Positions 1 through 64,000 of a stretch of DNA of 64,000 nt are shown here, one piece after another. Both the position numbers and the translations under genes were made by a program. Source of the stretch: Candidatus Marinacidobacterales bacterium (GTDB lineage Bacteria; Acidobacteriota; Vicinamibacteria; Marinacidobacterales; DATDRI01); NCBI GenBank assembly GCA_965222425.1, contig CBDCTW010000008.1:178248-242247 (forward strand), written 5' to 3'. The notes beneath the pieces were generated by a model. That model did no database searches, was not told the DNA's origin, and saw nothing but the letters and a program-made list of their open reading frames with translations. Numbering within the stretch: the first letter of the stretch is position 1; the number at the start of each line of letters is the position of its first letter.

Positions 1-267
1 GCGAAGGACGGGTACGAATCTTTTATCTGGACGGGGAGAAGCACGTCCGAGAGACTCCAAATGGGACGAAGCTCGAGACCATCGCTCATTGGAACGGCAG
101 GCAGATTCTCATCGAGCAAGGAGGCGAAGGACGAGGGAACTATCAATGAGGTGTATGAGCTCGGGTCGGACCCCAACGTACTGGTGGTGATGTTCCGGTT
201 GAAAATTAAGCGGCTCAAAGAGCCCATCGTGATTAAGAGTGTCTACGACGCGGTAACAGACGGCTGA
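1..267 (+). other. 3' end of an upstream gene running off the window edge. Frame 3 is open from base 3 to a TGA at 147-149 (...GRQILIEQGGEGRGNYQ) and frame 1 is open from base 1 to 267. Function unknown, possibly frameshifted.
   Basis: Open reading frames start at the window edge with no start codon. Read by hand only. Confidence 0.2.
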
Positions 268-345
268 GGTTCGAAAAAAGACCCGGGAGATGTCCTCCCA
301 TGTCTTTGCTTATTGGCCAATATTGGGCAAATTGTATGCTGGTAT

Positions 346-1038
346 TCAGAATCGAAACTGAGCGGCCACGTTGGCGGTGAACCCTTCCAGCCGATCGTCG
401 AAGCGACCCGCTGCTCCGATGAACCGATAACCTCCGCCGAAACCGAGGCGAAACTTCTCGGTCACGTTCAACGTAACGTTGACCTCCGGCTCCCATCACC
501 AAGAACGCCTCTTTCACTTCGAGGCGGCTATCGAGATCGATGCCCTCGAATGGAAAGCGTCCTCTCAGCCTCTCGACCAAGTTTCCAAGATTGATATTAC
601 CAGGGTCGAGGTTTCCCGAACCGAAGTTCCCCTGACCGGGAAAACGGCCGCCTAGGAATGGGAGTCCCTCGAGTCGAAACCGATTTAGGGTTGCGGTACC
701 GCCGCCGACGAGACCCCTGACGGAAATATTCGCGACGCGCAAAGGATTGAAGAAGTACTCGAGGACTGCGCCCCCGTACTTCATGTCGGACTCGTTGCCC
801 CGTTGGTTTGAAAATAGGCGGCTCCGCCGATCAAGAACTTCTGATTGATCAGCCATCCTCCGTAAAAGCCGGCTAGGCCGGCGAACTCACCGTCCACCTC
901 GGTGAATTTGTAGTCCGGAGCGATGGGGAAATTGCTCCCGATACCGCCCTGGGTCAGCGTCTGCGTGGTTTGGCCCAGAACGGGACTGGTGAACAGGAGC
1001 ATAAATCCTAGGATTGTGAAGTTAGACTTTCTGAACAT
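346..1038 (-). pseudogene. Outer-membrane beta-barrel protein with a signal peptide (MFRKSNFTILGFMLLFTSPVLG). The reading frame changes twice, near 781-800 and near 490-500.
   Basis: The N-terminal segment (ORF 781..1134) and the C-terminal segment (...NVTLNVTEKFRLGFGGGYRFIGAAGRFDDRLEGFTANVAAQFRF, stop at 346-348) are in the same frame. The middle segment is in the 233..856 frame. The C-terminal aromatic ending is typical of a beta-barrel. Confidence 0.45.
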
Positions 1039-1274
1039 CTCTGCCTCAACTTTCTGTGTAGGGCACCTGGCCGCATTGATTGCTAGCACCTTCGTATTTT
1101 GGCGCCAGATGGCTTCACACAAGTACTGGCTCATTAGCCATCAACTGCCAGAGCATTATCGGTGCCACTGGCACTGCTGTGATTCTACTTTTGAATCAAG
1201 GGCTTCGGGACGATGGTCATGCGATTCTGTCCCTTTGCGGCGACAAGGTGTCTACTTTGGCGGATTCTTTCTCG

Positions 1275-2177
1275 CTATTCGGTAGGAGGTTTGGCGGTGG
1301 GAGCGATCGTGACGAGGTCCAGGGGGTTGACGCGGGCCTTGTTGAGCCGGGCGGACCAATGAAGGTGAGGACCGGTAACCCGCCCCGTCGCGCCCACCCG
1401 TCCTATCACCTCGCCGGGTTTCACGACTTGGCCATTCTTGACCGCCATCGATTCGAGATGGCCGTAGAACGTATAAAGTCCGAGGCCATGGTCGAGCACG
1501 ATGGTGTTCCCGGAAAAGAAGAGGTCGCTGGCCATGACGACGCGACCACGTTGCGGGGCACGCACCGGCGTGCCGGCGGGAGCGGGGAAGTCTTCACCAC
1601 TGTGCGGCGAGCGCGGCTGGTCGTTGAGGATTCGTCTCTTGCCGAAGCTTCCCGATCCTTTGACGCCCTTCACGGGTAGTTGGAAGGCTCCTTCCCAGAG
1701 GCGTGCCGCCGTCACCGCTCGAAAGATCCGCAGGAGTTGGTTGGTTTCTCTTCGCGATCTTTCGAGGTCCTCGGCGCTTAAATCGACGAACTTCTTCTGC
1801 ACCGTAATTTTCTGGACCACGAAGTTCCCGTCCCGAATGGTCACCGGAGTGCTGCAGCCTATCTCTTGACCGTTGCTCCGTTTCGATTCAACGGTAAGCG
1901 GAAGTTGGGAGGCCCTACGGCGGAGATCCACACCTAACAAGGCAAGGTGAGAGTCGCCTTCCTGCCAGAAGTGCAGCGACTGGTCGGCCCAGGTAGCTTT
2001 GACCTCCGCGGGGAATGCACTACGGACTTCGAGGAGGATAATGGCGCCTTGGGGCGGTTCTATCGTGCTCAGCGTCAACTCCAAACCGGCCGCACAGTCG
2101 ATCGTCTCCTCGGTCGAGGAGGACGCGACCGGCGAGGTCAATAGGGCAACGGTGAGCACCGCACATGCGGTTCTCAT
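1275..2177 (-). CDS. M23-family (LytM-like) metallopeptidase with an N-terminal signal peptide.
   Basis: Shows the HSGEDF...GTPVRAP...GNTIVLDHGLGLYTFYGHLESMAVKNGQVVKPGEVIGRVGATGRVTGPHLHW motifs that are typical of the M23 family. ATG at 2175-2177. Confidence 0.8.
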   Translation of the reverse strand: MRTACAVLTVALLTSPVASSSTEETIDCAAGLELTLSTIEPPQGAIILLEVRSAFPAEVKATWADQSLHFWQEGDSHLALLGVDLRRRASQLPLTVESKRSNGQEIGCSTPVTIRDGNFVVQKITVQKKFVDLSAEDLERSRRETNQLLRIFRAVTAARLWEGAFQLPVKGVKGSGSFGKRRILNDQPRSPHSGEDFPAPAGTPVRAPQRGRVVMASDLFFSGNTIVLDHGLGLYTFYGHLESMAVKNGQVVKPGEVIGRVGATGRVTGPHLHWSARLNKARVNPLDLVTIAPTAKPPTE

Positions 2178-2397
2178 TACACCCACACTATATCAATAGT
2201 GAGCGGTATCCCTGAACCAGCAAGCTTTGTCTTGGCGTAGCCGATAAAGATCCTCGAAGGTGCTCGGCAGCGCATCCCACATATGGTGGAAACTCGATGA
2301 TGACACGCATTTGGCGCTCCGTCGAACGCCCGACATTGTCAAATTGAAGCGTCGTCCTTGCTCGATGAGCTAGAATAGGAGGGCAGTTGGACTTCGG

Positions 2398-2472
2398 GGG
2401 CGGTTAGCTCAGTGGGAGAGCGCTTGCCTTACAAGCAAGATGTCACAGGTTCAAATCCTGTACCGCCCACCA
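2398..2472 (+). tRNA. tRNA-Val, anticodon TAC.
   Basis: Cloverleaf folded by hand: acceptor GGGCGGT/ACCGCCC, D arm GCTC-AGTGGGA-GAGC, anticodon arm CTTGC-CTTACAA-GCAAG, T arm ACAGG-TTCAAAT-CCTGT, discriminator A, encoded CCA. Confidence 0.85.
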
Positions 2473-4633
2473 GACCCCACGTAGATTGGCCCCCGTCCGG
2501 CTGTTGTACTTTGCCCCAGCGCCAGCTAGGGAGCTTGGGGCCAGCAACTTTACTGTCGGAATTCGACAAATCGAGAGAGCCATTTCAATGCGGCGCAGCT
2601 TGGCCCGACGGGCTCTGTGTGTCCTCTTGACGCTGGCAGCCTGCAGTCCCTTTGTTTGGGCAAAGGACACCGCCATCGCCGCCATTGATGGGCCCGAGCC
2701 GCCCATGCCCCCCGCGGTGCTGAGCCGTGACACCGAGGGCCGTCTCACGCTGCGGGCCACCCGTCTGGCCGAGCCCATCGTCGTCGACGGCCGCCTCGCG
2801 GAGCTCATCTACCGCCAGGTTCCGTCGATGACGGAGTTCATTCAACAGGAGCCCATCGAGGGCGAGCTCGCGACCGAACAGACGGAAGTCTGGGTCTTTT
2901 TCGATGACGACAACATCCATGTCTCTGCCCGCTGCTGGGACAGCCATCCAGAGAGAATGGTGGCCAACGAAATGCGGAGGGACAACCGGAACATACAAAA
3001 CAACGAGAATTTCGCGGTTATCTTCGACACCTTTTACGACCGGCGCAACGGATTCCTCTTCCACACTAATCCGTTGGGGGCGATCTTCGACGCTCAAGTC
3101 ACTGACGAGAGGATTGTCAATTCGGACTGGAACACCGTGTGGGACGTAAAAACCGGCCGTTGGCAACGTGGTTGGCTGGTGGAGATGAAAATCCCATTCC
3201 GGTCGCTTCGCTATAAAGGCGTCGATACCGAGATTTGGGGGATCAACTTCAGGCGCATCGTGAGGTGGAAGAACGAAACGAGCTATCTGACGCCCGTTGC
3301 CGCCGCCTTCCGCCAAGCTGGTATCGCCAAGCTCTCTCAGGGAGCGACAATGGTAGGTCTCGAGACACCCTCGCAGGCCCTCAACCTCGAGCTCAAACCC
3401 TACGCCATCGCCGCGGCCAACACCGATCTGGAAGCCGACCCCCCGCTCGAGAACGACCTCGACGGCGACGTCGGTTTCGATCTCAAGTACGGAGTCCTCG
3501 TGGCTTGACATTCGACTTCACATTGAACACCGACTTCGCCCAAGTGGAGGCCGACGAGCAGCAGGTGAATTTGACGCGGTTCGGTCTCTTCTTCCCCGAG
3601 AAACGTGATTTTTTCCTCGAGGGTAAGGATATTTTTGCTTTCGGTGGAGTCGGCACGAGGCGAGGGTTCGAACGTGCCGATAACACCCCCATCATGTTTT
3701 TCAGTCGGCAGATCGGGCTCTACGATGAAGAGGTGGTGCCCATCAACGCCGGCGCACGGCTCACCGGCCGCGCGGGAGCCTACACGTTGGGCTTACTGGC
3801 GATTCAGACTGATGAGCTCCCGCAACTGGCGATCCCTAAGACGGATTTCGGTGTTGTGCGCGTGAAACGAGACGTGCTTCGCCGCAGCAACATTGGATTC
3901 ATCGGCACGTACCGGTCACCCGTTTTCGAAGCCAACGACACGAACGATTCGAACCAATTGTTTGGCATCGACGGAAACTTCACCTTTTACCAGAACGTGA
4001 ACGTTAGCGCCTACTACGCGCGAAGCGAAACAACCGGTTTGAGTGGGGATAACGCCAGTTATCGCGGCCGCTTCCACTATGGAGGCGATTTATGGGCTTT
4101 CGAGGTCGAGCACTTGGTGGTGGAGGAGAATTTCAACCCTGAGATCGGTTTTTTACGCCGGGAAGACATTGAGCAAAGTTTCGCGGAGCTGCGCTTCAAT
4201 CCCCGCCCACAATGGAGTGACGCGATACGGAAGTTCACTGTCAAAGGGAATTTCGACTACATCAATAATCGCGATGGGCAGCTCGAGTCGCGACGGGCCA
4301 ACTTCTCGTTCGGTATCGATTTCGAGAGCGGTGATCGCTTCTTCAGTTCGTATACCCGGAACTTCGAGTTCTTGGATGAAGAGTTCGACATCACCGATGA
4401 CGTGATCATTCCCTTTGGCGAGTACCGATTCAACCGCTACGAGGCTGGGTACCGATTCGGCCCACAGCGGAGGGTGTCTGGCTTGATCGGCCTAGAGAGG
4501 GGGACCTTCTACAGTGGCGATCGGACCGAGTTGTTCTACTTCGGCCGGTGGGAGCTGACCAAACAGCTGTCCCTCGAGCCTAGTGAACCGCCCCGGGTTT
4601 CCCGGAGACTCCAACTCTTGAGAGGATGGAGTC

Positions 4634-5868
<1,235 letters not shown>

Positions 5869-6203
5869 AACAGTCTCCGGAAAACCCGGGGCGGTTCACT
5901 AGGCTTTCCCTCAATTGGGTCGACTTGCCCGAAGGCAGCTTCACCACCAATCTGGTTCGGTTGTGGGTCAACTACATGATCTCGCCGCGTATCTTCTTGG
6001 GCGCACTGGTGCAGTACAATTCAAGCGACAATCTGGCCGCAACCAACATCCGCTTTCGCTGGGAGTATCAGCCGGGGAGTGACTTCTTTGTCGTGTACAG
6101 CGACGGAAGAGACGCGCTTCTGCTCGATGATAGAGGATTGCCGCGGCTAGAGACACGCTCCTTGGTCATCAAGTTCACACGATTCTTCCGGTTCTAGCCC
6201 GAT

Positions 6204-7041
6204 CTAAAACGTCTGGTAGTAGCCGACGTTAAGTATGGGACCCGCCGGCCAGCTTCGCCCGCGGACGCTGACGGGCACCGTGAACTCGATACTCTGCGTG
6301 GGGGAGATCGCGAAGATCACTCCTGGTTCTACGTAAATTATCTCTCGTCGCAGCGTTGCAATGGAGAGCCCGAGCTCGTGGCGTCGAAGCCGTAGAGCCC
6401 GCGAACGAGTCCCTTGAACATGACGGGATCCATCGATAGCCGCCCTCGAAGCTCCAAAAGATCTCGTCTCCCGGATCGATGCCGTTTTCCTCGTTCTCGG
6501 TTCGGAAACGGTAACTTAATTTGCCGTTGACGTAGCCCGGTCGTGGCCACAGAGAGCGGCCCACCTCGACATCGACTTCGAAGTCGTATCGTCCTTCACC
6601 CACGGGCACGATCTCGGCATCGTTGACGAACTCACCGGTAGGAAATTTGACGGCGGCTCCAACTGTGGCAACGACCGTATCCTGAACGAAGTTCCAGTGC
6701 GCCCCTGCTCTGACATCTCCGATTCCGGTGGAGCTTCGGTCGTCGGCGAGATCATCGAATCGGATGTTGTAGACAGGCAGTGGGGCCAGGGCCTCGAAGC
6801 CGGCACCGAGCCCAAGTCGATACTCGAAAAACGCGGCGGTGACTTCGCTTTGTCCGTCGAAGAAATAGGGGATTCTCTCGCCGTCTAGGAAGTAACGCTC
6901 GTCGGTGTTCTGATAGGCGAAGCCGATGGGGGACCAGCTCACGCCTTTGGGATAGACCCACGCGCCCGCGTAGGCCGGCTGTGCCGCGCCAATGAGTGCT
7001 GCGGCCGCCAGAGCTAACGCGGGCAGGAGACGAGACTTCAT
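6204..7041 (-). pseudogene. Outer-membrane beta-barrel protein with a signal peptide (MKSRLLPALALAAAALIGAAQPAYA). The C-terminal third can only be read through two further frame changes.
   Basis: Frame A reads ...EIFWSFEGGYRW, frame B reads DPVMFKGLVRGLYGFDATSS, and frame C reads ...IIYVEPGVIFAISPTQSIEFTVPVSVRGRSWPAGPILNVGYYQTF ending at stop 6204-6206. The track ORF 6229..7209 ends in an Arg-rich out-of-frame tail. Confidence 0.45.
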
Positions 7042-7334
7042 CTCGAGATGCCCCGATACTTGCCGTCCTGCCTTCTCATTATCAAGAACTACCTCGAGGC
7101 CTGAGAAAAGTGTCGGAAATCTAACAGCCCGGTGAGCCCAACTGCGGCAACTATAGTAGTAGTATCGGAGGAAGGGACCCATAGTACCATGATTCGCAGC
7201 CATCCTCACCGTAACTCTGTGCGGCGCCGGTTTCCTTTCCTCAACGCCAACGACGTACCGTGAATGGCGAGGTCCAGTTTCGAGGTCTCTAAGTAGGCAG
7301 AAATAGTGTACGATCCGACCTATCTCCGAAAATC

Positions 7335-8393
7335 ATGGCCAAGCAGCGCGTCGCGGTTTTGTACGATATCTGGTGGGACGATGACGATGCGCCGCCAGAG
7401 AAGCCGCGCAGCGGCAAACCGCGCAGCGGCAAACCGCGCAAACGTGAGAAGGAAGTTCACGAAGAGGTGTACGCCACTCTCAAGAAGCTAGGCTACCAAC
7501 CTTTCTATTGTGTTCTGGACGGCGAGCCCACATCGCTCGCCAAATTAGCCTCGTCCGAGGCGGCGCTCATTTTCAATCTTACCGAGTCCTACGCCGGCGA
7601 CGACACCAAAGACATGCACATTGCCGCGTTTTTGGACCTGATGAGAAAGAAGTACACCGGAGGGGGTCCTCACGCCTTGCATCTGGCCCAGGACAAGACA
7701 CTAGCGAAAAAGCTTCTTTCGTTTCACGGCATTCGGACTCCTTATTTCGTAGTTTCCTATCGGGGCAAGACCGATTGGGCCGATGATATTTCATTTCCTT
7801 TGATCGTGAAGCCTCAGGCCGAGGACGGCTCCATCGGGATCGACGCCGGTTCGGTGGTCACGAGCGTCAAAGAGCTGATGCAGCGGATCGACTACATTCA
7901 CACCCGCTTCGACAGCCCCGCCTTGATCGAAGAGTACATCGAAGGCCGCGAGATTTATGTAGGCGTGGTAGGGAACGAAAGGCCAGAAGCCCTGCCGTTG
8001 GTCGAGCTGGACCTTTCTCGGGTTCCCGGCGATGTGCCGAAGATCGCGGGTACCGAAGTCAAATGGTTGAAGGAGACCAAACTCTATAAAGTCACCGAGG
8101 CTTTCATGCCCGACGATCTTCCGGTTGAGACGGAGAAGTTTCTAAAGGAGACCGCGGTGGCGGCGTACCAGGCATTGAAGTGTCGTGACTACGGTCGGGT
8201 CGATATTCGACTGGCCAAGGACGGCACGGTGTACGTTCTCGAAGTGAACCCCAACCCATGGCTCGCTTCGTTCACCGAGTTCTCGATGGCCTGGCGAGGC
8301 ACCGGGCGCACGTATCCGCAGCTCATTCAATACATCGTGGATATGGCTTTCGCCCGGTACGCGCAGCCCGCGCCGGTGCAAGCTCCAGAGTGA
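7335..8393 (+). CDS. D-alanine--D-alanine ligase-like ATP-grasp family protein.
   Basis: ATP-grasp motifs: ...FPLIVKPQAEDGSIGI...EEYIEGREIYVGVVG...GRVDIRLAKDGTVYVLEVNPNP.... N-terminal low-complexity region with PRSGKPRSGKPR. Confidence 0.65.
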   Translation: MAKQRVAVLYDIWWDDDDAPPEKPRSGKPRSGKPRKREKEVHEEVYATLKKLGYQPFYCVLDGEPTSLAKLASSEAALIFNLTESYAGDDTKDMHIAAFLDLMRKKYTGGGPHALHLAQDKTLAKKLLSFHGIRTPYFVVSYRGKTDWADDISFPLIVKPQAEDGSIGIDAGSVVTSVKELMQRIDYIHTRFDSPALIEEYIEGREIYVGVVGNERPEALPLVELDLSRVPGDVPKIAGTEVKWLKETKLYKVTEAFMPDDLPVETEKFLKETAVAAYQALKCRDYGRVDIRLAKDGTVYVLEVNPNPWLASFTEFSMAWRGTGRTYPQLIQYIVDMAFARYAQPAPVQAPE

Positions 8394-8415
8394 TCGGTTT
8401 ACTGATACAGGAGCA

Positions 8416-9381
8416 CTAGCTAAGCGACATCGCCGGATCCCCGAACAGGTGATAAATGCTGAGGAGCTCGAGGTAGCCACCGGACTCGGCAAACTTCGAC
8501 TGCGCGGCGAGGATGGCGTCTCCGAGAGTCGTGTGTCCTCCGTGTAAGAGCTCGGTGAGCAAGAGACGGTGATAGAAGTGAGCGGGTCTATCGAGACTCT
8601 CTCCACTGGGGGAAAAAGCAGCGATGATGCCCTTGCCGTCCGCCTTCAAGAGCGTCTCCGATAAGGAATCGTAAGTCGGGAACTGGAAGTAGCCGTTCAA
8701 GCAGTTCATGGTGAGAAGCAAGGGGTATTGCGCGGGATAGTCCAAAGACTCCACGTGGTCGGTGCGCAAGATGTTCTCGGACCACAAATTTATAGCACCG
8801 TGACCGATGTAGCTGACCAACGAAGCCCCCTCGCCGAAAGCATTGAGAATGGCGTCGTGAGTGGCGGCGGTCCCCAGGTCGTCGAGATAGATCTTGTGAA
8901 CGTCGTTGCCTGAGAGAACCGTGGCGGCTAACTCTTCGGCATGGGCCTCGAAGTCCCCGGCTCTTGGGTCGGGCCGGTCGGCAATGAGCACCGCCCGACC
9001 ATGAAGTCCCATACTTTCCGTTTCATAAGCGACGATCTTGTTCACCATGGCCTGGGCTTCTTCGAGATTGGCGGCCGGGAGTCTTCCAATCGTGAGGTCG
9101 GGCAGCAAGTCGTCCCCGTTGACCGCGGCATAGGCGGGGTCGGAAGCGGTCCAGAGGTAGTTGGTGTTCAACGGATACGGGGGTACCTGGTTTTGGACAC
9201 CCCATCCGAAGTAGTCCTTGAAGTCGAACGTTGCGTCCCCGAGGAGCAAGACGTATCGAGGAGGAGTCCTCCAGTGATGGTATGCGTGCTCGAGGAAGCC
9301 CCGTATCGCTTCAGGCCGGGTCTCGCCATGACCGAACTCGGAGTAGATCTGCTCGATGGGAACGGCGAGTGGGGTGAGACC
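8416..9381 (-). pseudogene. Peptidase C25 (gingipain-like) family gene, truncated at its 5' end.
   Basis: ...PLAVPIEQIYSEFGHGETRPEAIRGFLEHAYHHWRTPPRYVLLLGDATFDF...HGAINLW...LLLTMNCLNGYF. The frame is open upstream only to a TAA at 9382-9384, and the sequence beyond that is unrelated. Confidence 0.55.
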
Positions 9382-9467
9382 TTATGGGGAGGGCGGGACG
9401 CCTTTGTCAACCCAACTCCTTCGCAGGTAGGGCCTTGCGGGAGGGGTGGGCGAGAGGCAGGCAGGCA

Positions 9468-9767
9468 CTAGGCCTTCGGACACTCTTCGATGGCGTGGAT
9501 GCTCGAGAGTTGTTCCACGAATTGCGACACGTCAGCCTCGGCCTGCTCGGTGCTCACATCGAACTCGTCGACGATGACCGCGCAGATGTCGCGGACGGAG
9601 CGCTTCCCATCGACGAGCTCGTAGACTCGAGCAGCCACTTCGTTCAACGTATAGAGGTTTTTCATTTCTGCGACGCTATCTCGGAGCGGCACGAGAATCA
9701 CCTCGTCCACAATCTTGCGCGAGGCCACGCGATCTTTGAGGCAGTAGATCTTGTCCAAATCCATCAT
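9468..9767 (-). CDS. PqqD-family protein (RiPP recognition element, peptide chaperone), stand-alone.
   Basis: MMDLDKIYCLKDRVASRKIVDEVILVPLRDSVAEMKNLYTLNEVAARVYELVDGKRSVRDICAVIVDEFDVSTEQAEADVSQFVEQLSSIHAIEE. About 100 aa with the PqqD consensus pattern. The track ORF extends upstream to 9911 with a low-complexity N-terminus. Confidence 0.65.
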   Translation of the reverse strand: MMDLDKIYCLKDRVASRKIVDEVILVPLRDSVAEMKNLYTLNEVAARVYELVDGKRSVRDICAVIVDEFDVSTEQAEADVSQFVEQLSSIHAIEECPKA

Positions 9768-9945
9768 CGTCGAGCCATTTCGATTAGGTGATGAGGAAGG
9801 CCAGGCCGGTAGCGGTGATGGTCGAGAGGCCCACCAGCATCCACAGGCCAAGACACCGCCGACGGTCTTTTTCGCGTGCCTGGCTGGTGTTCGCCCGGCC
9901 AGTTTCTCCATTCATTCGATGCAGGCCCCGCATCCCCATCACGAC

Positions 9946-10155
9946 TCACGTCTCGCTCGAAGCCTGAACCAACCCCGAGAACGCAATCAACAGCGGAACG
10001 GCAAGCACCAGACGGGCGAGCCTTGGAGCGTCCGTCCCCACGAGCGCGAACAGGATGAGAAGGCTTGCCCCCAGGCCAATGGCCCCGAATCGCCAACGCC
10101 GGCGCACTCCGCTCGGGCCGATGTTGCGTCGTCCCGGAACGTAGTTGGCTTCCAT
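9946..10155 (-). CDS. Small membrane protein (69 aa) with a basic N-terminus and two predicted transmembrane helices.
   Basis: MEANYVPGRRNIGPSGVRRRWRFGAIGLGASLLILFALVGTDAPRLARLVLAVPLLIAFSGLVQASSET. ATG at 10153-10155. Confidence 0.4.
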   Translation of the reverse strand: MEANYVPGRRNIGPSGVRRRWRFGAIGLGASLLILFALVGTDAPRLARLVLAVPLLIAFSGLVQASSET

Positions 10156-10347
10156 AGAAGCCTGAGTTTAACGGAATCGAGCCTCGTGTGCTACGGCCGC
10201 CTGGCCAAGTCAAGTTGTGGCACCAGCATATTTTGGCGGCCTAACGGTTCCGTTGATTGGAGCAACCCCATATTGGGGTGCGGCAGGATCTGAGAGCCGC
10301 CTAGCTAGCAGGTCAGTCCCGTAATTCAGGACTGGAGGAGAGTGTCG

Positions 10348-10848
10348 TTACCAAATCCAGACCCTGACCTCCTCGTCGGCGGTGCGGACGTGAACCAAGT
10401 CCGTGTTCGAGATCTGTCCCAACGCCCTTACGACGTCGCAAGCCTCGAAGGCTTCACCGTCGTAGTGGTGAATCAACTCCGCCACCGCTTCCAGGGGCAC
10501 GATGACCGAGACATCTTCGTGCTGGCTGTGTACGGTCACCTCCAGATCACTCCCGAATTTCGAGATGAGGACCGTCTCGTCGCCATCCTGCACGCTAACG
10601 AAGTCTCCATCGGGAGCGATGATGAGCTCCTCGAGAACTCTTTCCGCGGCTTCCTGATACTCTGCGAACTCGGGGCAGGGGATGCGGGTAAACTCTTCTG
10701 GAGCGAAGGCGACCGCTGCTCTCGTGACGACCAAGGGCACTGGAATCACGAAATGGTTTCCATCTGCTGTCACGTCCACGACGATGTAGCTCGCGCTCGC
10801 TAACATGGCGACGAAGGCCAAGGGTAGGACGGCGGCCACTTTGAACAT
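10348..10848 (-). CDS. Secreted or membrane-anchored acidic repeat protein, paralog B.
   Basis: N-terminal hydrophobic segment MFKVAAVLPLAFVAMLASA. The C-terminus ...DLVHVRTADEEVRVWIW parallels paralog A's ...DIVRVDDGKSRVRIWV. Confidence 0.45.
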   Translation of the reverse strand: MFKVAAVLPLAFVAMLASASYIVVDVTADGNHFVIPVPLVVTRAAVAFAPEEFTRIPCPEFAEYQEAAERVLEELIIAPDGDFVSVQDGDETVLISKFGSDLEVTVHSQHEDVSVIVPLEAVAELIHHYDGEAFEACDVVRALGQISNTDLVHVRTADEEVRVWIW

Positions 10849-10850
10849 CT

Positions 10851-11426
10851 TTATCTCCCTTCGTCGACCCAGATGCGAACGCGACTCTTGCCGTCGTCCA
10901 CTCGAACGATATCGCCTCGATGATCCTTGAGCTGAGCGACCGCTTCCCGCAGGTTGAACTGTTCTCCCTCGCCAGAAAGCAAGGCATCCACGACCGCCAC
11001 GGGCACCTCGACATGTACCTCTTCTTTACCCGTCTCGTCGTCAGTCTGATCGACCTCGATGACGATGTGCTCGCCCCGGCGCAGGATGTGGACGCGTTCA
11101 CCTTGTTTCTCCACCGTAACGAACTCTTCCTCGCCTGCGGCACGAAACTCTTGCCACAGTCTTCTCAGATCGCTAATGGAAAGACCGTGGTGATCGAGGT
11201 GGCCTTGGGCCTCCTCGAGCGCCTCGTCAGGAACGATGTCGATGGCGACTTCCACGAGTGATAAAGGCAGGTTGATGTTTACTTTCTCGGCGTCATCACC
11301 CTCGCTGTTCACCTGTATGTGAATCCAGGGAGTCTTCTCCTTCGTGGGTTCCTGGGCGTTCGCGATGGTGCTCAGGACCACGAGAAGGGCCGCTAAGAGG
11401 GCAATACCGTAGGCGGGTCGTTTCAT
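10851..11426 (-). CDS. Secreted acidic protein with internal tandem repeats, paralog A.
   Basis: Signal peptide MKRPAYGIALLAALLVVLSTIANA. Two internal repeats (IHIQVNSEGDDAEKVNINLPLSLVEVAIDIV... and VHILRRGEHIVIEVDQTDDETGKEEVHVEVPVAVVDALL...). Its stop lies 2 nt before the start of paralog B. Confidence 0.45.
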   Translation of the reverse strand: MKRPAYGIALLAALLVVLSTIANAQEPTKEKTPWIHIQVNSEGDDAEKVNINLPLSLVEVAIDIVPDEALEEAQGHLDHHGLSISDLRRLWQEFRAAGEEEFVTVEKQGERVHILRRGEHIVIEVDQTDDETGKEEVHVEVPVAVVDALLSGEGEQFNLREAVAQLKDHRGDIVRVDDGKSRVRIWVDEGR

Positions 11427-11644
11427 GGGCTTCCTCCATACGCCGGCGATTCCGGCGACTCTCATCCCCATATACGGAGGTCCGAGCGCCAATGTTCACG
11501 GTTTTTCGCGGGGCCCCTGAGCGCCGCCTGGCCAGGTCCGGATGAAGCAACATTTCAGTTTGGCGGCCAGAACTAGCTCCGTCGGTGCACCAAGCTCGCT
11601 GCCGGGATCCCGAAGAGAGCCCCCGCCACGATCGTGAATCCTAC

Positions 11645-12225
11645 CTAGAAAACGAGTTGAGGGAAGAACCCCAGCCACATAAAGCTCGCCCACCAACCCA
11701 TCTCCGGGAATCCGGGGGGGATGGCGTCGTAGTGAGTGCCCCACGATCCGTGCATGGCCAGGGCCATAATGAGGACCACCGGAAGACGTGCGCCCAACCC
11801 GTAAGCAAGAACCGTCTTGAAAAACTGCGGCCAACCGAGATATTGGAGGCCCGCGGTCAGTGCAGCGAGCAACCAGATGAACCCCAGCGCCCCAAGGAAA
11901 TTCTTTTGAACGAGAAACGCCTGAACGGGACCACCGGCCAGGAGAAGGAAGAAATCGATCGCGGCGAAGCCGATCGCCCTTCCCCAGCTCGAAGGACCAT
12001 CGCCGTTTTTGGCGAGGTGTAAAGCGAAATAGATTCCGAAGATCGGTGCCAGCCAGGTGATGCCGATAACCGCCCCGACCCCCCCCGCCTCCGGATTAAA
12101 AAAAAGGTCGACCAGCTGAGAAGCTCACCCGTCAAACGCCAAAGCGTGATGACCAGACTGATGAACACGGGGACGATCACGAGCCGGATGGTGGGCGAGC
12201 CGCCGCCCAAGGCCGCCTGGTCCAT
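11645..12225 (-). CDS. Polytopic membrane protein of unknown function, frameshifted within C8 and A8 homopolymer runs.
   Basis: The N-terminal frame MDQAALGGGSPTIRLVIVPVFISLVITLWRLTGELLSWSTFF ends near 12079-12115. The true frame continues as ...GAVIGITWLAPIFGIYFALHLAKNGDGPSSWGRAIGFAAIDFFLLLAGGPVQAFLVQKNFLGALGFIWLLAALTAGLQYLGWPQFF.... Confidence 0.4.
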
Positions 12226-12306
12226 GGTCCCTCCTAGTCCTCCTCAGCCTAGCACGCGGGCTACACCTATCCTGTTAGATGAGACGGGATCGAGTGGAAA
12301 AAGTTC

Positions 12307-14655
12307 CTACTTTCCCTGGGAGAGTGGAATCGTTTTCTCCACCGGAGCTAGGCATCGAGCGTCGTCACACGCTTGGTAAACGAGCCGAAGGCCGGACTCG
12401 CCCGAGTCGACCTCGCCGCGGATCGAGACCGAGCCGCTGTACACGGAAAGCGCCGTATCAGAAAAAGAGAAGTTGAAGATCTCGCCCTCTGGGTAACGAA
12501 CGTTCCGTACTTTTCCTTGGACCTCGGTAGGTATGAGGTACTTGAGTGAGGGCGGATTGGCGTTGATGTGCCAGCCCTCACGGACCGTGAGGCGAAGCTC
12601 GAAGGACCTCCAACCCGCGGCGTTACTCTCCGCTTCATCCAAGACGAGCTTCGTCCTCACCAACTTCTTCGCAAGCTGCGCCGGCGATTCTGGTTCCTGC
12701 TTCTTCGGTGGGTCTTGTTGGAAAGACATGGAAGTCACCGTGGCCGGAGCCTCACCACCACGATGATATCGGTCGAGCGCCAGTGCCATGGTGGGCGCAT
12801 TAGCCCTTTCTTCGAGCTCCGACCCGAAGGCCTTCATCGCGGCCTCTGCGCGTTGCCGGTAAACGGGTTTTCCGGTGTGCTCGGCGAGGCTCAGAAGCGC
12901 GAGAGTGGCGACGCCGTTTCCCGACGGGATGGCACTATCGAAGATCGTCTTCGATTGAAACAGGAGATGGGGATTGCCTTCGCTCAGGAAATAGCCGCCG
13001 CTCGGATCGCGCAGGCGCCGCTCCATCTCCTCCGCGGTGCGCTCCGCCGACTCGAGCCAGCGCGCATCCCCGGTGGCCTCGTAGAGCGCGATCAACCCCT
13101 TCATGAGAAAAGCGTAGTCATCGAGGAAGGCAAAAATCTTGGCCTTGCCTCCACGCCATGCGTGTAAGAGCGTTCCGTCTTCGTCTTTTAGGTTTTCCAG
13201 GAGGAACGTCGCGGCACTTCGGGCCGCTTCCAGATAACGCGGCTCGCGCAAAAGAAGGCCACACCGGGCCATGGCGGCGATCATCATCCCGTTCCAATCG
13301 GTCAGCACCTTGTCGTCCACGAAAGGGAATTTTCTCTCGGCCCGTATTTCCCGGAGGCGATTCAAATGCGGTTCCATCCTGTCGAGGAGCTCCTCGCGGC
13401 TCGACCCGCTCCGCTCCGCGTGTGCGGCGAGCGTGTCGGTGAGGTAAAGCGTGTATTTCTCGCCCTCGAAGTTCGGCTCTCCACCGAAACCGAAAATGGG
13501 AGCGAGCAAATCGTACCCATCTTCTCCGAGCGCTTGTCGAAGTTCTTCACCGGTCCAGACATAATAGGCGCCTTCTTCGGCATCCGTTTCAGCGTCGATC
13601 GCGGACTTGAAACCGCCGCCCTCGAGGTGCATCTCGTGCAGGATGAAATCCATCGTGCCTCGGGCAAGGCGGCCGAGCTCGCGATCGCCGGTTGCGCGGG
13701 CGGTTAACGCGAGGAGCTCTGCTAGGTGGGCGTTGTCATAGAGCATTTTCTCGAAGTGGGGAATTCGCCACTCGGCGTCCAGCGTGTAGCGATGAAAGCC
13801 GCCGTCGAGTTGATCGTAGATGGCACCTTGACCCATCTTGAGGAGGGTCTCGATGACCATGCGACTGGCCTCGGCATCACCGGTTTCGGCCCGGTCCCAC
13901 AACAGAAAGAGGTTGGAAGGAGAAGGGAATTTGGGTGCCCCGCCGAAACCGCCGTTGGTTTCATTGAATCGCTTTTTCAGATTTTCAACAACTCTTTCCG
14001 AGCTATTCACGGAGGGCACAATTGGGGCCGGCTGTCGCTTATCGGCGATGATCGAGCGCATGGCTTCCGAAAGCTTTTCGGCGGATTTTTCGACGTCCTC
14101 GCGTTTAGTTGTCCAAAGTTCTTGAATACGGTTCAGCACCGTCGGGAAGCCCATTAGCCCCCCACGATCCTCCGGAGGGAAATAGGTTCCGGCGAAGAAC
14201 GGCTTCAACTCCGGCGTGAGAAATACCGAATTAGGCCATCCACCGCTCTGACGTATCAACTGGGTGGCCATCATATAGATCTCGTCGAGATCGGGTCGTT
14301 CCTCTCGGTCTACCTTGATGCTGATGAACCATTCATTCATCAACTTGGCGATCTCGGGATTCGAGAATACCTCACGCTCCATCACGTGGCACCAATAGCA
14401 GGTGGAATAGCCGACCGACAGAAAAATGGGCTTGTCTTCTTTTCGCGCCTTCTCGATGGCTTCATCTCCCCACGGATACCAATCGACCGGGTTGTGCGCA
14501 TGGAGCAAGAGGTAGGGGCTGGACTCGTTGGCGAGGCGGTTGGTCGGCCCGTCGGCTTCGTGTGGGAGGGGCGACTCTAGCTCGGACTGCGACTGCGCTT
14601 GGCAGGTGAAAAAGGTCATGGACAGCAAAGCTGTCATGAGTCCGCGTGATCTCAT
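12307..14655 (-). CDS. Thioredoxin-domain protein of the DUF255/YyaL family (about 783 aa) with a signal peptide and an extra C-terminal domain.
   Basis: [74 protein letters not shown] at 14653-14655 ([16 protein letters not shown]...). Confidence 0.75.
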
Positions 14656-14698
14656 TTGGAATCCTTTGTGATCGAAAACGAGAGCGCTCCCTGTCATT

Positions 14699-15151
14699 TT
14701 AACGTACGCCACCCGAGCGAACCAGTGTTCGAGTCGAGATGGCTCCGAGGGCCAGGGCGGCAAGTATCCAGAAAGGCCACAACGGCTGTAGGAACAAGCC
14801 CCAGAGGAGCAAGACGCCAACTGCTACGAGCCCTGCCAATCGGAAGCTGGTGTAAAGAATCATTACCCGCCGCGAGTCGACGATCAACAAGAAGTCGGTC
14901 GGCAGCCACACGAGCAAGAGCTCGTTATAGCGGAGCTCGGCAAGTGGAGAGATGGCCGCTAGCAACACAAGGAGGACACCGACGGTTCCGGAGAGAGCTC
15001 CGAACACGAACCGAAGCGCGCGGGATGCAGCGGGCGTCCCCAACACGATGAGCAATGCGCTCCCCAAGCCGATTCCCAGCGCCAGTCCCCGACGGTGAGT
15101 GACGAGCCATACCACGGGCCATGCCCCAGGCCATGCCCTGCCTTGGTGCAC
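14699..15151 (-). CDS. Hydrophobic membrane protein of unknown function. Its 5' end runs into the left inverted repeat of the IS5-family element, so it is possibly disrupted.
   Basis: Four or five predicted transmembrane segments. The start of the ORF lies inside the IS inverted repeat (15139-15156). Confidence 0.3.
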
Positions 15152-16225
15152 AACTCGCGATCTCGGTCCACAATTGTCCTGTACTCGCGGATACGATGTT
15201 CCCCATGAGCATTTTCAAACGCACTCAGCGGAAGTATGTGAAGAAGGCCTATCGCGTGAGGAATTGGCGTGAATATGAGGCGGGTCTACGCAACCGCGGG
15301 AGCCTGACCGTCTGGGTCTCGCTCACCGCCGGCAAGCTTGTGAACTGGGACGCGCCCCGGCCGAGGAGGAGGAAACCGGGCCGTCAACGCAAGTACTCGA
15401 ACCACGCCATCGAGACGGCTGTCACCCTGGGCATGGTGTTTCATCTGTCGTCTAGGCAGAGCGAGGGATTGCTGCGGTCGTTGTTCGCTCTGATGAAGCT
15501 AGACAATGATGTGCCCGATCACACCACGATCTTGAGGCGCAAGGCGAAGCTGGGTAAGGTCCCCTTCTACCAAGACAAGCAGAAGACGCCGTTGCACATC
15601 TTGATCGACAGCAGCGGTCTCGCTGTCCACGCCGGCCAGCTGCGCAGAGCACAAAAGAGCAGGGACTATCGCAAGCTCCATCTGTGTGTCGACGAGCAGA
15701 GTGGCGAAGTCATCGCCTGCGAGCTGACCAGCAAAAGAGCCCGCGATTCATCGCGGGTTGCATCGCTTGTCGGACCGATCGACACTCCCATCTCATCGGC
15801 CAGAGCTGACACCGCATACGACGCCAGCGGCGTCTATGAGGCAATCGAGAATCACAGCGCTCATCGCTCGCCGAGGGTGCTGATACCGCCGCGCAAGGGC
15901 GCCCAGCTCGCATCGGGGCCGGCGAGCCGCCGACAGCGTAATCGCAACATTGCAGCACAAGCTCGGCTCGGCAAACGAAAGTGGCACACAGAATCGGGCT
16001 ACAGCAAACGGAGCAAAGTCGAGACAACGTTCCATCGCTACAAGGCTATCGTGGGCTCAACAATGCGAGCGAGAGGGTTGGCGGCACAGAGAGTCGAGGC
16101 AAGGATCGGGTGCAAGATTCTCAACACCATGACGGCGCTCGGGATGCCTGATAGCAAGATGATCGGATGATGGGAGTCGGGGCCAAGCGAGCTCTCGGCC
16201 TCTATCGGAGTTGTGCACCAAGGCA
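15139..16225 (+). mobile_element. IS5-family insertion sequence (about 1087 bp).
   Basis: Perfect 18-bp terminal inverted repeats, TGCCTTGGTGCACAACTC at 15139-15156 and GAGTTGTGCACCAAGGCA at 16208-16225. No clear target duplication found. Confidence 0.75.
15196..16170 (+). CDS. IS5-family (DDE_Tnp_1) transposase.
   Basis: MFPMSIFKRTQRKYVKKAYRVRNWREYEAGLRNRGSLTVWVS...HAIETAVTLGMVFHLSSRQ.... Confidence 0.75.
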   Translation: MFPMSIFKRTQRKYVKKAYRVRNWREYEAGLRNRGSLTVWVSLTAGKLVNWDAPRPRRRKPGRQRKYSNHAIETAVTLGMVFHLSSRQSEGLLRSLFALMKLDNDVPDHTTILRRKAKLGKVPFYQDKQKTPLHILIDSSGLAVHAGQLRRAQKSRDYRKLHLCVDEQSGEVIACELTSKRARDSSRVASLVGPIDTPISSARADTAYDASGVYEAIENHSAHRSPRVLIPPRKGAQLASGPASRRQRNRNIAAQARLGKRKWHTESGYSKRSKVETTFHRYKAIVGSTMRARGLAAQRVEARIGCKILNTMTALGMPDSKMIG

Positions 16226-16255
16226 CCGAAGCGTGAGGTTTGGGGCCGTCCCGTC

Positions 16256-17074
16256 CTGTGCCAAAACTCGGCCCTTTTGAAATAGGCCATAAATCAGCAG
16301 CTTAGTGTTTGTGTTTGCGACCGTGCCAAGGGCCGCAGGCTCTACAATCGTCTTGGGCGGACGGGTCGTCACCATGCAGAAGACCACGTAGGCGAGAGCG
16401 AATATCCAAGCGTGTTCCTGAATCTGTCGCAGCGATAGCGCCCCCATGAGCCTTGATGAAGGTGCTCCACGGCATACTCTTGCTCCGCTCCGGGGCAGGC
16501 GCGATACCGTGCTCGGCGAGGGCCCCCTTGATGGTGTTGCGCCCAAGTTCATATCCGAGGTTCTTGAGTGCGCCCTGCAGGCGCGTATATCCGCATGTCG
16601 GGTTCTCCCGTGCCACACGTACCATGAGCTCACGGACGTCTTTCGCCGTGGGAGGTCGGCCTGGACTCCGATTCTTGGTGCCATCGTACTTGGCTGCGAT
16701 GAGGTAGCGGTACCAGCGCAGCAGCGTAGCGGGTGTGGCAACGGACGCAATCTCGGCCAGCACCCAGCGGCCCAAGGCCTGGGCCTTGACGGCGAGCCTA
16801 CGCCGGTCGTCGTCGGAGAGCCTGAGACGTTTGCCCCGAACCCGGCTCGGAGCACACGGTTCTCCTCTCGCAGTTAGTCAATCACGTCCTGCTGCTGGCG
16901 GTTGACATAGCCAGAACGAGCAGTAAGAATTGCACATGGTACGTCATGATGGAGCTGAAGATAACACCCTCGGGCCAGACGATTGTAAAGCCCACGGCCC
17001 TTGACCTAGTCGCAAAACACAGACTCTAAGTGCCTGATTTATGGCCTATTTCAAAAGGGCCGAGTTTTGGCACA
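16256..17074 (-). mobile_element. Internally deleted, non-autonomous derivative of the IS481-like element ISx. Both termini are present and only the N-terminal third of the transposase survives.
   Basis: TGTGCCAAAACTCGGCCC... at 16256 and ...GGGCCGAGTTTTGGCACA at 17074. The interior jumps from near the right end (..GTTCCTGAA) directly into transposase codons (TCTGTCGCAGCGATAGCGCC...). Compared against the intact copy at 50485-51902. Confidence 0.7.
16302..16775 (-). pseudogene. ISx transposase fragment (helix-turn-helix N-terminal region only).
   Basis: [83 protein letters not shown]... matches residues of about 70-210 of the ORF at 50608-51678. Confidence 0.7.
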
Positions 17075-17202
17075 GGACGGGGTGTGGCCTGGGATTACTT
17101 GAACGACGCCCGCTAGGCTTTACTCACCAACTTTCCATTGACGTTTGACAACACACCCTAGTCTGGAACTAATCGGCTACTTGGTTAATACGGGAGGGAT
17201 CT

Positions 17203-18486
17203 ATGCCACCATCGGTCTTCCCCACCGGGGTCACCATCTACCGGCCCGAGGAAGCCTACAACTGTTTCGTGTTGCACGAAGGACGAGACGCGAGGTCGTA
17301 TCTCATCGACATGAACGGGAACGACGTCAAAGTCTTCGATTATCCTGGCTTCCCGGCGGAGATGATAGAGCCCCGACTCGCCAAGGGTGAGCGTGGTCAC
17401 GTACTTCTTCAAAAGGAGCCCGAGAGAAGTAGAAACAAGACGTTGTTGGAAGTGGATTGGGACGGCAACATCGTGTGGGAGTGGGGGAAGAAGGCGCCCG
17501 GGGGGTTGGCTCTCCAGAACCACGACCTGGCCCGACTGCCCAATGGCAACACGCTCGTTCTCTCCTACATTAGCCTGGGCGGACCAGAGGCCGAGCTCGG
17601 CCAGACCCGAATTCGCGGCCAGGCCATCTACGAGGTCAACCCGGACGGAGACGTGGTGTGGCAGTGGCTCCCGTCTGAGCATCCGGATTGGGCGGTGCTT
17701 TCCAATGAGGCGAAAGAACTGGTCCAGAATGGTCGGGTACGGGCGAGATCCTTGTTTCTGGGTTTCAATACGATATCTCCTCTTGGCCAGAACAAATGGT
17801 ACCGGGAGGGCGACGAGCGGTTTCATCCGGACAATATTTTCGTGTGCTCTCCGGGGTGGAATTTCATTGGGATCATCGAGAAAAAAACGGGAGACTTCGT
17901 CTGGAGCATGGGTCCCGACTACCCCGGCGCTCACGATTATTCCCAGAGCAGCTTCAGCGGAAAGCTGCCCCGGCCGGTGGACCAGCTTTCCTTTCAGCAT
18001 GACGTGCACTTGATTCCCGAAGGATCGCCGGGAGCAGGAAACGTGCTCGTCTTCGATAACGAGGGGCCGGGTGGGGTTCCGCCGTTTTATTTAGAGCTCT
18101 TTCAAGGCTCGAGGGTGTTGGAGCTCGATCCCATCACCAAGGAGATCGTCTGGCAGTACGACGCATCGTCTTCCCAACAACCCTACTGGAACTTCTTCAG
18201 CCCCATCATCAGTAGCGCGAGGAGACTACCCAACGGGAACACCCTGATCGACGAGGGCACTCACGGGAGAGTCTTTCAGGTCACTCCTGACGGCGAGATC
18301 GTTTGGGAGTACGTCAACCCTCACTTCGGGAGACACACCGGTATCCGCCATCAAGAGGAAGCGCAGATGATGGTCAACTGGGTCTTCCGGGCCCAGCCCG
18401 TGCCTTATGATTGGGTGCCGGAAGGGACGCCGCACTCGGAAGATCCGGTGATCCCACCCAAAGTGTCAGACTTCCGTATCAAATAG
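17203..18486 (+). CDS. Arylsulfotransferase (ASST) family beta-propeller protein.
   Basis: Repeated LPNGNTL motifs and overall similarity to the ASST family. ATG at 17203. Confidence 0.6.
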   Translation: MPPSVFPTGVTIYRPEEAYNCFVLHEGRDARSYLIDMNGNDVKVFDYPGFPAEMIEPRLAKGERGHVLLQKEPERSRNKTLLEVDWDGNIVWEWGKKAPGGLALQNHDLARLPNGNTLVLSYISLGGPEAELGQTRIRGQAIYEVNPDGDVVWQWLPSEHPDWAVLSNEAKELVQNGRVRARSLFLGFNTISPLGQNKWYREGDERFHPDNIFVCSPGWNFIGIIEKKTGDFVWSMGPDYPGAHDYSQSSFSGKLPRPVDQLSFQHDVHLIPEGSPGAGNVLVFDNEGPGGVPPFYLELFQGSRVLELDPITKEIVWQYDASSSQQPYWNFFSPIISSARRLPNGNTLIDEGTHGRVFQVTPDGEIVWEYVNPHFGRHTGIRHQEEAQMMVNWVFRAQPVPYDWVPEGTPHSEDPVIPPKVSDFRIK

Positions 18487-18500
18487 CGAGAGGCGATCCG

Positions 18501-19442
18501 ATGGACCGAAGGACGTTCTTGAAAGAAGCGGCCGTCTTCTCCACCGCCTTGTCGGCACCGTCAGCTCTCAGTCGCAGCGCGGAGGCTCTTGGATCGTCCA
18601 AAAGCTTGGTGGCGATCGAGCTCGTTGGAGGCTCGGACGGTTTGAATACGGTCGTCCCCTACACGAACCCCGACTATTACGCCGCCCGCCCCAAGCTGGC
18701 TATCCCGGCTAAGAAAGTGCTCAAATTGACAGACATGTTCGGGTTCCACCCTGCTCTGGCACCTCTGCGGGAGCTTTACGACCGGGGCGATGTGGCGATC
18801 GTCCATGGAGTCGGCTACCCCAACCCAAGCCGCTGTCATGTGAGATCGGGATCGATTTGGCACACCGGATGTCTCGACGGCAGTAATGGGAACAGTGACT
18901 GGTTCCAGGACTTTCCGAGTGCGGCGGTCCGCACGAACCAGACGCTAGGAGCCACGTTGAGTCACGTGGTTGGCGCCCTGCGCGCCGACTCGCCGGCAAA
19001 GATCTTCCACGTGAGGATGAAGGGGTTCGATACTCACGCAAACCAGGCGGAGACGGAAAATCCCGAGCGGGGTATACACGCCAATCTTCTCGCTAGACTA
19101 GCCTGGGAAATCAAGGCCTTCTGGGACGACGTTCGAGCGCTCCGGAAACAGAACGAAGTGCTGGTCATGACGCTGAGCGAATTCGGGCGTCGGGTTCGGG
19201 AAAACGCCACCGCCGGAACCGATCACGGAACTGCCAACCAAATGTTCCTCATCGGAGGCTCGGTGAAGCCCGGCTTTCATGGGAAGCATCCCGGGCTGGG
19301 GAAGGATGAAACCGATCTGGTGGGCGATATGGTTCACACCGTGGATTTTCGAAGTGTCTACTCCACGGTGCTTGCCCGTTGGCTGGGTGGGGATCCGATT
19401 GCCACTAGGGGCGAGCCTTTCAGACTCCTCGATTTCGTGTGA
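18501..19442 (+). CDS. DUF1501-family protein with a twin-arginine (Tat) signal.
   Basis: MDRRTFLKEAAVFSTALSA...GYPNPSRCHVRSGSIWHTG...GTDHGTANQMFLIGG. Confidence 0.65.
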   Translation: MDRRTFLKEAAVFSTALSAPSALSRSAEALGSSKSLVAIELVGGSDGLNTVVPYTNPDYYAARPKLAIPAKKVLKLTDMFGFHPALAPLRELYDRGDVAIVHGVGYPNPSRCHVRSGSIWHTGCLDGSNGNSDWFQDFPSAAVRTNQTLGATLSHVVGALRADSPAKIFHVRMKGFDTHANQAETENPERGIHANLLARLAWEIKAFWDDVRALRKQNEVLVMTLSEFGRRVRENATAGTDHGTANQMFLIGGSVKPGFHGKHPGLGKDETDLVGDMVHTVDFRSVYSTVLARWLGGDPIATRGEPFRLLDFV

Positions 19443-19555
19443 GGTCGACGATCTTGCCTCGCATCATCCGCTTCGGTTTGCGGCAACGCGTCCGGCCGAT
19501 ACTCCGGCAGCTCGACATTTTAACTTGAACCGTCATGTCCACCATCACATCGACC

Positions 19556-20211
19556 CCCGTCCTGTGCCAAAACTCGGCCCAGCCGGCATCAATGCAAGAA
19601 CTGCGGCTCTTGAAATCAGGCAAAACTCCAGCATACGAACAGGTTACGCGGCGGCCACCAACACTTGACTGCGGAAGCACACATCGGTGGAGCGGTTGCG
19701 TGTCCTTCATCGTTATTACTAGTGGGCACCCTGAGCATCAGCGGGGGAACCGTCTGGCGCAGTGGGCTTCTGCTCAGGCTTCATCGTCGTCCTGTGCCAA
19801 AACTCAGCCCTTTTGCGTCATCTCCGAAAATGCGAACGGAGCCGAAAGCCCGAATCTTGGAGGTGTTGTCGAAATTCGCGGAGACCCGCCGACGCGCGGA
19901 TGAATAAATAGAAGGCACAACCCCTCTATCACCACTATCCGCCCTATGCTTCCCGTCATCACTCCATTTCGGGCGGTTTCCAACCCTGATCCCGTCTTGT
20001 GCCAAAACTCGGCCCTTTGGAATAGACCGCAAATCAGCAGCTTAGACGCCCTTGGAATCCGCGCAGAATCCAGGGTATTTCGCGCCGCAGGACTGGCTTC
20101 CGACCCCTGGGCTGCGGGTGGCGGGCGACAGGCCCACCGGGGGTGCGCACGGCTGGCTCAAATCGGCTGCGGGGCGAGCTGCAGGCAACGAACTGCGCAC
20201 CCGGAAGAAAT
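19556..20211 (+). repeat. Mosaic of IS-end fragments. It contains a 25-bp ISx left end (19556-19580) and a 126-bp chimeric MITE-like unit (TGTGCC...GGCACA) at 19798-19923. That unit is an ISx-type end fused to a family-D interior and a family-E end. The mosaic also contains a 215-bp F-type repeat at about 19992-20211.
   Basis: Hand alignment of the ends against 50485-51902, 26304-27655, 43947-43975 and 63578-63795. Confidence 0.6.
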
Positions 20212-20556
20212 ACGTATCCGACCGCGATGCCAGATTCAAGCAGCCCTCGGAAAGGTGCAAACTGCTGACCCGCTGGGCGTTCGAGTATTTTGACCAGACG
20301 GCGCGGCGTTCACTCTCTCGAAGCGGCGCCTGGCGCTCGTCCGGTGTGTCGTCGCGGCGGACCAGCCGACCGCCTGGCAGGGCCGGGCCGAGCTCGTGGC
20401 TCAAGGTGCGAGGGTGCCGGAGAAGGTAGAGCTCCCGTGGCTGGCGGCTTGGCTCATACCGGATTTAGGGGACGCGCTTGAGGTCTTGGACTGGCTCGGG
20501 GACGCCGAGAGGTGCATCGCCGTGGGCACTCCTAGGATGGCGGAGTAGGGCCGACG

Positions 20557-20823
20557 ATGAACGATGACTACAAAGCCGACCTAGATCGGTTCTTGGACGA
20601 AAGGCAATCTGATGAGGACTTCGCTAAGGCTGACAAGAGAGAGCGTGAGCACGAGGCGAAGCTGCTGATCGATAAGGCATATAAGGGGTTGTCCAAAATG
20701 TTCCCCGTCGATCAAGTGGTAGAGCTAATACCAACGTGTAACTTCTTTGAAGAATTGGGCTTCACTATCGAAGAGGCGCGGGGGCTCGCTATTTCACATC
20801 TGAACGACAAACGGGATGAGTGA
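20557..20823 (+). CDS. Small acidic hypothetical protein (88 aa) in a local low-GC patch.
   Basis: MNDDYKADLDRFLDERQSDEDFAKADKREREHEAKLLIDKAYKGLSKMFPVDQVVELIPTCNFFEELGFTIEEARGLAISHLNDKRDE. No recognisable family. Confidence 0.3.
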   Translation: MNDDYKADLDRFLDERQSDEDFAKADKREREHEAKLLIDKAYKGLSKMFPVDQVVELIPTCNFFEELGFTIEEARGLAISHLNDKRDE

Positions 20824-21299
20824 ATTGACTGACTGGCACATGATCGGCTTTTGGGCTGGCTCTCTGATCGCGGAAACGGTGCGGATTATAGGTTCGTGTA
20901 TCGCCTGGGCGATCCTCCTCGCTGGATAGACTTTTTGTGGAGCACAACCAGTCGGGCGTATGGCGTGCGGCGGGTCACTGTGTAGTAATCCTCGATGAGC
21001 TCACTCTGGAAAAAACTTCGGTTCGTGAGAGAAAGGTCAGATAGAGTAACGATGACCGGGGCTGCCACCTATCTTCAACTGGCCCCGGGACATCACCGAT
21101 ACCAGGTTTATATCGATGTCTATGAAGACGGCTCTGCTCAGAACGACACTGAAACAATGGAGATATATCGGCCTAATCACGGGAATCACGCTGGGCCTGC
21201 TTTTGGTGGGATTTCTCAACCTTCCTGACAGGCACCGTCCGGCATCCGATTTTCCGTTTTCTCGAGCCGCGGTTTGCCGAAGCGCGGCGGCATATCAGA

Positions 21300-21412
21300 G
21301 TCTACGAATGCATAGCTTGTCACACGGAGCCCCAAGGTGCGCCGCGAGCTGGGCGTTTCCGAGCGCCGTGCGTGCCGGGTGCTGAAGCAGCCTCGCGCGA
21401 CGCAGAGGTATG
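21300..21412 (+). pseudogene. Remnant of an IS3-family OrfB N-terminus, cut off by IS256 copy A.
   Basis: ...VRRELGVSERRACRVLKQPRATQRY is the typical IS3 OrfB helix-turn-helix start. It ends at the IS256 target duplication. Confidence 0.4.
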
Positions 21413-22812
21413 GGTGATGTCTTAAGATTCCTGTCAAAGAAAAACGATGTATGGTTCCCCAAGCCCAAACCCGTCCCCGTCATGGGGACAGAAAAGGAGA
21501 ACCATACATCATGGGAAAGGTACTACCGAGTCAGCGATTGCTCAAGCAGTTCGAGGAACAACTGGTATTTGGGGAGATGAATCTCTCGGAGATCGTCCGG
21601 TCGGGAGCTCAGATGATGCTTCAATATGCGTTGGAGCGCGAGGTGACGGAGGCGTTGGGTCGAAATTACTATGAGAACGCTCCGGCAACGACGAAGGAGA
21701 AGGGACGACGCAACGGGTATGAGTCGCATCGGGTCCTCACGGGCGAGGGAGCGGTAACGGTGCAAGTGCCGCAGGTACGAGAAACAGAGAAGGTGTTTCA
21801 GTCAAAGATTCTCGACGCCTACGTGAGCCGGACCGAGAAACTCGATGAACTGATCGCGCGGATGTACGTCCACGGGATGTCGACGCGTGACATTGAGGCG
21901 ACGTTCGCGGACGTGCTGAGCGGCACGGGTGTCTCGAAGTCGGTGGTGAGCCGGGTCACACGGTGTCTGTCGGAGGATTTCGAGGCGTTTCGAAAACGGG
22001 ATCTCTCGAACGAGAAGCTGTTGTATCTCGAGCTCGACGGCACGTACCTGCGCTACCACCAAGGAGCGGAGAGGAAAGAGCCCATCCTCGTTGCGACCGG
22101 CTATCGCGCTGATGGGACGCGAGTTCTTCTTCATATCGGTGTCGGCAACCGAGAATCCTACGAGAACTGGAAGGGGTTCTTGCAGGAGATGGTGGCCCGA
22201 GGAATGAGGGAGCCGTTGCTCATCGTGACGGACGGGAATCCTGGAGTGCTCAAAGCGATCGCAGAGGTCTTCCCTCGAAGCCTCAAGCAACGTTGCCAGA
22301 AGCACCGCCTCGAGAACATCCTGGGCAAGGCTCCGAAGGAAGTGCGCGACGAACTCAAGGCGGCCATCCTTGAGTCGTTCCATGCGAACAGCTACGAGCA
22401 AGGGCTGAAGAAGGGTCGGGAGGTGATCGCTCGGTACCGCCAACGATTCCCGAGCGCGATGAAGTGCATGGAAGAGACCCTCGAAGCGTGTCTTCAGGCG
22501 CTGCGCCTTCCTGCGGCGCATCACAAAAGGCTTCGCACGTCGAATCTACTTGAGCGCACGTTCGGAGAGCACAAACGTCGCACAAAGGTCATTCCTCACT
22601 TCTTCACCGAGGAGGCCGCGATGAAACTCTCGTTCGCTGTGCTCTTGGCCGTCGCAAACAAATGGCGCGGCGTGAGGATGGATGTCTTCGCCGCTAGGAA
22701 AGTCGAGGAGCTTCGCAACGAGCTTCTCCCGCAAGGCACGTCGGAGGAATCAGCAGCTTAACCGAGCGCGGGGAACCGTACGAAGATTTGACAGGAAAAT
22801 TAAGACTTGACC
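21413..22812 (+). mobile_element. IS256-family insertion sequence, copy A (1400 bp).
   Basis: Inverted repeats GGTGATGTCTTAAGATTCCTGTCAAAG and TTGACAGGAAAATTAAGACTTGACC. Perfect 8-bp target duplication GAGGTATG at 21405-21412 and 22813-22820. Confidence 0.9.
21511..22761 (+). CDS. IS256-family (Mutator-type) transposase.
   Basis: MGKVLPSQRLLKQFEEQ...LYLELDGTYLRYHQG...LIVTDGNPGVLKAI...QRCQKHRLENILGKAP.... Confidence 0.9.
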   Translation: MGKVLPSQRLLKQFEEQLVFGEMNLSEIVRSGAQMMLQYALEREVTEALGRNYYENAPATTKEKGRRNGYESHRVLTGEGAVTVQVPQVRETEKVFQSKILDAYVSRTEKLDELIARMYVHGMSTRDIEATFADVLSGTGVSKSVVSRVTRCLSEDFEAFRKRDLSNEKLLYLELDGTYLRYHQGAERKEPILVATGYRADGTRVLLHIGVGNRESYENWKGFLQEMVARGMREPLLIVTDGNPGVLKAIAEVFPRSLKQRCQKHRLENILGKAPKEVRDELKAAILESFHANSYEQGLKKGREVIARYRQRFPSAMKCMEETLEACLQALRLPAAHHKRLRTSNLLERTFGEHKRRTKVIPHFFTEEAAMKLSFAVLLAVANKWRGVRMDVFAARKVEELRNELLPQGTSEESAA

Positions 22813-22827
22813 GAGGTATGTGCCGAA

Positions 22828-22990
22828 GGGTGCTTGCGCTGTTTGCTGTTGGTGATGTGTACGCATCCCTTTGCAAAAAAGGCGCTTACGCTCCATTTAG
22901 CGCGCAGCGAAGGTCGTGAGCGCTGTTTTGGCTGTAATTTAATGCACCGTAAAGTCCTAGCGTCATTTCACCAATACTTTACAATCTCCT
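22828..22990 (+). repeat. MITE-like repeat of about 170 bp, copy 1. The 3' end has diverged.
   Basis: GGTGCTTGCGCTGTTTGCTGTTGGTGATGTGTACGCATCCCTTTGCAAAAAAGGCGCTTACGCTCCATTTAGCGCGCAGCGAAGGTCGTGAGCGCTGTTTTGGCTGTAATTTAATGCA.... Inverse orientation relative to the copies at 30347 and 31559. Confidence 0.6.
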
Positions 22991-23083
22991 CGGGCACACG
23001 AGACGATTTTGACTCTTGTTCAGGGAGGGTGTTATCTAGCTTAATCGAAAGGAGTGGACATGGATCGCGGCAGTGAATGCACG

Positions 23084-23539
23084 ATGAGGCGACTTGTCAA
23101 GACGACACTGGTCATCACTCTGTGGGCCAGCTTTACCTTGCCATGTTTCGGAATGCCCGAGAGCGGAGCTCAGGGATCTGGGAACGACCTCCTCGGCGTC
23201 TGGAGCATGAAGACATACCATTTCCAGGGCGAAGACTACCCGGCCAAGGGGCTTCTTATATTTACGGAGAAGTACTTTTCTATCAACGTGAGCTTCCAGC
23301 TCGAAGAACGTGAGTTGGCGGATCTGACTGTCGACGTGGGAACATACACCATGGGGCCAGGGAACAAAGTGACGTACAAGGTGATGCTCGCCAGCGCCAT
23401 CCGTCCCGGTGACAAGGCTTCCCCAATTCAGCAACCCCCGACAGGCGAGCCGGAGACCGGAACGTACGCGCTTGACGGGGACAAGTTGACGCTTACCTTC
23501 GTCACGGGCAACTGGTTTGTTGCCGAACGGCTCGAATAG
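23084..23539 (+). CDS. Lipocalin-like domain protein with a signal peptide.
   Basis: MRRLVKTTLVITLWASFTLPCFG...LLGVWSMKTYHFQGEDYP.... Confidence 0.5.
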   Translation: MRRLVKTTLVITLWASFTLPCFGMPESGAQGSGNDLLGVWSMKTYHFQGEDYPAKGLLIFTEKYFSINVSFQLEERELADLTVDVGTYTMGPGNKVTYKVMLASAIRPGDKASPIQQPPTGEPETGTYALDGDKLTLTFVTGNWFVAERLE

Positions 23540-23557
23540 CGTGGAACCGAAGCTTAG

Positions 23558-25351
23558 TTGAGTGGCGCGCGTCCTTTCGTCAGCCTTGATGTGCCAAGCT
23601 TCGCGCTTGTCGAAAAAGGAAAGAGTCCCGTGCGCCAGCAACGTATCACAATGTCTTTCTTGATTTTCGGCCTTGCCGCTTGCGGCAATCCGGGTTTGCC
23701 TGATTCTGGTGCCAAGTGGGATGCATTCACCGACCGCACGCTGGAAGAGTACTTCGAGGCAAATCCACCTTTTGCCGTTCAGGCGGGTCGCCATGATTTC
23801 GATGGGAGGCTGCCCGACTGGAGCGAAGCGGGCCTGCGTTCGGAGATCGAACGGCTTCACGCTGCGCGTGATGAGTGCGAACGTTTCGACACGAAATCGT
23901 TGAATGAAGAACGGCGTTTCGAGCGCGAGAATCTTCTCGCCGCCATCGATCTCAGCCTCTTCTGGATCGAACGCGCCGAATCTCCATGGAAAAATCCGGA
24001 TTTTTACATCGGCTTCGGGTTGCTTGGTCCGGGTCTGTCACCCGACGTCTATCTCACCCGGCCCTACGCGTCCCTTACCGATCGGATGCGCGCCTACGTG
24101 AAGTGGGCACGCGCGGTGCCGCAGGCGGTGGAGCAAGCGCGCACCAATCTCCGAACGCCACTGCCCCGTACCTACATTGACATCGGGCATACGCGTTACG
24201 ATGGGCTGGTCACTTATCTCCGTGACGATGTACCCGGTGTATTCGCCGAGGTCGAGGACGACGCACTGCAACAAGAGTTCACCGACGCCAACGCGGCGGC
24301 CGCATCCGCCTTTGCGGCGCTGGACGAGTGGCTGCTTGCGCAACAGCCAGAGCAGACCGAAGACTTCGCGCTAGGGACCGATCTCTTCCGCGAAATGCTT
24401 TGGGCCACCGAGCGTGTCGACGTGCCGCTCGAAGAGCTGGAAGCAATTGGTCGCCGAGATCTTGAGCGCAATCGGCAGGCGCTCGATGAGGCCTGTGCCG
24501 CGTTTGCACCCGGCAAGAGCATCGCCGAGTGTTTCGATCTAATGGCTGCGAACAAACCGGAAAGTGGGGCGGTGGAAGCAGCCCGACGGCAGCTCAATGA
24601 CTTGGAGGCCTTCGTGCGTGAGCAGAACCTGGCGGGCATACCCGGTACCGAGAAAGCTCACGTAGAAGAGGCGCCCCTTCATCAGCGAGGTAACTTCGCG
24701 TATATCGATATCGCCGGCCCCTTTGAGGAAGGGCTGCCCTCTGTCTATTACATCGCCCCGCCCGACCCCAACTGGCCTTTGGAAGAGCAACGCGCCTATG
24801 TGCCGGGTATAGCAGATCTCCTGTTCACCAGCGTTCACGAGGTGTGGCCCGGTCACTTTTTGCAGTTCCTACATTCAAACAGGGTCGATTCTCTGATAGG
24901 TCGCGTCTTCGTCGGCTACGCGTTTGCCGAAGGATGGGCCCATTATACCGAGGAGCTGATGTGGGAGACTGGTTACGGCGAGGGAAGCCCGGAGACTCAT
25001 ATCGGCCAGCTATCCAATGCCCTCCTACGCAACGTGCGGTTCCTTTCCGCAATTGGGCTTCACACAGGCCGCATGAGCGTCGACGAGTCGGAGGCATTGT
25101 TCCGCGATGCCGCGTTTCAGGACCCCGGGACTGCACGGCAACAGGCGGCTCGAGGGACGTACGATCCTGCGTACCTGAACTACACCATGGGCAAGCTGAT
25201 GATCCGGAATCTGCGCGAGGACTGGACGGCGTCCCGAGGAGGGCGCGCAGGTTGGAACGCTTTCCACAATGCCTTCCTGTCTTTCGGCGGTCCGCCGATC
25301 CCATTGGTGCGGCACGCGATGATGGGCGGGGAGTCCGGCGACCTGTTCTGA
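23558..25351 (+). CDS. DUF885-family protein, probably a lipoprotein. The true start is probably the ATG at about 23651 (MSFLIFGLAACGN).
   Basis: Conserved HEVWPGHFLQ...GYAFAEGWAHY motif of DUF885. Confidence 0.65.
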   Translation: MSGARPFVSLDVPSFALVEKGKSPVRQQRITMSFLIFGLAACGNPGLPDSGAKWDAFTDRTLEEYFEANPPFAVQAGRHDFDGRLPDWSEAGLRSEIERLHAARDECERFDTKSLNEERRFERENLLAAIDLSLFWIERAESPWKNPDFYIGFGLLGPGLSPDVYLTRPYASLTDRMRAYVKWARAVPQAVEQARTNLRTPLPRTYIDIGHTRYDGLVTYLRDDVPGVFAEVEDDALQQEFTDANAAAASAFAALDEWLLAQQPEQTEDFALGTDLFREMLWATERVDVPLEELEAIGRRDLERNRQALDEACAAFAPGKSIAECFDLMAANKPESGAVEAARRQLNDLEAFVREQNLAGIPGTEKAHVEEAPLHQRGNFAYIDIAGPFEEGLPSVYYIAPPDPNWPLEEQRAYVPGIADLLFTSVHEVWPGHFLQFLHSNRVDSLIGRVFVGYAFAEGWAHYTEELMWETGYGEGSPETHIGQLSNALLRNVRFLSAIGLHTGRMSVDESEALFRDAAFQDPGTARQQAARGTYDPAYLNYTMGKLMIRNLREDWTASRGGRAGWNAFHNAFLSFGGPPIPLVRHAMMGGESGDLF

Positions 25352-25544
25352 GTCAGATCCAAGGACTGCCGCGAAGGTCGCTTGTGATCCGCAAAAAAGA
25401 AGATCGCGAATTGACGGGCAGACAGCCATGGGAGTTGAGGTCCTGCGAACTCGTGTTCGCCTCGGTGGAGGTTCTGCACTTTGTCGCTGCCGGGCCACCG
25501 ACGCAATAACGTGCCCGAGAAAGAACGCGTTGTTCCCCGCGGGA

Positions 25545-25620
25545 AGCTCGTCCTGTGCCAAAACTCGGCCCATTTGAAATAGACCATAAATCAGCAGCTT
25601 AGTGTCTGTGTTTCCGACTG
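25545..25620 (+). repeat. Solo ISx left-end fragment.
   Basis: GTCCTGTGCCAAAACTCGGCCCATTTGAAATAGACCATAAATCAGCAGCTTAGTGTCTGTGTTTCCGAC. Confidence 0.7.
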
Positions 25621-25711
25621 GGCAGCGAGTTGCGATCTTCTTTATTGCGGACGACAGCCGGTCTGATCTCCACCTTCGGCCAGCCCGGCGCGGATCGCCT
25701 ATAATCCGGCC

Positions 25712-26203
25712 ATGCGCTCATTGCTGAAGATTGCCCTTGGCATTGCCGCACTAGTCGTGGCGTTCGGGGCCGGGTGGCTCGTCGCGATCACCGGCACCGG
25801 TCAAGCCATCCCCCTGGAGTCACTCTCGGAACTCGAGCGGGGGTTCGCCGAGCGGATGCAGAACGTGGTGCTTACCGGCCACTACACGCTCAAAGGCCGT
25901 AAGCGTCGCGACGACAAGCCGGAACGCTACGAGATCACCAGAGTGGCAAAGGTCGGCGAGCACCGTTGGCGGTTCGACGTTCACATGACCTACGGGAGTG
26001 TCGACATGACGCTGCCGGTCGTCGTGCCCATCCGGTGGGCGGGTGATACCCCCATAGTCACCATTACGGACATGGTCATCCCAGGGCTCGACGGTACCTT
26101 CACGGCGCGGGTCATGTTTTACGCGGAACGGTACGCTGGCAGCTGGCAGCACGTCGAGTACGGTGGGCTCATGTACGGCACGATCGCGCCGCTGAGCGAC
26201 TAA
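25712..26203 (+). CDS. Hypothetical protein with an N-terminal transmembrane anchor.
   Basis: MRSLLKIALGIAALVVAFGAGWLVAITG.... No recognisable family. Confidence 0.35.
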   Translation: MRSLLKIALGIAALVVAFGAGWLVAITGTGQAIPLESLSELERGFAERMQNVVLTGHYTLKGRKRRDDKPERYEITRVAKVGEHRWRFDVHMTYGSVDMTLPVVVPIRWAGDTPIVTITDMVIPGLDGTFTARVMFYAERYAGSWQHVEYGGLMYGTIAPLSD

Positions 26204-26303
26204 GATGAATTTGCTGCTGCATTGAATGGACAGATGCCGCAGTTGATTACTTGCGGGGGCTGTTCGACGTTCCCGACGCGCTGCGTCGTGCTCCGCTGCG
26301 AAG

Positions 26304-27655
26304 CGCGTCCTGTCCGAAAACGCGAACGGAGCGGCAAGGTCGAATCCTAGAGGCGTTCTCAAAATTCGCGGAGACCAGCCGACGCGGTACTGGCTCTGCG
26401 ATAGGCGACCCCGAGCAGACCTCTCCTGCAGACCATCCGTTCCGTCCAACTGGCGCGCCCGAACTCCTATGCGGCGTCGCGGTGGTAATAGCTGAGCAAG
26501 CCGCCCAATCGCTTACGACATCGCACCTTCCCGTGAGGACTGCCGACGCATTCTTCCGCTTCGAGCAACGCGTTCCCGAGCCCTTGATGGTTGCGCTTTC
26601 CGTGATAATGATGGATGAACTCAGCGACGGCACGGCGCAGCGATGGCTCACTGAAGAAGATCATCCGCTCCAAGCACTCGCTCTTGATCGACAAAACAAA
26701 CCTTTCGACGTAAGCGTTCAGATTCGGAGAACGGTGCGGCAGCCGAATGACGTCCGTTCCGGCGTGCTCGAGCAAATCGCGAAACTCCGTGGTGAACTTC
26801 TTGTCGCGGTCCACGACGAGGAATCGCTTGCCGCGCAGAAAGCCGTCGAATGGGTCGGTGAGATTCCGACCGACCTGCATCATGAACGGGCCATCCGGCC
26901 CCGGAGTGATTCCGGCAATGTGTACTTTTCGCGAAGACAGCTCGATGACGACGAGCACATAGTAGGTCACGAGCCTGCGAACTGTGGCGACCTCGACGGT
27001 GAAGAAGTCGGTCGCCGCAACGGTTTCCCAATGGGCGGCGAGAAACGTGCGCCATGGCGTTCGCTCACTTCGCTCCGGCGCAGGCTCGATGCCATGTTCT
27101 CGCAGAATATTGGCGATGGTGCTCCTGGCTACCGCATGGCCGAGATTCAACAGGGCGCCGCGAATGCGTGTATACCCCCACCTCGGATTCGACTTCGCCA
27201 TCCCTACGACGAGCTTGCTAATCTCGGCCATGACCCGGGGCCGTCCGGGCTGTTTCCGCCGCTCGCTGTAGTCCCACTTCCGCGCAATCAGCCTTTGGTG
27301 CCAAGCCAGCAGGGTTTCCGGTGTGACGATACCGGCGACTTCTGCCAAGAGTTTCCGACCAAGCGCCTTACCCTTTACCGCCAGCCGACGTCGCTCGTCG
27401 TCTGTGAGACGAAGCTTCCTCCCGCAAAGCCGAGCTTTGAGGACTTTGTTCTCCTCGAGCAAGTAGACCATAGCGGCCTGTTGGTCACGCTGGAGCCAAC
27501 CAGCGATGGCGACGACCAACAAGGTCAAGGGCTGGACCGGCGTGCTCATGATCGAGAATTCTAGCTCCCATTGGCCAATCAAGCGTAGATACGTCTATTC
27601 CGAAACGTCCCGGCGAGCTGGTCTTGAGTTCGTTTGTATTTTTGGACACGACGCG
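26304..27655 (-). mobile_element. IS481-like insertion sequence, family D (about 1.35 kb).
   Basis: Ends CGCGTCCTGTCCGAAAACGCGAACGGAGC... and ...GTTCGTTTGTATTTTTGGACACGACGCG are imperfect inverted repeats. Single transposase ORF. Confidence 0.65.
26467..27582 (-). CDS. Transposase with helix-turn-helix and rve integrase-core domains (IS481-like).
   Basis: ...VYLLEENKVLKARLCGRKLRLTDDERRRLAVKGKALG...LVVDRDKKFTTEFRDLLEHAGTDVIRLPHRSPNLNAYVERFVLSIKSECL.... Confidence 0.75.
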   Translation of the reverse strand: MIGQWELEFSIMSTPVQPLTLLVVAIAGWLQRDQQAAMVYLLEENKVLKARLCGRKLRLTDDERRRLAVKGKALGRKLLAEVAGIVTPETLLAWHQRLIARKWDYSERRKQPGRPRVMAEISKLVVGMAKSNPRWGYTRIRGALLNLGHAVARSTIANILREHGIEPAPERSERTPWRTFLAAHWETVAATDFFTVEVATVRRLVTYYVLVVIELSSRKVHIAGITPGPDGPFMMQVGRNLTDPFDGFLRGKRFLVVDRDKKFTTEFRDLLEHAGTDVIRLPHRSPNLNAYVERFVLSIKSECLERMIFFSEPSLRRAVAEFIHHYHGKRNHQGLGNALLEAEECVGSPHGKVRCRKRLGGLLSYYHRDAA

Positions 27656-27762
27656 TACGCCGATGTCATCTATGTCTCCAAGAGGACTCCTAAGGAGACG
27701 GAAGCGTGCGGGCCGAAGGCCACAACCCGGACCACCGCATTGATGAGCTAGAGAGACGAGCT

Positions 27763-29493
27763 TCACTCGGGCTCCTTCTTGAACAGACGAGCCGCAGCTT
27801 CAATCGCTTCTCGATCGCCCACCAGCACGACCGCATCTCCGGCACGGAAGCCGAACGCCGGATCGCGTCGGTAGAGGGTTTTTCCCGAGCGCACGACGGC
27901 GATGACGATCGCCCCGGTGACTCTCCGCAAATTCAGCGATGTGGAATTCTCGCCGAGTGCCGCGGCCCCGTCCTCGACTTCGACGACGTCGAGCGCTCCG
28001 TGGATGCCGAGGTGGCGCAGCGCGTCGAGCTTCAGGTCGGCGAGAGAGCCTTCCCGAAGCACCCTATAGTGCTCGTTGCGAACCGCATCCAGCTCACGAT
28101 GGATGGTGTTGGTCGGAATTTCGTAGAACTCCAGAATACGGGCGAACAGCTCGAGCGTTGCCTCGAACTCCTCGACCACGACTTCCGTTGCGCCGAGACG
28201 CATGAGCTCGTCGATCGCCGCCACGTACCGGGTGCGCACCAGGATGCGTGCCGAGGGATTGAGTCGGTGCGCGTTCGCGACGCCCCGGCGCTCCTGCGTC
28301 GGATCGGCGATGGCGAAGACCACCGCCCGCGCGTTGGTGATCCCGACTTTCTCCAGTACGGCCTGTCGCGTTCCATCGCCAAAAAGGACACGATCTCCCT
28401 CCTCTCGCCCTCGGCGTACCGCCTCGCCGTTCTGTTCGAGAACCACGTAGGTGAGACCGGAGGCGCGAAGGACACGGGCCAGGTGCTGTCCGCTCAAGCC
28501 GTAGCCCACGATGATGGCGTGGTCGTGGAGGTTGGCGAACTCCACCTGCTCCGCGGGGTCGAGCGAGACTTCCGGGATACGCAACAACCGGGACAGTCGC
28601 TCCGTCACCGGTCGAGCCCCCGCGACGAGAAAAGGCGTCAGCATCATCGTCAGCACCGACGACGCGATGAACAGTTGATAATGATGGTCGACGAAGAGGT
28701 CCAGCGGGGCGGCGACGCTTGCGAGAATAAAAGAGAACTCTCCCACCTGAGCCAGAGAGATCCCGCTGATCAGACTGGTCCGAAAGCCGCGCCTCAAGGT
28801 GAGCACCGCACCGGTGGTCATCGCGATCTTGAGGAGCAGAATCGCAACGGCCGCACCCAAAACGAGGACCGGCCGAGAGCCCACGAATCCGATATCGAGA
28901 AGCATGCCGACCGAGATGAAGAAAATCCCGCTGAACGTGTCTCGAAAAGGGCGAACGTCCGAAACGGCCTGGAGTCCATACTCCGATTCTGAGATCACCA
29001 GCCCCGCGAGGAAGGTTCCGAGCGCAAGGGATAGACCGAAACTCGCGGTCACGAACGCGGCTCCGACTCCGACGAACGCAACGCATAACGTAAAGAGCTC
29101 CCTGTTCTTCAAGAGGACGACTCGATCCAGGATCCAAGGAACGGCGACCCGTCCCGCCAGCATCAGGACGGCCACCACCAGCAGGCTCGTCGCAACCTCC
29201 GCCCAGAGGCCCACCAGTGGACCCGAGCCCACCTGCGCGAAGACGGGAACGAGGAGCATCAACGGCACCACGCAGATGTCTTGAAAGAGCAGGATCGACA
29301 CCACCACGCGCCCCGGCGGGCTATCCAGCTCGACTCGGTCCGCGTAGAGCTTCAGAACGATCGCCGTCGAGGAAAGAGCAACGAGCGATCCGTAGAACAT
29401 CGCACGATTCCAGGGAGCCTCGAGCCACACGCTCACCGCGATCGCCGCCGCGACGAGGGTGCCCGCCACCTGCAGAACCCCTCCCTGGAGCAC
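27763..29493 (-). pseudogene. CPA2-family cation:proton antiporter (KefB-like) with a C-terminal TrkA/RCK domain, truncated at the 5' end.
   Basis: The ORF begins mid-membrane-domain (...ALSSTAIVLKLYADRVELDSPPGRVVVSILLFQDICVVPLMLL...) and the first helices are missing. An ISx end fragment abuts at 29505. Confidence 0.6.
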
Positions 29494-29504
29494 GAGGCGC
29501 CCCC

Positions 29505-29590
29505 GTCCTGTGCCAAAACTCGGCCTTTTTTAAATAGCCCATAATTCAGCTGCTTAGTGTCTGTGTTTGCGACCGGGCCAAGGGCGGCAA
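29505..29590 (+). repeat. Solo ISx left-end fragment.
   Basis: CCCCGTCCTGTGCCAAAACTCGGCCTTTTTTAAATAGCCCATAATTCAGCTGCTTAGTGTCTGTGTTTGCGACCGGGCCAAGGGCGG. Confidence 0.7.
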
Positions 29591-29800
29591 TGCGCCTTCC
29601 GACCGGACAGGCAAGCGCCGAGCCGCTCCAGGAACGTTGCAGAGTGTATAATATTTAGTATATGCTATATAATGTGGCCGGCTTCGGTACTCACGTTCGG
29701 AAGCTGAGGGAGGCTAAACGAGAGAAGGACTCGCAGTATTCAGTAACTCCTCGCCGTGCCCCACTGGAGCGGGTTGGAACGTCGCGATTCGGAGGAGAAG

Positions 29801-30343
29801 CTACGCAGCGGAGTTGTCGCGTAGGGCGTCGGGGAGTAACACGGTTCCTGGCTGGTTGATGGCGGCGTAGGCCGCTTCGAGCATGTAGGCCCTGGGGTCG
29901 ACGTTCTGAAGCTTCGCGGTCTCGCGCAGGGTGTAGAACAGCGCTGCGACGTCGGTTCCGCGTTTCGATCGACTGCCGTAGTGGTTTTTGCGACCGACGA
30001 CAGGTCCCCTCAGGGCGCGCTCGGCGTGATTGTTGTCAAGCCAGACGAGAGGGTTTTCGGCGAACAGCGTGAGTGTTTCCCATCTCTCCAGCATGTAGCG
30101 GACCGCCTTGTCGAAGTCGCTTCGCGGCAATCCTCTTCGGCTCTCGCCCCATTGCCGAATCGCTTTCGAGATCCGCTGCGAACGTTGCTTGCGTAAACGA
30201 AGTCTCAGTTTCTGAGCTTTTTCATCGCCGGGAAACGGACCCGGGACCTCGCGTTCGACTTCGTACAGCTCTCCGATCAAACGAAGCACTTCGGAGCAAG
30301 CTTGCGGGTAGTGCTCGCTGGCTTCGTCGAACTTTCTTTTCAC
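29801..30343 (-). pseudogene. C-terminal fragment of an IS66-family transposase.
   Basis: ...LVWLDNNHAERALRGPVVGRKNHYGSRSKRGTDVAALFYTLRETAKLQNVDPRAYML.... Confidence 0.6.
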
Positions 30344-30346
30344 GTG

Positions 30347-30624
30347 GGTGCTTCCGCCATCAAGTGTTGGTGAGATAGCGCTAAGACGTTACAGTGCATT
30401 AAATTACAGCCAATATTGCGCTCGCGACCTTCGCTGCGCGCTAAATGGAGCGTAAGCGGGTGCTTCCGCCATTAAGTGTTGGTGAGATGACGCTAAGACG
30501 TTACGCTGCATTAAATTACAGCCAAAATAGCGCTCACGACCTTCGCCGCGCGCTAAATGGAGCGTAAGCGCTTTTTTTGCAAAGAGATACGTACACATCA
30601 CCAACAGCAAACAGCGCAAGCACC
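30347..30624 (+). repeat. MITE-like 170-bp repeat as a tandem of 1.6 units. It ends 13 bp upstream of the GATase ATG.
   Basis: Unit 1 at 30347-30456 is 3'-truncated. Unit 2 at 30457-30624 is full length, GGGTGCTTCCGCCATTAAGTGTTGGTGAGATG...CATCACCAACAGCAAACAGCGCAAGCACC. Confidence 0.65.
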
Positions 30625-30636
30625 GGATGTGACTCA

Positions 30637-31341
30637 ATGAGAGCTCATTACTTGCAGCACGTTCCATTCGAAGGACTCGGCAGCATCGAGTCATGGCTCC
30701 GGTCAGCCCGATATGAGCTAACACACACGCCGTTCTTCGAATCAACCGATCTGCCTGCCGCCCGGGATGTCGACTTCGTGATCGTGATGGGCGGCCTTAT
30801 GAGCGTGAACGATGAGACCAAGCATCCCTGGCTGGTGGACGAAAAACGTTTCATTCGCGATTGCATCCAGACGGGAAAGCCGGTTCTGGGCGTGTGTCTC
30901 GGGGCCCAGCTGATTGCCAGCGCTATGGGTGCGAAGGTTTATCCGAACCCCGCGAAGGAGATTGGCTGGTTCCCCGTCTACGCGGTGTCCGCGGAGAACG
31001 AGTTCGGCTTGCCGTCCTCTATGGATGTGTTCCACTGGCACGGCGAGACGTTCGATTTGCCGCATGGTGCGCGATTGCTGGCCAGGAGCGAAGCCTGTGA
31101 AAACCAGGCGTTCCAGTTTGGAAACCGTGTGCTGGGGCTTCAGTTTCATCTGGAAACCACACCCGAAGCGGCCCGTCAGCTTGTCGAGCACTGTCGAGGA
31201 GAGCTGCTGCCGTCAAAGTACGTTCAGTCCGAAGGGGAAATTCTTGCCGCACCGGCCGAAAGGTATCAGACGATCAACAATCTGATGGGTCAAATACTGT
31301 CCCGACTGCATGGTTCGAACGGTACTGACCTTGCCCCCTAA
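30637..31341 (+). CDS. Class-I (type 1) glutamine amidotransferase-like protein.
   Basis: ...VIVMGGLMSVNDETKHPWLVDEKRFIRDCIQTGKPVLGVCLGAQLIASAMGAKVY...FHWHGETFDLPHGA.... ATG at 30637. Confidence 0.65.
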   Translation: MRAHYLQHVPFEGLGSIESWLRSARYELTHTPFFESTDLPAARDVDFVIVMGGLMSVNDETKHPWLVDEKRFIRDCIQTGKPVLGVCLGAQLIASAMGAKVYPNPAKEIGWFPVYAVSAENEFGLPSSMDVFHWHGETFDLPHGARLLARSEACENQAFQFGNRVLGLQFHLETTPEAARQLVEHCRGELLPSKYVQSEGEILAAPAERYQTINNLMGQILSRLHGSNGTDLAP

Positions 31342-31342
31342 C

Positions 31343-31558
31343 TGAACCGCCCCGGGTTTTCCCGGAGACTGTTTTAGTTGAGTCCGGCCTCAGCGAGGCC
31401 GGACCGTCCACAAAGCCGAGCCTTGGGGACTCTATTCTCCGCGAGCAAGTAAACGATAGCGGCCTGTTGGTCGCGCTGGAGCCAACCAGTGATGGCGACG
31501 ACCAACAAGGTCAAGGGCTGGACCGGCGTCCTCATGACCGGGGATTCTAGCTCCCATT
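31343..31558 (-). repeat. IS debris. An IS3 (family A) right-end fragment lies at about 31343-31385. It is followed by a 5' fragment of a family-D-like transposase gene in reverse orientation at about 31395-31558.
   Basis: TGAACCGCCCCGGGTTTTCCCGGAGACTGTTTTAGTTGAG is the reverse complement of the IS3 right end. The following segment ...GTCAAGGGCTGGACCGGCG...CTAGCTCCCATTGG aligns to 27420-27560. Confidence 0.55.
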
Positions 31559-31725
31559 GGGTGCTTCCGCCATCAAGTGTTGGTGAGATGACGCTAAGAC
31601 TTTACAGTGCATTAAGTTACAGCCAAAATAGCACTCGTGACCTTCGCTGCGCGCTAAATAGAGCGTAAGCGCCTTTTTTGCAAAGGGATGCGTACACATT
31701 ACCAACAGTAAACAGCGCAAGCACC
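31559..31725 (+). repeat. MITE-like 170-bp repeat, complete copy. It is followed by a 13-bp ISx terminus fragment (GCACAGGACGGGG) and then the lgt start.
   Basis: GGTGCTTCCGCCATCAAGTGTTGGTGAGATG...TTACCAACAGTAAACAGCGCAAGCACC. Confidence 0.65.
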
Positions 31726-31748
31726 GCACAGGACGGGGAGCTTAAAAG

Positions 31749-32738
31749 ATGTTCGGACCCTATGTCCATAATGTCGATCCGATCATTGCCGAAGTGGGCG
31801 GCGTCTATCTCTGGTGGTATGGGCTTAGCTATTCGCTGGGATTCCTGCATTTGCATCTGTTTCTGCGCCGCCACAGGCTTCGGCTCGGACTCACTTCCAG
31901 AGACGTATACACCCTCACCCTTTTCATCGTGGTGGGCGTTTTGGTCGGGGCGCGTCTCATCGAAGTCGCATTCGACGAGTGGCCCTTCTACAGCGCGTAC
32001 CCTACCCTCATTCCGGCATACTGGCTTGGGGGCCTGGCGTCTCACGGGGTCCTTCTCGGAGCGACTGTAGCTGTCACCTCCTTCGCCTTGCTCTATCGAA
32101 AGGACCTGCTCGCGCTGTTCGATGCAGTCGTGATCCCCGGTTCGTTTCTGATGGGAATGGGAAGGATCGGGAACTTCATCGACGGCCAGATCGTGGGTGC
32201 TCTCACCGATGTGCCGTGGGGCGTGCGGTTTCCCGACGCAGTTGGAATCCGGCATCCGGTGGTTCTCTATGACGGCATCAAGAATCTTCTGCTGGTGCCT
32301 TTCCTCCTCCGTGTTCGAAAGATGAACCCAACGCCGGGGGCAACCGCAGCTCGTTTCGTCTTCTGGTATGCGTTCTTGCGTGTATTCATTGATCTGTTTC
32401 GCGACTATCCGACTCACCGTCTGGCTCTCGGGACCGGGCAGACCCTGAACCTCATCATGGTGTCGATCGGTGTCGTTTTTTTGATCCGATCGCGCATTCG
32501 GCGTCTGGGTCGGCTGCGAAGTGGTGCCAGAGAGGCACTGGAGGTGGAAGCCCCGCCTGAAAAAGCGCCATTCGTGTTACAGAGAATCGTACTCGTTGTT
32601 TTACTGGTGTGCTGTCTGACGTTGCCCAGCAACTGGACACAGAACATACCGGAACGATACGGGAAGCGACACGCCGGACTCGAACACTCGTGGCTCTACC
32701 CAGACATCAACACGTCGGCGCCGACCGATGAACCCTAG
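31749..32738 (+). CDS. lgt: Prolipoprotein diacylglyceryl transferase.
   Basis: GGVYLWWYGLSYSLGF...GRIGNFIDGQIVG...VPWGVRFP.... Signature motifs and membrane topology of Lgt. Confidence 0.8.
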   Translation: MFGPYVHNVDPIIAEVGGVYLWWYGLSYSLGFLHLHLFLRRHRLRLGLTSRDVYTLTLFIVVGVLVGARLIEVAFDEWPFYSAYPTLIPAYWLGGLASHGVLLGATVAVTSFALLYRKDLLALFDAVVIPGSFLMGMGRIGNFIDGQIVGALTDVPWGVRFPDAVGIRHPVVLYDGIKNLLLVPFLLRVRKMNPTPGATAARFVFWYAFLRVFIDLFRDYPTHRLALGTGQTLNLIMVSIGVVFLIRSRIRRLGRLRSGAREALEVEAPPEKAPFVLQRIVLVVLLVCCLTLPSNWTQNIPERYGKRHAGLEHSWLYPDINTSAPTDEP

Positions 32739-32815
32739 AGGGGAGTCGCCGACAACGACGACTGGTGGTTTTGAGCGAGGTGTGACAGGTTGACTAAGCC
32801 TCGGAGGAAAAGACC

Positions 32816-33406
32816 ATGAGCAATCGAACCGTGACGCAGCTGGGCGCCATCGTGCTGATGGCGTCGTCGATAGTGCCTCTATCGGCGAAAACCCAGACGG
32901 TAAAGGGAAACACATACGCGGACACGGCAGAGGTAGGTGTCCGGACTCTCATGTTGATCGGTGCCGGACTTCGTGAGCGGTGGTGGCTTGACGTCTACAC
33001 GATGGGCGCGTATGCCGAGAACCGCACCTGCGATCCGCAGATGCTGATCTCGATGGATGGGGCAAAATCTCTCCGTATCGATCTGCTCCGCGACGTCGAC
33101 GCGAAGAATATGGCCGACGCGCTCGAAGATGCTCTCGATAAGAACTTGCCGCCCGGCGGCTCCCCCGGTATTCGATCTCAGATCGATACCTTCCTAGGCT
33201 ACTTTGAAAAGGACCTGGAGAAGGGGGACAGCATGGAGTTGACCTACGTTCCCGGCGTGGGTACGGCGCTAATGCAGAACCGGGAGCAGCAGGGAGCCAC
33301 GATGCCGGGCAAGGGGTTTGCCGACATCCTGTGGGCTTCCTATTTCAGTTCCGAAACTTGCTGTTCGGGGCTCAAGAAGCAAATTCTCGACCATTGTTCC
33401 CAGTGA
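32816..33406 (+). CDS. Chalcone-isomerase-like family protein with a signal peptide.
   Basis: ...VRTLMLIGAGLRERWWLDVYTMGAYAE...FADILWASYFSSE.... Confidence 0.55.
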   Translation: MSNRTVTQLGAIVLMASSIVPLSAKTQTVKGNTYADTAEVGVRTLMLIGAGLRERWWLDVYTMGAYAENRTCDPQMLISMDGAKSLRIDLLRDVDAKNMADALEDALDKNLPPGGSPGIRSQIDTFLGYFEKDLEKGDSMELTYVPGVGTALMQNREQQGATMPGKGFADILWASYFSSETCCSGLKKQILDHCSQ

Positions 33407-33421
33407 GAGGTTCGCAGGAGG

Positions 33422-33480
33422 ATGGATGTCTTCACGACCAGGCAAGTCGAGGAGCTTCGCAATGAGCTGTTAGCGGCGGC
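33422..33480 (+). repeat. Remnant of an IS256-family transposase 3' end.
   Basis: MDVFTTRQVEELRNELL matches the C-terminus MDVFAARKVEELRNELL of the IS256 copies. Confidence 0.5.
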
Positions 33481-34058
33481 TGTAAATTGCACATTTGTGG
33501 CGGACGAAAATTGCACACCCGGCACCCCGTTGTGCTCCGCAAAAAGTCGATCCAGCGTTGATTTCGCCCGGGCGTTGCGGTCGGCGATTCGGGTTCCCCG
33601 GTACGCGCGGGGAAACAACGTCCAGAAACGGGATGCCACACTTTCGGGCGAGGACCTGGATCCATGCCTGGGGAAAGATGGACATCAAGGAGGCCCGGGT
33701 TGCACCTGGACCAAAACGTGCTAGGCCTGCTACGCCGCGATAGCCTTGGCCTCGATTCTGGGCCTCTCGGGTGGCCTCTTTTCCGCTGCCGCACGGCCAG
33801 GTCAGCGCCCGTTCTCCTATTTGGGCGCAAACGTGGTGCCTTGGTGCATAAATACAGGTAAGTCATTGATTCCATTGACTCTGCGATTTTTTGCTCAAAA
33901 ACGTAACCTGCTGATTCCTTTAGGGTTGTCCGGAGTTATGCACCAAGGCAGCTCGCCGCCACTATAGGTGATTCTGCACGGTGTATGCAGAACCTGGAAA
34001 AGGTGCTATTCACGGGGCCAAAGACCTCAGACACGGTGACGTTTATTTGCGATTAGGG

Positions 34059-35618
34059 TTAACTGGCCCTGCCCACTGTGCTTGCGCGCAGCCCCTTCCA
34101 GGTGCTGTAGCACATGGCGACCAGCACCAGCGCGAAGGGAAGACCGGTGGCGAGGGTGGCTGCCTGTGCAGCCACGAGGCCGCCGCCGAGCAGCAGCGCG
34201 ATGGCGATGATCCCCTCGAGAACGCACCAGAACACTCGCTGGGCGACTGGCGCATCCAGCTTGCCGCCGGCGGTGATGGTGTCGATGACCAGGGATCCAG
34301 AGTCGGAGGATGTGACGAAGAACACCACAATCAGCACGATGCCGAGGAACGACGTGATGTTCGCAAGCGGCAGCGTCTCCAGCATCGTAAACAGGGCTAT
34401 CTCCGGCTGCTGCGCCTGCACCGCCGCGATCACCTCGGGATGACCGTGGTCAACGTACTGCGATACCGCAGTCCCGCCGAAGGCGTTCATCCAGATCGCG
34501 GCAACCAGCGTCGGGATGATCAGCATGCATGCAGTCAGCTCGCGCACCGTCCGGCCGCGCGAGACCCGCGCGATAAACAAACCGACGAACGGGGACCATG
34601 AGATCCACCAGGCCCAGAAAAAGACAGTCCAGCCGTGCATGAAGTCGAGATCCTCTCGGCCCACCCAGTTGCTGAGGGGGCCGATCGCCGCGAGATACTG
34701 GCCGAGGCTGGTCACGGTGCCGGTGACAATGTCGAGCGTCGGTCCGACCGTCAGCATGAACGCCAGCAGTAGCAGGGCGAGCAGCAGGTTGGCCTCGCTC
34801 AGCCGCTTGACCCCCTTCTCCATCCCGCTAACAACCGACGCCAGCGCCATGCTGGTAATGCCGACGATCAGCAGCACCTGGGTGGTGGTGGTGTTGGTCG
34901 CCGGCGCGCCCAACAGGTGGGCCAGCCCCGCCGCCGCCTGTTGGGCACCCAGGCCGAGCGACGTGGCCAGCCCAAAGAGCGTGGCGAAGACGGCGAGGGT
35001 GTCGATGCCGTGGCCGAACCGGCCCCACACCGCATCCCCCATGAGCGGATAGAACGCCGACCGTAGTGTCATCGGCAGGCCGAGGTTGTACGATGCGAAG
35101 GCAATCCCCAGCGCCACCACTGCGTACATGGCCCACCCATGGATTCCCCAGTGGTAGATGGCGCTGGCCAAGCCGAGGTGGGCTGCCGCCGTGTCGGTCG
35201 CCTTGAGACCGAGCGGCGGTTGCAGGAAGTGCTCCACCGGCTCCGACACCCCGAAGAACATCAGGCCGATGCCTATCCCGGCAGCGAACAGCATGGCGAA
35301 CCAAGCAGAGCGGGAGTAGTCCGGCCGGGCATCCGCACCGCCCAGGCGCACGCGGCCGAGCGGCGTTACCACCAACATCAGGCAGAAGAGCACGCAGAGG
35401 TTGCCCGCGCTCATGAACACCCAGTCGAAGGTCGACATGAGCCATGCGCGCAGCGCCCCGAAGGCGGCCGCCGCACCGGCCTGGAACACTAGCACGCCTG
35501 AAACGAACGCGATGATGGTCAGACTGGAGACGACGAAGACCGGATTGTGGATGTCGAGGCCGAGGGGTTGGACGTTGTCCTGACCCAGCTTGTAGTCGAT
35601 CTTCGAGACCTCAGCCAT
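34059..35618 (-). CDS. BCCT-family (betaine/carnitine/choline) transporter.
   Basis: WTVFFWAWWISWSPFVGLFIARVSRGRTVRE is the BCCT signature. ATG at 35616-35618 (MAEVSKIDYK...). Confidence 0.85.
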   Translation of the reverse strand: MAEVSKIDYKLGQDNVQPLGLDIHNPVFVVSSLTIIAFVSGVLVFQAGAAAAFGALRAWLMSTFDWVFMSAGNLCVLFCLMLVVTPLGRVRLGGADARPDYSRSAWFAMLFAAGIGIGLMFFGVSEPVEHFLQPPLGLKATDTAAAHLGLASAIYHWGIHGWAMYAVVALGIAFASYNLGLPMTLRSAFYPLMGDAVWGRFGHGIDTLAVFATLFGLATSLGLGAQQAAAGLAHLLGAPATNTTTTQVLLIVGITSMALASVVSGMEKGVKRLSEANLLLALLLLAFMLTVGPTLDIVTGTVTSLGQYLAAIGPLSNWVGREDLDFMHGWTVFFWAWWISWSPFVGLFIARVSRGRTVRELTACMLIIPTLVAAIWMNAFGGTAVSQYVDHGHPEVIAAVQAQQPEIALFTMLETLPLANITSFLGIVLIVVFFVTSSDSGSLVIDTITAGGKLDAPVAQRVFWCVLEGIIAIALLLGGGLVAAQAATLATGLPFALVLVAMCYSTWKGLRASTVGRAS

Positions 35619-35895
35619 ATGGTGTTGCAATAGCGTTTTACCATGCGGAGGCTTTTGTTTCTACCCTCGACCGGGCCCTTCGTGAATAGTCCGGGCTAGC
35701 CGGAGCGGAACCGCAAGTGCTTGCTCCGTTTACTGTTGCCGGCTCGTCCACGTCGTCGTGCGAGGACAGCACTTATGCACAGTTTGGCGCAAGCTGAAGT
35801 CCGGTGACGCTAAAATTTGATGTAACCTATTGCACTACAAAGTCTTCCCCTTATGCCCGCAACAGTCAATGACGCAAGCACCAGCGACGGAGCTG

Positions 35896-38800
35896 TCAGC
35901 CTCCGAAGCGATAGGTCAGTGCCACCTTGAACCGGCGCCCCTTCGGGTCGTGCGTGAAGCCGTCGTACGACTGCTCGATGTTGGCCCATGGCGGCAAAGT
36001 GCCGGTCAGGTTCAGCGCATAGAGCGTGATGTCGATCCCGCTGCCTGGGAAGCGCCACAGGAAGCTCGCATCCCACGTGAGGAACGGGTCGATGCGGGGG
36101 ACGGTGGTGTTGCTGCCACGGTCCCCGTAGGACGAGATGTAGCTCACATAGTTCGCGAAAGTGTATGTGTTCCAGGCGTACGAAGCCGACCACCGGCTCT
36201 TCCAGCGGGGTAGCGGCACCGCGATCGGGTGGGCGAAGTTCAGGTAGCCGGCCGTGTTCCGCTTGGCGTAGAGCGTCAGGTCCGTACCCTCCAGCATCAG
36301 GGCCTTTGTCTCGTACTCCACCGTGTAGGTGGAGTCCCAACTGGCCGATAGCTGGCCCGGTCCCGCGTCGAACCGGGTGGCGAAGTGCGTGTCGATCCCG
36401 GAGGTCGTGAGCCCCGGCCAGTTCACGAGGTCAATCTGGACGCGCTCAAGGTTCGCGGCGGCGCACCTGCTCTCAGGCATCAGGTCCGAGGCCCTGCCTC
36501 CCGGACAGATGATGAATGGCGACACGGCCTCCTGGGTCGCCGGATTGTCGCTGTTGTAGAGGCTGGTGATGGCATCGTAGGGCATCGAGCCGATCACGTT
36601 CTCGAAGTCGTAGCTCCAGTAGTCGACCGTCGCTTCGATGCTCCCCTTCAGGAAGAGCACGGCGCCGACGTTGTAGGTGAACGCCTGCTCGGGGAGGAGG
36701 TCAGGGCGCCCGAAACGGTCCACCGCCTGGTAGGCGCCTGTCTCCGAGATCCACTCGAGGGTCGTCAGCGGGCTGGTGTTGAGGTCGTCCAGCGACGGCG
36801 TCCGGAAGGTGGTCTGCACCGAGCCGCGCAGCGCCAGCGAGTAGTGGAGGTTCTCCGCCACCTGCAGGCGCCCGCCGATCTTCGGGTCGAAGCTACTGAC
36901 GTGGCGGTCGGCGACATTGTAGAACTCGTAGTTCGCAGCGATCTGCGTGTCGACCCTGGGCCCAACGCTCAGCGCGAGCTCGCCGAAGAACCGCTGCACC
37001 TGCTGGTCCGCGGCATAGGGGCGGTGGATGTTGGTGAAGAGGTAGGGGCCGAACCGGTCGCCCGCCGCGCAGCCCGCGTCGCCCGCCACCGAGCAAGGGT
37101 TCAGTGTGGCGTCGCCGGCATCGTTTGGATTGCCGTCGGCGCGCATCGCACGGTACTGGTACCCCACGGCGAAGTCGGCCACGTTCTCGACCAGGTTGCC
37201 GCTCAGCGTGGCGTCCGCCACGAACAGATCGGTCGTGCTGACCAAGTTCACTTCTTCGTTGAGCCATAGTCGCAACTGCTCCGGGTTCGCCAGGCCGGCG
37301 ACGTAGTCGGGATTCGGCGTGTTCTCGAACGGCGAGTCCGGTTGGTCGGAGTACTGGACGGCGTTGCTGAACGGGTTGTAATACATACACGGGCCCTGGC
37401 CCGCCACGGCGCCGTTGAGTGCTCCGAGCACCATGCCAGCCGGGGAGGTCTGATCCGCCACGACGCCGACGGCGCAGTCCGGCCCGCCGAAGCCGCGGAA
37501 GGCCCGGAAGATCCGATCGGTGTATACCGCCGGCAGGTTCAGATTGCCCTTGGCCCGGGAGTAGGAGACGCCGACGTCCCAATGAGCATCCCGTCCTCCA
37601 AGCAGGAAGTCGCCATCGACCGACCCCGCGATCCGCTGGGTTCGGGACTCTCGTCTCAGCCTGCGCCCGGGACCTGAGTTCCCAAACGGACGGCCGTTGA
37701 AATACCAGAGGTCGCTGCTGGCGCAGGCGCTGCTGGGGTCGGCCTTCCCGTCACCTGCGTAGCCGGAGCAGAACGCCTGCCGTCCCGGGTGGTCGGGCGC
37801 TACCTCCATGATGGTGGTGCTCGTCAGCGGGAAGGGCGGGTACGATGGCGTCGTGTACCAGTTCGGAATCGTCGCATTGGCCCAGAGACCCTCGACGTGG
37901 TAATTAGTCCGCGCGTTCAGGGGGCCATTGAGCTCGACGAAGGCGCGGGTCTGTTGCTGCTCGTCGATTAGATTGTCGTACGGCGCGTAGCGGAACCGGC
38001 AGGTCCAGCCCTCGTCCTGGCCACCGAATTCCGTGCACCGGGGGTCGAAAACATCGGCCGTCCATGGAACGGGGGCCCCGACAGCGAACGTGCCGGGATT
38101 CCCGAGGCTGGACCATCCGGCGCGGTTTCCCCCGACGTGCGTACTCAGCCGATCGAGAGTCCAGGGACGCTCCGCCATCTGCAGCTCCTGGCGGCCGACC
38201 CGTTCCGCGGCGAGTACCACGCTGGAATTGCCGATCCGTCCGCCCCAGATGCCGGCGACGGTCGTATCACCCGCGCTGTCGAAGTAGTCATGCGAGACGT
38301 TGAGCTCCAACCCCCGGAAATCACTGCGCGTCACGAAGTTGGCGACGCCGCCGACTGCGTCGGAGCCGTAAGTCGCCGCCGCGCCCTCCTTCAGTACCTC
38401 CAGCCTGCCGACCGCGATCGCCGGAATAGTGTTCACATCGACGAAACGCCCGCCGATGAGACGCGCGGGGACCGGCACGTGACGGCGGCCGTTGAACAGC
38501 ACGAGCGTCCGCGAGGCGCCGAGGCCGCGCAGGTTGACGTTGGCCACGTTCTCGGTGAGTGTCGAGGGCTGGTTGGAGTTGTACCAACTGCTCCGCTCGC
38601 CGATCACGCCGTGGCTCACGCTCAGGTTCTTGAAGAGATCGACGAGCTGCGTGGAGCCTTGCTGCTCAATCGTGTCGCGGCTGACCACCACGACCGCGTG
38701 GGGCATGTTGATCGCGGGCGCGTCGATGGCGGTGCCTGTCACCGTCACGGTCACTTCCTCGAACAGGCCGCCGACCCGCAGGCTGACGTCCACCGTCGGC

Positions 38801-39093
38801 GCGGACGCGGCGGCCAGCTCGACGGTACGCGCCAGCTCCTCGAAGCCTGGCAGTGTGAACGTGATGGTGTACGCGCCCGGCGGCAGCGCCTCGAACGCGT
38901 AACTCCCGTCCACATCGGTTACAACTACGCGCGGGACGCCAACCAGCACGGGTCCCGCCGCTGCGACGGTCACGCCAGGCAGCACACCGCCGGTTTCGTC
39001 GGTGACTGTGCCCGCAATCCGGCCATCTTGCGCGCTAGCGGCGCACGGCGCCACCAGCAGGCACGTCACGATTACATTTAGAGCGATCCTCAT
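35896..39093 (-). CDS. TonB-dependent outer-membrane receptor with an N-terminal carboxypeptidase-regulatory-like domain.
   Basis: Signal peptide MRIALNVIVTCLLVAPCAASA, a CarbopepD_reg-like stretch GTVTDETGGVLPGVTVAA...VVTDVDGSYAFEALPPGAYTITFT, and plug and barrel regions. Confidence 0.8.
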   Translation of the reverse strand: MRIALNVIVTCLLVAPCAASAQDGRIAGTVTDETGGVLPGVTVAAAGPVLVGVPRVVVTDVDGSYAFEALPPGAYTITFTLPGFEELARTVELAAASAPTVDVSLRVGGLFEEVTVTVTGTAIDAPAINMPHAVVVVSRDTIEQQGSTQLVDLFKNLSVSHGVIGERSSWYNSNQPSTLTENVANVNLRGLGASRTLVLFNGRRHVPVPARLIGGRFVDVNTIPAIAVGRLEVLKEGAAATYGSDAVGGVANFVTRSDFRGLELNVSHDYFDSAGDTTVAGIWGGRIGNSSVVLAAERVGRQELQMAERPWTLDRLSTHVGGNRAGWSSLGNPGTFAVGAPVPWTADVFDPRCTEFGGQDEGWTCRFRYAPYDNLIDEQQQTRAFVELNGPLNARTNYHVEGLWANATIPNWYTTPSYPPFPLTSTTIMEVAPDHPGRQAFCSGYAGDGKADPSSACASSDLWYFNGRPFGNSGPGRRLRRESRTQRIAGSVDGDFLLGGRDAHWDVGVSYSRAKGNLNLPAVYTDRIFRAFRGFGGPDCAVGVVADQTSPAGMVLGALNGAVAGQGPCMYYNPFSNAVQYSDQPDSPFENTPNPDYVAGLANPEQLRLWLNEEVNLVSTTDLFVADATLSGNLVENVADFAVGYQYRAMRADGNPNDAGDATLNPCSVAGDAGCAAGDRFGPYLFTNIHRPYAADQQVQRFFGELALSVGPRVDTQIAANYEFYNVADRHVSSFDPKIGGRLQVAENLHYSLALRGSVQTTFRTPSLDDLNTSPLTTLEWISETGAYQAVDRFGRPDLLPEQAFTYNVGAVLFLKGSIEATVDYWSYDFENVIGSMPYDAITSLYNSDNPATQEAVSPFIICPGGRASDLMPESRCAAANLERVQIDLVNWPGLTTSGIDTHFATRFDAGPGQLSASWDSTYTVEYETKALMLEGTDLTLYAKRNTAGYLNFAHPIAVPLPRWKSRWSASYAWNTYTFANYVSYISSYGDRGSNTTVPRIDPFLTWDASFLWRFPGSGIDITLYALNLTGTLPPWANIEQSYDGFTHDPKGRRFKVALTYRFGG

Positions 39094-39261
39094 TGCTACC
39101 TCCTCCTCATGTCGCTCGGGCTGCGAATATGACGTGCCGCTCACACGTCGCCATCGAGTCGCGGCCGTGGAGAACGTTTACATGGTTACATCAATTTGAA
39201 TCGGGTACTACCGCACCGTATTGCATCAAGGTTGTCCAACAGTGGTGACTGGGTAGCGAAC

Positions 39262-40661
39262 GGTCAAGTCTTAATTTTCCTGTCAAATCTCCGTACGGTT
39301 CCCCGCGCTCGGTTAAGCTGCTGATTTCTCCGACGTGCCTTGCGGGAGAAGCTCGTTGCGAAGCTCCTCGACTTTCCTAGCGGCGAAGACATCCATCCTC
39401 ACGCCGCGCCATTTGTTTGCGACGGCCAAGAGCACAGCGAACGAGAGTTTCGTCGCGGCCTCCTCGGTGAAGAAGTGAGGAATGACCTTTGTGCGACGTT
39501 TGTGCTCTCCGAACGTGCGCTCAAGTAGATTCGACGTGCGAAGCCTTTTGTGATGCGCCGCAGGAAGGCGTAGCGCCTGAAGACACGCTTCGAGGGTCTC
39601 TTCCATGCACTTCATCGCGCTCGGGAATCGTTGACGGTACCGAGTGATCACCTCCCGACCCTTCTTCAGCCCTTGCTCGTAGCTGTTCGCATGGAACGAC
39701 TCAAGGATGGCCGCCTTGAGTTCGTCGCGCACTTCCTTCGGAGCCTTGCCCAGGATGTTCTCGAGGCGGTGCTTCTGGCAACGTTGCTTGAGGCTTCGAG
39801 GGAAGACCTCTGCGATCGCTTTGAGCACTCCAGGATTCCCGTCCGTCACGATGAGTAACGGCTCCCTCATTCCTCGGGCCACCATCTCCTGCAAGAACCC
39901 CTTCCAGTTCTCGTAGGATTCTCGGTTGCCGACACCGATATGAAGAAGAACTCGCGTCCCATCAGCGCGATAGCCGGTCGCAACGAGGATGGGCTCTTTC
40001 CTCTCCGCTCCTTGGTGGTAGCGCAGGTACGTGCCGTCGAGCTCGAGATACAACAGCTTCTCGTTCGAGAGATCCCGTTTTCGAAACGCCTCGAAATCCT
40101 CCGACAGACACCGTGTGACCCGGCTCACCACCGACTTCGAGACACCCGTGCCGCTCAGCACGTCCGCGAACGTCGCCTCAATGTCACGCGTCGACATCCC
40201 GTGGACGTACATCCGCGCGATCAGTTCATCGAGTTTCTCGGTCCGGCTCACGTAGGCGTCGAGAATCTTTGACTGAAACACCTTCTCTGTTTCTCGTACC
40301 TGCGGCACTTGCACCGTTACCGCTCCCTCGCCCGTGAGGACCCGATGCGACTCATACCCGTTGCGTCGTCCCTTCTCCTTCGTCGTTGCCGGAGCGTTCT
40401 CATAGTAATTTCGACCCAACGCCTCCGTCACCTCGCGCTCCAACGCATATTGAAGCATCATCTGAGCTCCCGACCGGACGATCTCCGAGAGATTCATCTC
40501 CCCAAATACCAGTTGTTCCTCGAACTGCTTGAGCAATCGCTGACTCGGTAGTACCTTTCCCATGATGTATGGTTCTCCTTTTCTGTCCCCATGACGGGGA
40601 CGGGTTTGAGCTTGGGGAACCATACATCGTTTTTCTTTGACAGGAATCTTAAGACATCACC
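39262..40661 (-). mobile_element. IS256-family insertion sequence, copy B (1400 bp). Near-identical to copy A and in inverted orientation.
   Basis: Perfect 8-bp target duplication TAGCGAAC at 39254-39261 and 40662-40669. Same inverted repeats as copy A. Confidence 0.9.
39313..40563 (-). CDS. IS256-family transposase.
   Basis: Near-identical to 21511-22761. The two differ by about 3 aa (for example VIARYRQ versus VITRYRQ). Confidence 0.9.
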   Translation of the reverse strand: MGKVLPSQRLLKQFEEQLVFGEMNLSEIVRSGAQMMLQYALEREVTEALGRNYYENAPATTKEKGRRNGYESHRVLTGEGAVTVQVPQVRETEKVFQSKILDAYVSRTEKLDELIARMYVHGMSTRDIEATFADVLSGTGVSKSVVSRVTRCLSEDFEAFRKRDLSNEKLLYLELDGTYLRYHQGAERKEPILVATGYRADGTRVLLHIGVGNRESYENWKGFLQEMVARGMREPLLIVTDGNPGVLKAIAEVFPRSLKQRCQKHRLENILGKAPKEVRDELKAAILESFHANSYEQGLKKGREVITRYRQRFPSAMKCMEETLEACLQALRLPAAHHKRLRTSNLLERTFGEHKRRTKVIPHFFTEEAATKLSFAVLLAVANKWRGVRMDVFAARKVEELRNELLPQGTSEKSAA

Positions 40662-40711
40662 TAGCGAACCACAACACCCCCAGCGCAAAATATATATATT
40701 AAATTTGTAAG

Positions 40712-40981
40712 TTATTTACAGTAATAGTTTTTTACTGCATCGTACAAGACTACATCCTGCTGTCGACTCGTCCCGCCGTAGCTGTCGATCACGAAGCCTT
40801 CGCCCACTACTATTCCCCTGGGCAGGACCTGTTCCAGTTGATCCCTCACTGGCTGCTCTGCCGCAGCACCCACGGTCGATGGAGTTGTACCTGCTTTGGC
40901 GTCCTTGAATTCGTCGACGAGCCGCTCGCCAATACGGCGGATGAATCCATCCAGATTGAAGTGTTGCCGATTCCCAACCAA
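40712..40981 (-). CDS. Hypothetical protein. Its 3' end lies in an AT-rich patch and it may be a fragment.
   Basis: MVGNRQHFNLDGFIRRIGERLVDEFKD...VVLYDAVKNYYCK. It begins with a non-ATG start in the track. Confidence 0.25.
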   Translation of the reverse strand: MVGNRQHFNLDGFIRRIGERLVDEFKDAKAGTTPSTVGAAAEQPVRDQLEQVLPRGIVVGEGFVIDSYGGTSRQQDVVLYDAVKNYYCK

Positions 40982-41224
40982 CTTTGAGTGTCTTGGCCAG
41001 CTCGATACGCCACATCGCTGGCTCAGGGCATGTCAGCCTGCGCTCGGGGCCTGGCTACAAGCTGCTCGCTCAGCCCTTGAAGAGGGTCGGCCGCTCGATC
41101 TCACACAGCACGCAGACGGCGTCGCTATCAGGCTCGCGGTGGATGAGAACACCCTTCTGATCGACCAGGGAAACATCTGCCGGTACTTCGACTGCGACGA
41201 CGACCGTGGTCCTGTCGGCAGGCT

Positions 41225-41362
41225 TCATGGCGTTTGCCACATCCGGATTCGAGGTCAGCTGGTCGCTCGGGCTCCTGGTGACGATGACGATCCTCCTTGC
41301 GCTTGCCGCGGATTTCCTGCTCCTTCCGACGCTGCTGATTGCCGTCGACCGGAAAGAGTGAG
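41225..41362 (+). pseudogene. C-terminal fragment of an RND/MMPL-type transporter.
   Basis: ...LASGFEVSWSLGLLVTMTILLALAADFLLLPTLLIAVDRKE* resembles the last transmembrane helices of RND/MMPL permeases. The frame is not continuous upstream. Confidence 0.3.
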
Positions 41363-41449
41363 TGAATGCTCCCCTCTTGAGCGCCGTCGCTGACCATCGT
41401 AGCGGGCCTGACGGCCCGGCGGGCAGGTGAGAGATGCGACTCCGTGCCG

Positions 41450-42388
41450 TTATTGGGGCGCGGCGGCGCGGTCCAGGGCAGGCGGCAGGCTGAAGCGGAC
41501 GTTCTCGACGATGCCGTCCATCGTGGAGATTTCCAGGTCGGTGTACTCGCGCAGCTTCTCGATCAGGTCGTGCACCAGTTCCTCGGGGGTCGAGGCGCCG
41601 GCGGTAATGCCGATGCTCTTCTTCCCCCGCAACCATGCAGGATCGAGCTTCGACGGGTCCTCGAGCAGGTAGCTCGGCACGCCGCTGTCGTTGCTGACTT
41701 CGCACAAGCGGTTGGAGTTGGAGCTGTTCTGGGCGCCGACCACCAGCACCAGGTCTACGATGGAGGCCAGCGTGCGCACGGCAGCCTGACGGTTCTGGGT
41801 CGCGTAGCAGATGTCCTTGACGTCCGGACCGACGATTTTCGGGAATCGCCGCCGCAGGGCCGAGATCACGTCCAGGGTATCGTCGACCGACAGGGTCGTC
41901 TGGGTGATGTAGGCGACCTTGTCGGGGTCGCGTACCTGTAGCGCTTCCACCCCGTCCACATCGCCCACCAGAAAAACTGGCCCCGGAATCTGGCCGACGG
42001 TGCCTTCCACCTCGGGGTGGTTCTCGTGGCCGATCAGGATGATGTCGTAGCCGTTGGCTGCGTAGCGCCGGCCCTCTATGTGCACCTTGGAGACCAGCGG
42101 GCAGGTGGCATCCAGCGGACGCAGGCCGCGCACCGACGCATCCTGCTCGACCTTCTCCGACACGCCGTGGGCGCTGAACACCGTGATGGCCCCATTGGGA
42201 ATCTGATCGATCTGTTCGACGAAGCGTACGCCTTTCGCCTTCAGGTTTTCCACGACCCGAAGATTATGGACGATTTCGTGCCGCACATAGATTGGGGGCC
42301 CGTACTGTTGCAGCGCCGCTTCGACGATCTCGATGGCGCGCTCGACACCGGCACAAAACCCGCGCGGTTACGCTAGAATGACTTGCAT
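41450..42388 (-). pseudogene. ispH: 4-hydroxy-3-methylbut-2-enyl diphosphate reductase (IspH/LytB) with an in-frame TAA at codon 7.
   Basis: From the ATG at 42386-42388 the frame reads M-Q-V-I-L-A-TAA(42368-70)[35 protein letters not shown].... The invariant Asn of [15 protein letters not shown] is replaced by a stop. The rest of the protein (track ORF 41450..42286) is intact. Confidence 0.7.
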
Positions 42389-42600
42389 CGTTCTCACTTT
42401 GAATGACCGCTCCCTCTTTGGCTTCGTAGCTGTACAACACCGCGAGCCTCATCGCAGGGAATGCCTGCCTAGCGGACCGATGTCAACCACCCAGGGCCCG
42501 GACGAAGGCCTTGCCGGAAGCGCCCGGCTCCGCTTGACAGCCCCACGGTGAAGTCCATATAACTTCCATTAGGCGAAGAGAAAATGGGACAAGCGTCAGG

Positions 42601-43701
42601 ATGACGGCGTCCTCCTCGAACGTGTCGACGAAGGGCGACCTCGCCTACCAGGCTGCAATCCTGCAAGGCGTGTCCCGCACCTTTGCGCTCACGATTCCGC
42701 AGCTTCCAGGCGCTCTCCGTGACGTGGTGGGCAATGCCTATCTCCTGTGCCGAATCACAGACACCATTGAGGACGAGCCCACGCTGTCCGCCGGGCAGAA
42801 GCAGGCGTTTGCGGAACGCTTCGTCGAGGTCGTGGCCGGTCGAGAAGCAGCGGAGCCGTTCGCGCGCGAGCTCGGCGCGGGGCTGTCGTCGTCGTCGACC
42901 GCCAGCGAGCATGACCTGATCGCCAACACCGCCCGGGTCATCCGCATCACAAACGGGTTTCGTGCTGCCCAACGAGGCGCGCTCGAACGCTGCGTGCGGA
43001 TCATGGCGCACGGCATGGCGGAGTTTCAGCAGCACGTGACAGCCGCCGGCTTGAACGACCTGCCCCACCTCGATCGCTATTGCTACCACGTCGCCGGCGT
43101 GGTCGGCGAGATGCTCACCGAGCTGTTCTGCGACTACTCCGCCGAAATCAACGAACGTCGCAACGAACTGCTCCCGCTGGCAGTCTTCTTCGGCCAAGGG
43201 CTGCAGATGACCAACATCCTCAAGGATGTATGGGACGACCGGCAGCGCGGGGCGTGCTGGCTGCCGCGGGACATCTTCCTTGAAGCCGGGTTCGAGCTGC
43301 GCTCCCTGTCCGCGGGGCAAAATGACCCCCGCTTCACCGACGGGCTGTTCACGCTGGTGGGGATCGCCCGCCAGCATCTGGCGGACGCGTTGCGGTTCAT
43401 CCAGCTCATTCCGGCCCATGAAACCGCCATTCGCCGACACTGCCTGTGGGCCTTGGGGATGGCCGTGCTGACCCTGCGCCGCATTCACGCGACGCCAACG
43501 TTCCGGAACGAGCGGGAGGTCAAGATCTCGCGCCGCAGCGTGCGTGCGGTCACCGTAGTCACCAGCACCCTGGTGCGCTCGAATTTGGCGCTGACGCTCC
43601 TCTTCAAGGCGCTGACCCGCGGCCTCCCCCAAGCCGAAGCAGCACGGGCTCCGGACAAGCGTAAAAGCAAGCCCTTGAAGAGTATCCACCACAAGTCATG
43701 A
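42601..43701 (+). CDS. Squalene/phytoene synthase family protein (CrtB/HpnD-like head-to-head prenyltransferase).
   Basis: [10 protein letters not shown] signature and DTIEDE aspartate-rich motif. Confidence 0.75.
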
Positions 43702-43946
43702 GACCACGACATGGGCGCAGTTTCTTCGGAGTCACTGGGACACCCTTGCCGCTGCCGATTTCTTCACCACCGAAATCTGGACTCCCGCGGTTCTGGTTAC
43801 GTTCTACGTCTTGTTCGCGATTCAGCTGAAGACCCGCCGGGTCCATATCTCGATACCCACACCAAACCCGGACCGAGTCTTCATGAAACAAGTAGCGCTC
43901 GACCTTGCCGCGTTCGACGACAGCTTTCTCCGGGGCTACTCGCACC

Positions 43947-45040
43947 TGTGCCTTCTATTTATTCATCCGCACGCACCAAACTTGATTAATCTCCGGTCTG
44001 CCAGCACCATGCCGGCATGATTTCGTCGTTTGTTCGCGCTCTCATCTCTGCCTTCAAGGCTCGTCGCGAGCTGGCTCTCGAGAATGTCGCTCTTCGGCAG
44101 CAGCTCGCCGTCCTCCGCCGTTCCGTGAAACGGCCGCGGCTCTCGAATGCCGACCGCGGGTTTTGGGTGCTGTTGCGCAGAATCTGGACTGACTGGGAGA
44201 GCGTCCTCGTCATCGTGAAACCTGAGACGGTCATCCGCTGGCACCGTTGTGGGTTCAGACGATATTGGACTTGGAAGAGCCGACGGCGTAGGCCCGGACG
44301 ACCAGGCGTCGCTCCCGAAATACGTGAGCTGATACGGAACATGAGCAGGGCCAACCCTCTCTGGGGAGCTCCCCGCGTGCATGGCGAGCTGGCGAAGCTA
44401 GGCATCTCCATTTCCCAGGCAGCCGTCTCCAAGTATAGGGTTCGCCATCGCATGCCACCGTCCCATACTTGGCGGAGCTTTCTCGATAATCATGTAAAGG
44501 ACTTGGTGTCGCTCGACTTTTTCACTTTGCCGACCGCAACCTTCAGAGTTCTGTTCATCTTCATCGTCCTTCGCCACGACCGTCGCCGTATCGTTCATTT
44601 CAATGTCACCGAACATCCTTCTGCCGAGTGGACGGCGCAGCAAATGGTCGATGCTTTTCCATGGGACACGGCGCCTCGGTACCTGGTACGGGATCGAGAC
44701 CAGACCTACGGAGCGTACTTCGATACTCGCGTCGACGGTCTCGGGATAGAGCAGGTCCTTACCGCACCGCGCTCCCCGTGGCAGAATCCATTTGTCGAAA
44801 GGATAATCGGCTCCATTCGACGTGAGTGTCTCGACCATGTGATTGTCCTCGACGAGCGGCACCTGAGGCGAATCCTACGCAAATACGTCGACTACTATCA
44901 TTCGTGCCGGACTCATTTGTCGCTTGAGAAGGACGCGCCCGAGCCTCGCCGAGTAGAGTCACCGGCGATGGGCAAAGTCAGTGCCATTCCAAAGGTCGGT
45001 GGTCTCCATCATTGTTACACTCGACGCGCTGCTTGAGTCC
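43947..45040 (+). mobile_element. IS481-like insertion sequence, family E. The left end and the transposase are present, but the right end is not recognisable.
   Basis: Left end CCTGTGCCTTCTATTTATTCATCCGC.... The matching right-end motif (...GCGGATGAATAAATAGAAGGCACAGG) is seen only at 19899-19923 and 55438-55462. Confidence 0.55.
44017..45036 (+). CDS. Transposase with helix-turn-helix and rve integrase-core domains (IS481-like).
   Basis: ...[65 protein letters not shown].... Confidence 0.75.
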   Translation: MISSFVRALISAFKARRELALENVALRQQLAVLRRSVKRPRLSNADRGFWVLLRRIWTDWESVLVIVKPETVIRWHRCGFRRYWTWKSRRRRPGRPGVAPEIRELIRNMSRANPLWGAPRVHGELAKLGISISQAAVSKYRVRHRMPPSHTWRSFLDNHVKDLVSLDFFTLPTATFRVLFIFIVLRHDRRRIVHFNVTEHPSAEWTAQQMVDAFPWDTAPRYLVRDRDQTYGAYFDTRVDGLGIEQVLTAPRSPWQNPFVERIIGSIRRECLDHVIVLDERHLRRILRKYVDYYHSCRTHLSLEKDAPEPRRVESPAMGKVSAIPKVGGLHHCYTRRAA

Positions 45041-45248
45041 GATCCGCTCGGAACGGCTGCCGGACTTCGCACCAGCTTACACCTCTACCCCTGAGTAGAG
45101 CCGACGCCGGCTCTTAAAACGTCCTACATGAAGACGACCAAAGCATCCTGGTTGCAGGAAGTTCGCCAATCTCATACAGCTCAAGTTTATGGAAGGGACA
45201 CCTGATGGAGCGGGGCGCCGGTATCGTAACGCCGGGGCGTGTCGCAGC

Positions 45249-45590
45249 TTAGGCGAAAACGTCCAGAGCCGCTTGGCACGACTCCTTGATTACGATGATC
45301 CGGTCGAAACCGCTGATTCGGAAGACCTCCTCGATGTGTTTCCTCATGGCGCAGAGAACGATCCGCCCCTGGCTCGCCTGCAGCGCCCGTGTGGCGAGCA
45401 GAGCGACCCGCAGACCGACGCTGTTGATGAAGTCGAGACGGCTGAAATCGACGATCAGATGCCGCTCACCGCTGTTAATGTGATCCATGACGATCGATTC
45501 GAACGCGCTGGCGTTCCCGCTGTCCAGGCGTCCAATGGGGAACAGCACGAGCACATCGTGATGCCGTTCTTCCGCAACTTCGATATCCAT
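45249..45590 (-). CDS. STAS-domain anti-sigma-factor antagonist (SpoIIAA/RsbV-like).
   Basis: MDIEVAEERHHDVLVLFPIGRLDSGNASAFESIVMDHINSGERHLIVDFSRLDFINSVGLRVALLATRAL.... Confidence 0.75.
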   Translation of the reverse strand: MDIEVAEERHHDVLVLFPIGRLDSGNASAFESIVMDHINSGERHLIVDFSRLDFINSVGLRVALLATRALQASQGRIVLCAMRKHIEEVFRISGFDRIIVIKESCQAALDVFA

Positions 45591-45670
45591 CGGTGACACC
45601 AGCCGGCGTGCGGTGTGGATTCCACCGCATTCCACGCCTGTCGGCGCGGAGCCTCATTGAAGCGAGTCCG

Positions 45671-46489
45671 TCAGAACCGCCAGATCACCAGCAGTTGCGG
45701 CACGTTGTCATCTTCGTCTGCGCCCAGCTTGTTCCGCCAGTACTGGTACTCTATTCCCACCAGCAATTGATTCGCCGCTCCAAACAACGCTCCCAAATCC
45801 CAGGTGAGTTGGGGCTGCGCGAGAATCCAGCCCCTACCTCGATTGCCGAACTCGTCCCTCGTCCCGCCGATGTACTCGGCATGACCGCCAAACAAGAATG
45901 ATTGGCTGCCGAGCTGAAAGGGGAGCGCCCAACTGACATCGAACATGAAGCTGCTGCTGGTTCGGGGAGCGCCACCTCCCTTGACGCCGCTGTTGGCGTC
46001 GATGAAGGCCGTCAAGTCGGTGTTAAGGAACGCGAAGCCCGGCACCTGCCAGGACGCTCGCACGCCGGGCAGGTACTTGAAGACGTCGGCGTCCGCGCCG
46101 AAGTTGATGCCGCCGATGAGCGCGATGTCGCGGATCGGCCCCAGCTGAAACTCCGTGCCTGACAGCTTGCTGAAGCTCAGGGTTGGATACCACTCGCCAT
46201 AGAGGTCCTTGTCGTTGAAACCGTCATGACCGCCATCGTCGAGGATGTCGACAAAAAAGTAGCTGTCTCCCAACCGCCAACTCGTCGCATGCTGGACGGT
46301 GAGTATGGAGGTGTATTCCCGTGCGCCCGAGAACGGGTTCGTGAGCTTGCCATACTGATAGTGGAATTCGGCCTGTGCGGCTGCCGCCGAGGCGGACGCC
46401 AGAACCAGGAACGTACCCAGGACGCATCGCAGCAGGCCCGGTAGATGGGAGTGCACGGTCATGGGGTGTGCCTTCTTCACATCCGTCAT
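45671..46489 (-). CDS. Outer-membrane beta-barrel protein with a signal peptide. An alternative ATG lies at 46462.
   Basis: Signal LLRCVLGTFLVLASASAAAAQA. The C-terminus ...LLVIWRF has the terminal aromatic residue and alternating-hydrophobic strands of a beta-barrel. Confidence 0.5.
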   Translation of the reverse strand: MTDVKKAHPMTVHSHLPGLLRCVLGTFLVLASASAAAAQAEFHYQYGKLTNPFSGAREYTSILTVQHATSWRLGDSYFFVDILDDGGHDGFNDKDLYGEWYPTLSFSKLSGTEFQLGPIRDIALIGGINFGADADVFKYLPGVRASWQVPGFAFLNTDLTAFIDANSGVKGGGAPRTSSSFMFDVSWALPFQLGSQSFLFGGHAEYIGGTRDEFGNRGRGWILAQPQLTWDLGALFGAANQLLVGIEYQYWRNKLGADEDDNVPQLLVIWRF

Positions 46490-46654
46490 TGTCCGAGCCT
46501 GATAATCGACGCTATGGCGCCGGGGTGAACCCGCAACGAATCCAGCTGCAGGCAGTGCTTGGAAAATTCATCGATCCGGTTTCGTTCACACCGTATGACT
46601 GTGTCTCCGCCTTCCTCCGATAAGCCGCCGCACTGTGCAAGGATCGGGGTGCGG

Positions 46655-46993
46655 TCAGAACAAATTCATGGAAGCCTTACGGGAGTTCTGGATCGGGATG
46701 AGCTGATCGAAGCCGCTGATCATGAAAACTTCATGGATGTGCTCATGCATGTCGCACAGGACGAGCTTCCCCTGGGTTGCGCTGAGCTTCTTGGCCGCGA
46801 TGAGAAGCACCCTCAGGCCGGAACTACTGATGAAGTTCAGACGGCTGAAATCGACGATCAAGCGCTGTTCGCCTTTGCTGATGTGATCCATGACGATGGA
46901 TTCGAATGCGCGTGCGTTCGTGCTATCGAGCCGGTCGACCGGCAACAGCACCAAGACGTCGTTGTTTCGTTCTTCAACAACTTCAATGTTCAT
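46655..46993 (-). CDS. STAS-domain anti-sigma-factor antagonist, a paralog of 45249-45590.
   Basis: MNIEVVEERNNDVLVLLPVDRLDSTNARAFESIVMDHISKGEQRLIVDFSRLNFISSSGLRVLLIAAKKL.... Confidence 0.75.
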   Translation of the reverse strand: MNIEVVEERNNDVLVLLPVDRLDSTNARAFESIVMDHISKGEQRLIVDFSRLNFISSSGLRVLLIAAKKLSATQGKLVLCDMHEHIHEVFMISGFDQLIPIQNSRKASMNLF

Positions 46994-47041
46994 CGATACG
47001 CCTCTTCCTCGGGTCGGGAGCGATTCCCGACGGTGTTATTG

Positions 47042-47467
47042 CTATGCGGGCTTGAGATCGTGCTCCAAGGTCAAACGGTTCTTGCCCCCCACGAACTCGT
47101 AGGAGATGCGGCTGACGAAGTTCTTGACCAGATGGAGGCCCAAGCCGCCCACGTTACGAGCTTCCAGCGGCGCCGCGGTGTCCGGGTCTGTGTTGAGGGT
47201 CGGGTCGAACGGACTCCCATTGTCCTCCATCGTTAGAATCAGGATATCGCACTTAACCTTCAAGTGGATATCGATCCTGGGATCGACCCCGGCCTCGAAG
47301 CTGCCGTGAGTCACGGTGTTCGTGATTAACTCGTCCAGTTCCAGGTTGATGGCGAAAACTTTCAGTGCGGGCACGTTATTGGCCTCTCCGAAATCTTCAA
47401 CCATGGCCGCCAGATCGCGGAAGTCGGACAGCTGGACGGGTAGTGTGACACGTAATTCATCAGACAT
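47042..47467 (-). CDS. Anti-sigma regulatory factor of the Ser/Thr kinase type (RsbW/SpoIIAB-like, HATPase_c domain).
   Basis: ...INLELDELITNTVTHGSFEAG...ILTMEDNGSPFDP...GGLGLHLVKNFVSRISYEF.... Confidence 0.7.
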   Translation of the reverse strand: MSDELRVTLPVQLSDFRDLAAMVEDFGEANNVPALKVFAINLELDELITNTVTHGSFEAGVDPRIDIHLKVKCDILILTMEDNGSPFDPTLNTDPDTAAPLEARNVGGLGLHLVKNFVSRISYEFVGGKNRLTLEHDLKPA

Positions 47468-47565
47468 AGTGTTGGTTGCTCGTTGACGATTTAAGCCCGT
47501 TCTAACCTCCACAGCATTCCGCGTGCGATCACGCAGGGAAACGGACCTTCACGATTCCGTGAAGC

Positions 47566-50067
47566 TCAGCGGCGCCGCAGGACGAGGCAGGTCATGTCGT
47601 CGTCGGCCGCGGTGCCGGCCGAGAAGTTTCCGATCCGGTCCCAGACATTGTTCACGATGTGCTCCGGCGATTGCCGCGAAGAACCGTCCAGCGTTCCCTC
47701 CAGCCGCTCCTTGCCGAACAGCTCGCCGTTGCCGTTCGTGGCGTCGGTGAGGCCGTCGGTATACATGAACAGTGTTTCTCCAGGCTGAAGGACCTCATGT
47801 CCGCTCGAGTAGTCAAAGTCCTCCAACAAACCCATCGCGAGTCCGCCGGTCAGGGCGAGCGCCCGCCTGGAGTCGTCGGCGCCTATCACAAACGGGGGCT
47901 CGTGCCCGGCGCAGACGTAGTCGACCGCGCCGTTTTCGAGGTTGACCATGGCGAGCATGCAGGTGACGAACATACCCATCGGGTTCTGGCTGCACAGACG
48001 GCGGTTCGTGTCCTCGGCGATCGCGGCGACCTCGGCGGCAATCGTGGCGATATCGGCGCGCCCGAGGAAAGCGGACTTGACCGCCGACTGGGACGCCGCC
48101 ATGAACAGGGCCGCGGCCACCCCCTTGCCCGATACGTCGCCGATGGTGAAGAACAGCATCCCGTCCGACGGCCCCACGACATCGACGAAATCGCCACCCA
48201 CTTGCTTCGCCGGAGTCATCCGCGCGTAGGCGGAGAAGGGGCCCAACTCGACGCCCCCTTCCCGCACCAAAGCGTGCTGCACGAGCTTCGCCATCGCCAG
48301 ATCCTCTTCCATGGCTTCATGTGCCATGCGCAATTGATGGTTGCTATGTTGCAGCTCCCGGGTCCTTTCCGAAACCAGCGTCTCGAGCTGTTCCTCGCGG
48401 TTGAAGACCTGGACCGTCATGTCGCTGAAGACGCGCGCCAGGCTGCCGATCTCGTCGGATCTGCGCATCACCGGTTCCATGACGCCGGAATCGGGTTGTT
48501 CTCCGGTTTCCACCTGCCGAGCGGCGTCGGCGATGATTTCGATCGGATGCGTCAGCAATCGCGAGCCGAAGAGCGCAGCCACGGCGGTGAGACCGAGCAG
48601 CGCGAACGCGATCAGGGCTGTGTTTCGCGCTTCGCCGCGCACCGCGAGCGCGATGTCGTCTAGACTGACGGCAATGGCCAGGCCGCCGATCAGGATCCCA
48701 CCGGTGTTGACGATCGGGGATGCGACCACGATGCCGCGGTCATCGGGTGAGAACAGACTCAGACTCGCCCTGCTGACCACGCTTTCCTGGGCCAGCGCAT
48801 TTTCCATGATCCCTTCGCCGCGGCGCTCGAAGATCCCCGCCGTGTCGACGATCTCGTCACCGGTTTGCATCTCGGCGCGCGGCGCAACCGCGGCCAGCTC
48901 ACCCTCGAGATTGACGATCCAGAGCGCCTGGAGGTTTCGGGAACGGACCAGGATGTCGGCCTGCTGCTGGTAGACCGAGTAGAGCAGGTTGCCCGCACTG
49001 CTTTCGATGGGCACGCCGACCTGGATCAGGCGCGACGAGTCCCGGCTGGCCCTTGTGACGTACTTGTAGACGGTGCCGTCGGAGGCGCGCGGCGATGTCG
49101 GGTGCTCGGCCACCGGCTCCAACCCGTCCAGCAGGGCGCCGAGGTCCTCGAAATGCGGCGTGTCGGCCAGAGACCGGTCCGCCCCGCCGGGAGGGAAATT
49201 GGAATAGATTGTGCCGCGCCTGGAGTCGACGATGCGAATCTCTCCGATGGTGGTGGTGTCGACGATGCGCCGCAGCCGGAGGTCGATCTCTTCGGTCGTC
49301 CACTCGGCCGCCTCCACGGTGGAAATAAAGTAATCCAGAATCGTGGTCTGCACGGTCATGTGCTGGCCCAGGATACCTTCGATCACGGCCGAGACGTCAG
49401 GTCGCTGCGAGGCATAGACATTCCTCAGGAGCTCTTGATCGCCGAACACCAGAGCATCCCCGACTTGCACGATCCTCGGCTGGTCGACGCCGCCGACGCC
49501 GACGTACTTGAAAACCTGTTGGTTGATCTCCCGCACCTGCGCCGGCTGCGTGATGAAGTCATCGCCGTCGAGGGGCGCCATCAGCAAAGTGTAGAACTTG
49601 GATGCCTGCGGCTGCACCGCGGGATCGGGATCGAACTGGAAGGGCACCAGCGCGCCGGTTTCATCCCGGACATTAGTGAGATAGGAGAAACCCTGATCGT
49701 CGGTGATCCAGAACTCGTCGAGCACCGTGTCCCGGACGATCGCTTCAAGGATCTCGATGATCCGGGGCGGGTCGTATCCGGCGGCTTCGGCGGCGTCGAC
49801 CATGTGAGCGACAATGCGCGCCTGGGCCGTCATCGGCTCGTCGAGCGTGGAATCCAATGTCCGCGCGACATTGGCCAGCGAGATTTCGCCCATTTCGGCA
49901 AAGGTTCCCGAAATCAACTCGGCCAGATGCACGGCCGCGATTTCAGCTTCGTCGCGCAAGGCCGTCCCGGAATTGTAAAGCAGGGTAGCCGAAGTCGTCA
50001 GGATCGCGACCGACAGCAGTCCCGCCAGGGCGATAAACACGCGGACCGCCAGGCGCAGACCCTTCAT
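47566..50067 (-). CDS. Membrane sensor PP2C-type serine phosphatase (RsbU/SpoIIE family) with a large periplasmic domain and a HAMP domain.
   Basis: Two transmembrane segments flank a periplasmic domain of about 480 aa. The C-terminal PP2C domain reads ...GGDFVDVV...FFTIGDVSGKGVAAALFMA...YTDGLTDA.... ATG at 50065-50067. Confidence 0.75.
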   Translation of the reverse strand: MKGLRLAVRVFIALAGLLSVAILTTSATLLYNSGTALRDEAEIAAVHLAELISGTFAEMGEISLANVARTLDSTLDEPMTAQARIVAHMVDAAEAAGYDPPRIIEILEAIVRDTVLDEFWITDDQGFSYLTNVRDETGALVPFQFDPDPAVQPQASKFYTLLMAPLDGDDFITQPAQVREINQQVFKYVGVGGVDQPRIVQVGDALVFGDQELLRNVYASQRPDVSAVIEGILGQHMTVQTTILDYFISTVEAAEWTTEEIDLRLRRIVDTTTIGEIRIVDSRRGTIYSNFPPGGADRSLADTPHFEDLGALLDGLEPVAEHPTSPRASDGTVYKYVTRASRDSSRLIQVGVPIESSAGNLLYSVYQQQADILVRSRNLQALWIVNLEGELAAVAPRAEMQTGDEIVDTAGIFERRGEGIMENALAQESVVSRASLSLFSPDDRGIVVASPIVNTGGILIGGLAIAVSLDDIALAVRGEARNTALIAFALLGLTAVAALFGSRLLTHPIEIIADAARQVETGEQPDSGVMEPVMRRSDEIGSLARVFSDMTVQVFNREEQLETLVSERTRELQHSNHQLRMAHEAMEEDLAMAKLVQHALVREGGVELGPFSAYARMTPAKQVGGDFVDVVGPSDGMLFFTIGDVSGKGVAAALFMAASQSAVKSAFLGRADIATIAAEVAAIAEDTNRRLCSQNPMGMFVTCMLAMVNLENGAVDYVCAGHEPPFVIGADDSRRALALTGGLAMGLLEDFDYSSGHEVLQPGETLFMYTDGLTDATNGNGELFGKERLEGTLDGSSRQSPEHIVNNVWDRIGNFSAGTAADDDMTCLVLRRR

Positions 50068-50090
50068 GGGTGCCGCCGGCCGGATGTGTC

Positions 50091-50476
50091 CCGAGGTTCG
50101 TGGAAAAAGAACGGCACCCTCCACTCCGTCATCAGAGTATCATATCAGGCGGCAACCTCCGCGTGTTCGAGAACCTCGCTCAGACGTTGGTAGCCGTCGA
50201 TGCGTCGTAGTTGAATCTGGCCAGAGGCGATAAGCCCAAACAGCAAAGCGACCGCGGACTCCTCGCTGGAGAACGACGCTTGGGTTTTCGTCCGGCGTCG
50301 AAACTCGCGGTTGAGATTCTCCAGAGCATTGGTCGTTCGAATCGATTTCCACATGGCACGAGGGAATTCATAGAAGGTCAGCAGCTGATTACCGGCCTCC
50401 TCTAGGCTTCGGACGACGGCCGGCGCGAGAGGCGTCCACTTGGCGACGAGCTCGTCATAGGCTTTGCGAGCATCGA
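50091..50476 (-). pseudogene. 3' fragment of a second IS256-family element, family G. It carries the transposase C-terminus and the right inverted repeat and is truncated by the ISx insertion.
   Basis: ...IDARKAYDELVAKWTPLAPAVVRSLEEAGNQLLTFYEFPRAMWKSIRTTNALENLNREFRRRTKTQASF... is near-identical to 57150-57513. It shares the 3' flank GATATGATACTCTGATGACGGAGTGGAGGG.... Confidence 0.65.
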
Positions 50477-50484
50477 TCCAGTCC

Positions 50485-51902
50485 TGTGCCAAAACTCGGC
50501 CCTTTTGAAATAGGCCATAAATCAGCAGCTTAGTGTCTGTGTTTGCGACTGGGCCAAGGGCCGTAGGCTTTACAATCGTCTGGCCCGAGGGTGTTATCTT
50601 CAAATCCATGATGACGTACCATGTGCAATTCCTACTGCTCGTTCTGGCTGGCTGGGTCAACCGCCAGCAGCAGGATGTGATCGACTACCTGCAAGAGGAG
50701 AACCGTGTGCTCCGAGCCGGGCTTCGGGGCAAGCGTCTCAGGCTCTCTGACGACGACCGGCGCAGGCTCGCGGTCAAGGCCCAAGCTTTAGGCCGCGAGG
50801 CGCTGGCCCAGATTGCGTCCGTTGCCACACCCGCTACGCTTGTGCGCTGGTACCGCCACCTCATCGCAGCCAAGTACGATGGCAGCAAGAACCGGAGCCC
50901 AGGCCGACCTCCGACGGCGAAGGACATCCGTGAGCTCATTGTGCGCGTGGCGCGGGAGAACCCGACGTGGGGATATACGCGCCTGCGAGGCGCACTCAAG
51001 AACCTCGGACATGAACTCGGACGCAACACCATCAAGAGGCTCCTCGCCGAGCACGGTATCGCGCCGGCTCCGGAGCGGGGCAAGAGCATGTCGTGGAGCA
51101 CTTTCCTCAAGGCTCATTGGGGCGCCATCGCTGCGACAGACCTGTTCACCGTCGAGGTTGTGAACCCGTTCGGGCTCGTCCGCTACCATGTCCTGTTTGT
51201 CATCGATATCGCCACTCGCTGCGTGTGCATCGGTGGGATGACCTCGGACCCAAACGGGGAGTGGATGAAGCAGGCGGCAAGAAACCTCACGGACGTGTGG
51301 GATGGTTTCCTCCTTGGCAAGCGGTACCTCATCCACGACCGGGACCCGCTATTCACCGAGGCGGTACATGGGCTCTTGAGAGATTCAGGTGTGAAGCCCC
51401 TCCGCCTTCCCGCTAATAGTCCGAATCTGAACGCATACGCGGAAAGATTCGTTCTCTCCATACGTCGAGAGTGTCTCGACCGCTTCGTACCTCTCAATGA
51501 GCGACACCTGCGGACAGCGGTAACCGAATACGTAGTGCACTATCACACAGAACGGAATCACCAAGGTCTCGGCGACGAGCTCCTCACACCTCTGCCGGCA
51601 AGCGCGAATGACGCTGGCCCCATCGTGTCGCGAGAGCGACTTGGGGGCATTCTCAACTACTACTGCCGTGCCGCGTAGATGGTCGCCGGCGACGGTAGCC
51701 CCTCGGCGGGCTCGACCGGCGTAGCGTGGAAACAGCTTCAGGAACATGCTTCGATATTCGCTCTCGACTAGGTGGTCATCTGCATGGTGACGACCCGCCC
51801 GCCCAAGACGATTGTAAAGCCCACGGCCCTTGGCCCGGTCGCAAACACAGACACTAAGTTGCTGATTTATGGCCTATTTCAAAAGGGCCGAGTTTTGGCA
51901 CA
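50485..51902 (+). mobile_element. Intact IS481-like insertion sequence, ISx (about 1.42 kb), with unusually long inverted ends.
   Basis: The ends, matching over about 95 bp, read TGTGCCAAAACTCGGCCCTTTTGAAATAGGCCATAAATCAGCAGCTTAGTGTCTGTGTTTGCGAC...GGGCCAAGGGCCGT.GGCTTTACAATCGTCT and the reverse complement at 51902. Flanked by GTCC/GGAC. Confidence 0.8.
50608..51678 (+). CDS. ISx transposase (helix-turn-helix and rve integrase core).
   Basis: [38 protein letters not shown]...[50 protein letters not shown].... Confidence 0.8.
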
Positions 51903-51905
51903 GGA

Positions 51906-52013
51906 CGGGGTCGCCTATCGCAGAGCCAGTGCCGCGTCGGCTGGTCTCCGCGAATTTCGACAACGCCTCTAGGATTCGAGATTTCGGCTCTGTTCGCATT
52001 TTCGGACACGACG
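51906..52013 (-). repeat. Solo end fragment of a family-D-like IS, directly abutting the ISx right end.
   Basis: The reverse complement aligns to 26304-26410 (...GGTCTCCGCGAATTT.GA.AACGCCTCTAGGATTCGA...). Confidence 0.55.
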
Positions 52014-52107
52014 AGTGCGCCGCAGCGGAAGGAGGCCGCCCGCCCGAGGAGTCGCACGAGCACGACCGTCAACCGGGAACCCACGGGCGCGGTGCAATAC
52101 ATCGCTC

Positions 52108-52428
52108 TTAGACATTGGAGGCAAAATTCTCACCAGTTCTGATTTTTCGTCGGATCTCCCTCTTCGTTGCATTCACCGCGTAGTCTTTATCGCCACCTTC
52201 CACTGTTGCGACAACTCGGCCACGTGATCGGTCAGGAGGACACCGTTCGCATATGAAATCCGTTATTGCACGAAGATAATCTTCACTGTAAACCAGTTCC
52301 GCATCACAGCGTGGGCAGTAACACCAAAGACTGGAGATCTCGCGACCAATCCATGACCAACGCCATTTTGCTCCGTACAGCATATCTTCGGTATAGCTTC
52401 CATATGTTGGTTCATTCCGTGGCCAAAG
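52108..52428 (-). CDS. Small zinc-ribbon-like protein (CxxC...CxxC), possibly the 3' part of a gene split by IS3 copy 2.
   Basis: ...WCYCPRCDAELVYSEDYLRAITDFICERCPPD.... The frame stays open up to the IS boundary at 52428. Confidence 0.3.
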   Translation of the reverse strand, partial: LWPRNEPTYGSYTEDMLYGAKWRWSWIGREISSLWCYCPRCDAELVYSEDYLRAITDFICERCPPDRSRGRVVATVEGGDKDYAVNATKREIRRKIRTGENFASNV

Positions 52429-52478
52429 TGAACCGCCCCGGGTTTCCCGGAGACTCCAACTCTTGAGAGGATGGAGTC

Positions 52479-53713
<1,235 letters not shown>

Positions 53714-53743
53714 AACAGTCTCCGGAAAACCCGGGGCGGTTCA

Positions 53744-53993
53744 AAGACCCACAAAGAGTCTCACAAGACCAACAAGCGCAAACAATCCGATAATTAAGAA
53801 ATACCCAACCAGGTATCGGATAGTGGGAGATCAGTGCTGCCCATATCCAAGAGATACCCGCCCAAACCCAAGACATTGTTTTTACCAAGAAACCGCGGGA
53901 CAGCAGGATAGCAGATAGGATTAGTCCTCCCACTACCGTTACGATAATTCCGTTTCTCACGGGATGCGGATGCTCATTTGCCACCGGTTCCAT
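53744..53993 (-). pseudogene. 5' part of a small membrane-protein gene interrupted by IS3 copy 2.
   Basis: MEPVANEHPHPVRNGIIVTVVGGLILSAILLSRGFLVKTMSWVWAGISWIWAALISHYPIPGWVFLNYRIV.... The track ORF runs on into the IS terminus. Confidence 0.35.
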
Positions 53994-54380
53994 CCTTCAG
54001 CTTTAGCGGAGACCGCGCGGCCTTGCCCTTTGTCCTATTGAGTCCACAAGCGTGAAGAGTCCTCTTTCGACATTGACCGCTCTGACGCCACCGCAGCGAG
54101 AGGCAGGAGCTTCGTTGACCACCTTGAACCGCGCCCGGGTTTTCCGGAGACTGTCTTAGTTGGTTCCCGCCATCTCGAACGAGCTTTATCTGGAACCAAT
54201 AGTAGTTCATCTCGTACTCGACCGGGGGGGATGCTTCCGATTGGTTCCATTACGGGGCGCGCGGAACTTGATTAGTCTCCGGTCTGCTGACAAATGCCTG
54301 AGCTGCTGAACCAACAAGAACTCCGCCGTCGGTTGCCATGCCCGCTGGCTGGGTCTAGACTTCCGCTTTGGGTCGTGACG

Positions 54381-54488
54381 ATTGGAATGGGAGTGTTGTC
54401 ATTGAAGCGAATTGCTAAGTTCCAATTGGTGCTACGAGTTATAGGTGCTTATATTGGAGTGGGAGTGTTGTCAATGAAGCGAATCGCT
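54381..54488 (+). repeat. Two 36-bp direct repeats spaced 72 bp apart, covering the region just upstream of and into the start of the peroxiredoxin gene.
   Basis: ATTGGAATGGGAGTGTTGTCATTGAAGCGAATTGCT at 54381-54416 and ATTGGAGTGGGAGTGTTGTCAATGAAGCGAATCGCT at 54453-54488. The second copy contains the ATG (MKRIAGWAL...). Confidence 0.6.
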
Positions 54489-55001
54489 GGCTGGGCTCTT
54501 GGTGTGATGTTTATCGGAGGCTCCCTGGGTGCTGCCGAACTACAGGTTGGCGACGAGGCACCCGACTTCGAGCTCCAAGGCACCGACGGAAAGTCCTACC
54601 GGCTCTCCGAGCTAAGGGGCAAGGCTGTGGTCCTTGCGTGGTTTCCGAAAGCGTTTACCGGTGGTTGAACGGCCGAATGCAAGTCGCTCCGTGAGAGCGG
54701 CGACGAAATCCGTGCTTTTGCGGTCAACTACTTCGCCGCGAGCTGTGACACGGTCAAGACTAACAAGGAATTCGCCGAATCTCTCTCTCTCGACTATCCG
54801 ATCCTGAGCGATCCCGACAAAGGCGTCGCGAAGTCCTATGGGGTCGTAACGGCGAAGCGTGAATTGCCGCACCGCTGGACTTACTATGTCGACGCCGAAG
54901 GCAAGATCCTCTACATCGACAGAAGCGTCAACACGCACAGCGCGGGAGCGGATGTCGCGGCGCGATTGAAGAGGCTCGGGGTGCCGGCCTTGAGCAAGTA
55001 A
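54474..55001 (+). CDS. Peroxiredoxin (AhpC/TSA, Bcp/PrxQ-like) with an in-frame TGA at the catalytic cysteine codon. Candidate selenocysteine peroxiredoxin, or alternatively a nonsense mutant.
   Basis: [64 protein letters not shown]-[TGA at 54666-54668][86 protein letters not shown]...ALSK*. The frame is continuous on both sides of the TGA. It fits the Pxxx(T/S)xxC motif with the C position occupied by TGA. Confidence 0.6.
54683..54704 (+). promoter_or_regulatory. Hairpin 14 nt downstream of the in-frame TGA. Candidate bacterial SECIS-like element.
   Basis: GTCGCTC-CGTGA-GAGCG(G)CGAC. Stem of 5 plus 4 bp with a one-nucleotide bulge and a 5-nt apical loop. Position and size are compatible with bacterial SECIS elements, which lie about 11-40 nt after UGA. 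Confidence 0.3.
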
Positions 55002-55018
55002 GACCGGCGAGAGCCTCC

Positions 55019-55462
55019 TGTGCCTTCTATTTATTCATCCGCGCGCCCAGAACTTGATTGATCTCCGGTCTGTCGGCACCATGCCTGCATGGTTTCGTCG
55101 TTCGTTCGCGCTCTCATCTCTGCCTTCAAGGTTCGTCGCGAGCTAGCTCTTGAGAATGTCGCTTTTCGGCAGCAGCTCGCCGTCCTCCGTCGTTCGGTGA
55201 AACGGACGCGGCTCTCGAATGTCGACCGCGGGTTTTGGGTGCTGTTGCGCAGAATCTGGACTTACTGGGAGGGATGTGTCCCGAGGTTCGTGGAAAAAGA
55301 ACGACGCGCCCGTCCTGTGCCAAAACTCGGCCCTTTTGAAATAGCCCACAAATCAGCAGCTTAGACGCCCTTGGAATCCGGGCAAAATCCAGGGTATTTC
55401 GCGCCGCAGGGCTGACTTCCGACACCCATGAGCTGGCGGATGAATAAATAGAAGGCACAGGC
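55019..55462 (+). repeat. Nested IS debris. A 5' fragment of a family-E IS lies at 55019 to about 55267 and includes 62 N-terminal transposase codons. The left inverted repeat of IS256-family G lies at 55268-55310. A 145-bp chimeric MITE-like unit lies at 55318-55462, with an ISx-type end at one side and a family-E-type end at the other.
   Basis: CCTGTGCCTTCTATTTATTCATCCGC... at 55019. GGGATGTGTCCCGAGGTTCGTGGAAAAAGAACG is the reverse complement of the flank at 57520-57555. The MITE-like unit reads TGTGCCAAAACTCGGCCCTTTTGAAATAGCCCACAAATCAGCAGCTTAGACGCCC...GGATGAATAAATAGAAGGCACAGG. Confidence 0.55.
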
Positions 55463-55503
55463 ACGAGGATTACGGGGCACTCGCGCTGGACGCCAAGGTA
55501 GAG

Positions 55504-56681
55504 ATGATCCGTTCGTTGGTCCCCCTTGGTCTAATGCACGTTCACGAGTTGCTCGACGACGAAGTGAAGGCGTTGGCGGGAGAGCGATCCTCTCGCAAGG
55601 ACGAGCTGGAGCGCGGTCGCCGTCCCGGAAGCAACCCGGGCACGGTAGGGCTTGGCGGCCAGCGGGTACCGATCCGTGTGCCACGGGTTCGGAGCATCGA
55701 GGGAGGAGAGATTCCGCTTCGCTGCTACGAGGCGTTGAGCCACGGCGGTGAGGTGAATGATCTTCTGCTGAAACGAGTTCTGTACGGAATCTCTTGTTGC
55801 AACTACGAGGCGGCAGCGGAAGCGATTCCGGGCGCCATCGGGCTGTCGAGCTCAACGGTGTCCCGAGGGTTCGTGCAAGCGAGCGCTGCGAAGCTGCGGG
55901 AGATGCAGGAACGGGATCTGACCGGCGAGGATGTGGTGGCGCTGTTTCTGGATGGGAAGACATTCGCCGAGGCAACGATGGTCGTGGCTCTGGGCATCAC
56001 GCTTTGCGGGGAAAAACGCTTCTTGGGCTTCGTGGAGACGGACACGGAGAACGCGCAGGTGTTGACGCCGTTCCTGCGTTCACTGCTCGAGCGGGGACTC
56101 GATATCTCCCAGGGTCTGCTGGTGATCATCGACGGCGGCAAGGGTCTCCAGGCGGCAGTCAAGAAGGCATTCCGTAACGGGCCCTGATACAACGCTGCCA
56201 GTGGCACAAACGTGAAAACGTAGTGAGCTACCTGTCCAAGGGCGAGCAGGCGTCATGGCGCAAGCGGCTCCAGTGGGCCTACAACAGGCCGGAGTACGAA
56301 GAGGCCCTCACTGCGCTCGAGCAACTCCACGGTGAGTTAGAAGAGCGGAACCAATCCGCAGCTGGCAGCCTGGAGGAAGGCCTCGAGGAGACGCTGACGT
56401 TGCATCGACTCGGCGTGCACGCGGTGCTGGGCCGTTCGTTCAAGACGACGAACTGCCTTGAGTCCGTCAATGCTCTCGTCGAGGAACGCTGCGCGAAGGT
56501 CGACCACTGGAAGAACTCGAGCCAACGCCAGCGCTGGTTGGCAACGGCGCTCGTAGACATCGAACCGCGCTTGAGGAAGGTGGTGGGCTACCGCCATCTT
56601 CCCAAGCTTCGCGAAGCTCTCAAGCGGGAACTGAAGATCGAGGCGAAGACATCAACCGTATCGAAGAAGAAGGTCGCTTAA
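55504..56681 (+). pseudogene. IS256-family transposase, family H, with a frameshift between the second and third catalytic regions.
   Basis: Frame 1 ends ...VIIDGGKGLQAAVKKAFRNGP*. The conserved continuation LIQRCQWHKRENVVSYLSKGEQ... is in another frame (ORF 56223..56681). Confidence 0.65.
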
Positions 56682-56730
56682 ACGTGAGCCGTGGAGAGTT
56701 TCAACTAAGAATGGGCTTGACTCGAGCGCG

Positions 56731-57513
56731 GTGTCTCGCGTGGTTAGCTGGCTGAAGGAGCGCTTCGAGGAATGGCAGAACCGTGCTCTCAGCGAGGAGG
56801 TCTACGCGATCGTTTACCTGGACGGCTTCCACCTGAAAGTGCGGATGGCGAAACGTGTGATCAGCGTACCCGTACTGGTCGCGCTCGGGGTCGCGCCAGA
56901 CGGGCACAAACGTCTGTTGTCATTGCGTCTGGCGGTGAGCGAAGCCTCGACGCGTTGGGGCTCCGTGCTGGAGGGACTCCAGGCTCGAGGACTCCGGGCT
57001 CCCAAGCTAGTGATCAGCGACGGCCACAAGGGGCTGACGAAAGTGCTGGAGAAGTGGCCGGGGTGCCGGTTGCAGCGATGTACCGAGCACAAGCGCGCCG
57101 ACTTGCTCGAACATTGCCCGGCGCACGCACGCCGTGAGCTCCGGCGTGACTACAACCGGATCGTCTGCGCCAAGAACGGGATCGATGCTCGCAAAGCCTA
57201 TGACGAGCTCGTCGCCAAGTGGACGCCTCTCGCGCCGGCCGTCGTCCGAAGCCTAGAGGAGGCCGGTAATCAGCTGCTGACCTTCTACGAATTCCCTCGT
57301 GCCATGTGGAAATCGATTCGAACGACCCATGCTCTGGAGAATCTCAACCGCGAGTTTCGACGCCGGACGAAAACCCAAGCGTCGTTCTCCAGCGAGGAGT
57401 CCGCGGTCGCTTTGCTGTTTGGGCTTATCGCCTCTGGCCAGATTCAACTACGACGCATCGACGGCTACCAACGTCTGAGCGAGGTTCTCGAACACGCGAA
57501 GGTTGCCGCCTGA
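56731..57513 (+). pseudogene. IS256-family transposase, family G, with the N-terminus truncated or displaced. It starts about 25 aa before the first catalytic Asp. The right inverted repeat lies at about 57520-57555.
   Basis: ...VYLDGFHLKVRMA...LVISDGHKGLTKVLEKWPGCRLQRCTEHKRADLLEH.... The C-terminus is near-identical to the fragment at 50145-50476. Confidence 0.65.
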
Positions 57514-57577
57514 TATGATACTCTGATGACGGAGTGGAGGGCGCCGCTCTTTTTCCACGGACCTCGGGACACATCCA

Positions 57578-59107
57578 ATGTCGTCGACGAAGAGACTCGG
57601 GCCGTTGTTTGGTGTGATCGCCTTGAGTCTGGCGCTCAATCTGACGGCGGTCTGGTGGGGTTTGCCGTCCCGCTACGGCTGGGCTCCCGACGAGCTGCAC
57701 CCCTCCGTCGTCCTTGAGGGGATCGACGTACGGTTCTCCGGCGACTGGCACCAACCGGCGTACCCGCCGTTCCACTATTACCTCCTCGCCCTTTCCTACC
57801 TTCCAGTGCTCGCTCTCGACCTCGTCGAGCCTCAATCCATCTCCGGTCACACGATGCTCTTCTATCTCGGACGCACCATCTCCCTGGCGATGGGTGTTGG
57901 TATTCTCGTTCTCGTCCATCGAATCGGGCGGGTCGTTTTCGACGAGAAGACGGGACTGTTCTCCGCTCTCGGTGTCGCACTCACGGCACCGTTTATCTAT
58001 TACTCGAAGACCGCCAACCTCGATGTGCCCCTCTCTTTCTGGGTGGTCCTGTCTCTCTACTTCTTCCTTCGTCTGCTCGAAGCGGAGAGTCTACGGGCTC
58101 ATTTGCTCTTCACGCTCGCGGTGGTAGTTGCGATGCTGACGAAGGATCAGGCCTTCGCCTTTTACGTTTTGCCACTCGGTTTCTACGCACTGTGCCGATT
58201 GCGCCTTACGCGCTCGTTTCGTGCGACGTTCCTCGACCGTCGCGTCATCATGTCACTGGCAGTCGGAACTGCGACCTTCCTGACCCTGCACAACGTCGTC
58301 TTCAATTTCCAAGGCTTCGTCAACCACTTCGAGGAGATCTTGTGGGCGCGCGGCCACTACAGCACTTTCGAGCATACGCCATCGCAGCAAGTGGCCCTCC
58401 TCGGCCAGACGCTGCTTCACTTGAAGTTCTCCCTGGGATGGCCGCTCGCTGTCACCTGTGGACTCGGGGTCGTCCTTTCGCTGAAAGCCTGGAGGACGAA
58501 CTCACGACCACTTTGGATTCTGGCTTTCGCGAGCTCCTATTACCTCTTCTTCGTCGCTCCAGTCCTCAGTAGCTGGCTGCGCTACGCGCTACCGCTCGCA
58601 ATACTTCTCGCTCCTTTCACGGGTCACGCTCTGGCGGAGCTGGTTCGGGGTGGGGTTCTCGGAAAGGTAGTTGCCGGTGTCATGCTTTTCTACTCGCTCT
58701 GGTATGCGGCCTCCGTCGACCTGCTGCTACTCGGCGACTCGCGCTACGGCGTCGAACGGTGGCTAGCGCAAAACGTGCCCGAGGACGCCGTGGTGGGCTA
58801 TGTCGGACCTGAGTACTACCTTCCGAGATTGGACGCTTTCGAGGCGAAGCGCTTGCGGCCGACCGAATCCGTGCTCGAGCGGGAGTCGCCGGCGTTTCTA
58901 ATTGTCAACCGAGCCTATAGCGAGCGCTTCGCGCCAGGATCCCGCGAGGGCGAGCTGTTTTCCCGCCTGCGTGCTGGCAAGACGGGCTACGGGCTCGCGT
59001 TGCGTCATCAATCGCGGCCGCGCGGAGTCCTGCTCCATTTCGAAGGAGTCCTGGCCAACTTGGACAAGCTCGACCCCATCATCGAAGTCTATCAGAAGCT
59101 GGATTGA
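57578..59107 (+). CDS. Membrane glycosyltransferase of the GT39/PMT_2 (ArnT-like) family.
   Basis: Multi-pass membrane N-terminal domain with ...IYYSKTANLDVP...LTKDQAFAFYVLPLG.... ATG at 57578, about 20 bp after the IS256-G right end. Confidence 0.65.
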   Translation: MSSTKRLGPLFGVIALSLALNLTAVWWGLPSRYGWAPDELHPSVVLEGIDVRFSGDWHQPAYPPFHYYLLALSYLPVLALDLVEPQSISGHTMLFYLGRTISLAMGVGILVLVHRIGRVVFDEKTGLFSALGVALTAPFIYYSKTANLDVPLSFWVVLSLYFFLRLLEAESLRAHLLFTLAVVVAMLTKDQAFAFYVLPLGFYALCRLRLTRSFRATFLDRRVIMSLAVGTATFLTLHNVVFNFQGFVNHFEEILWARGHYSTFEHTPSQQVALLGQTLLHLKFSLGWPLAVTCGLGVVLSLKAWRTNSRPLWILAFASSYYLFFVAPVLSSWLRYALPLAILLAPFTGHALAELVRGGVLGKVVAGVMLFYSLWYAASVDLLLLGDSRYGVERWLAQNVPEDAVVGYVGPEYYLPRLDAFEAKRLRPTESVLERESPAFLIVNRAYSERFAPGSREGELFSRLRAGKTGYGLALRHQSRPRGVLLHFEGVLANLDKLDPIIEVYQKLD

Positions 59108-59221
59108 TGCTCCTGGAGTAGGGGCAGGTCTTTTCTCCGCCCTCCGATGCCCCGCGATCGCGTGAGGCCAAAATACTCATGTGGCTTCCCGATGGTAGAA
59201 ACGTAGCAGCCCGCCAAGCCC

Positions 59222-59360
59222 GTCCTGTGCCAAAACTCGGCCCTTTTGAAATAGACCATAGATCAGCAGCTTAGTGTCTGTGTTTGCGACCGGGCCAAGG
59301 GCCGTAGGCTTTACAATCGTCTGGCCCGAGGGTGTTATCTTCAGATCCATGATGACGTAC
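59222..59360 (+). repeat. Solo 5' fragment of ISx, about 140 bp, reaching to the transposase start codon region.
   Basis: GTCCTGTGCCAAAACTCGGCCCTTTTGAAATAGACCATAGATCAGCAGCTTAGTGTCTGTGTTTGCGACCGGGCCAAGGGCCGTAGGCTTTACAATCGTCTGGCCCGAGGGTGTTATCTTCAGATCCATGATGACGTACCA. Confidence 0.7.
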
Positions 59361-59416
59361 CACGTGAAGTCTCCTCGGGAAACTTCTAGACCCGGCGAGC
59401 TGGTTCGCACACCGCC

Positions 59417-60482
59417 ATGAGTAGCTTGATGAAAGCCGTCCGCTGTCACCGCTACGTCGGTCTCGACGACCAGGGGCGACCCCTGGCGACTCCGGCTTCG
59501 CTCCGAGAGGCCCTCTCGTTGGACGAGATTCCGCCACCGGCCTGCGAACCGGGGCAAGTGTTGGTTCAAACTCGGTATGCCGGTGTGCAGTATCCGGATG
59601 CCCTGCAGGCGCAGGGCCTTTACCAGCAGCGGCCACGGCTTCCGTATGTGCCAGGGATGGACGTGTCGGGCATGGTCCTGGAGCTAGGCGATGGTGTCGA
59701 CGGGTTGGCGGTGGGCGACGAGGTCTTCGCGCAAATGAGCGTGGGCGGTTTGGCCGAGGTCGCCGCTGCGCCGGCGTCGTCGGTCTGGCCGGCGCCGACC
59801 GGGGTCCCCCTGTCTGCGTGTGCGAATCTGGGGCGAAACTTCTTTCCAGCCTACTACTCCTTGAAGATTCTCGGTGAGGTCACGGCAGGAGATCTGGTGT
59901 TGGTCGATGGAGCGTCCGGGGGGGTGGGGATGGCGGCGGTGGAGCTGGCGAAGGCGATGGGTGCATCAGTGATCGCTGGCGTCAGCGTCCCGGACAAGAA
60001 GGAGTTTGCGACCGCCGCTGGCGCCGACCGAGTGCTCTGCTACGGTCGAGACGGGCGACAGTTACCGCACGTTCAAGACGGAGGTGAAGCAAGCGGCCAC
60101 CGAGCTCGGCCACTCGGAGGGCGTCGACGTCGTGATCGACATGGTGCAGGGAGAGCTCTTCGAGGCGGCGCTCATGTCGGTGATCCGACCGCTCGGACGG
60201 ATCTGTCTCGTCGGCTTCACTGCGGGACAGAAGCCGATCCGCCCTGGGTTGTTACTCATCAAGGAAGCGGCTGTCATCGGGAGTCTCTGGAGTGGATGGG
60301 CTGGTCGCCATCTGCGCGAGCATCAACAGAACGTGGCGGAGATCATCGACTTTCTGGCGACCGGCCGGGTCCAGCCGCGTGTCGACCAGGTGTTTCCGCT
60401 CGAGAGTTTTCTCGAGGCGTTCGAGCTGTTCGAAAACAACCGTGGGCGGGGGAACACGGTCGTCAGCTTCGCTGAATCCTGA
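59417..60482 (+). pseudogene. Zinc-type alcohol dehydrogenase or NADPH:quinone oxidoreductase (MDR family), frameshifted near 60040-60060.
   Basis: ORF 59417.. reads ...GASGGVGMAAVELAKAMGASVIAGV...GADRVLCYGRDG and then an out-of-frame Arg-rich tail. ORF 60006..60482 carries the in-frame C-terminus (...VDVVIDMVQGELFEAALMSVIRPLGRICLVGFTAGQ...NRGRGNTVVSF). Confidence 0.6.
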
Positions 60483-60930
60483 CGCCGCGCGACCCCAGTG
60501 GAGGTGGGATAGCTAGTCGCAGGGCGTCAGCACACGCGGGCGTCGACGCCGAAACGCCGGTAGTTGTGATACATGGCCGTGGCCATCAAGCGGTTGTCGC
60601 CGGTCGCTTAGGCCTCTCTCATCTCGACGGGGACCCACACCCCCCAGCCGCTTGTCGAGCGCATAGCTAATCGCGAAGTTGACATCGATCCTCCGGTTGT
60701 CCCGCTCCAGCTCGGCCCCGCGCCGACATGTGTCCAGTCTCCGCCACCGTATTCCCCTCTCATGGCAGTTCTAAACCGCGCAATCGACGCTGGATCGACT
60801 TCTTGCGGAGCACAGCCGCGCACGCGTCGTGTCCGAAAAAGCGAATGGGACACTTCTCCCTTCATCGTAGGGTGCTCCGAATAAATAGCGGAAAAAAATA
60901 GGTTATAACCTACATAAGACGGATCGGTTA

Positions 60931-61061
60931 GGTGCTTCCGCAGTCAAGTGTTGGCGGTCGCCGCGTAACCTGTTCGCGTGCTAGAGTTTAACCTGATTTC
61001 GAGAGGCGCAGTTCTTTCGTCGATGCCGGCTGGGCCGAGTTTTGGCACAGGACGGGGACCC
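60931..61061 (+). repeat. Diverged partial copy of the 170-bp MITE-like repeat at 60931 to about 60960. It is followed by a solo ISx terminus (GGGCCGAGTTTTGGCACAGGACGGGG) at about 61031-61061.
   Basis: GGTGCTTCCGCAGTCAAGTGTTGGCGGTCG... and CCGAGTTTTGGCACAGGACGGGG. Confidence 0.5.
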
Positions 61062-61099
61062 TCGATATTTGGCGGTTTCAGCTCGCCACCGCCGAGCGG

Positions 61100-63041
61100 A
61101 TGCCGGTGACGTCCGATCGCGGCATCGAGATTCGCCCGCTGCCGCTAGATGAGCAGTCACTGGTGTTCCTCTCTAAGGGTCGGGGGGGGACCGGACCGGC
61201 TCGTCTACTCCAATCGAGAGACAGGCTCGGAGCGCACGCTCCGAACACAGTCGATCATGTCCCAGACCCACCCGGGCCTGAGCCCCGACGGGAAGACACT
61301 TGCGGTGAACTGGCCGAGCCCTGACGGCTACGACCTCTACCTCGTCGACTGGAACGACGATGACGCCATTCGTCTCAACGCGCGCTCGGGTCTTCCGATC
61401 TCCCCGGCGTTCAGCCACGACGGTAAAACGGTGTACTTCGTGGAAGCGAACGATGAGCTCGAGTTTGAGCTATTCGCCGTTCCGGCCACGGGGGGGAAGG
61501 CGAAGCGAGTTCCGATTCGGTCGTGGGACTGGGGCGTGCCCACTGGGCGCGTCGTCATCCGAACGACGCGTGCGGAAAGCGCGTCCCCGTTGCCGGCGCG
61601 CCTTCATGTCACGGACGCCAACGGTCACCCCGCGCTTCCGGCCAGCTCGAGCATGCCTCACTTCGATGGTGTACACGGCAAGGTTTACTTCTACTCGCCC
61701 GGCGTCGTCAGCGTCGAAGTACCGGCGGGCGAGGTGCGTATCGAGGCAAGCCACGGTTTTTCGGCAAAGACCATCACACGGACGGTACAGGTCGAGCCGG
61801 GCTCGATGGCACCGGTGGATTTACCGTTCGAGTTTCTGTGGGAACCGCGCCAGGACGGCTGGTACTCCGCAGACCACCACTACCATATGAACTACGGGGG
61901 GCCATACCGCTTGGCGCCCGAGGACCTCCTGCTTCCTCTCCAAGCCGAGGACGTCGACGTCGGGACGCCGCTCATGGCGAATCTCCACCACCGCTTTAAT
62001 GATCTCGAACACTTCGAGTATCGCCGAATCGAAGTGCTCCCCTTCCTGACTTTCGGGCAGGAAGTGCGCTCTCACCTGCTCGGACATCTCGGGCTCATCG
62101 GCATCGTAGAGCCCCACTGGCCCTGGTACTGGGGCCCGGACTACCCGGTCTACGGACAGGACGATCGACCCAACCATGACGTGCTTCGTTTCGCTCGAAA
62201 ACAGGGAGGTGTCACCAGCTACATGCATCCCGTTTCGCGCTCCGAACCGTTCCATGACGAGGAGGCGATGAGAGCGATTCCCATCAACTTGATTCCGGAC
62301 GCGGTTCTAGGCGATCTCGATACCCTTGAGCTGGCATGTCTCTGGATCAGCGAGCTGGGAACCCACGACGTCTGGTACCGCTTCCTCAACGTGGGTGCTC
62401 CTGTCGCTGCTTCCGCAGGCACGGACATCATGGCGGACTACTACCGAACCATGGCCGTAGGCGCGACGCGAGTGTACGTACGGGTCGATGAGCCGATGAC
62501 GTTCGAGCGCTACCTACACGCGCTCAAGCAGGGACGAAGCTTCGTCAGCACCGGTCCGCTCGTGGACTTTCGCGTCGGCGAAAGTGCGCCTGGCGACGTG
62601 ATCGACGGTGACGGCGGCTTGGGGGCCTGGAGCTTGCGACTTTCGACGCCCATGCCCGTCGAGAAAGTCGAACTCATCGTGAACGGCAAGGTGGTTCACG
62701 CCGAAGCCGGGCCCGAAACACCTAGTGAAAAGCGCTACTCTGGAACCGTGCCGATACCTTCCGGTGGCTGGATCGCGATCCGTGTTCATGGAGGCGCGGA
62801 GCAATGGCCGGGGATGAACGGCTACCCGTTCGCCCACAGCTCTCCGATCTGGATCGGTGAGCGGGGAAGCACCGACCCCTCCGCGGCGCGTCGGTCGGCC
62901 GCGGAGCTTCTCGCGGCGCTCGATGTCGCGGAGCGCCGGCTCGATGAGGGGTATGGTTCGACGCCGATCCCGCGACTGAAAGCGCGTTTTCGCGACGCTC
63001 GCAAGTTTCTAGAAGGCTTGGCCGAAGGTGCGGCGCGGTAA
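61100..63041 (+). pseudogene. TolB-like beta-propeller fused to a CehA/McbA-family (PHP-like) metallohydrolase domain. The N-terminus is truncated by an IS end and there is a frameshift in a G8 run at 61182-61189.
   Basis: Frame a reads ...PLDEQSLVFLSKGRGG. Frame b reads (G)PDRLVYSNRETGSERTL...SPDGKTLAVNW.... The C-terminal domain reads ...WYSADHHYHMNYGGPYR.... Confidence 0.55.
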
Positions 63042-63089
63042 TTTTTAGGACACGACGCGGAAGACAAGCCGTAGCCATGGTAGCTTGGC

Positions 63090-63335
63090 GTGGATCTGAT
63101 CATGGGTTTAGACTGCCAGCGATCGGCTCAAGTGGGCAAGCCCATGGCGATGTTTCTAGCGGGAGTGGCGGCAGGTGTTGTACTCGGCGCAGCGCTGAGG
63201 TGGCGCGGACTGGTGGTGCTGGCAGTGGTCGGAATCGCTCTCCTTCTGGCGACCATGTCTGGGATCGACCTGGCTGTGCTGTGGGCCCAACTCGGCAAGT
63301 ATGGGGCCACACTCACGGACTCTTTGACGCCGTAG
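63090..63335 (+). CDS. Small hydrophobic protein (81 aa) of unknown function.
   Basis: Two predicted transmembrane helices, ...MFLAGVAAGVVLGAALRWRGLVVLAVVGIALLLATMSGIDLAVLWAQL.... No other support. Confidence 0.2.
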   Translation: MDLIMGLDCQRSAQVGKPMAMFLAGVAAGVVLGAALRWRGLVVLAVVGIALLLATMSGIDLAVLWAQLGKYGATLTDSLTP

Positions 63336-63389
63336 GTGAACGAGCCCGCGATGAGCGGCCGTTGCATGTCGGACGGGAGGATTCTAGCT

Positions 63390-63795
63390 TCCATTGGCGA
63401 ACCAAGCGTAGACACATCTAATTCGAAACGTCCCGGCGCGCGTGTCTTGAGTTCGTTTGTGTTTTTGGACACGACGCGGTAGCTCGGACCGGCGCAATGC
63501 GTCGCATCGCTGGGCGACATTCGTGCGGAATCACGCAAAAGCGGTCGTCGCTGCGGATTTCTTCAACGTCGTCCTGTGCCAAAACTCGGCCCTTTTGAAA
63601 TAGACCACAAATCAGCAACTTAGACGCCCTTGGAATCCGCGCAGAATCGAGGGTATTTCGCGCCGCAGGGCTGGCTTCTGACCCCTGGGCTGCGGGTGGC
63701 GAGCGACAGGCCCACCGGGCGTGCGCACGGCTGGCTCAAATCGGCTGCGGGGCGAGCTACGGGCAGTGAATTTCGAACCCGGAAGTCCCTCATTA
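63390..63795 (+). repeat. IS debris at the end of the window. A family-D-like end fragment lies at about 63390-63478 and a 215-bp F-type repeat at 63578-63795.
   Basis: ...GAAACGTCCCGGCGCGCGTGTCTTGAGTTCGTTTGTGTTTTTGGACACGACGCG. The F-type repeat TGTGCCAAAACTCGGCCCTTTTGAAATAGACCACAAATCAGCAACTTAGACGCCCTTGGAATCCGCGCAGAATCGAGGG... aligns to 19992-20211. Confidence 0.55.
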
Positions 63796-64000
63796 GACTG
63801 GACTTTATCGAGCACAAGAGCGAACGTTCGGTGATGCCGCAGGATACAGGGGTTGGCCGGAACGTCGGTTTGGACGGTTTGGACTTCGCCAGCTTACGGC
63901 GGGTCTGGGAGCAGACCTTTGGGGCTACTCCTCCAAGCTCGCTCTCGCGCGTTTTCCTGCGCCGTGTTCTCTTGCACGAACGCCAGTGCCGGACCCATGA

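Follow-up and report, generated by a model that had tools for sequence, protein, structure and literature searches.

The large genome of Sodalis pierantonius SOPE, the primary endosymbiont of Sitophilus oryzae, has undergone a recent expansion of a few insertion sequence (IS) families, contains many pseudogenes as well as IS-mediated rearrangements, duplications, and deletions, and can be compared with an IS-poor close relative (PMC3914690). The anglerfish symbionts also show massive transposon expansion and many pseudogenes, in a process that is ongoing and has lineage-specific timing, and the decay of host-adapted pathogens such as Shigella (PMC7373316) involves copy-number bursts of few IS families, insertional inactivation, IS-flanked deletions, and strain-to-strain insertion polymorphism. 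These features have counterparts in the 64-kb stretch of DNA analyzed here (the window, taken at its full length), which comes from an uncultured marine Acidobacteriota (Vicinamibacteria, 'Candidatus Marinacidobacterales', an order name that a literature search did not find in papers). We consider it very probable that the window is representative of a chromosome under ongoing IS expansion. The observed evidence comprises the elements themselves, their target duplications, insertion polymorphism between strains, lesions common to different assemblies, and the IS load across the sampled genome of a relative.

The IS elements were typed by Pfam and NCBIfam profile searches, and repeats within the window were detected by self-BLAST. 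Nine transposase types were recognized (IS3 in two copies, IS5, three IS256, three IS481-like rve elements, and an IS66 fragment), in agreement with the original prediction of at least nine distinguishable types. The large IS load that it described was also found, its span of about 20 kb being replaced by a measured interval sum of ~18.4 kb, or 29% of the window; 18.5 kb of the window was found at least three times across 1.4 Mb of related genomes. Since IS elements account for a few percent at most of a typical bacterial genome, this share is far outside the usual range. The clustering and nesting of elements were likewise confirmed, as seen in the insertion junction at 43944/43945 and in a pile-up of six IS types and fragments at 50082-57576.

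The IS256-A element is 1400 bp long, with ends GGTGATGTCTTAAGATTCCTGTCAAA and GGTCAAGTCTTAATTTTCCTGTCAAA, and occurs twice in the window. Copy a (21413-22812, plus strand) encodes a 436-aa transposase (21451-22761) and is flanked by the 8-bp target site duplication (TSD) GAGGTATG, whereas copy b (39262-40661, minus strand), which is 99.4% identical to it, has the 8-bp TSD TAGCGAAC and lies ~170 bp upstream of the start of a TonB-dependent receptor gene. The transposase scored 293 bits against the NCBIfam IS256 profile NF033543 (cutoff 150) and 258 bits against Pfam Transposase_mut, and the element conforms to the IS256 family in its size (~1.3-1.5 kb for the family), imperfect terminal inverted repeats (TIRs), and target duplication (8-9 bp for the family). 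The window was further compared with contigs from independent long-read metagenome assemblies (other samples or other ENA analyses; 99.1-99.9% identical to the window, with low coverage labels of 1x-20x). The 8-bp duplication was confirmed by empty sites in these contigs: L075 has a precise empty site for copy a (21413), and L080 is empty at the site of copy b (39262) and carries IS256-A inside the TonB receptor gene instead (window 38768-38775). A further contig, L077, has an IS256-family element at ~4500, so that empty or alternative IS sites are seen in three contigs at 99.1-99.9% host identity. The second type, IS256-B (~55444-56634, right boundary approximate, plus strand), is frameshifted, with its transposase in two frames (55504-56184 and 56178-56678), and contig L082 differs from the window by local indels at this element. 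The 5'-truncated IS256-C (56635-57576, plus strand) covers transposase profile positions 92-334 of 338; a 404-bp 3' fragment of it (50082-50485, minus strand), inverted relative to 57173-57576 and 98% identical, adjoins the start of a SpoIIE gene.

Two IS3 copies, 99.0% identical to each other, were found on the plus strand at 4584-5898 (orfA 4634-4954, orfB 4951-5868; TSD CTAG at 4580-4583 and 5899-5902) and 52429-53743 (TSD AAG at 52426-52428 and 53744-53746). The element scored 303.8 bits against NCBIfam IS3 (cutoff 160), contains HTH_Tnp_1 and rve domains, and agrees with the family TG...CA rule in its termini (ends TGAACCGCCCCGGGTTT...) and with its 3-4-bp TSDs. Both copies contain a predicted ALIL frameshift pseudoknot (95 bits; 4912-5028 in the first copy), and on this signal the orfA/orfB split is assigned to programmed -1 frameshifting rather than to damage. 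The near identity of the IS3 and IS256-A pairs agrees with the original prediction of recent transposition, with the qualification that the burst was not instantaneous, because IS copies diverge by 0.4-0.9%. The IS5 element (15139-16225, plus strand; TIR TGCCTTGGTGCACAACTC) encodes an intact 349-aa DDE_Tnp_1 transposase (238.7 bits against NCBIfam NF033579, cutoff 140); no clear target duplication was seen at this copy, and 11 full-length copies with 97.5-98% identity occur in related MAG loci. The C-terminal half of an IS66 transposase (29743-30626, minus strand) matches positions 154-282 of 284 in Pfam DDE_Tnp_IS66 and positions 228-383 of 387 in NCBIfam IS66 (130.8 bits, below the cutoff of 180); it is followed by ~113-bp tandem repeat units, and the accessory TnpA and TnpB genes are absent beside it.

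Three further elements encode rve transposases as single ORFs of 339-381 aa and have long TIRs. Their NCBIfam IS481 scores of 83-100 bits are below the equivalog cutoff of 224 and similar to their IS3 scores, and therefore they are named IS481-like rve elements rather than family members. Full-length IS481-like-1 (50478-51909, plus strand) has inverted termini of ~100 bp and a 381-aa transposase (50533-51678), and self-BLAST against it revealed an 833-bp internal-deletion derivative that retains both termini (16249-17081, minus strand). IS481-like-2 (43945-45200, plus strand; 339-aa transposase, 44017-45036) directly adjoins a remnant of another rve-type transposase (43679-43944, plus strand), which was cut by its insertion at the junction mentioned above. 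IS481-like-3 (26306-27657, minus strand), with TIRs and a 371-aa transposase (26467-27582), scored 100 bits for IS481, below the cutoff, and 83 bits for IS3. Solo termini of IS481-like-1 are located at 29502-29585 and 59219-59372 (both plus strand), the latter directly upstream of qor. Other remnants are a 5' fragment of IS481-like-2 followed by an IS481-type terminus (55017-55271 and 55309-55443, together 55017-55443, plus strand) and an IS481-type terminus fragment at 60931-61052 (minus strand). A plus-strand repeat at 19985-20301 has the same 55-nt terminus but differs in its interior; relatives of it are the terminus at 55309-55443 and a repeat of its own family at 63566-64000 (plus strand), which continues past the window end. 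No consistent target duplication was found for the IS481-like elements, whether in the window or in 14 MITE copies.

Eleven of the ~39 host genes in the window (about 28%) are disrupted, essentially bearing out the original prediction of about a dozen. Two genes are interrupted by IS3. The DUF5916 pseudogene (2486-6207, plus strand) carries the first copy and a frameshift at ~3495-3510; excision of the element with one duplication copy restores the ORF to its natural end, ...FTRFFRF*, and both lesions are common to L077 in a gap-free alignment. The minus-strand membrane/Zn-ribbon gene (52111-53996) carries the second copy and an extra frameshift. Two genes have deletions whose start coincides exactly with an IS terminus. 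In kefB (27763-29501, minus strand), a 267-bp deletion beginning at the tip of the solo terminus 29502-29585 removed the start and the first 81 codons; L075 has an intact kefB of 662 aa. The TolB-CehA metallohydrolase gene (61053-63041, plus strand) lost 487 bp of 5' coding sequence at the exact tip of an IS481-type terminus (61052/61053) and has a G8 run at 61182-61189, compared with G7 in an intact 824-aa relative. Truncation also affected the C25 peptidase gene (8416-9381, minus strand; 277 aa when counted from its first start codon and 321 aa from stop to stop), which covers Pfam profile positions 24-374 of 374 and is 5'-truncated in L077 and L085 as well, complete homologues on long contigs being mostly ~436-500 aa. 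An MMPL (HpnN-like) transporter is reduced to its last 66 codons in a stop-to-stop ORF (41161-41361, plus strand); L081 contains the full 767-aa gene, alignable to the window only over the last 55 codons (41197-41361).

The remaining genes carry small lesions. A putative outer-membrane-protein-like ORF (3-1134, minus strand; no Pfam hit) is split into at least two frames, with the same split in L077. A MetA-pathway-like outer-membrane protein gene (5990-7209, minus strand) has two frameshifts in its 3' third, with the C terminus ...NVGYYQTF* in a third frame, and is identical in L077. A membrane-protein gene (11648-12225, minus strand) occupies two frames near C8/A8 runs (12079-12105), with the same sequence in L077 and L085. 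The ispH (LytB) copy (41450-42388, minus strand) has a TAA at codon 7; elsewhere, this copy is deleted (L080), reduced to 140 aa (L078 and L079), or split (L081), and L081 additionally contains an intact 315-aa ispH copy with 99% identity. The qor pseudogene (59417-60475, plus strand) has one extra G at 60053 (GGG versus GG in a relative), which is common to L082 and absent in the MAG locus L027, where an IS end cuts qor instead. Thus, both qor and ispH carry different lesions in different lineages. The DUF5916 frameshift at ~3500 and the extra G in qor substantiate the original prediction of frameshifts in ordinary sequence (3495-3510 and ~60040-60060). Its further claim of frameshifts in 8-nt homopolymers is demonstrable only for TolB-CehA; in the membrane-protein gene, the change seemingly lies just upstream of the C8/A8 runs.

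A peroxiredoxin gene in the window has an in-frame TGA at 54666 that occupies the position of the catalytic Cys in an alignment with homologues containing Cys and is conserved in L045 and L047. Judged by this alignment, the protein may be a selenoprotein in which TGA encodes selenocysteine. A hairpin of 7 bp begins 17 nt downstream of the UGA, its fold being no better than that of shuffled sequence, and a search for tRNA-Sec in 1.6 Mb of sampled DNA found none.

The gene damage in the window is biological and not an assembly artefact. In the alternative reading, which the original prediction had raised as an unpolished assembly, the frameshifts and stops would be uncorrected long-read errors; we regard this as highly improbable. 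Read errors cannot produce IS insertions with target duplications, deletions, and truncations, which constitute most of the disruption, and the frameshifts in DUF5916, the outer-membrane-protein genes, and qor recur in independent assemblies, including the extra G of qor in L082. The longest alignments contain no gaps over 27 kb, gap-free stretches of 4.5, 11.4, 7.7, and 4.8 kb include the DUF5916 and outer-membrane-protein frameshifts, and L077 aligns without gaps over 15.9 kb. Across ~57 kb of alignment, only 17 indel events were found versus ~220 substitutions, making indels ~13 times rarer, and they were mostly outside long homopolymers. What speaks for read errors is the TolB-CehA frameshift in a G8 run that is G7 in the intact relative, the second frame change beside the C8/A8 runs, and the low coverage labels on related contigs; frame changes at 7-8-nt homopolymers (61182-61189, perhaps 12079-12105) could be systematic consensus errors. 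On balance, the artefact reading is already largely refuted.

The same contigs bear on the linear order of the window. No independent contig confirms the junctions within 15857-20616, 33836-33951, 50205-55015, and beyond 60897, all of which are within repeats, as are all points where the contigs cease to match the window. In addition, several 99%-identical host segments occur in differing surroundings in a single sample, as with lgt in L073 versus L076 and in L074 versus L075. These observations, with the low coverage labels, would fit a mosaic in which the elements and lesions are real and the order partly results from the assembler joining co-occurring strains at IS copies. However, compared with long accurate reads, IS elements of 1.1-1.4 kb would be short, the differing contexts are equally well accounted for if IS elements have rearranged the genomes of the strains, and full-length copies show no internal inconsistency such as half target duplications, and we consider a mosaic unlikely. 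The reading of IS expansion with pseudogenization, as originally proposed, is supported by the TSDs, the empty or alternative sites, the shared lesions, and the comparable load in a close relative.

We assessed that load in four related 'Candidatus Marinacidobacterales' MAGs, in which IS256-A gave 160 tblastn matches and is present as no fewer than 92 separate full-length copies with identities of 99% or more; CBDANW01 contains 78 of them. Genome-wide figures were measured in DNA sampled around IS256-A copies of close relatives and thus represent a biased sample: in CBDANW01, whose 56 sampled regions are spread over two contigs (2.4 and 3.15 Mb), sequence repeated at least five times made up 32% of the 1.06 Mb flanking the copies. 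Up to 8 kb from a sampled IS, the repeat fraction remained near 0.3, and between 8 and 10 kb it was 0.24-0.27. The transposase-coding fraction was 21% in the window, 20% in CBDANW01, and 0% in OZ245365, where the 118 kb of DNA taken from the surroundings of its IS256-A copies gave no hits to these transposases. The comparison with close relatives proposed earlier thus revealed a comparable load across the sampled genome of CBDANW01 and none of these transposases in the sampled DNA of OZ245365. Accordingly, IS density is high throughout the sampled regions of the closest IS-rich relative. A local hot spot or genomic island in an otherwise ordinary genome, which we judge quite improbable, would agree with the cluster and nest at 50082-57576, with the OZ245365 result, and with the fact that the load outside the window is known from relatives' genomes alone. 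Against it, the regions sampled in CBDANW01 contain the IS families of the window, equally dense and declining only slightly with distance, strain-level contigs retrieved through host genes are also IS-rich, and the host genes seen here belong to ordinary housekeeping and envelope functions rather than to island cargo. Relaxed selection, put forward originally as a cause, was not seen on intact genes: 23 of them showed 66 synonymous versus 38 non-synonymous differences (pN/pS ~0.19, a small sample in a strain-level comparison). The intact genes are therefore still under purifying selection, without general relaxation.

Under the preferred reading of ongoing IS expansion, autonomous elements with intact transposases (IS256-A, IS3 with its programmed -1 signal, IS5, and the three IS481-like rve elements) would multiply by transposition, and one of the IS481-like elements has a non-autonomous derivative of ~315 bp that would also spread. 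Genes are lost by direct insertion (DUF5916, the membrane protein), by deletions starting at an exact IS terminus and presumably IS-mediated (kefB, TolB-CehA), and by point lesions gathering in genes that have become dispensable (qor, the ispH paralogue, the outer-membrane proteins). Recombination between IS copies would scramble gene order, and synteny with relatives would therefore break at IS ends. The transposition chemistry is inferred from knowledge of each family, and so is, on other grounds, any ecological cause, which may include the recent host restriction suggested originally. More tentatively, and at somewhat less than an even chance, the source genome may, like CBDANW01, be ~20-30% IS-derived over a ~6-Mb chromosome, with OZ245365 as an IS-poor sister containing few IS256-A copies; together, the two genomes would document the beginning of a change in lifestyle, such as marine host association, with loss largely via IS-terminus deletions and still effective selection on the surviving genes. 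If true, this genome would be one of the most IS-dense yet described for bacteria and the first example of its kind from the Acidobacteriota.

The known systems differ from this one in several respects. SOPE, a member of the Gammaproteobacteria rather than the Acidobacteriota, is an intracellular insect symbiont in which nearly half of the genes are pseudogenes and selection on the remainder is relaxed, whereas ~28% of the window genes are broken and the intact ones have a pN/pS of ~0.19. In the anglerfish symbionts, 28-31% of coding sequences are transposases, compared with a share of ~21% of bases covered by transposase-coding hits here, and the symbiont genomes have already shrunk by about half, whereas the relatives of the present organism have 6-9 Mb. 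The IS load of host-adapted pathogens such as Shigella is several-fold below the ~20-30% seen here, and such pathogens, unlike this bacterium, are cultured lineages with known ecology. Overall, the pattern matches the IS expansions known from SOPE and the anglerfish symbionts, a familiar kind of genome decay.

We assessed the insertion sequence (IS) content of the window, whose G+C content is 59%, by self-comparison and by profile searches. Self-comparison revealed many dispersed repeats, including a 1317-bp pair at 4582-5898 and 52427-53743 (99.0% identical) and an inverted 1401-bp pair at 21413-22813 and 39261-40661 (99.4% identical). Searches of the longest non-overlapping ORFs with Pfam and of the transposases with NCBIfam identified nine transposase types, namely IS3 (copy a at 4584-5898 and copy b at 52429-53743), IS5, IS256-A (two full copies, 21413-22812 on the plus and 39262-40661 on the minus strand), IS256-B with a frameshifted transposase, IS256-C, which is 5'-truncated and has a separate inverted 404-bp fragment, three distinct single-ORF rve elements, and the C-terminal half of an IS66 transposase. 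The rve elements (50478-51909, 43945-45200, and 26306-27657) fell far short of the cutoffs for both IS481 and IS3 and are therefore named only IS481-like-1, -2, and -3. The elements and their fragments sum to 18.4 kb (29% of the window) and, as an independent estimate, 18.5 kb of the window has three or more copies in 1.4 Mb of DNA from related genomes, so that the at least nine types and about 20 kb of IS DNA in the original prediction are right. The nesting and abutting of elements is equally real: an rve remnant (43679-43944) is interrupted by IS481-like-2, and the pile-up at 50082-57576 comprises IS256-C, IS481-like-1, an IS481-like-3 end, IS3, an IS3-like remnant, an IS481-like-2 fragment, IS256-B, and IS256-C.

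The insertions in the window are genuine transposition events. Perfect 8-bp duplications border both IS256-A copies (GAGGTATG and TAGCGAAC), and the IS3 copies are bordered by CTAG in one case and AAG in the other. When IS3 copy a and one CTAG are excised, the interrupted DUF5916 gene regains its frame for ~100 further codons to the natural ...FTRFFRF-stop end. Both IS3 copies carry an ALIL pseudoknot, a programmed -1 frameshifting signal (Rfam RF01497, 95 bits; 4912-5028 and 52757-52873), and the orfA/orfB split of IS3 is thus the normal expression mechanism, not damage. A 33-nt terminus, GTCCTGTGCCAAAACTCGGCCCTTTTGAAATAG, at window positions 16253, 17078, 25550, 29505, 50481, 51906, 55312, 59222, and 63571, is common to IS481-like-1, a second repeat family, and a MITE. 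It occurs 256 times in 1.4 Mb of related genomes (MAG loci L002-L072), with a density of about 1 per 5 kb in the MAG CBDANW01, and 29 convergent pairs 296-316 bp apart among these 256 termini define the MITE of ~315 bp. Consistent target duplications were sought for the IS481-like elements and MITEs, and none were found. The truncations of kefB and the TolB-CehA gene start at the exact outer tip of an IS481-type terminus (29501/29502 and 61052/61053), which suggests that IS-mediated adjacent deletions lie behind both.

Eleven of the ~39 host genes are broken. DUF5916 has a frameshift in addition to its IS3 insertion, a MetA-like outer-membrane protein gene has two frameshifts that leave its ...NVGYYQTF-stop end in the third frame, and a putative outer-membrane protein ORF at 3-1134, for which Pfam gave no match, is split, as it is in the independent metagenome contig L077. 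The C25 peptidase has 277-321 aa versus mostly 436-500 aa in complete homologues on long contigs, and a membrane protein gene (11648-12225) is split; the 242-aa "intact" call for the latter in L085 was rejected because it depends on a one-base difference in a 1x contig and fuses two wrong-frame ORFs. Through deletion from the tip of a solo IS481-like terminus, kefB has lost 267 bp, including the start and 81 codons. An MMPL remnant is reduced to a 66-codon ORF, the final 55 codons of which align to a 767-aa gene in L081, ispH has a TAA at codon 7, a membrane/Zn-ribbon gene carries IS3 copy b and a frameshift, and qor reads GGG at 60053 versus GG in a relative. In TolB-CehA, whose homologues have 812-824 aa, the initial 487 coding bp have given way to other DNA at an IS terminus, and a G8 run stands against G7 in a relative. 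Some frameshifts had originally been placed in 8-nt homopolymers; this is demonstrably so for TolB-CehA and for no other, and here the homopolymer frameshift, which could be a consensus error, affects a gene that is already truncated. Only the C-terminal part of a 313-aa DUF1501 protein (18501-19442, plus strand) fits the profile (positions 244-376 of 390); an internal stretch may have been deleted in frame, and the gene was left out of the pseudogene count.

Damage to the same genes differs among lineages. In the MAG locus L027, qor is cut by an IS end, and ispH is a 140-aa stub in L078 and L079, split in L081, and deleted in L080; these genes are therefore dispensable and decaying independently. 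The MMPL (HpnN-like) remnant, this ispH paralogue, and a squalene/phytoene synthase gene adjoin at 41161-43701 in what looks like a hopanoid-type cluster, of which the synthase alone is intact; in L081 the MMPL gene is full length, and an intact second copy of ispH (99% identical) is present besides the split one.

Whether the lesions are biological or reflect an unpolished assembly, as the original prediction allowed, was addressed with metagenome contigs of long-read style, which exact-protein look-ups retrieved from three further ENA analyses. L077 matches window positions 1-15857 at 99.7-99.9% identity with zero gaps and therefore has the same DUF5916 frameshift, located in ordinary sequence near 3500, the same two MetA-like frameshifts, and the same C25 truncation and membrane-protein split. 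An additional element of the IS256 family, with a Transposase_mut gene of 431 aa, lies in L077 near window position 4500. L075 (20616-33836, 99.6-99.8% identity) has a precise empty site at 21413 in place of IS256-A, as shown by an 8-bp overlap, and has an intact kefB (662 aa). L080, which aligns to 33951-50205, has no IS256-A at 39262 and carries one within the TonB-dependent receptor gene instead (38768-38775); positions 41299-42490, most of ispH, are absent from it. The extra G in qor is also present in L082 (55015-60897). Across ~57 kb of these alignments, 17 indel events, the majority outside long homopolymers, were counted against ~220 substitutions, as expected for accurate assemblies of slightly different strains and not for an unpolished assembly. 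Four window junctions (15857-20616, 33836-33951, 50205-55015, and beyond 60897), all within repeats, are matched by no independent contig, which would fit a window that is a mosaic of strains, although we consider this quite improbable. A segment with lgt and a chalcone-isomerase-like gene (31726-33836) has 99.1-99.6% identical copies in L058 and L073-L076. Its IS-flanked surroundings are of at least two kinds within individual metagenome samples, and the segment also recurs in a MAG; homology stops at IS remnants, and the varied contexts reflect either strain rearrangement or intragenomic duplication.

A search with the IS256-A transposase covering one genome per species gave 160 matches. The best 80 of these represent 71 loci, none of which contains the window, and every locus belongs to one of four long-read MAGs named "Candidatus Marinacidobacterales bacterium" (Acidobacteriota, Vicinamibacteria). 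After overlap removal, at least 92 distinct full-length IS256-A copies were obtained, 99.1-99.6% identical to the window copy, and 78 of them are in CBDANW01 over contigs of 2.4 and 3.15 Mb. Repeats found at least five times make up 32% of 1.06 Mb of CBDANW01 flanks, the repeat fraction being ~0.3 to 8 kb from the sampled element and 0.24-0.27 at 8-10 kb. At the protein level, DNA encoding the window's transposases accounts for 20% of the flanks in CBDANW01, 11-13% in two other MAGs, and 0% in OZ245365, compared to 21% in the window itself, the genome-wide figures being drawn from relatives' DNA by IS-centred sampling. The window thus typifies an IS-laden kind of genome whose load is lineage-specific, and this load, together with lesions shared by independent contigs, bears out the proposed IS expansion with pseudogenisation. 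OZ245365 (6.3 Mb; loci L003, L006, L011, L053, L069, and L070) has IS256-A copies at least 99% identical to those of the window, and 118 kb of its flanks contained none of the window's other transposases; either IS256-A was recently acquired by transfer or the lineage remained IS-poor.

The remaining genes are still under purifying selection: 23 intact genes differ from the independent contigs by 66 synonymous and 38 non-synonymous substitutions (pN/pS ~0.19), so that the relaxed selection suggested earlier is not seen in these genes. Host restriction, also suggested, is put forward as a hypothesis. By these data, IS elements have proliferated and dispensable genes have been lost, with no general collapse of selection. 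A 1.7-kb tract of the TonB-dependent receptor gene (36978-38656) is 2.3% diverged from L080, mostly at synonymous sites, whereas identity reaches 100% in the DNA on its flanks (38768-39261 and 40662-41298); the tract was apparently imported by recombination from a less closely related lineage. A diversity-generating mechanism was rejected, since the tract's 32 synonymous versus 9 non-synonymous differences indicate ordinary purifying selection in a recombined tract.

A tRNA-Val (TAC) gene (2398-2472, plus strand) between the M23 peptidase gene and DUF5916 is intact. An intact partner-switching module (45249-50067, minus strand) encodes a HAMP-SpoIIE (PP2C) phosphatase, an RsbW-like kinase, and two STAS proteins, 73% identical at the DNA level, that flank a 272-aa OMP-like gene; its promoter side now adjoins an IS256-C fragment. 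The PrxQ/BCP peroxiredoxin gene (54477-55001, plus strand) has an in-frame TGA (54666-54668) that coincides with the invariant peroxidatic cysteine (WFPKAFTGG[C]TAECKSLRE). Conservation of the ORF is otherwise complete, and MAG loci L045 and L047 share the TGA. A 7-bp hairpin begins 17 nt 3' of the TGA, with a fold not better than that of shuffled sequence. The gene is a candidate selenoprotein gene rather than a nonsense mutant.

Annotation of this region should treat its broken genes as real pseudogenes and IS insertions rather than "correct" them as assembly errors. No paper mentioning "Marinacidobacter*" was found, nor anything relevant on IS-rich sponge or marine Acidobacteriota. Because near-identical strains and an IS-poor relative are in public data, they offer a good natural system for timing the IS burst, and they allow the shares of insertion, IS-adjacent deletion, and recombination in gene loss to be measured. 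The underlying mechanism is already known: SOPE went through an IS epidemic not long ago, accompanied by rearrangements, duplications, and deletions (PMC3914690), and transposases make up 28-31% of coding sequences in anglerfish symbionts (PMC6020299). The window resembles both in combining IS expansion with pseudogenisation, and this little-studied marine Acidobacteriota lineage has an IS load comparable to the classic cases of early genome decay. In contrast to these symbionts, it belongs to another phylum, its relatives have large genomes (6-9 Mb), and selection is still effective.

What the first reader, a model, noticed from the sequence alone, without database searches (positions are those of the whole stretch)
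9381..11426. Stand-alone PqqD-like peptide-binding protein clustered with a small membrane protein and two tandem paralogous secreted repeat proteins
Four co-oriented minus-strand genes form a compact cluster.
- A secreted acidic protein built from internal tandem repeats, paralog A (10851-11426).
- A paralog of it, B (10348-10848), whose start lies 2 nt after A's stop.
- A 69-aa protein with two transmembrane helices (9946-10155).
- A PqqD-family protein (9468-9767), the peptide-binding chaperone domain of RiPP pathways.

No radical-SAM enzyme, lasso peptidase or cyclase, YcaO protein or recognisable precursor peptide is present. Immediately downstream, the locus abruptly joins a 5'-truncated C25 peptidase gene at about 9382, so the original context may have been removed by rearrangement. 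A PqqD-like protein linked to large secreted repeat proteins, not to RiPP enzymes, is an unusual association. It could be the remnant of a peptide-modification system or an unrecognised use of the fold.
Basis: partly seen in the sequence, partly recalled or inferred. Interest (0 to 1): 0.6.

Follow-up and report, generated by a model that had tools for sequence, protein, structure and literature searches.

The report
Stranded peptide-binding PqqD beside secreted paralogs
This is a patchwork of unrelated gene sets in a decaying acidobacterial chromosome region: an uncharacterised pair of secreted paralogs, two small membrane proteins, and a peptide-binding PqqD protein that lost its nearby substrate-peptide gene to a roughly 13-14 kb deletion.

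Summary
All four ORFs are present. The 99-aa protein is a true PqqD/RRE by HMM and by predicted fold. A and B are paralogs, each an internal duplication of a ~75-aa unit. A C25 peptidase gene is cut off at 9367-9381. A fifth conserved small ORF (51 aa) lies between the 69-aa protein and PqqD.

The cluster is a mosaic.
- A+B is a self-standing module restricted to Acidobacteriota, with about 1650 sequence clusters, no Pfam family and no solved-fold match. About 90% of species representatives carry it without PqqD.
- The two small membrane proteins travel with other membrane genes, not with PqqD.
- PqqD belongs to a subfamily whose sister clade sits in PqqD / radical-SAM-SPASM / precursor / HprK-like cassettes.

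A homologous Cys-rich precursor lies next to PqqD in the window's closest relatives, inside an island with a giant C25 protein. The window has deleted that island.

The B-to-PqqD adjacency is real inherited synteny, seen in about 30 loci. But three different insertions have invaded the junction, and PqqD has been destroyed independently in three relatives while A and B persist.

Verdict: an orphaned RRE, not a new use of the fold. Interest is moderate.

The parts
10851..11426 (-). Paralog A. A secreted acidic 191-aa protein made of two tandem ~75-aa beta-beta/alpha-alpha/beta-beta units. It belongs to a large unannotated Acidobacteriota family.
10348..10848 (-). Paralog B. 166 aa with an N-terminal hydrophobic signal or anchor. 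It is always encoded immediately after A.
   Evidence: 24% identity to A, E 2e-6. B lies immediately downstream of A in about 43 of 59 species-representative loci.
9946..10155 (-). 69-aa protein with two TM helices (TM69).
   Evidence: Conserved ORF in the window, L002, L011 and L159. In L011 it follows the c26 membrane gene and precedes the 412-aa membrane gene, with no A/B or PqqD between them. Only weak sub-threshold HMM hits.
9784..9942 (-). 51-52-aa ORF with a C-terminal TM helix (sm51).
   Evidence: Called as a gene in relatives. Conserved in the window, L002, L011, L075 and L159. No match to the precursor-family HMM.
9468..9767 (-). Discrete PqqD-family RiPP recognition element (RRE), 99 aa. 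Intact, but without a partner enzyme or precursor nearby.
9367..9410 (-). Deletion junction (9367-9381) and, just upstream, a promoter-like remnant: TTGACA at 9405-9410, 18 nt, then CATAA(G) at 9381-9386. In the relative L002 this site precedes the 412-aa membrane-protein gene.
   Evidence: blastn: the window is collinear with L002 to 9382 (= L002 9999). C25 homology to L155/L159 resumes at 9366. 15 nt are unassigned and there is no IS.
8416..9366 (-). 3' remnant of a giant LamG/beta-helix/C25 (PorU-like) protein gene, roughly the last 320 codons of 1900-3200. It has no start codon and no signal peptide. Pseudogene.
   Evidence: Pfam C25 190 bits, profile positions 70-374. 74% nucleotide identity to the 3' end of the L155 and L011 C25 genes. 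Full-length genes of 1924-3278 aa in relatives.
11645..12225 (-). Disrupted homolog of a 225-aa polytopic membrane protein (c26) that sits between DsbH and A in relatives.
   Evidence: Split into 122-aa and 75-aa ORFs, against an intact 225-aa gene in L002. This could be a true pseudogene or indel errors in a low-coverage assembly.
7335..8393 (+). Context: a convergent Ddl-family ATP-grasp gene, part of the inherited syntenic block downstream of PqqD.
   Evidence: Pfam Dala_Dala_lig_C. NCBIfam 137 bits against a cut-off of 243. Same position in L012, L019, L068, L097, L099, L111 and others. Retained where PqqD is lost.

Best explanation
The locus is a mosaic of three gene sets, not one system.

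(1) A and B form a self-contained two-gene module found across Acidobacteriota. They are paralogous, Sec-exported, acidic proteins of about 170 aa, and each arose by tandem duplication of a ~75-aa unit. Their biochemical role is unknown. I infer that they act together in the periplasm or cell envelope.

(2) The 69-aa and 51-aa membrane proteins belong with the flanking membrane-protein genes: c26 upstream and, in relatives, a 412-aa polytopic protein downstream.

(3) The PqqD protein is a discrete RiPP recognition element. By homology it binds the leader of a specific precursor family as an added beta-strand and presents the Cys-containing core to a maturase. The family consensus is Y-x-K-P-E-I-x-K-V-x-L-x-P-E-E-A-V-L-x-x-C-K-T...C...G-S. 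In the sister clade the maturase is an adjacent radical-SAM/SPASM enzyme. In this acidobacterial lineage no maturase is adjacent.

The closest relatives keep a homologous precursor gene next to PqqD, inside an island: 412-aa membrane protein, Wzz/tyrosine kinase, precursor, giant C25 protein. In the window a clean deletion of about 13-14 kb starts 85 nt past the PqqD stop and ends inside the C25 gene. It removed the precursor and the rest of the island.

The window's PqqD is therefore a stranded RRE. It is either a relic or it serves partners encoded elsewhere. Its position after A-B is inherited gene order, not evidence that it works on A or B.

Shown: the domain and fold assignments, the gene orders, the deletion boundaries, precursor homology, and recurrent PqqD loss.

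Inferred: leader binding, co-transcription, and lack of functional coupling to A/B.
For: PqqD identity.

A-B independence:
- Distant A homologs keep B but have unrelated flanks and no PqqD.
- Of 59 species-representative A loci, about 43 have B next and only 5 have this PqqD.
- Neighbour clustering finds only B widely conserved.
- A-only loci are followed by a TadA-like deaminase.

Sister clade:
- About 45 metagenomic loci, plus L072 and L073, show PqqD followed within 300 nt by rSAM/SPASM.
- A 55-aa precursor lies about 1.37 kb downstream, followed by a ScmC/HprK-like protein.

Precursor homologs in the window's relatives:
- L002/L003/L004/L013, L155, L156 and L159 carry one, HMM E 1e-33 to 1e-35, always just upstream of the giant C25 gene.
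- None is found in the 64-kb window.

Deletion: collinearity with L002 ends at window 9382, and the 3' end of the C25 gene begins at 9366.

Invaded junction. The gap between B and PqqD holds one of the following:
- nothing, 17-107 nt, in 17 loci;
- a rhodanese, in 8-12 loci;
- TM69 plus sm51, in the window and L002;
- the whole 11-kb island, in L159.

Recurrent loss:
- L031 keeps only PqqD residues 1-29.
- L024 keeps only residues 81-97.
- L014 keeps nothing.
- A, B, the rhodanese and the ATP-grasp gene remain in all three.

Leader motif: A, B, TM69 and sm51 do not match the precursor HMM.

No rSAM or other RiPP enzyme among the window's ORFs.
Against: - In 17 loci PqqD follows B on the same strand with only 17-107 nt between them. 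That arrangement looks operon-like and has persisted down to about 52% PqqD identity. Such persistence usually signals a functional link.
- The window's PqqD ORF is intact and 90-96% identical to relatives, so it is not visibly decaying.
- Even intact relatives have no rSAM within 10 kb. The 'RiPP pathway' in this lineage is therefore incomplete as far as can be seen, and PqqD's real partner there is unknown.
- Whole genomes could not be scanned, so partners acting in trans are untested.
- The AF2 model of the N-terminal beta region of PqqD has low confidence.
Confidence: 0.6

Rival explanations
1. PqqD is still functional in trans. A precursor of the same family and a maturase (rSAM/SPASM or other) are encoded elsewhere in this genome, and the discrete RRE serves them from a distance. 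The deletion removed only one of several precursor copies.
For: The ORF is intact and highly conserved. The residues invariant across the rSAM-linked and acidobacterial clades are retained. One related 1.6-Mb contig carries two precursor paralogs 500 kb apart. The 25-29 A-B-PqqD loci without the island have no precursor within 6-10 kb, yet most keep PqqD intact.
Against: No rSAM of the sister-clade type was found in any acidobacterial locus held here. PqqD has been destroyed in three relatives. The rest of the genome could not be searched.
Confidence: 0.22
2. A, B and PqqD form a true functional operon. The cytoplasmic PqqD acts as a chaperone or recognition factor for the A/B pre-proteins, or for a process they carry out. 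That would be a non-RiPP use of the RRE fold.
For: Same-strand adjacency with 17-107-nt gaps in 17 loci, and with one small inserted gene in about 10 more. This spans PqqD identities of 52-67%. No terminator-like site lies between A and PqqD in the window.
Against: A-B occur without PqqD in about 90% of species representatives. PqqD was deleted three times with A-B kept. A and B are exported and PqqD has no signal peptide. Neither A nor B carries the leader motif. In L159, L155 and L011 PqqD lies 11 kb from A-B or is unlinked from it.
Confidence: 0.1
3. The join at 9367-9381 and the frameshifts in the neighbouring gene are artefacts of a low-coverage long-read metagenome assembly. The real genome carries the full island.
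For: The matching ENA contig is labelled 4x coverage. The adjacent c26 gene has several frame disruptions.
Against: The junction is clean and collinear on both sides. The same order appears in the window and in contig L001. The region is full of IS copies and other fragments, consistent with real decay.
Confidence: 0.05

Closest known systems
Discrete RREs of radical-SAM/SPASM RiPP cassettes (PqqD with PqqE; ScmD of the SynChlorMet cassette; the GeoRSP PqqD-family chaperone)
   Same: Same domain and fold. It is about 49% identical to proteins encoded directly upstream of an rSAM/SPASM enzyme, a Cys-rich precursor and an HprK/ScmC-like protein. 13 invariant residues are shared. The precursor leader, YxKPEIxKVxL, resembles the PqqA-type leader; that comparison is from my own knowledge, not a test.
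   Different: No rSAM, precursor or HprK-like gene lies in the window or within 10 kb in acidobacterial relatives. It scores below every NCBIfam equivalog cut-off: PQQ_PqqD 38 against 46, ScmD 31 against 100, GeoRSP 22 against 100.
Lasso-peptide B1 proteins (TbiB1, TfuB1)
   Different: No B2 protease or lasso cyclase nearby. NF033536 scores 32 bits against a cut-off of 80.
'Orphan' discrete RREs reported by RRE-Finder (bioRxiv 10.1101/2020.03.14.992123)
   Same: That survey found about 1500 lasso-type discrete RRE hits that do not co-occur with lasso enzymes, some of them sitting next to rSAM genes. The present protein is this kind of case.
   Different: Here the history can be traced: an rSAM-linked sister clade, capture downstream of A-B, a precursor-bearing island, then a deletion.
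Peptidase C25 / PorU-like type IX sortase domain proteins
   Same: The fragment at 8416-9366 matches the catalytic part of C25, 190 bits. The full-length relatives score 174 bits on the PorU model.
   Different: Only about the last 10-15% of the gene is left. The PorU model cut-off (420) is not met even by the full-length relatives.
LolA / NTF2-like / PRELI curved-sheet 'cup' proteins (for A and B)
   Different: Scores are at noise level. Foldseek finds nothing: E>=0.25, TM<0.25. No sequence family matches. This is a resemblance only.

Membership tests
PqqD / RiPP recognition element (Pfam PF05402) | Sequence matches the family HMM above the gathering score | tested here: met
   63.1 bits against 23.4, E 3e-17, profile positions 1-65 of 67
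PqqD / RiPP recognition element (Pfam PF05402) | Winged-helix RRE fold like the solved RREs | tested here: met
PqqD / RiPP recognition element (Pfam PF05402) | Binds the leader of a cognate precursor peptide | not testable with these tools
   Inferred only. A conserved precursor family co-occurs with this subfamily in about 45 rSAM loci and 7 acidobacterial loci.
RRE-dependent RiPP gene cluster | A precursor gene and a modifying enzyme are encoded next to the RRE | tested here: not met
   No precursor-HMM hit in the 64-kb window. No rSAM, YcaO, lasso or other RiPP enzyme among the annotated ORFs.
PQQ biosynthesis PqqD (TIGR03859) | Equivalog score, and a pqqA/B/C/E neighbourhood | tested here: not met
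   38 bits against a cut-off of 46. No pqq genes in the window.
Lasso peptide B1 (NF033536 / NF033530) | Model cut-off, plus an adjacent B2 protease and a lasso cyclase | tested here: not met
   32 against 80 bits and 30 against 70 bits. No such neighbours.
SynChlorMet cassette ScmD (TIGR04248) | Equivalog score, plus ScmC/E/F neighbours | tested here: not met
   31 bits against 100. Even the sister-clade rSAM and ScmC-like proteins fall below the SCM cut-offs: 73 against 400 and 25 against 125.
Peptidase C25 (PF01364) | A complete, translatable gene with the catalytic domain | tested here: not met
   Domain match of 190 bits, but only profile positions 70-374. The frame is closed by TAA at 9382-9384. 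There is no start before TTG 9249 and no signal peptide. Full-length relatives are 1924-3278 aa.
A/B family (unnamed; defined here) | About 170-190 aa, an N-terminal signal, two tandem ~75-aa units, and the motifs PWIHV and VVDALLSGEGE | tested here: met
   Alignment A1 with 14 invariant columns. hhalign self-match 95.6%. No Pfam, NCBIfam or PDB family.

The most novel reading that the evidence does not exclude
In this Vicinamibacteria lineage a discrete RRE has been uncoupled from its radical-SAM partner. It now works, with a conserved four-Cys precursor, inside a cell-envelope island with no rSAM at all. The island holds small membrane proteins, a 412-aa polytopic protein with no known family, a Wzz/BY-kinase and a giant PorU-like C25 surface protein, and it is flanked by the secreted A/B pair. 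That would be a new RRE-dependent peptide pathway, in which the unknown membrane protein or the C25 domain does the processing. The window would be a decayed copy of it.
Probability: 0.12. Interest if true: 0.7.

Novelty: new variant of a known kind. Interest (0 to 1): 0.4.

Why it matters
For genome mining, this is a worked example of how a PqqD/RRE hit can mislead. Here the RRE is real, but it is stranded next to unrelated genes by descent and by deletion.

Three by-products may matter more than the window itself.
- A/B is a large Acidobacteriota-specific family of secreted, internally duplicated proteins. It has about 1650 clusters at 50% identity, no annotation and no solved-fold match.
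- There is an apparently unannotated rSAM/SPASM RiPP family. Its precursor is well defined, with 1525 clusters and the consensus YxKPEIxKVxLxPEEAVLxxCKT...C...GS. It is accompanied by an HprK-like protein.
- The same precursor and RRE lie beside a giant C25 protein, with no rSAM, in Marinacidobacterales-like genomes. That is the one truly odd association and it can be tested directly.

Tried and rejected
- **A/B function.**
  - Pfam and NCBIfam gave no family.
  - A lenient Pfam scan of all 34 aligned members gave no consistent family.
  - A PDB profile search gave nothing below E 0.3.
  - The afdb50 library was unavailable.
  - The 1.84-billion-protein profile search returned only close family members in its top 150, so no bridge to a known family appeared.
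- **sm51 as a precursor: rejected.** It has a C-terminal TM helix, does not match the precursor HMM, and travels with TM69 and the 412-aa gene, not with PqqD.
- **A small ORF in 10156-10347: rejected.** No start-to-stop ORF is conserved, and 10243-10347 does not even align with L002.
- **The 311-aa radical-SAM gene 6 kb downstream of PqqD in L155-L158: rejected as a partner.** It shows no significant similarity to the sister-clade maturase, and it sits among housekeeping genes.
- **The convergent Ddl-like ATP-grasp gene as PqqD's partner: rejected.** It is convergent, and it is retained where PqqD is deleted.
- **Promoter, terminator and Rfam scans of 7000-13000.** Nothing above background.
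- **Literature.** 'SynChlorMet' returned no papers. I found no paper on this PqqD context.
- **TM69 as a YgaP/DUF2892-like hairpin.** I recalled this resemblance, which would be notable because a rhodanese occupies the same slot in other genomes. No HMM supports it, so it is left as an untested lead.
Full report
**Observation**

The minus strand carries five ORFs:
- A, 10851-11426, 191 aa.
- B, 10348-10848, 166 aa, starting 2 nt after A's stop.
- A 69-aa protein with two TM helices, 9946-10155.
- A 51-52-aa ORF with a C-terminal TM helix, 9784-9942.
- A 99-aa protein, 9468-9767.

A and B are paralogs, with 24% identity and E 2e-6. Family HMMs cross-hit at 1e-17 to 1e-25. Both are acidic, pI 4.8 and 4.3, with N-terminal signal-like segments. 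Each is a tandem duplication: hhalign of the N-half against the C-half gives 95.6%, E 1e-8. The AF2 topology is bb-aaa-bbbb-aa-bb at pLDDT 77.

Downstream, a Peptidase_C25 reading frame is open from 9381 to 8416. It is closed upstream by TAA and has no start before TTG 9249. It covers only positions 70-374 of the Pfam model.

**Organism and state of the region**

Close relatives are MAGs named Candidatus Marinacidobacterales, and PqqD hits carry the name Vicinamibacteria. Marinacidobacterales is an order of class Vicinamibacteria, phylum Acidobacteriota.

The window is rich in IS copies and repeats. The gene just upstream of A is a homolog of a 225-aa membrane protein. It is broken into pieces.

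**A and B are their own module**

- A has 548 homologs at E<=1e-3 in the word-indexed search, none with a Pfam domain.
- The exhaustive profile search finds 1650 representative clusters.
- Distant homologs at 46-51% identity keep B 7 nt downstream. Their flanks are unrelated and they have no PqqD.
- A scan of one genome per species gave 59 loci, all Acidobacteriota: Marinacidobacterales, Bryobacterales, Vicinamibacterales and Thermoanaerobaculia.
- About 43 of those loci have B next. Only 5 have this PqqD downstream.
- All-against-all clustering of neighbours finds only B widely conserved.
- A-only loci are followed by a TadA-like deaminase.
- No known family or fold was found.

**PqqD seen from its own side**

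The subfamily is tight: 96 clusters, all at 43% identity or more. A metagenome scan plus the other loci gives three contexts.

(i) PqqD at 44-53% identity to the window.
- It is followed within 300 nt by a radical-SAM/SPASM enzyme.
- A ~55-aa peptide lies about 1.37 kb downstream, then a ScmC/HprK-like protein. There are about 45 such loci, including L072 and L073.
- None of these proteins reaches an NCBIfam equivalog cut-off.

(ii) PqqD at 52-67% identity.
- The order is A, B, PqqD on one strand.
- B-to-PqqD gaps are 17-107 nt in 17 loci. A 103-aa rhodanese lies in between in 8-12 loci.
- A convergent Ddl-like ATP-grasp gene usually follows, then DUF5916 genes.

(iii) PqqD at 70-100% identity, the window's own group.
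- PqqD adjoins an island made of a 412-aa polytopic protein with no family, an opposed Wzz/tyrosine kinase, a small ORF, and a giant LamG/beta-helix/C25 protein of 1900-3300 aa.

**The small ORF in the island is the cognate-type precursor**

- The L002 ORF reads MQRKETSKREMRKQYSKPEIRKIALEPQECLAAGCKTLTIGATGSGTSCDLMSCSSLGS.
- The L155, L156 and L159 versions align with the peptides of the rSAM cassettes, for example MSLKKKEYRKPEIRKVRLAPEEAVLAACKTAGTLRRQGSKCDNLQGACINKFQGS.
- A family HMM hits them at 1e-33 to 1e-35. It hits 28 further cassette peptides at 1e-7 to 1e-15.
- The family has 1525 clusters, all unnamed.
- The HMM finds nothing in the 64-kb window or in the flanks of the class (ii) loci. 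It does not match A, B, TM69 or sm51.

**What happened in the window**

In L002, which is 84% identical to the window in A, the order is: DsbH, c26, A, B, TM69, sm51, PqqD, 412-aa, reversed Wzz, precursor, giant C25.

The window is collinear with L002 through PqqD and 85-89 nt beyond, to window 9382 (= L002 9999). From 9366 it matches the last 944 nt of the giant C25 gene. The 15 nt between are unassigned, and no IS is present.

The left breakpoint falls in the -10 element of a promoter-like site, TTGACA-N18-CATAAT, which in L002 precedes the 412-aa gene.

About 13-14 kb is therefore missing, by comparison with L002. The missing stretch includes the precursor gene.

**How firm is the A/B-PqqD link?**

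It is inherited, not accidental. About 30 independent loci place PqqD as the next gene, or the next but one, after B. Four things argue against functional dependence.

1. The junction has been invaded in three different ways.
   - By a rhodanese.
   - By TM69 plus sm51.
   - By the entire 11-kb island, in L159, where the order is A, B, TM69, sm55, 412-like, reversed Wzz, precursor, C25, PqqD, PHP, M23.
2. In L011, the genes DsbH, c26, TM69, the 53-aa ORF and the 412-like gene are contiguous, with no A/B or PqqD between them. PqqD follows the C25 gene elsewhere in that locus. TM69 and sm51 therefore belong with the membrane genes.
3. PqqD has been destroyed three times while its neighbours persist.
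   - L031 keeps residues 1-29.
   - L024 keeps residues 81-97.
   - L014 keeps nothing.
4. A and B are exported, whereas PqqD has no signal peptide.

One point runs the other way. The 17-107-nt gaps and their long persistence are operon-like. I therefore leave about 10% for a true A-B-PqqD function.

**Mechanism**

By homology with solved RREs, the protein should bind the YxKPEIxKVxL leader as an extra strand and hand the Cys-rich core to a maturase. This step is inferred, not shown.

In the sister clade the maturase is the adjacent SPASM enzyme. In the acidobacterial lineage none is adjacent. The 311-aa rSAM gene 6 kb away in L155-L158 is unrelated. The window's other large ORFs include no RiPP enzyme.

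The 13 residues invariant across both clades are kept in the window's protein. It may therefore still serve partners encoded elsewhere, a rival I put at 0.22. Otherwise it is a relic.

**Verdict**

The 'one cluster' and 'new use of the fold' half is not supported.

It is a new variant of a known kind: a discrete RRE stranded in a non-RiPP neighbourhood. The truly unexplained items are two. One is the function of the large A/B family. The other is the pairing of precursor, RRE and giant C25 protein with no rSAM in the relatives. Both lie partly outside this window.

Noticed in passing
L072 8001-9734; L073 6928-10403; L106-L152 (about 45 loci): An apparently unannotated RiPP cassette: HD-domain protein, PqqD, rSAM/SPASM, a ~55-aa Cys-containing precursor ending in GS, and an HprK/ScmC-like P-loop protein. 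The precursor family has 1525 clusters, all named 'hypothetical', in Nitrospinota, Aminicenantes, Deltaproteobacteria and sediment metagenomes. No component reaches an NCBIfam equivalog cut-off.
   Followed up: partly
L002 9614-16576; L155 3-10263; L159 5563-17009: The same precursor family and RRE lie beside a giant LamG/beta-helix/PorU-like C25 protein, a Wzz/BY-kinase and a 412-aa polytopic protein with no known family. No radical-SAM gene lies within 10 kb. PqqD sits at the 5' edge of this island in L002 and at the 3' edge in L155 and L159.
   Followed up: partly
L003 and L159 (same contig ERZ28669063:ctg79911, about 500 kb apart): Two diverged copies of the whole ~20-kb region (Lnb_N, DsbH, c26, A, B, TM69, small ORF, 412-aa, Wzz, precursor, C25, PqqD) lie on one 1.6-Mb contig. 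Precursors are 61% identical and PqqD about 78%. This is either an old segmental duplication or a chimeric assembly.
   Followed up: no
L019 7173-7484; L031, L068, L100, L103, L111, L112, L124; also L014 and L024: A 103-aa single-domain rhodanese (CHSGVRS active-site loop) is inserted between B and PqqD in many loci. It stays after B even where PqqD is lost. Other thiol-redox genes recur nearby: a DsbH-like thioredoxin of ~790 aa and PF06491 Disulph_isomer.
   Followed up: partly
window 11645-12225 (-): The homolog of a conserved 225-aa polytopic membrane protein (c26) is broken by several frame disruptions. The matching ENA contig is labelled 4x coverage, so sequencing indels cannot be excluded.
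   Followed up: partly
window 8416-9249 (-): The C25 remnant still contains the caspase-like catalytic motifs (SYIGHG and TMNCLNGYF). It lies just downstream of the surviving -35 element of the deleted gene's promoter-like site, so a truncated product is conceivable.
   Followed up: no
window 21413-22813 and 39261-40661; 4582-4881 and 52427-52726; 15121-16170; 44017-45036; 50533-51678: The window has a very high density of IS elements and repeats. There is a 1401-nt inverted IS pair at 99% identity, several rve/DDE transposases, and fragmented DUF5916 genes at 2486-4755. This fits a genome region undergoing rearrangement and gene decay.
   Followed up: partly
window 9946-10155 (-): The N-terminal motif of TM69 (VPGRRNIGPxEVRRR) followed by a two-TM hairpin reminded me of the YgaP/DUF2892 membrane domain, whose E. 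coli host protein carries a rhodanese. No HMM supports this (only weak DUF2157/SLATT hits).
   Followed up: no
window 1275-2186 (-): A Peptidase_M23 gene lies about 7 kb downstream on the same strand as PqqD. In L155, L159 and L011, M23 follows PqqD after a single PHP_C gene. This suggests the ATP-grasp/DUF5916 block and the PHP/M23 block have been shuffled around PqqD.
   Followed up: no

What the first reader, a model, noticed from the sequence alone, without database searches (positions are those of the whole stretch)
19556..20211. A superfamily of IS481-like elements sharing TGTGCC termini, one with about 95-bp inverted ends, and chimeric MITE-like derivatives built from the ends of different ISs
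Three transposase-encoding elements end in TGTGCC...GGCACA: ISx at 50485-51902, D at 26304-27655 and E at 43947-45040. ISx has unusually long, near-perfect inverted ends of about 95 bp. At least 8 solo ISx ends occur. They lie at 25545, 29505, 59222, 61031 and 19556, beside an internal-deletion derivative at 16256-17074. Two short non-autonomous units combine termini of different families. A 126-bp unit at 19798-19923 joins an ISx-type end, a family-D interior and a family-E end. A 145-bp unit at 55318-55462 joins an ISx-type end and a family-E end. Such chimeric MITEs suggest cross-mobilisation between related transposases, or abortive transposition and recombination among these ends.
Basis: seen in the sequence. 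Interest (0 to 1): 0.5.

Follow-up and report, generated by a model that had tools for sequence, protein, structure and literature searches.

The report
Hybrid-ended IS relics with shifting junctions
The flagged stretch is a pile-up of three broken, transposase-less relatives of one insertion-sequence family that litters marine Acidobacteria genomes; one of the two "chimeric" units belongs to a real multi-copy family with two unlike ends, and the ends of this family carry no target duplications and are joined to different neighbouring DNA in near-identical strains.

Summary
The repeats are real. TGTGCCAAAACTCGG occurs 13 times in the window (0.12 expected) and in more than 112 8-kb stretches of Candidatus Marinacidobacterales genomes. 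Several details are wrong. The ISx-type ("X") end starts 5 nt outside TGTGCC, at CGTCC. D ends in TGTCC and its gene is on the minus strand. E runs to 45200, with an imperfect right repeat, not to 45040.

Window 19556-20211 holds three X-ended fragments in one orientation. The 145-bp unit at 55311-55459 belongs to a family with one X end and one E end: 14 copies, 95% column identity, at least 7 assemblies. Three further size classes exist. The 127-bp unit at 19788-19919 is a singleton and is probably a nested scar.

No target duplications flank 80 X/X or X/E units, whereas 6 of 7 IS256-like copies in the same data have 8-bp duplications. X ends abut a target motif, (G)A(C/T)CC|, independently at each end. 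Of 54 units with a recognisable uninterrupted copy of a flank, only 2 sit in contiguous DNA. Contigs more than 99.5% identical to the window show three X-end junction changes, including a 267-bp deletion ending exactly at an X end.

Verdict: a new variant of a known kind (IS481/IS3-like elements with MITE and cassette derivatives). The end behaviour is unusual and unexplained.

The parts
19558..19787 (+). X-ended fragment, interior subtype B. CGTCC at 19558-19562 and TGTGCC at 19563. Its inner side is cut off by the next unit.
   Evidence: About 240 nt match L041, L026 and L107 at 89-90%; an inverted copy lies at 60932-61057. The uninterrupted continuation after 19787 is seen in L010 and L107. 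In strain contig L117 the DNA outside this end is different.
19788..19919 (+). 127+5-bp three-part chimera: X end (19788-19815), D left end (19815-19896, with TGT mutated to TCT) and an inverted E left repeat (about 19891-19919).
   Evidence: (D13, I17). It has no second locus in the 112 loci or in metagenome contigs and no flanking repeat. It is present unchanged in strain contigs L117, L118 and L120.
19993..20301 (+). X-ended fragment, interior subtype C, long form. The terminal pentamer is the variant CGTCT; TGTGCC is at 19998.
   Evidence: 98% identity over 315 nt to L003 and L073. The first roughly 118 nt are the X part of the 142-bp hybrid family (D7/D8, 38).
16252..17079 (-). Internally deleted ISx copy, 818 bp between the TGT...ACA ends, with its transposase remnant on the minus strand.
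   Evidence: (I3, I4, I19). The DNA outside its left end differs between the window and strain contigs L118/L120.
25549..26305 (+). X end (about 75 nt) plus a 163-aa passenger ORF (25712-26203). This is the left part of an X...E cassette and is cut off by D.
   Evidence: 99.5% identical to L106:5516-4758, where the unit continues for 68 nt into an inverted E left repeat.
26306..27653 (-). Element D, 1348 bp, with ends CGTCC-TGTCC...GGACA-CGACG. The transposase gene is 26467-27582 on the minus strand.
   Evidence: The DNA to its right is not the continuation seen in L106.
29504..29585 (+). Solo X end of about 80 nt that abuts a 5'-truncated Na+/H+ antiporter gene.
   Evidence: (I13). Strain contigs L113/L118 keep 267 bp more of the gene between the flank and the same X end.
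43947..45200 (+). Element E, complete at 1254 bp. The transposase gene is 44017-45036. The left repeat is TGTGCCTTCTATTTATTC and the right repeat, as reverse complement, is TGTCCCTTCCATAAAC.
50480..51907 (+). ISx, full length. The transposase gene is 50608-51678. The inverted ends are about 100 nt long. The left terminal pentamer is the variant AGTCC.
   Evidence: The left flank is a fragment of an IS256-like gene whose uninterrupted copy lies at 57173-57576. The right flank is a D left-end fragment.
51908..52013 (-). D left-end fragment of about 106 nt that abuts the ISx right end.
   Evidence: (I11). The same D/X junction is present in L089.
55019..55271 (+). 5' fragment of a second E copy: the left repeat plus the first roughly 180 nt of the gene.
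   Evidence: (D6).
55311..55459 (+). Hybrid-ended miniature element: X end of subtype C (about 120 nt) plus an inverted E left repeat (24 nt).
   Evidence: Member of a 14-copy family with 95% mean column identity, different flanks and at least 7 assemblies.
59221..61054 (+). Segment bounded by an X end of ISx-left type (59221-59366) and an inverted X end of subtype B (60932-61054). It encloses an alcohol-dehydrogenase-like ORF (59417-60475).
   Evidence: (D2, I8). There is no flanking repeat. Whether it moves as a unit was not tested.
63570..63785 (+). X end of subtype C, long form, running towards the end of the window.
   Evidence: (D7, D8).

Best explanation
SHOWN: what the region is
- The window comes from a Candidatus Marinacidobacterales-type genome. 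It is saturated with one superfamily of single-ORF DDE (rve_3) insertion sequences related to IS3/IS481.
- There are two terminus types. The ISx/D type starts CGTC(C/G)-TGT(G)CC. The E type starts directly at TGT(G/C)CC.
- Window 19556-20211 is a graveyard of three transposase-less X-ended pieces. The middle piece is a singleton produced by nested insertion: a D end inside an X end, then an E end against D.
- The family has produced many non-autonomous derivatives. These include X/X miniatures, X...X and X...E cassettes carrying passenger genes, and hybrid X/E miniatures that multiplied as units.

SHOWN: how the ends behave
- X (and D) ends do not sit in simple insertions with target duplications.
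- Each X end is joined on its own to DNA ending in (G)A(C/T)CC, at sites that natively continue (A/C)G(T/C)C.
- Junctions are still being re-made. In near-identical strains the same X end is attached to different DNA. One case is a 267-bp deletion that starts exactly at a solo X end.

INFERRED: mechanism
- Transposase supplied in trans acts on single X ends. It drives one-ended or intramolecular strand transfer into preferred pseudo-sites that resemble the end junction (GACCC|CGTC).
- This gives adjacent deletions, and probably inversions.
- It would explain the excess of solo ends, the missing duplications, and the mosaic joining of ends from different family members.
For: Family and abundance
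- 284 X ends, 94 E left ends, 41 D-left and 79 D-right ends in 0.96 Mb.
- Transposases.

End boundaries
- X ends: across 89 occupied/uninterrupted comparisons, the flank matches its uninterrupted copy 81-96% at -12..-6 and 36% at -5.
- D ends show the same 5-nt offset. E and F ends start at TGT.

Target motif
- Uninterrupted sites show A 58%, C 58%, C 76%, C 61% at -9..-6, then G 57% and T 48% at -4 and -3.
- ISx-left and ISx-right ends carry the same motif.

No duplications
- Scans of 3-8 nt at offsets 0-15 found nothing in 39 X/X pairs, nor did scans of 2-6 nt in 41 hybrids.
- Scans of 4-60 nt found nothing in 80 units compared with a rotated control.
- Controls from the same data: 6 of 7 IS256-like copies have exact 8-bp repeats, and IS3-like copies have 3-4-bp repeats.

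Non-contiguous flanks
- Only 2 of 54 units with a recognisable uninterrupted flank copy sit in contiguous DNA.

Strain-level changes, in contigs more than 99.5% identical to the window
- A 267-bp deletion into the antiporter gene ends at the X end at 29504. The old junction is CTCTCCCC|CGTCC; the new one formed at the native site GGCGCCCC|AGTCG.
- Different flanks at 19558 and at 16252.

Hybrid families and recombinants
- Hybrid families.
- Recombinant full-length element L104.
- Passenger-carrying units.

Background
Against: - No transposition event of any X-ended unit was observed directly.
- Uninterrupted flank copies can only be recognised when the flank is itself a repeat, so the contiguity statistic is biased towards IS-dense, much-rearranged DNA.
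- The 267-bp deletion lies between two CCCC runs. Host replication slippage or microhomology-mediated repair, with no transposase, could also explain it.
- A classical two-ended intramolecular attack would predict that about half of the ends lack the motif. That is not seen, so the one-ended step is a deduction, not an observation.
- Two hybrid units (L077:5964-6267 and L110:1794-1967) do sit in contiguous DNA, with possible 2-3-bp repeats. One full-length E copy (L087) has a 5-bp repeat. Ordinary insertion therefore also occurs.
Confidence: 0.6

Rival explanations
1. One reading: the short units are chimeric MITEs built from ends of different ISs and moved by cross-mobilisation. One transposase uses both an X end and an E end, or the two transposases cooperate.
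For: - X/E units occur in four discrete size classes with different flanks.
- 14 copies of the 142-144-bp class share 95% column identity across at least 7 assemblies, with several copies per genome.
- L104 carries an E transposase gene between an E left end and an X right end.
Against: - The ISx and E transposases are only 30% identical.
- The two ends share only TGTGCC, and their cleavage boundaries differ by 5 nt.
- The two ends have different flank motifs and there are no duplications.
- Only one full-length hybrid was seen. Native E has its own right repeat.
- The unit inside the flagged coordinates is a singleton.
Confidence: 0.3
2. Nothing here is mobile any more. All short units and solo ends are scars of old nested insertions, trimmed by host recombination. 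The flank motif is only an old insertion preference.
For: - The 127-bp unit is unique.
- Many elements are visibly inserted into one another.
- No duplications are found.
- The 267-bp deletion lies between CCCC microhomologies.
Against: - Full-length ISx copies are 95-97% identical with intact ORFs in several genomes.
- The miniature families are 95% alike in column identity and multi-copy within single genomes.
- Three junction changes map exactly to X ends within about 17.6 kb shared at more than 99.5% identity (window 16241-33836), while other ISs behave canonically.
Confidence: 0.25
3. The X end with its flank (GACCC|CGTCC, a GAC-N3-GTC palindrome) is a site for a site-specific recombinase or another enzyme, not a transposase substrate. 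Junction switching is secondary-site recombination.
For: - Uninterrupted sites resemble the junction on both sides of the break point.
- Each end acts alone, with no duplications.
Against: - The only gene inside ISx is a DDE transposase, with roughly 100-nt inverted ends typical of an IS.
- No recombinase gene was found linked to X ends. DUF2924 and HTH passenger genes occur only in some units.
- D ends share the 5-nt offset but their uninterrupted sites lack the GTC arm.
Confidence: 0.1
4. The discontinuities are assembly artefacts: repeat-induced misjoins in metagenome-assembled genomes.
For: All comparison sequences are MAGs or metagenome contigs full of repeats.
Against: - The same junctions recur in independent assemblies. 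Examples are the IS256-like|X junction in the window and L068, the D|X junction in the window and L089, and the window junctions in L118 and L120.
- IS256-like copies in the same assemblies keep perfect 8-bp duplications.
Confidence: 0.05

Closest known systems
IS481 family (ISfinder). Definition recalled from my own knowledge: single-ORF IS3-like DDE transposase, about 1-1.3 kb, ends starting TGT, 4-15-bp duplications.
   Same: - A single ORF with HTH_32/HTH_21 plus an rve-type DDE core. The catalytic residues sit at D177, D244/246 and E279.
- Element sizes of 1.25-1.43 kb.
- A TGT...ACA motif at or near the ends.
   Different: - The proteins score 97 and 83 bits against the 224-bit cut-off of NF033577.
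- RefSeq names the plasmid homologues only 'integrase core domain-containing protein'.
- X and D ends carry 5 further nucleotides outside TGT.
- ISx has roughly 100-nt inverted ends.
- No duplications were found.
IS3 family
   Same: The transposase scores about as well against the IS3 model (84-85 bits). It has a leucine-zipper-like N-terminus and a DD(35)E core.
   Different: There is no two-ORF frameshift arrangement. True IS3 copies in the same window have the ALIL frameshift pseudoknot and 3-4-bp duplications.
Bacterial MITEs and mobile insertion cassettes (IS ends around no gene, or around passenger genes)
   Same: - Short multi-copy units bounded by IS ends, without a transposase gene.
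- Some units carry passenger ORFs: a 163-aa ORF, an ADH-like ORF, DUF2924, and an HTH protein.
- The cassette concept is used in ISsaga (PMC3129680, listed).
   Different: The two ends belong to different family members and are not inverted repeats of each other beyond TGTGCC. There are no target duplications.
TIMEs: mosaic non-autonomous Tn3-derived elements (PMC4133298)
   Same: Miniature end-bearing elements that capture neighbouring DNA and generate mosaic non-autonomous transposons.
   Different: TIMEs have homologous 38-bp inverted repeats and make 5-6-bp duplications. The units here have unlike ends and no duplications.
Transposon-promoted adjacent deletions and replicative inversions (Mu, Tn3, Tn5; PMC2723962)
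   Same: A deletion that starts exactly at the element terminus and runs into adjoining DNA. Copies lack matching duplications.
   Different: - Here a solo 80-nt end with no partner is involved.
- The new junctions show an asymmetric motif at every end and short homology to the old junction.
One-ended or surrogate-end transposition (ISEcp1, IS911 targeting of end-like sequences).
   Same: A single genuine end can act, and target sites resemble the end.
   Different: Those systems still give duplications or defined second ends. No such behaviour has been reported, to my knowledge, for this transposase group.

Membership tests
IS481 family | The transposase reaches the curated family model cut-off (NCBIfam NF033577, 224 bits). 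| tested here: not met
   ISx scores 96.9 bits and E scores 83.1 bits. The IS3 model gives similar sub-threshold scores.
IS481 family | A single ORF encoding an rve-type DDE transposase, with no frameshift. | tested here: met
   ORFs of 356, 371 and 339 aa carry rve_3 and HTH_32/HTH_21 domains. The DDE positions are given.
IS481 family | Terminal inverted repeats that begin with TGT. | tested here: inconclusive
   E starts at TGT. X and D start 5 nt further out, at CGTC(C/G), so TGT is subterminal there.
IS481 family | Direct target duplications of 4-15 bp. | tested here: not met
   None were found in 80 units. One of three full-length E copies has a 5-bp repeat. The IS256-like control was positive.
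MITE | Short, without a transposase gene, multi-copy, and at different loci. | tested here: met
   Met for the 142-144-bp class that includes 55311-55459 (14 copies) and for the 87, 173-174 and 301-305-bp classes. Not met for 19788-19919, which is a single locus.
MITE | Terminal inverted repeats matching those of one autonomous element. | tested here: not met
   One end is X type and the other is the E left type. They share only TGTGCC.
MITE | Flanking target-site duplications. | tested here: not met
MITE | Mobilised in trans by a cognate transposase. | not testable with these tools
   This needs a transposition assay.
Transposon-promoted adjacent deletion | The deletion starts exactly at the element terminus and extends outwards, and the element is retained. 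| tested here: met
   L113/L118 against the window at 29504: 267 bp of the antiporter gene are lost and the X end is unchanged. The definition is taken from PMC2723962.
Transposon-promoted adjacent deletion | Dependence on the transposase. | not testable with these tools
   The CCCC microhomology allows a host-only route.

The most novel reading that the evidence does not exclude
X-type (and D-type) ends of this IS group are single-end recombination substrates. A DDE transposase supplied in trans repeatedly re-joins one end to pseudo-sites of the form GA(C/T)CC|NGTC without making target duplications. This deletes or inverts the neighbouring DNA and stitches together ends of different family members. 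If so, this is a one-ended, motif-guided mode of IS-driven genome reshaping, active now in large marine Acidobacteria genomes, and it has not been described for IS3/IS481-like elements.
Probability: 0.3. Interest if true: 0.7.

Novelty: new variant of a known kind. Interest (0 to 1): 0.5.

Why it matters
- The group shows how a very abundant, officially unnamed set of IS3/IS481-like transposases behaves in nature.
- It generates miniature elements and gene-carrying cassettes with unlike ends.
- Its ends mark sites of ongoing deletion and flank exchange between near-identical strains.
- If the one-ended, duplication-free joining is transposase-driven, it would add a mechanism to the repertoire of DDE elements. 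It would also help explain gene truncation and rearrangement in these 8-10-Mb genomes.
- For annotation: the usual rules for calling IS and MITE copies (paired inverted repeats plus target duplications) would miss or mis-delimit most copies of this family.

Tried and rejected
1. Target duplications. Scanned at every offset 0-15 and lengths 2-8, then lengths 4-60 with slack. No signal above rotated controls.
2. A palindromic target, or a palindromic CG duplication, that would make the flanks look like an extension of the inverted repeat. Rejected because uninterrupted sites continue (A/C)G(T/C)C, not GGGT, and because position -5 comes from the element.
3. 'E has an X-type right end by nature.' Suggested by L104, but rejected once the E right repeat TGTCCCTTCCATAAA was found in the window, L001 and L087.
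4. Reciprocal junctions expected from replicative inversion. Only a few ambiguous cases were found in the sampled loci.
5. Exact-protein look-ups for the E and ISx transposases, the arylsulfotransferase, the PD40 protein and the ADH. None were on record.
6. Metagenome scan for the D/E junction of the 127-bp unit. Zero hits.
7. Rfam. No RNA family matches any X, D or E end.
8. A literature search for the host order found nothing.
9. The L114/L119 breakpoint inside D is not at an IS end and was not pursued.
10. No search was made against ISfinder, because no such tool is available. An existing name for these ISs therefore cannot be excluded.
Full report
CHECKING THE OBSERVATION

The 15-mer TGTGCCAAAACTCGG, allowing up to 2 mismatches, occurs 13 times in the window. 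Ten copies are on the + strand and three on the - strand, against 0.12 expected. The E-type 26-mer occurs 4 times against 0 expected. The repeat finder recovers the same families.

ISx has TGTGCC at 50485 and GGCACA ending at 51902. It encloses a 356-aa ORF (50608-51678) with rve_3, HTH_32 and HTH_21 domains. Its two ends are 96% identical over the first 100 nt or so, so the claim of inverted ends of about 95 bp holds. The segment 16257-17074 is an 818-bp internally deleted copy in the opposite orientation.

- D ends in CGTCC-TGTCC...GGACA-CGACG (26306-27653), not in TGTGCC. Its transposase ORF is on the minus strand at 26467-27582.
- E has no terminus at 45040. Alignment of the 3' regions of four E copies shows a shared right end ...TTTATGGAAGGGACA. 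In the window this ends at 45200, so E spans 43947-45200, with an imperfect right repeat.
- The X terminus is not TGTGCC (see "Where the ends really are" below).

WHERE THE SEQUENCE COMES FROM

Almost all lie in about ten Candidatus Marinacidobacterales (Acidobacteriota) assemblies of 6-10 Mb. These 112 loci plus the window make 0.96 Mb. They hold 284 X ends, 94 E left ends, 41 D-left and 79 D-right ends, and about 100 ends of a further type, which I call F (TGTGCTCCGC...).

Parts of the window are 98-99.5% identical to loci of two of these assemblies.

One 90%-identity cluster holds 1511 member sequences. The only source names are generic, such as 'transposase InsO family'. RefSeq calls the plasmid homologues 'integrase core domain-containing protein'. 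Against NCBI's curated models, ISx and E score 97 and 83 bits for IS481 (cut-off 224) and 84-85 bits for IS3 (cut-off 160). ISx and D are 53% identical; ISx and E are 30% identical. The group is therefore IS3/IS481-like in architecture but fails the one formal membership test available here.

WHERE THE ENDS REALLY ARE

All 13 window copies, and about 96% of 210 exact copies in the wider sample, are preceded by CGTCC. Conservation then decays over a further six positions, with consensus CGA(C/T)CC.

I took every X end whose outer flank is itself a repeat and compared it with copies of that flank that lack the X end. This gave 89 distinct comparisons.
- At positions -12 to -6 the flank and its uninterrupted copy agree 81-96%.
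- At -5 they agree 36%.
- From position 0 inwards agreement is at background level.

So the element begins at the C of CGTCC, 5 nt outside TGTGCC. The A(C/T)CC next to it is target DNA.

Uninterrupted sites also show G (57%) and T (48%) at the second and third positions after the break. The preferred site therefore reads about GA(C/T)CC|(A/C)G(T/C)C, which resembles the finished junction GACCC|CGTCC.

D ends have the same 5-nt offset. E-left, E-right and F ends begin exactly at TGT, and E shows a weak G(G/C)C| preference. ISx-left and ISx-right ends carry the same flank motif.

WHAT LIES IN 19556-20211

The stretch holds three X-ended, transposase-less pieces in the same orientation.
1. 19558-19787 is an X end with interior subtype B. 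About 240 nt are shared with L026, L041 and L107, and an inverted copy lies at 60932-61057. Its inner side is cut off by the next unit. The uninterrupted continuation is visible in L010 and L107.
2. It consists of 23 nt of X end, then a D left end starting with its own CGTC (82 nt, 84-91% identical to D copies), then an inverted E left repeat.
   - The X/D junction is shared with L013.
   - The whole unit has no second locus in the sample.
   - Its D/E junction gave no hit in the metagenome scan.
   - It has no flanking repeat.
3. 19993-20301 is an X end of subtype C, long form. It is 98% identical over 315 nt to L003 and L073.

THE HYBRID FAMILIES

The other unit, 55311-55459, is different. 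Units with an X end facing an E left repeat fall into discrete size classes:
- 87 bp: 6 copies.
- 142-144 bp: 14 copies.
- 173-174 bp: 8 copies.
- 301-305 bp: 11 copies.

Both flanks differ from copy to copy, and some assemblies hold several copies. The 14 copies of the 142-144-bp class align with 95% mean column identity. These are real multi-copy families with unlike ends.

One full-length element, L104:6010-7364, has the E left end and E transposase gene (94% identical to the window's) joined to the last 165 bp of ISx. Elements of IS length with one D-right-type end and one X end also occur (L006, L030). Recombination between family members is therefore a source of mixed ends.

X...X and X...E units can also carry passenger genes:
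- DUF2924 in L049.
- An HTH protein plus a 341-aa ORF in L051.
- A 163-aa ORF in window 25549-26305 and in L106.
- Possibly the ADH-like ORF in 59221-61054.

NO TARGET DUPLICATIONS, AND FLANKS THAT DO NOT BELONG TOGETHER

Scans for direct repeats gave nothing above rotated controls. This holds at all offsets and for lengths 2-8 and 4-60, across 39 X/X pairs, 41 hybrids, and later 80 units.

The method works. In the same data 6 of 7 IS256-like copies have exact 8-bp repeats, and the IS3-like copies have 3-4-bp repeats once their ends are set at TGAACC.

Of 79 short units, 54 have a recognisable uninterrupted copy of at least one flank. In only 2 of them, both hybrids, does that copy continue into the unit's other flank.

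Examples from the window:
- ISx has an IS256-like gene fragment on its left, whose uninterrupted copy lies at 57173-57576. It has a D left-end fragment on its right.
- D is followed by DNA that is not the continuation seen in L106.

A concerted two-ended insertion cannot place A(C/T)CC| next to both ends unless the target is ACCC|GGGT. The uninterrupted sites are not of that form. I therefore infer that each X-end junction is formed on its own.

In total 173 of 284 X ends have no inward-facing partner within 1.7 kb.

DIRECT EVIDENCE FROM NEAR-IDENTICAL STRAINS

An exact-protein look-up with the 163-aa ORF returned four ENA metagenome contigs. They are 99.2-99.8% identical to window 16241-33836.

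Positive control:
- The IS256-like copy at 21413-22812 is absent from them. The empty site shows a clean 8-bp duplication, GAGGTATG.

Three differences map exactly to X ends.
- A. At 29504, L113/L118 keep 267 bp more between the flank and the same solo X end.
  - These bases are the 5' end of the Na+/H+ antiporter gene. The protein is 662 aa there and 576 aa in the window, where the Pfam match starts at model position 75.
  - The old junction is CTCTCCCC|CGTCC. The new junction formed at the native site GGCGCCCC|AGTCGGAC.
  - This is an adjacent deletion in the sense of PMC2723962. It occurred at an end that has no partner and no transposase gene.
- B. At 19558, inside the flagged region, the window, L118 and L120 have ...ATCGACCCC| outside the end. 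L117 has unrelated DNA ending in ...GCCGACCT|.
- C. At 16252, the window has ...GGGGCCGTCC| and L118/L120 have ...GTGGCCTTCC|.

In every case the new flank fits the motif and resembles the old flank over 4-8 nt.

MECHANISM

Shown:
- The anatomy of the elements.
- The end boundaries.
- The target motif.
- The absence of duplications.
- The non-contiguous flanks.
- Three recent junction changes.

Inferred:
- Transposase supplied in trans acts on single X ends. It gives one-ended or intramolecular strand transfer into pseudo-sites that resemble the junction.
- This produces adjacent deletions and probably inversions.
- It also brings ends of different family members together.

A host-only route, by slippage or microhomology-mediated repair, fits case A equally well. 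It can only be separated from the transposase route by experiment. A site-specific recombinase acting on the GAC-N3-GTC-like junction is a weaker rival, and assembly error is unlikely because the junctions recur in independent assemblies. How the hybrid miniatures multiply, and which transposase moves them, is unknown.

COMPARISON AND VERDICT

The elements work like IS3/IS481-type insertion sequences with MITE and cassette derivatives. Mosaic non-autonomous elements are known for Tn3-derived TIMEs (PMC4133298).

Four features differ from the known families:
- a 5-nt extension outside TGT;
- inverted ends of about 100 nt in ISx;
- families whose two ends come from different members;
- the absence of duplications, together with end-by-end junction switching.

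I rate this a new variant of a known kind, of moderate interest.

Noticed in passing
window 21413-22812 and 39262-40661: Two 99%-identical IS256-like copies lie in inverted orientation 16.4 kb apart. The first is absent from the strain contigs L113, L115 and L116, which show the empty site and an 8-bp duplication GAGGTATG. It is therefore a very recent insertion. An inversion between the two copies is possible but was not examined.
   Followed up: partly
window 4582-5898 and 52427-53743: Two IS3-family copies, each with an ALIL frameshift pseudoknot (Rfam RF01497, 95 bits) at 4912-5028 and 52757-52873. They have 3-4-bp duplications (CTAG and AAG) once the ends are set at TGAACC...GGTTCA.
   Followed up: partly
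window 15139-16225: An IS5-family element (DDE_Tnp_1_5/DDE_Tnp_1, 349-aa ORF) with ends TGCCTTGG...CCAAGGCA. Ten copies at 97-98% identity occur across the loci. No direct repeat was seen with the boundaries I used, and the exact ends were not refined.
   Followed up: partly
window 20946(-), 25383(+), 33531(+), 60814(-); about 100 copies in the loci: A further end type, 'F' (TGTGCTCCGCAAAAA...), whose boundary lies exactly at TGT. It often sits inside X ends (for example in L004, L045 and L077). Its autonomous element and transposase were not identified.
   Followed up: no
L049:5333-6474; L051:2970-5239; window 59221-61054: X-ended units carry non-transposase genes: a DUF2924 protein, an HTH_3/XRE protein with a 341-aa ORF of unknown family, and an ADH-like ORF. 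They are cassette-like, and their mobility was not tested.
   Followed up: partly
window 22829-22979, 30346-30625, 31559-31726: A repeat family of about 150-170 nt, unrelated to the X, D and E ends, is present in direct and inverted copies, partly in tandem at 30346-30625. It is also present in the strain contigs. Its nature is unknown.
   Followed up: no
window 29801-30343 (-) and 55504-57513: An IS66-family transposase fragment and a frameshifted IS256-like (Transposase_mut) gene. They add to the density of decayed ISs around the X ends.
   Followed up: no
loci L001-L112 (contig coordinates): The blocks that hold X ends cluster on the chromosomes. On OZ253507.1, for example, most lie at 7.7-8.7 Mb and 9.98-10.07 Mb.
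   Followed up: no
L099 (Vibrio sp. MEBiC08052), L111 (Saccharibacteria MAG), L058 (Bryobacterales MAG), L019 (Acidobacteria MAG): Single 17-mer matches occur outside Marinacidobacterales. In L019 the match sits about 20 nt from a D-like end and looks like a real relative. The Vibrio and Saccharibacteria hits were not examined and may be chance.
   Followed up: no
L114/L119 at the position equivalent to window 26979; window 31419 and 33836: Three strain-level breakpoints are not at recognised X, D or E ends. One lies inside the D transposase gene. One lies at the edge of a D-derived fragment at 31408-31560. Their cause is unknown.
   Followed up: partly
window 2398-2469: A tRNA gene (Rfam RF00005, 77 bits), unrelated to the finding.
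   Followed up: no

Follow-up and report, generated by a model that had tools for sequence, protein, structure and literature searches.

Surveying the window (by which we mean the whole 64-kb stretch of DNA that was analysed), we found at least 8 insertion sequence (IS) copies or fragments lying among ordinary chromosomal genes, the latter including lgt, ddl, a tRNA-Val gene and a BCCT transporter gene. Between two of these IS elements lies a short segment in which an ispH gene (LytB, HMBPP reductase) and a squalene-synthase-like gene, here called sqs, diverge from one another head-to-head, next to what is left of a transporter gene. The features of this locus are as follows:

39261-40661, minus strand: IS256/Mutator-family IS with its transposase at 39313-40623 and a 7-8 bp target duplication (TAGCGAA)
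41197-43947, unstranded: core segment holding ispH and sqs, which recurs in related assemblies at 98.9-99.5% identity in several genomic contexts, and whole or in part at 98.4-99.5% identity in many
41206-41361, plus strand: remnant of an MMPL/HAE3 RND transporter gene, comprising its last 51 codons (41206-41358) and a TGA stop (41359-41361)
41450-42388, minus strand: probable ispH pseudogene of 312 codons, with a nonsense codon at codon 7 and the rest intact
42368-42370, minus strand: TAA nonsense codon (Gln7 to stop, CAA to TAA), a coding-strand C-to-T transition at 42370
42389-42600, unstranded: divergent ispH-sqs intergenic region of 212 bp, of which 42389-42490 is deleted along with ispH in a sister contig (L004)
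42601-43701, plus strand: sqs, an intact squalene-synthase-like gene of 366 aa in the SQS_PSY family (Pfam PF00494, E 1.2e-56)
About 43948-45200, plus strand: IS with an rve_3 transposase (44017-45036), placed directly at the right edge of the core segment

Read on the minus strand, ispH begins ATG (42388-42386) CAA GTC ATT CTA GCG TAA (42370-42368) CCG CGC GGG TTT TGT GCC GGT GTC, and its translation from the ATG at 42388 is [14 protein letters not shown], which bears out the original prediction of an in-frame TAA at codon 7. Beyond this TAA the frame stays open for 305 codons, up to the TAA at 41452-41450, and these 305 residues match Pfam LYTB (PF02401, E 7.5e-93) across profile positions 6-266 of 267 while clearing the cut-offs of NF002188, the NCBIfam equivalog for IspH (456 bits against 420), and of TIGR00216 (315 bits against 188), such that the remaining 300 or so residues are indeed intact, as had been proposed, and span the whole domain. 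Aligning an intact protein (P0001) to the window gene by tblastn gave 99.4% identity over 312 aa. Because intact homologues begin with exactly the residues encoded by the six codons ahead of the stop, we regard this as an interrupted ispH and not a chance open reading frame. The lesion affects this one gene (41450-42388), with sqs left intact.

The position of the stop matters for the cofactor. In E. coli IspH, Cys12, Cys96 and Cys197 are the ligands of the 4Fe-4S cluster. Codons for Cys12 (42355-42353), Cys96 (42103-42101) and Cys194 (41809-41807) are present in the window gene and align with the E. coli residues, and reading the sequence directly revealed no ATG, GTG or TTG between the codon-7 TAA and the Cys12 codon, the first start codon 3' of the stop being a GTG at codon 34 (42286). 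With Cys12 lying 3' of the stop and no start codon in between, no restart recovers this cysteine, and the window gene has no start codon from which Cys12 and the C-terminus could both be reached without a stop. Losing Cys12 should abolish the 4Fe-4S cluster. The prediction that a downstream restart would drop the first Fe-S cysteine was therefore right, and its "downstream Met" at 42286 has to be corrected to a GTG, which is the Val34 codon of the intact protein.

We evaluated the ancestral state of codon 7 across homologues and found Gln at this position in almost every one of some 55 relatives that were aligned (Lys stands there in one and Arg in another), and in 17 of the 17 close proteins that were fetched. 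The Asn that had been called invariant at this position is, in our alignment, the residue of E. coli IspH, with close relatives of the window gene carrying Gln instead. Near-identical DNA copies (L005-L013) read CAA at codon 7, so the lesion is a single C-to-T transition (CAA to TAA), and the suggestion that two changes from AAC had been needed falls away, one transition from the ancestral CAA being enough. C-to-T transitions are the commonest route to a nonsense codon. Among the copies, all four combinations of ATG or ATA at codon 1 with CAA or TAA at codon 7 occur, which suggests either exchange between copies or recurrent mutation.

Comparing the locus in related genomes, as the original prediction had advised, showed that the TAA recurs, that the other carriers bear further lesions, and that one relative has lost ispH altogether. 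Outside the window, four contigs belonging to three other assemblies carry the codon-7 TAA, namely L001/L090 (ERZ25068966, ctg517253), L003 (ERZ25068966, ctg564925), L002 (ERZ25069191) and L037 (NCBI CBDFNJ010000001.1, of assembly CBDFNJ01). These TAA copies have linked variants in common at 42529, 41965 and 43427, and this shared haplotype indicates that the allele arose once and was then inherited. Every one of the other carriers has at least one further inactivating lesion: in L001 a second stop (Q198, CAG to TAG) splits the gene into the called fragments of 163 and 109 aa, in L002 and L003 an IS cuts ispH at the equivalent of 41889, and L037 combines ATG to ATA at codon 1 with an IS cut at 41595. 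The window copy is without a second lesion and carries three private changes, all of them synonymous, so that, within this dead lineage, it has decayed the least. A "very recent lesion", one of the options initially put forward, holds only in that the window copy has no other defect. Counting substitutions, we found 9 nonsynonymous or nonsense against 5 synonymous changes in the TAA lineage and 7 against 10 in the intact lineage, a direction that fits relaxed constraint, with numbers that are small and a difference that is not significant. The sister contig L004 represents the window's own locus (100% identical over 40662-41298 and 99.8-100% identical from 42491 onward) and is without 41299-42490, a 1192-bp deletion that removes the whole of ispH and keeps sqs; no microhomology was obvious at the ends of this deletion.

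Intact ispH copies are plentiful among these relatives. A complete 9.2 Mb chromosome (OZ240210.1) carries two of them, at 1.01 Mb and 2.73 Mb, and on contig CBDCNP010000002.1 an intact copy lies 26 kb from one that is truncated at its 5' end. On the 17.9 kb contig ctg517253, the TAA copy with its two nonsense codons has an intact Gln7 ispH (P0006) 7.5 kb away, and the protein collection as a whole holds more than 20 distinct intact IspH variants that are 98-99% identical. The lineage in which these near-identical intact (Gln7) copies are common is labelled, in record titles, Candidatus Marinacidobacterales (Acidobacteriota). Of the options first offered for the stop, a dead paralog with another ispH elsewhere is the one these data favour, with the qualification that the support comes from close relatives and that the 64-kb window itself holds no second ispH (tblastn).

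We interpret the window gene as one cluster-associated ispH copy that has been inactivated by a real, heritable nonsense allele, i.e., a tolerated pseudogene of a redundant gene, and give this reading a probability of roughly 0.8. Under this interpretation, translation would stop after six residues and any restart would proceed without Cys12, so that the product would be non-functional, while an intact ispH elsewhere in the same genome would supply the essential step of the MEP pathway and render the loss tolerable; IS activity would meanwhile have dismantled the surrounding cluster, cutting the MMPL gene to 51 codons and removing an MpaB-like gene. Taken alone, the window copy would fit a gene somehow still in use as well as it fits a pseudogene, given that it bears no second lesion and that its private changes are synonymous.

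In favour of a sequencing or consensus error, with C the true base at 42370 and the gene intact, are the otherwise undamaged window copy and the names of the related contigs, which are typical of long-read metagenome assemblies. An identical T, however, stands in the four other contigs and three other assemblies, linked to the three further shared variants, in copies that have gained independent extra lesions, and the change is a substitution and not a homopolymer indel; we consequently reject the base-call error that had been raised at the outset and consider it very improbable. Somewhat better placed, and still unlikely, is the explanation that this is the sole ispH of its genome, whether because the stop is a recent deleterious lesion in a minority genotype or because precursors come from the host, the community or another route. 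In keeping with it are the single ispH of the window, the heavy IS activity and gene decay around it, and the species-representative MAG of L037, for which no intact ispH appeared among the matches listed (MAGs may be incomplete). Set against these are an allele found in several assemblies with later lesions and rearrangements, which is not what a transient lethal genotype would leave behind, as well as the intact copy 7.5 kb away on a contig with the same allele, the presence of at least two copies on related chromosomes, and the abundance of intact 98-99% identical variants in the same assemblies.

Two further explanations would preserve a working product, and we consider both of them even less probable than an error in the consensus. 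If the TAA were decoded, through readthrough or reassignment to Gln, a full-length IspH would be made, and this idea draws on the ancestral residue being Gln and on both nonsense codons (the TAA at Q7 and the TAG at Q198 in L001) replacing Gln codons. In E. coli, stronger termination contexts exist than a TAA with C after it, which is the context at codon 7. Yet such a change takes no more than the single transition by which CAA or CAG becomes a stop (TAA or TAG), TAA terminates 5 of the 20 Pfam-backed open reading frames in the window (including ispH itself, at the C-terminus of its homologues), the only tRNA gene in the window is tRNA-Val, with no suppressor candidate, and relatives have gone on to truncate or delete their TAA copies, an outcome unexpected for a gene in use. 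A shortened protein of 278 aa, started from the GTG at 42286, might alternatively have kept or gained a function, and its reading frame does stay open; such a protein would be without residues 1-33, including Cys12 as one of three cluster ligands, its exact sequence was not found in the protein collection, and relatives delete or truncate ispH. Exact look-ups of two other products of the window, a TonB-dependent receptor and the protein of a 272-aa open reading frame, likewise gave no match.

Returning to the reading of a tolerated pseudogene, we note that the annotation of this gene should read ispH (pseudo) and not a 278-aa protein, and that the stop at codon 7 is no ground for calling the MEP pathway lost. 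One window by itself may well mislead here: the puzzle of an essential gene with a stop dissolves once relatives are seen to carry several copies. We regard the finding as an ordinary one-step nonsense pseudogene.

To place the damaged gene in its surroundings, we compared the core segment with intact clusters in relatives, in which sqs and ispH are followed by genes for a 767-aa RND transporter (MMPL/HAE3) that carries a sterol-sensing domain and for a 386-aa MpaB-like protein (MPAB_Lcp_cat), an MpaB/Lcp-like oxygenase. The MMPL remnant of the window is 100% identical (tblastn) to residues 717-767 of the 767-aa MMPL of L005, homology to the intact clusters ends at 41197, and the MpaB-like gene is absent from the window locus. 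Left of the core segment lie a DUF6602 fragment and the IS256-family element, the latter about 0.5 kb away, with a second copy of that element at 21413-22813. This element is missing from the site in L004, and IS positions differ between the window and L004. On the right, the rve_3 IS, whose end is repeated at 55017-55271, parts sqs from a STAS/anti-sigma gene group that in L005 and L008 lies on the other side of the cluster. Of the four-gene cluster, then, the window retains only wreckage, with sqs as the one intact gene.

The head-to-head prenyltransferase gene that had been predicted at 42601-43701 is confirmed by its SQS_PSY match, and its product carries the [10 protein letters not shown] motif at residue 160 together with two Asp-rich motifs, DTIED at residue 54 (42760-42774) and DVWDD at residue 209 (43225-43239), whose counterparts in the alignment with human squalene synthase are DTLED and DYLED. 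Human squalene synthase is also its best PDB match (E 2.4e-16, residues 20-318). The squalene synthase equivalog TIGR01559 is the best NCBIfam model for the protein, with 107.4 bits (HpnD 77, HpnC 54, CrtB 51), and this score lies under the cut-off of 286.75, for which reason we file the gene as squalene-synthase-like and treat its activity as putative on the strength of these sequence matches. An identical 366-aa Sqs is encoded on four other contigs (ENA ERZ25068966, ERZ25069191), with more near-identical loci coming from species-representative genomes, and the gene is presumably either still used or not yet decayed. Regulatory signals gave little to build on: the ispH-sqs intergenic region yielded no match to the sigma-70 consensus, and a promoter and terminator scan of 41150-44050 returned no promoter-like site and fewer terminator-like sites than in shuffled sequences.

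The proposal that this is an isoprenoid, hopanoid or carotenoid locus holds in part, in that the neighbour most resembles squalene synthase. Against it, the cluster's MMPL protein falls short of both HpnN equivalogs, with 95.8 bits for TIGR03480 (cut-off 751.85) and 41.7 bits for NF052374 (cut-off 1100). In L001-L009 the genes called within 10 kb encoded no cyclase domain, nor did the open reading frames tested in L017 and L040, and shc, hpnH, hpnC, hpnD and hpnE were likewise not seen within 10 kb in relatives. With the HpnN equivalogs failed, no cyclase seen, and a partner enzyme that is closest to single-enzyme squalene synthase (although under the equivalog cut-off), we dropped the label of a hopanoid (hpn) locus.

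The cluster itself is widespread. Among the matches listed, ispH and sqs are adjacent, usually together with the MMPL and MpaB-like genes, in most of at least 80 loci from MAGs whose record titles give Vicinamibacterales, Latescibacterota, Longimicrobiales/Gemmatimonadaceae, Opitutales, Arenicellales, Porisulfidus and others, so that the phyla labelled include Acidobacteriota, Latescibacterota, Gemmatimonadota, Verrucomicrobiota and, by label, several gammaproteobacterial orders. Identity of the listed loci to the window's lineage ranges over 72-92% for IspH, 57-80% for Sqs and 60-91% for MMPL, with E. coli IspH only about 54% identical to any listed IspH, the gammaproteobacterial members included. 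In Latescibacterota and Opitutales a LolA-like/DUF1329 gene joins the MMPL gene, and in the Latescibacterota locus L017 a gene for a DUF1302-like outer-membrane protein stands beside it; for the counterpart open reading frame in L040, the Opitutales locus, no Pfam match emerged. A neighbour-joining tree grouped the sequences mostly by phylum, with some nesting, all of them within one tight clade, a pattern that is suggestive, though not proof, of ancient transfer between phyla and vertical inheritance thereafter.

The names of these MAGs point to an association with sponges, and bacterial squalene synthase transcripts have been mentioned in a sponge holobiont (PMC10070321). Literature searches on the lineage name and on the composition of the cluster retrieved no paper describing it. 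Tentatively, and with the odds somewhat against it, the cluster may be a horizontally exchanged, sponge-symbiont-specific island that makes and exports a squalene-derived lipid, with ispH as an accessory, flux-boosting copy, and that is duplicating and decaying in the IS-rich Marinacidobacterales, with the dead ispH as a by-product. The unusual similarity of the cluster across phyla of apparent sponge symbionts bears on which partner makes triterpenoid or sterol precursors in sponges and on how IS expansion reshapes large symbiont genomes, and the sqs-ispH-transporter cluster is the sole part of these results that might merit a separate study.

Comparing the locus with known systems, we find that the window's IspH aligns end to end with E. 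coli IspH (PDB 3KE8, 3F7T and 4H4C among others; E 7e-102, about 54% identity) and conserves its three cluster cysteines as well as the [15 protein letters not shown] and DICYAT motifs. It departs from E. coli IspH in the stop at codon 7 and in the Gln that its lineage carries there in place of Asn, and from the E. coli gene in adjoining a squalene-synthase-like gene and in occurring as several copies in relatives. In subdivision 1 Acidobacteria, ispH is part of an hpnH-shc-ispH cluster and hence lies within a triterpenoid locus (PMC5462960). As in such hopanoid loci, ispH is here linked to genes for squalene or triterpenoid lipids and to an RND-type lipid transporter, whereas the partner in our case is a single, eukaryote-type squalene-synthase-like enzyme and the transporter fails HpnN. 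Single-enzyme squalene synthases in Methylococcus capsulatus and Thermosynechococcus are cited in the same paper (PMC5462960). With such enzymes and with human squalene synthase (PDB 1EZF, 3VJ8), the window's Sqs shares the SQS_PSY fold family and both of the DxxED/DxxDD motifs, and it differs from single-enzyme squalene synthases in its score of 107 bits, under the NCBIfam equivalog cut-off of 286.75.

A further parallel concerns the manner of decay. Pseudogene formation driven by IS elements is known from host-associated bacteria with expanded insertion sequences, and the present locus resembles it in its high IS density and in IS sites that vary between strains and carry target duplications. 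The resemblance extends to its truncated genes and its nonsense mutations in redundant genes, making this a case of the textbook type.

IS density in the 64 kb window is very high, with the elements lying amid otherwise chromosomal genes:

4582-5898 and 52427-53743: two IS3-like copies, 99% identical
21413-22813 and 39261-40661: two IS256-family copies, 99.4% identical, with 7-8 bp target duplications
15121-16170; 44017-45036; 50533-51678; 55504-57513: in this order, a DDE_Tnp_1 IS, two rve_3 IS and a split Mutator-type transposase

The positions of the IS256-family element differ between the window and L004, the sister contig at the same locus, such that the site occupied at 39261-40661 is without the element in L004, where it instead lies inside the TonB-dependent receptor gene and splits that gene (window 38768-38775 versus L004 3366-4767). 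These differing positions therefore show ongoing transposition between near-identical strains.

Between the window's second IS256-family copy and its remnant of the MMPL transporter gene sits one short fragment, likely another gene remnant, that matches only the first half of its domain model:

40712-40981, minus strand: DUF6602 fragment, 89 aa

Elsewhere, copies of the cluster, made up of sqs, ispH, an MMPL/HAE3 RND transporter gene (MMPL) and an MpaB/Lcp-like gene (MPAB), are damaged in complementary ways (L005/L010 8245-9788; L013 and L020 on CBDCNP010000002.1). On the related chromosome OZ240210.1, an IS240/IS6-family element cuts sqs in one copy and leaves ispH, MMPL and MPAB intact, while the other copy retains sqs and ispH with MMPL reduced to 80 codons. 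On CBDCNP010000002.1, one copy holds sqs, ispH and half of MMPL, and a second copy 26 kb away holds an ispH without its first 33 codons together with MMPL and MPAB.

Among the near-identical ispH copies, ATG or ATA at codon 1 and CAA or TAA at codon 7 occur in all four possible combinations (window 42386 and 42370 versus L005-L013 and L037), which implies either that the copies have exchanged sequence by gene conversion or that mutation has been recurrent. The ATA copies are annotated as 315-aa proteins (MRTIQVIL...) that start at an upstream GTG.

Several relocated copies of ispH or ispH-sqs lie in surroundings that resemble defence islands:

L007 1-6301 and 17764-20948: defence-island-like regions
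L009 8631-14529: defence-island-like region
L090 720-1031 and 5847-6677: defence-island-like regions

Among the genes around the relocated copies are BrxA and DruA, genes for restriction-modification, a TIR-domain gene and a set of E2, ThiF and patatin genes that is CBASS-like; serine recombinases and IS elements accompany them.

Downstream of ispH, MAGs of Versatilivorator and Terriglobia have a tandem pair of sqs homologues in place of a single gene. The cluster's MMPL gene in Latescibacterota and Opitutales has a LolA_like/DUF1329 gene and one more ORF as flanking neighbours:

L043, L045, L049 and L050, ~7110-9245: tandem sqs pair, 58-65% identical to the window Sqs
L017 6959-9396 (Latescibacterota): LolA_like/DUF1329 and a DUF1302-like ORF
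L040 10517-12684 (Opitutales): LolA_like/DUF1329 and an ORF for which a Pfam search gave no match

This flanking pair suggests an envelope-spanning lipid export apparatus; a LolA-like gene remnant of 78 aa was called in both L005 and L008, two of the loci with near-identical ispH copies.

Across the cluster as a whole (window 41197-43947 versus loci L014-L084), protein identity among the matches listed is 57-92%, the carrier MAGs are labelled as at least five phyla under names typical of sponge symbionts, and sqs and ispH stand in at least three arrangements (divergent, sqs>ispH and ispH>sqs). The cluster is possibly an island that has moved from one phylum to another; against its IspH proteins, the IspH of E. 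coli is only ~54% identical.
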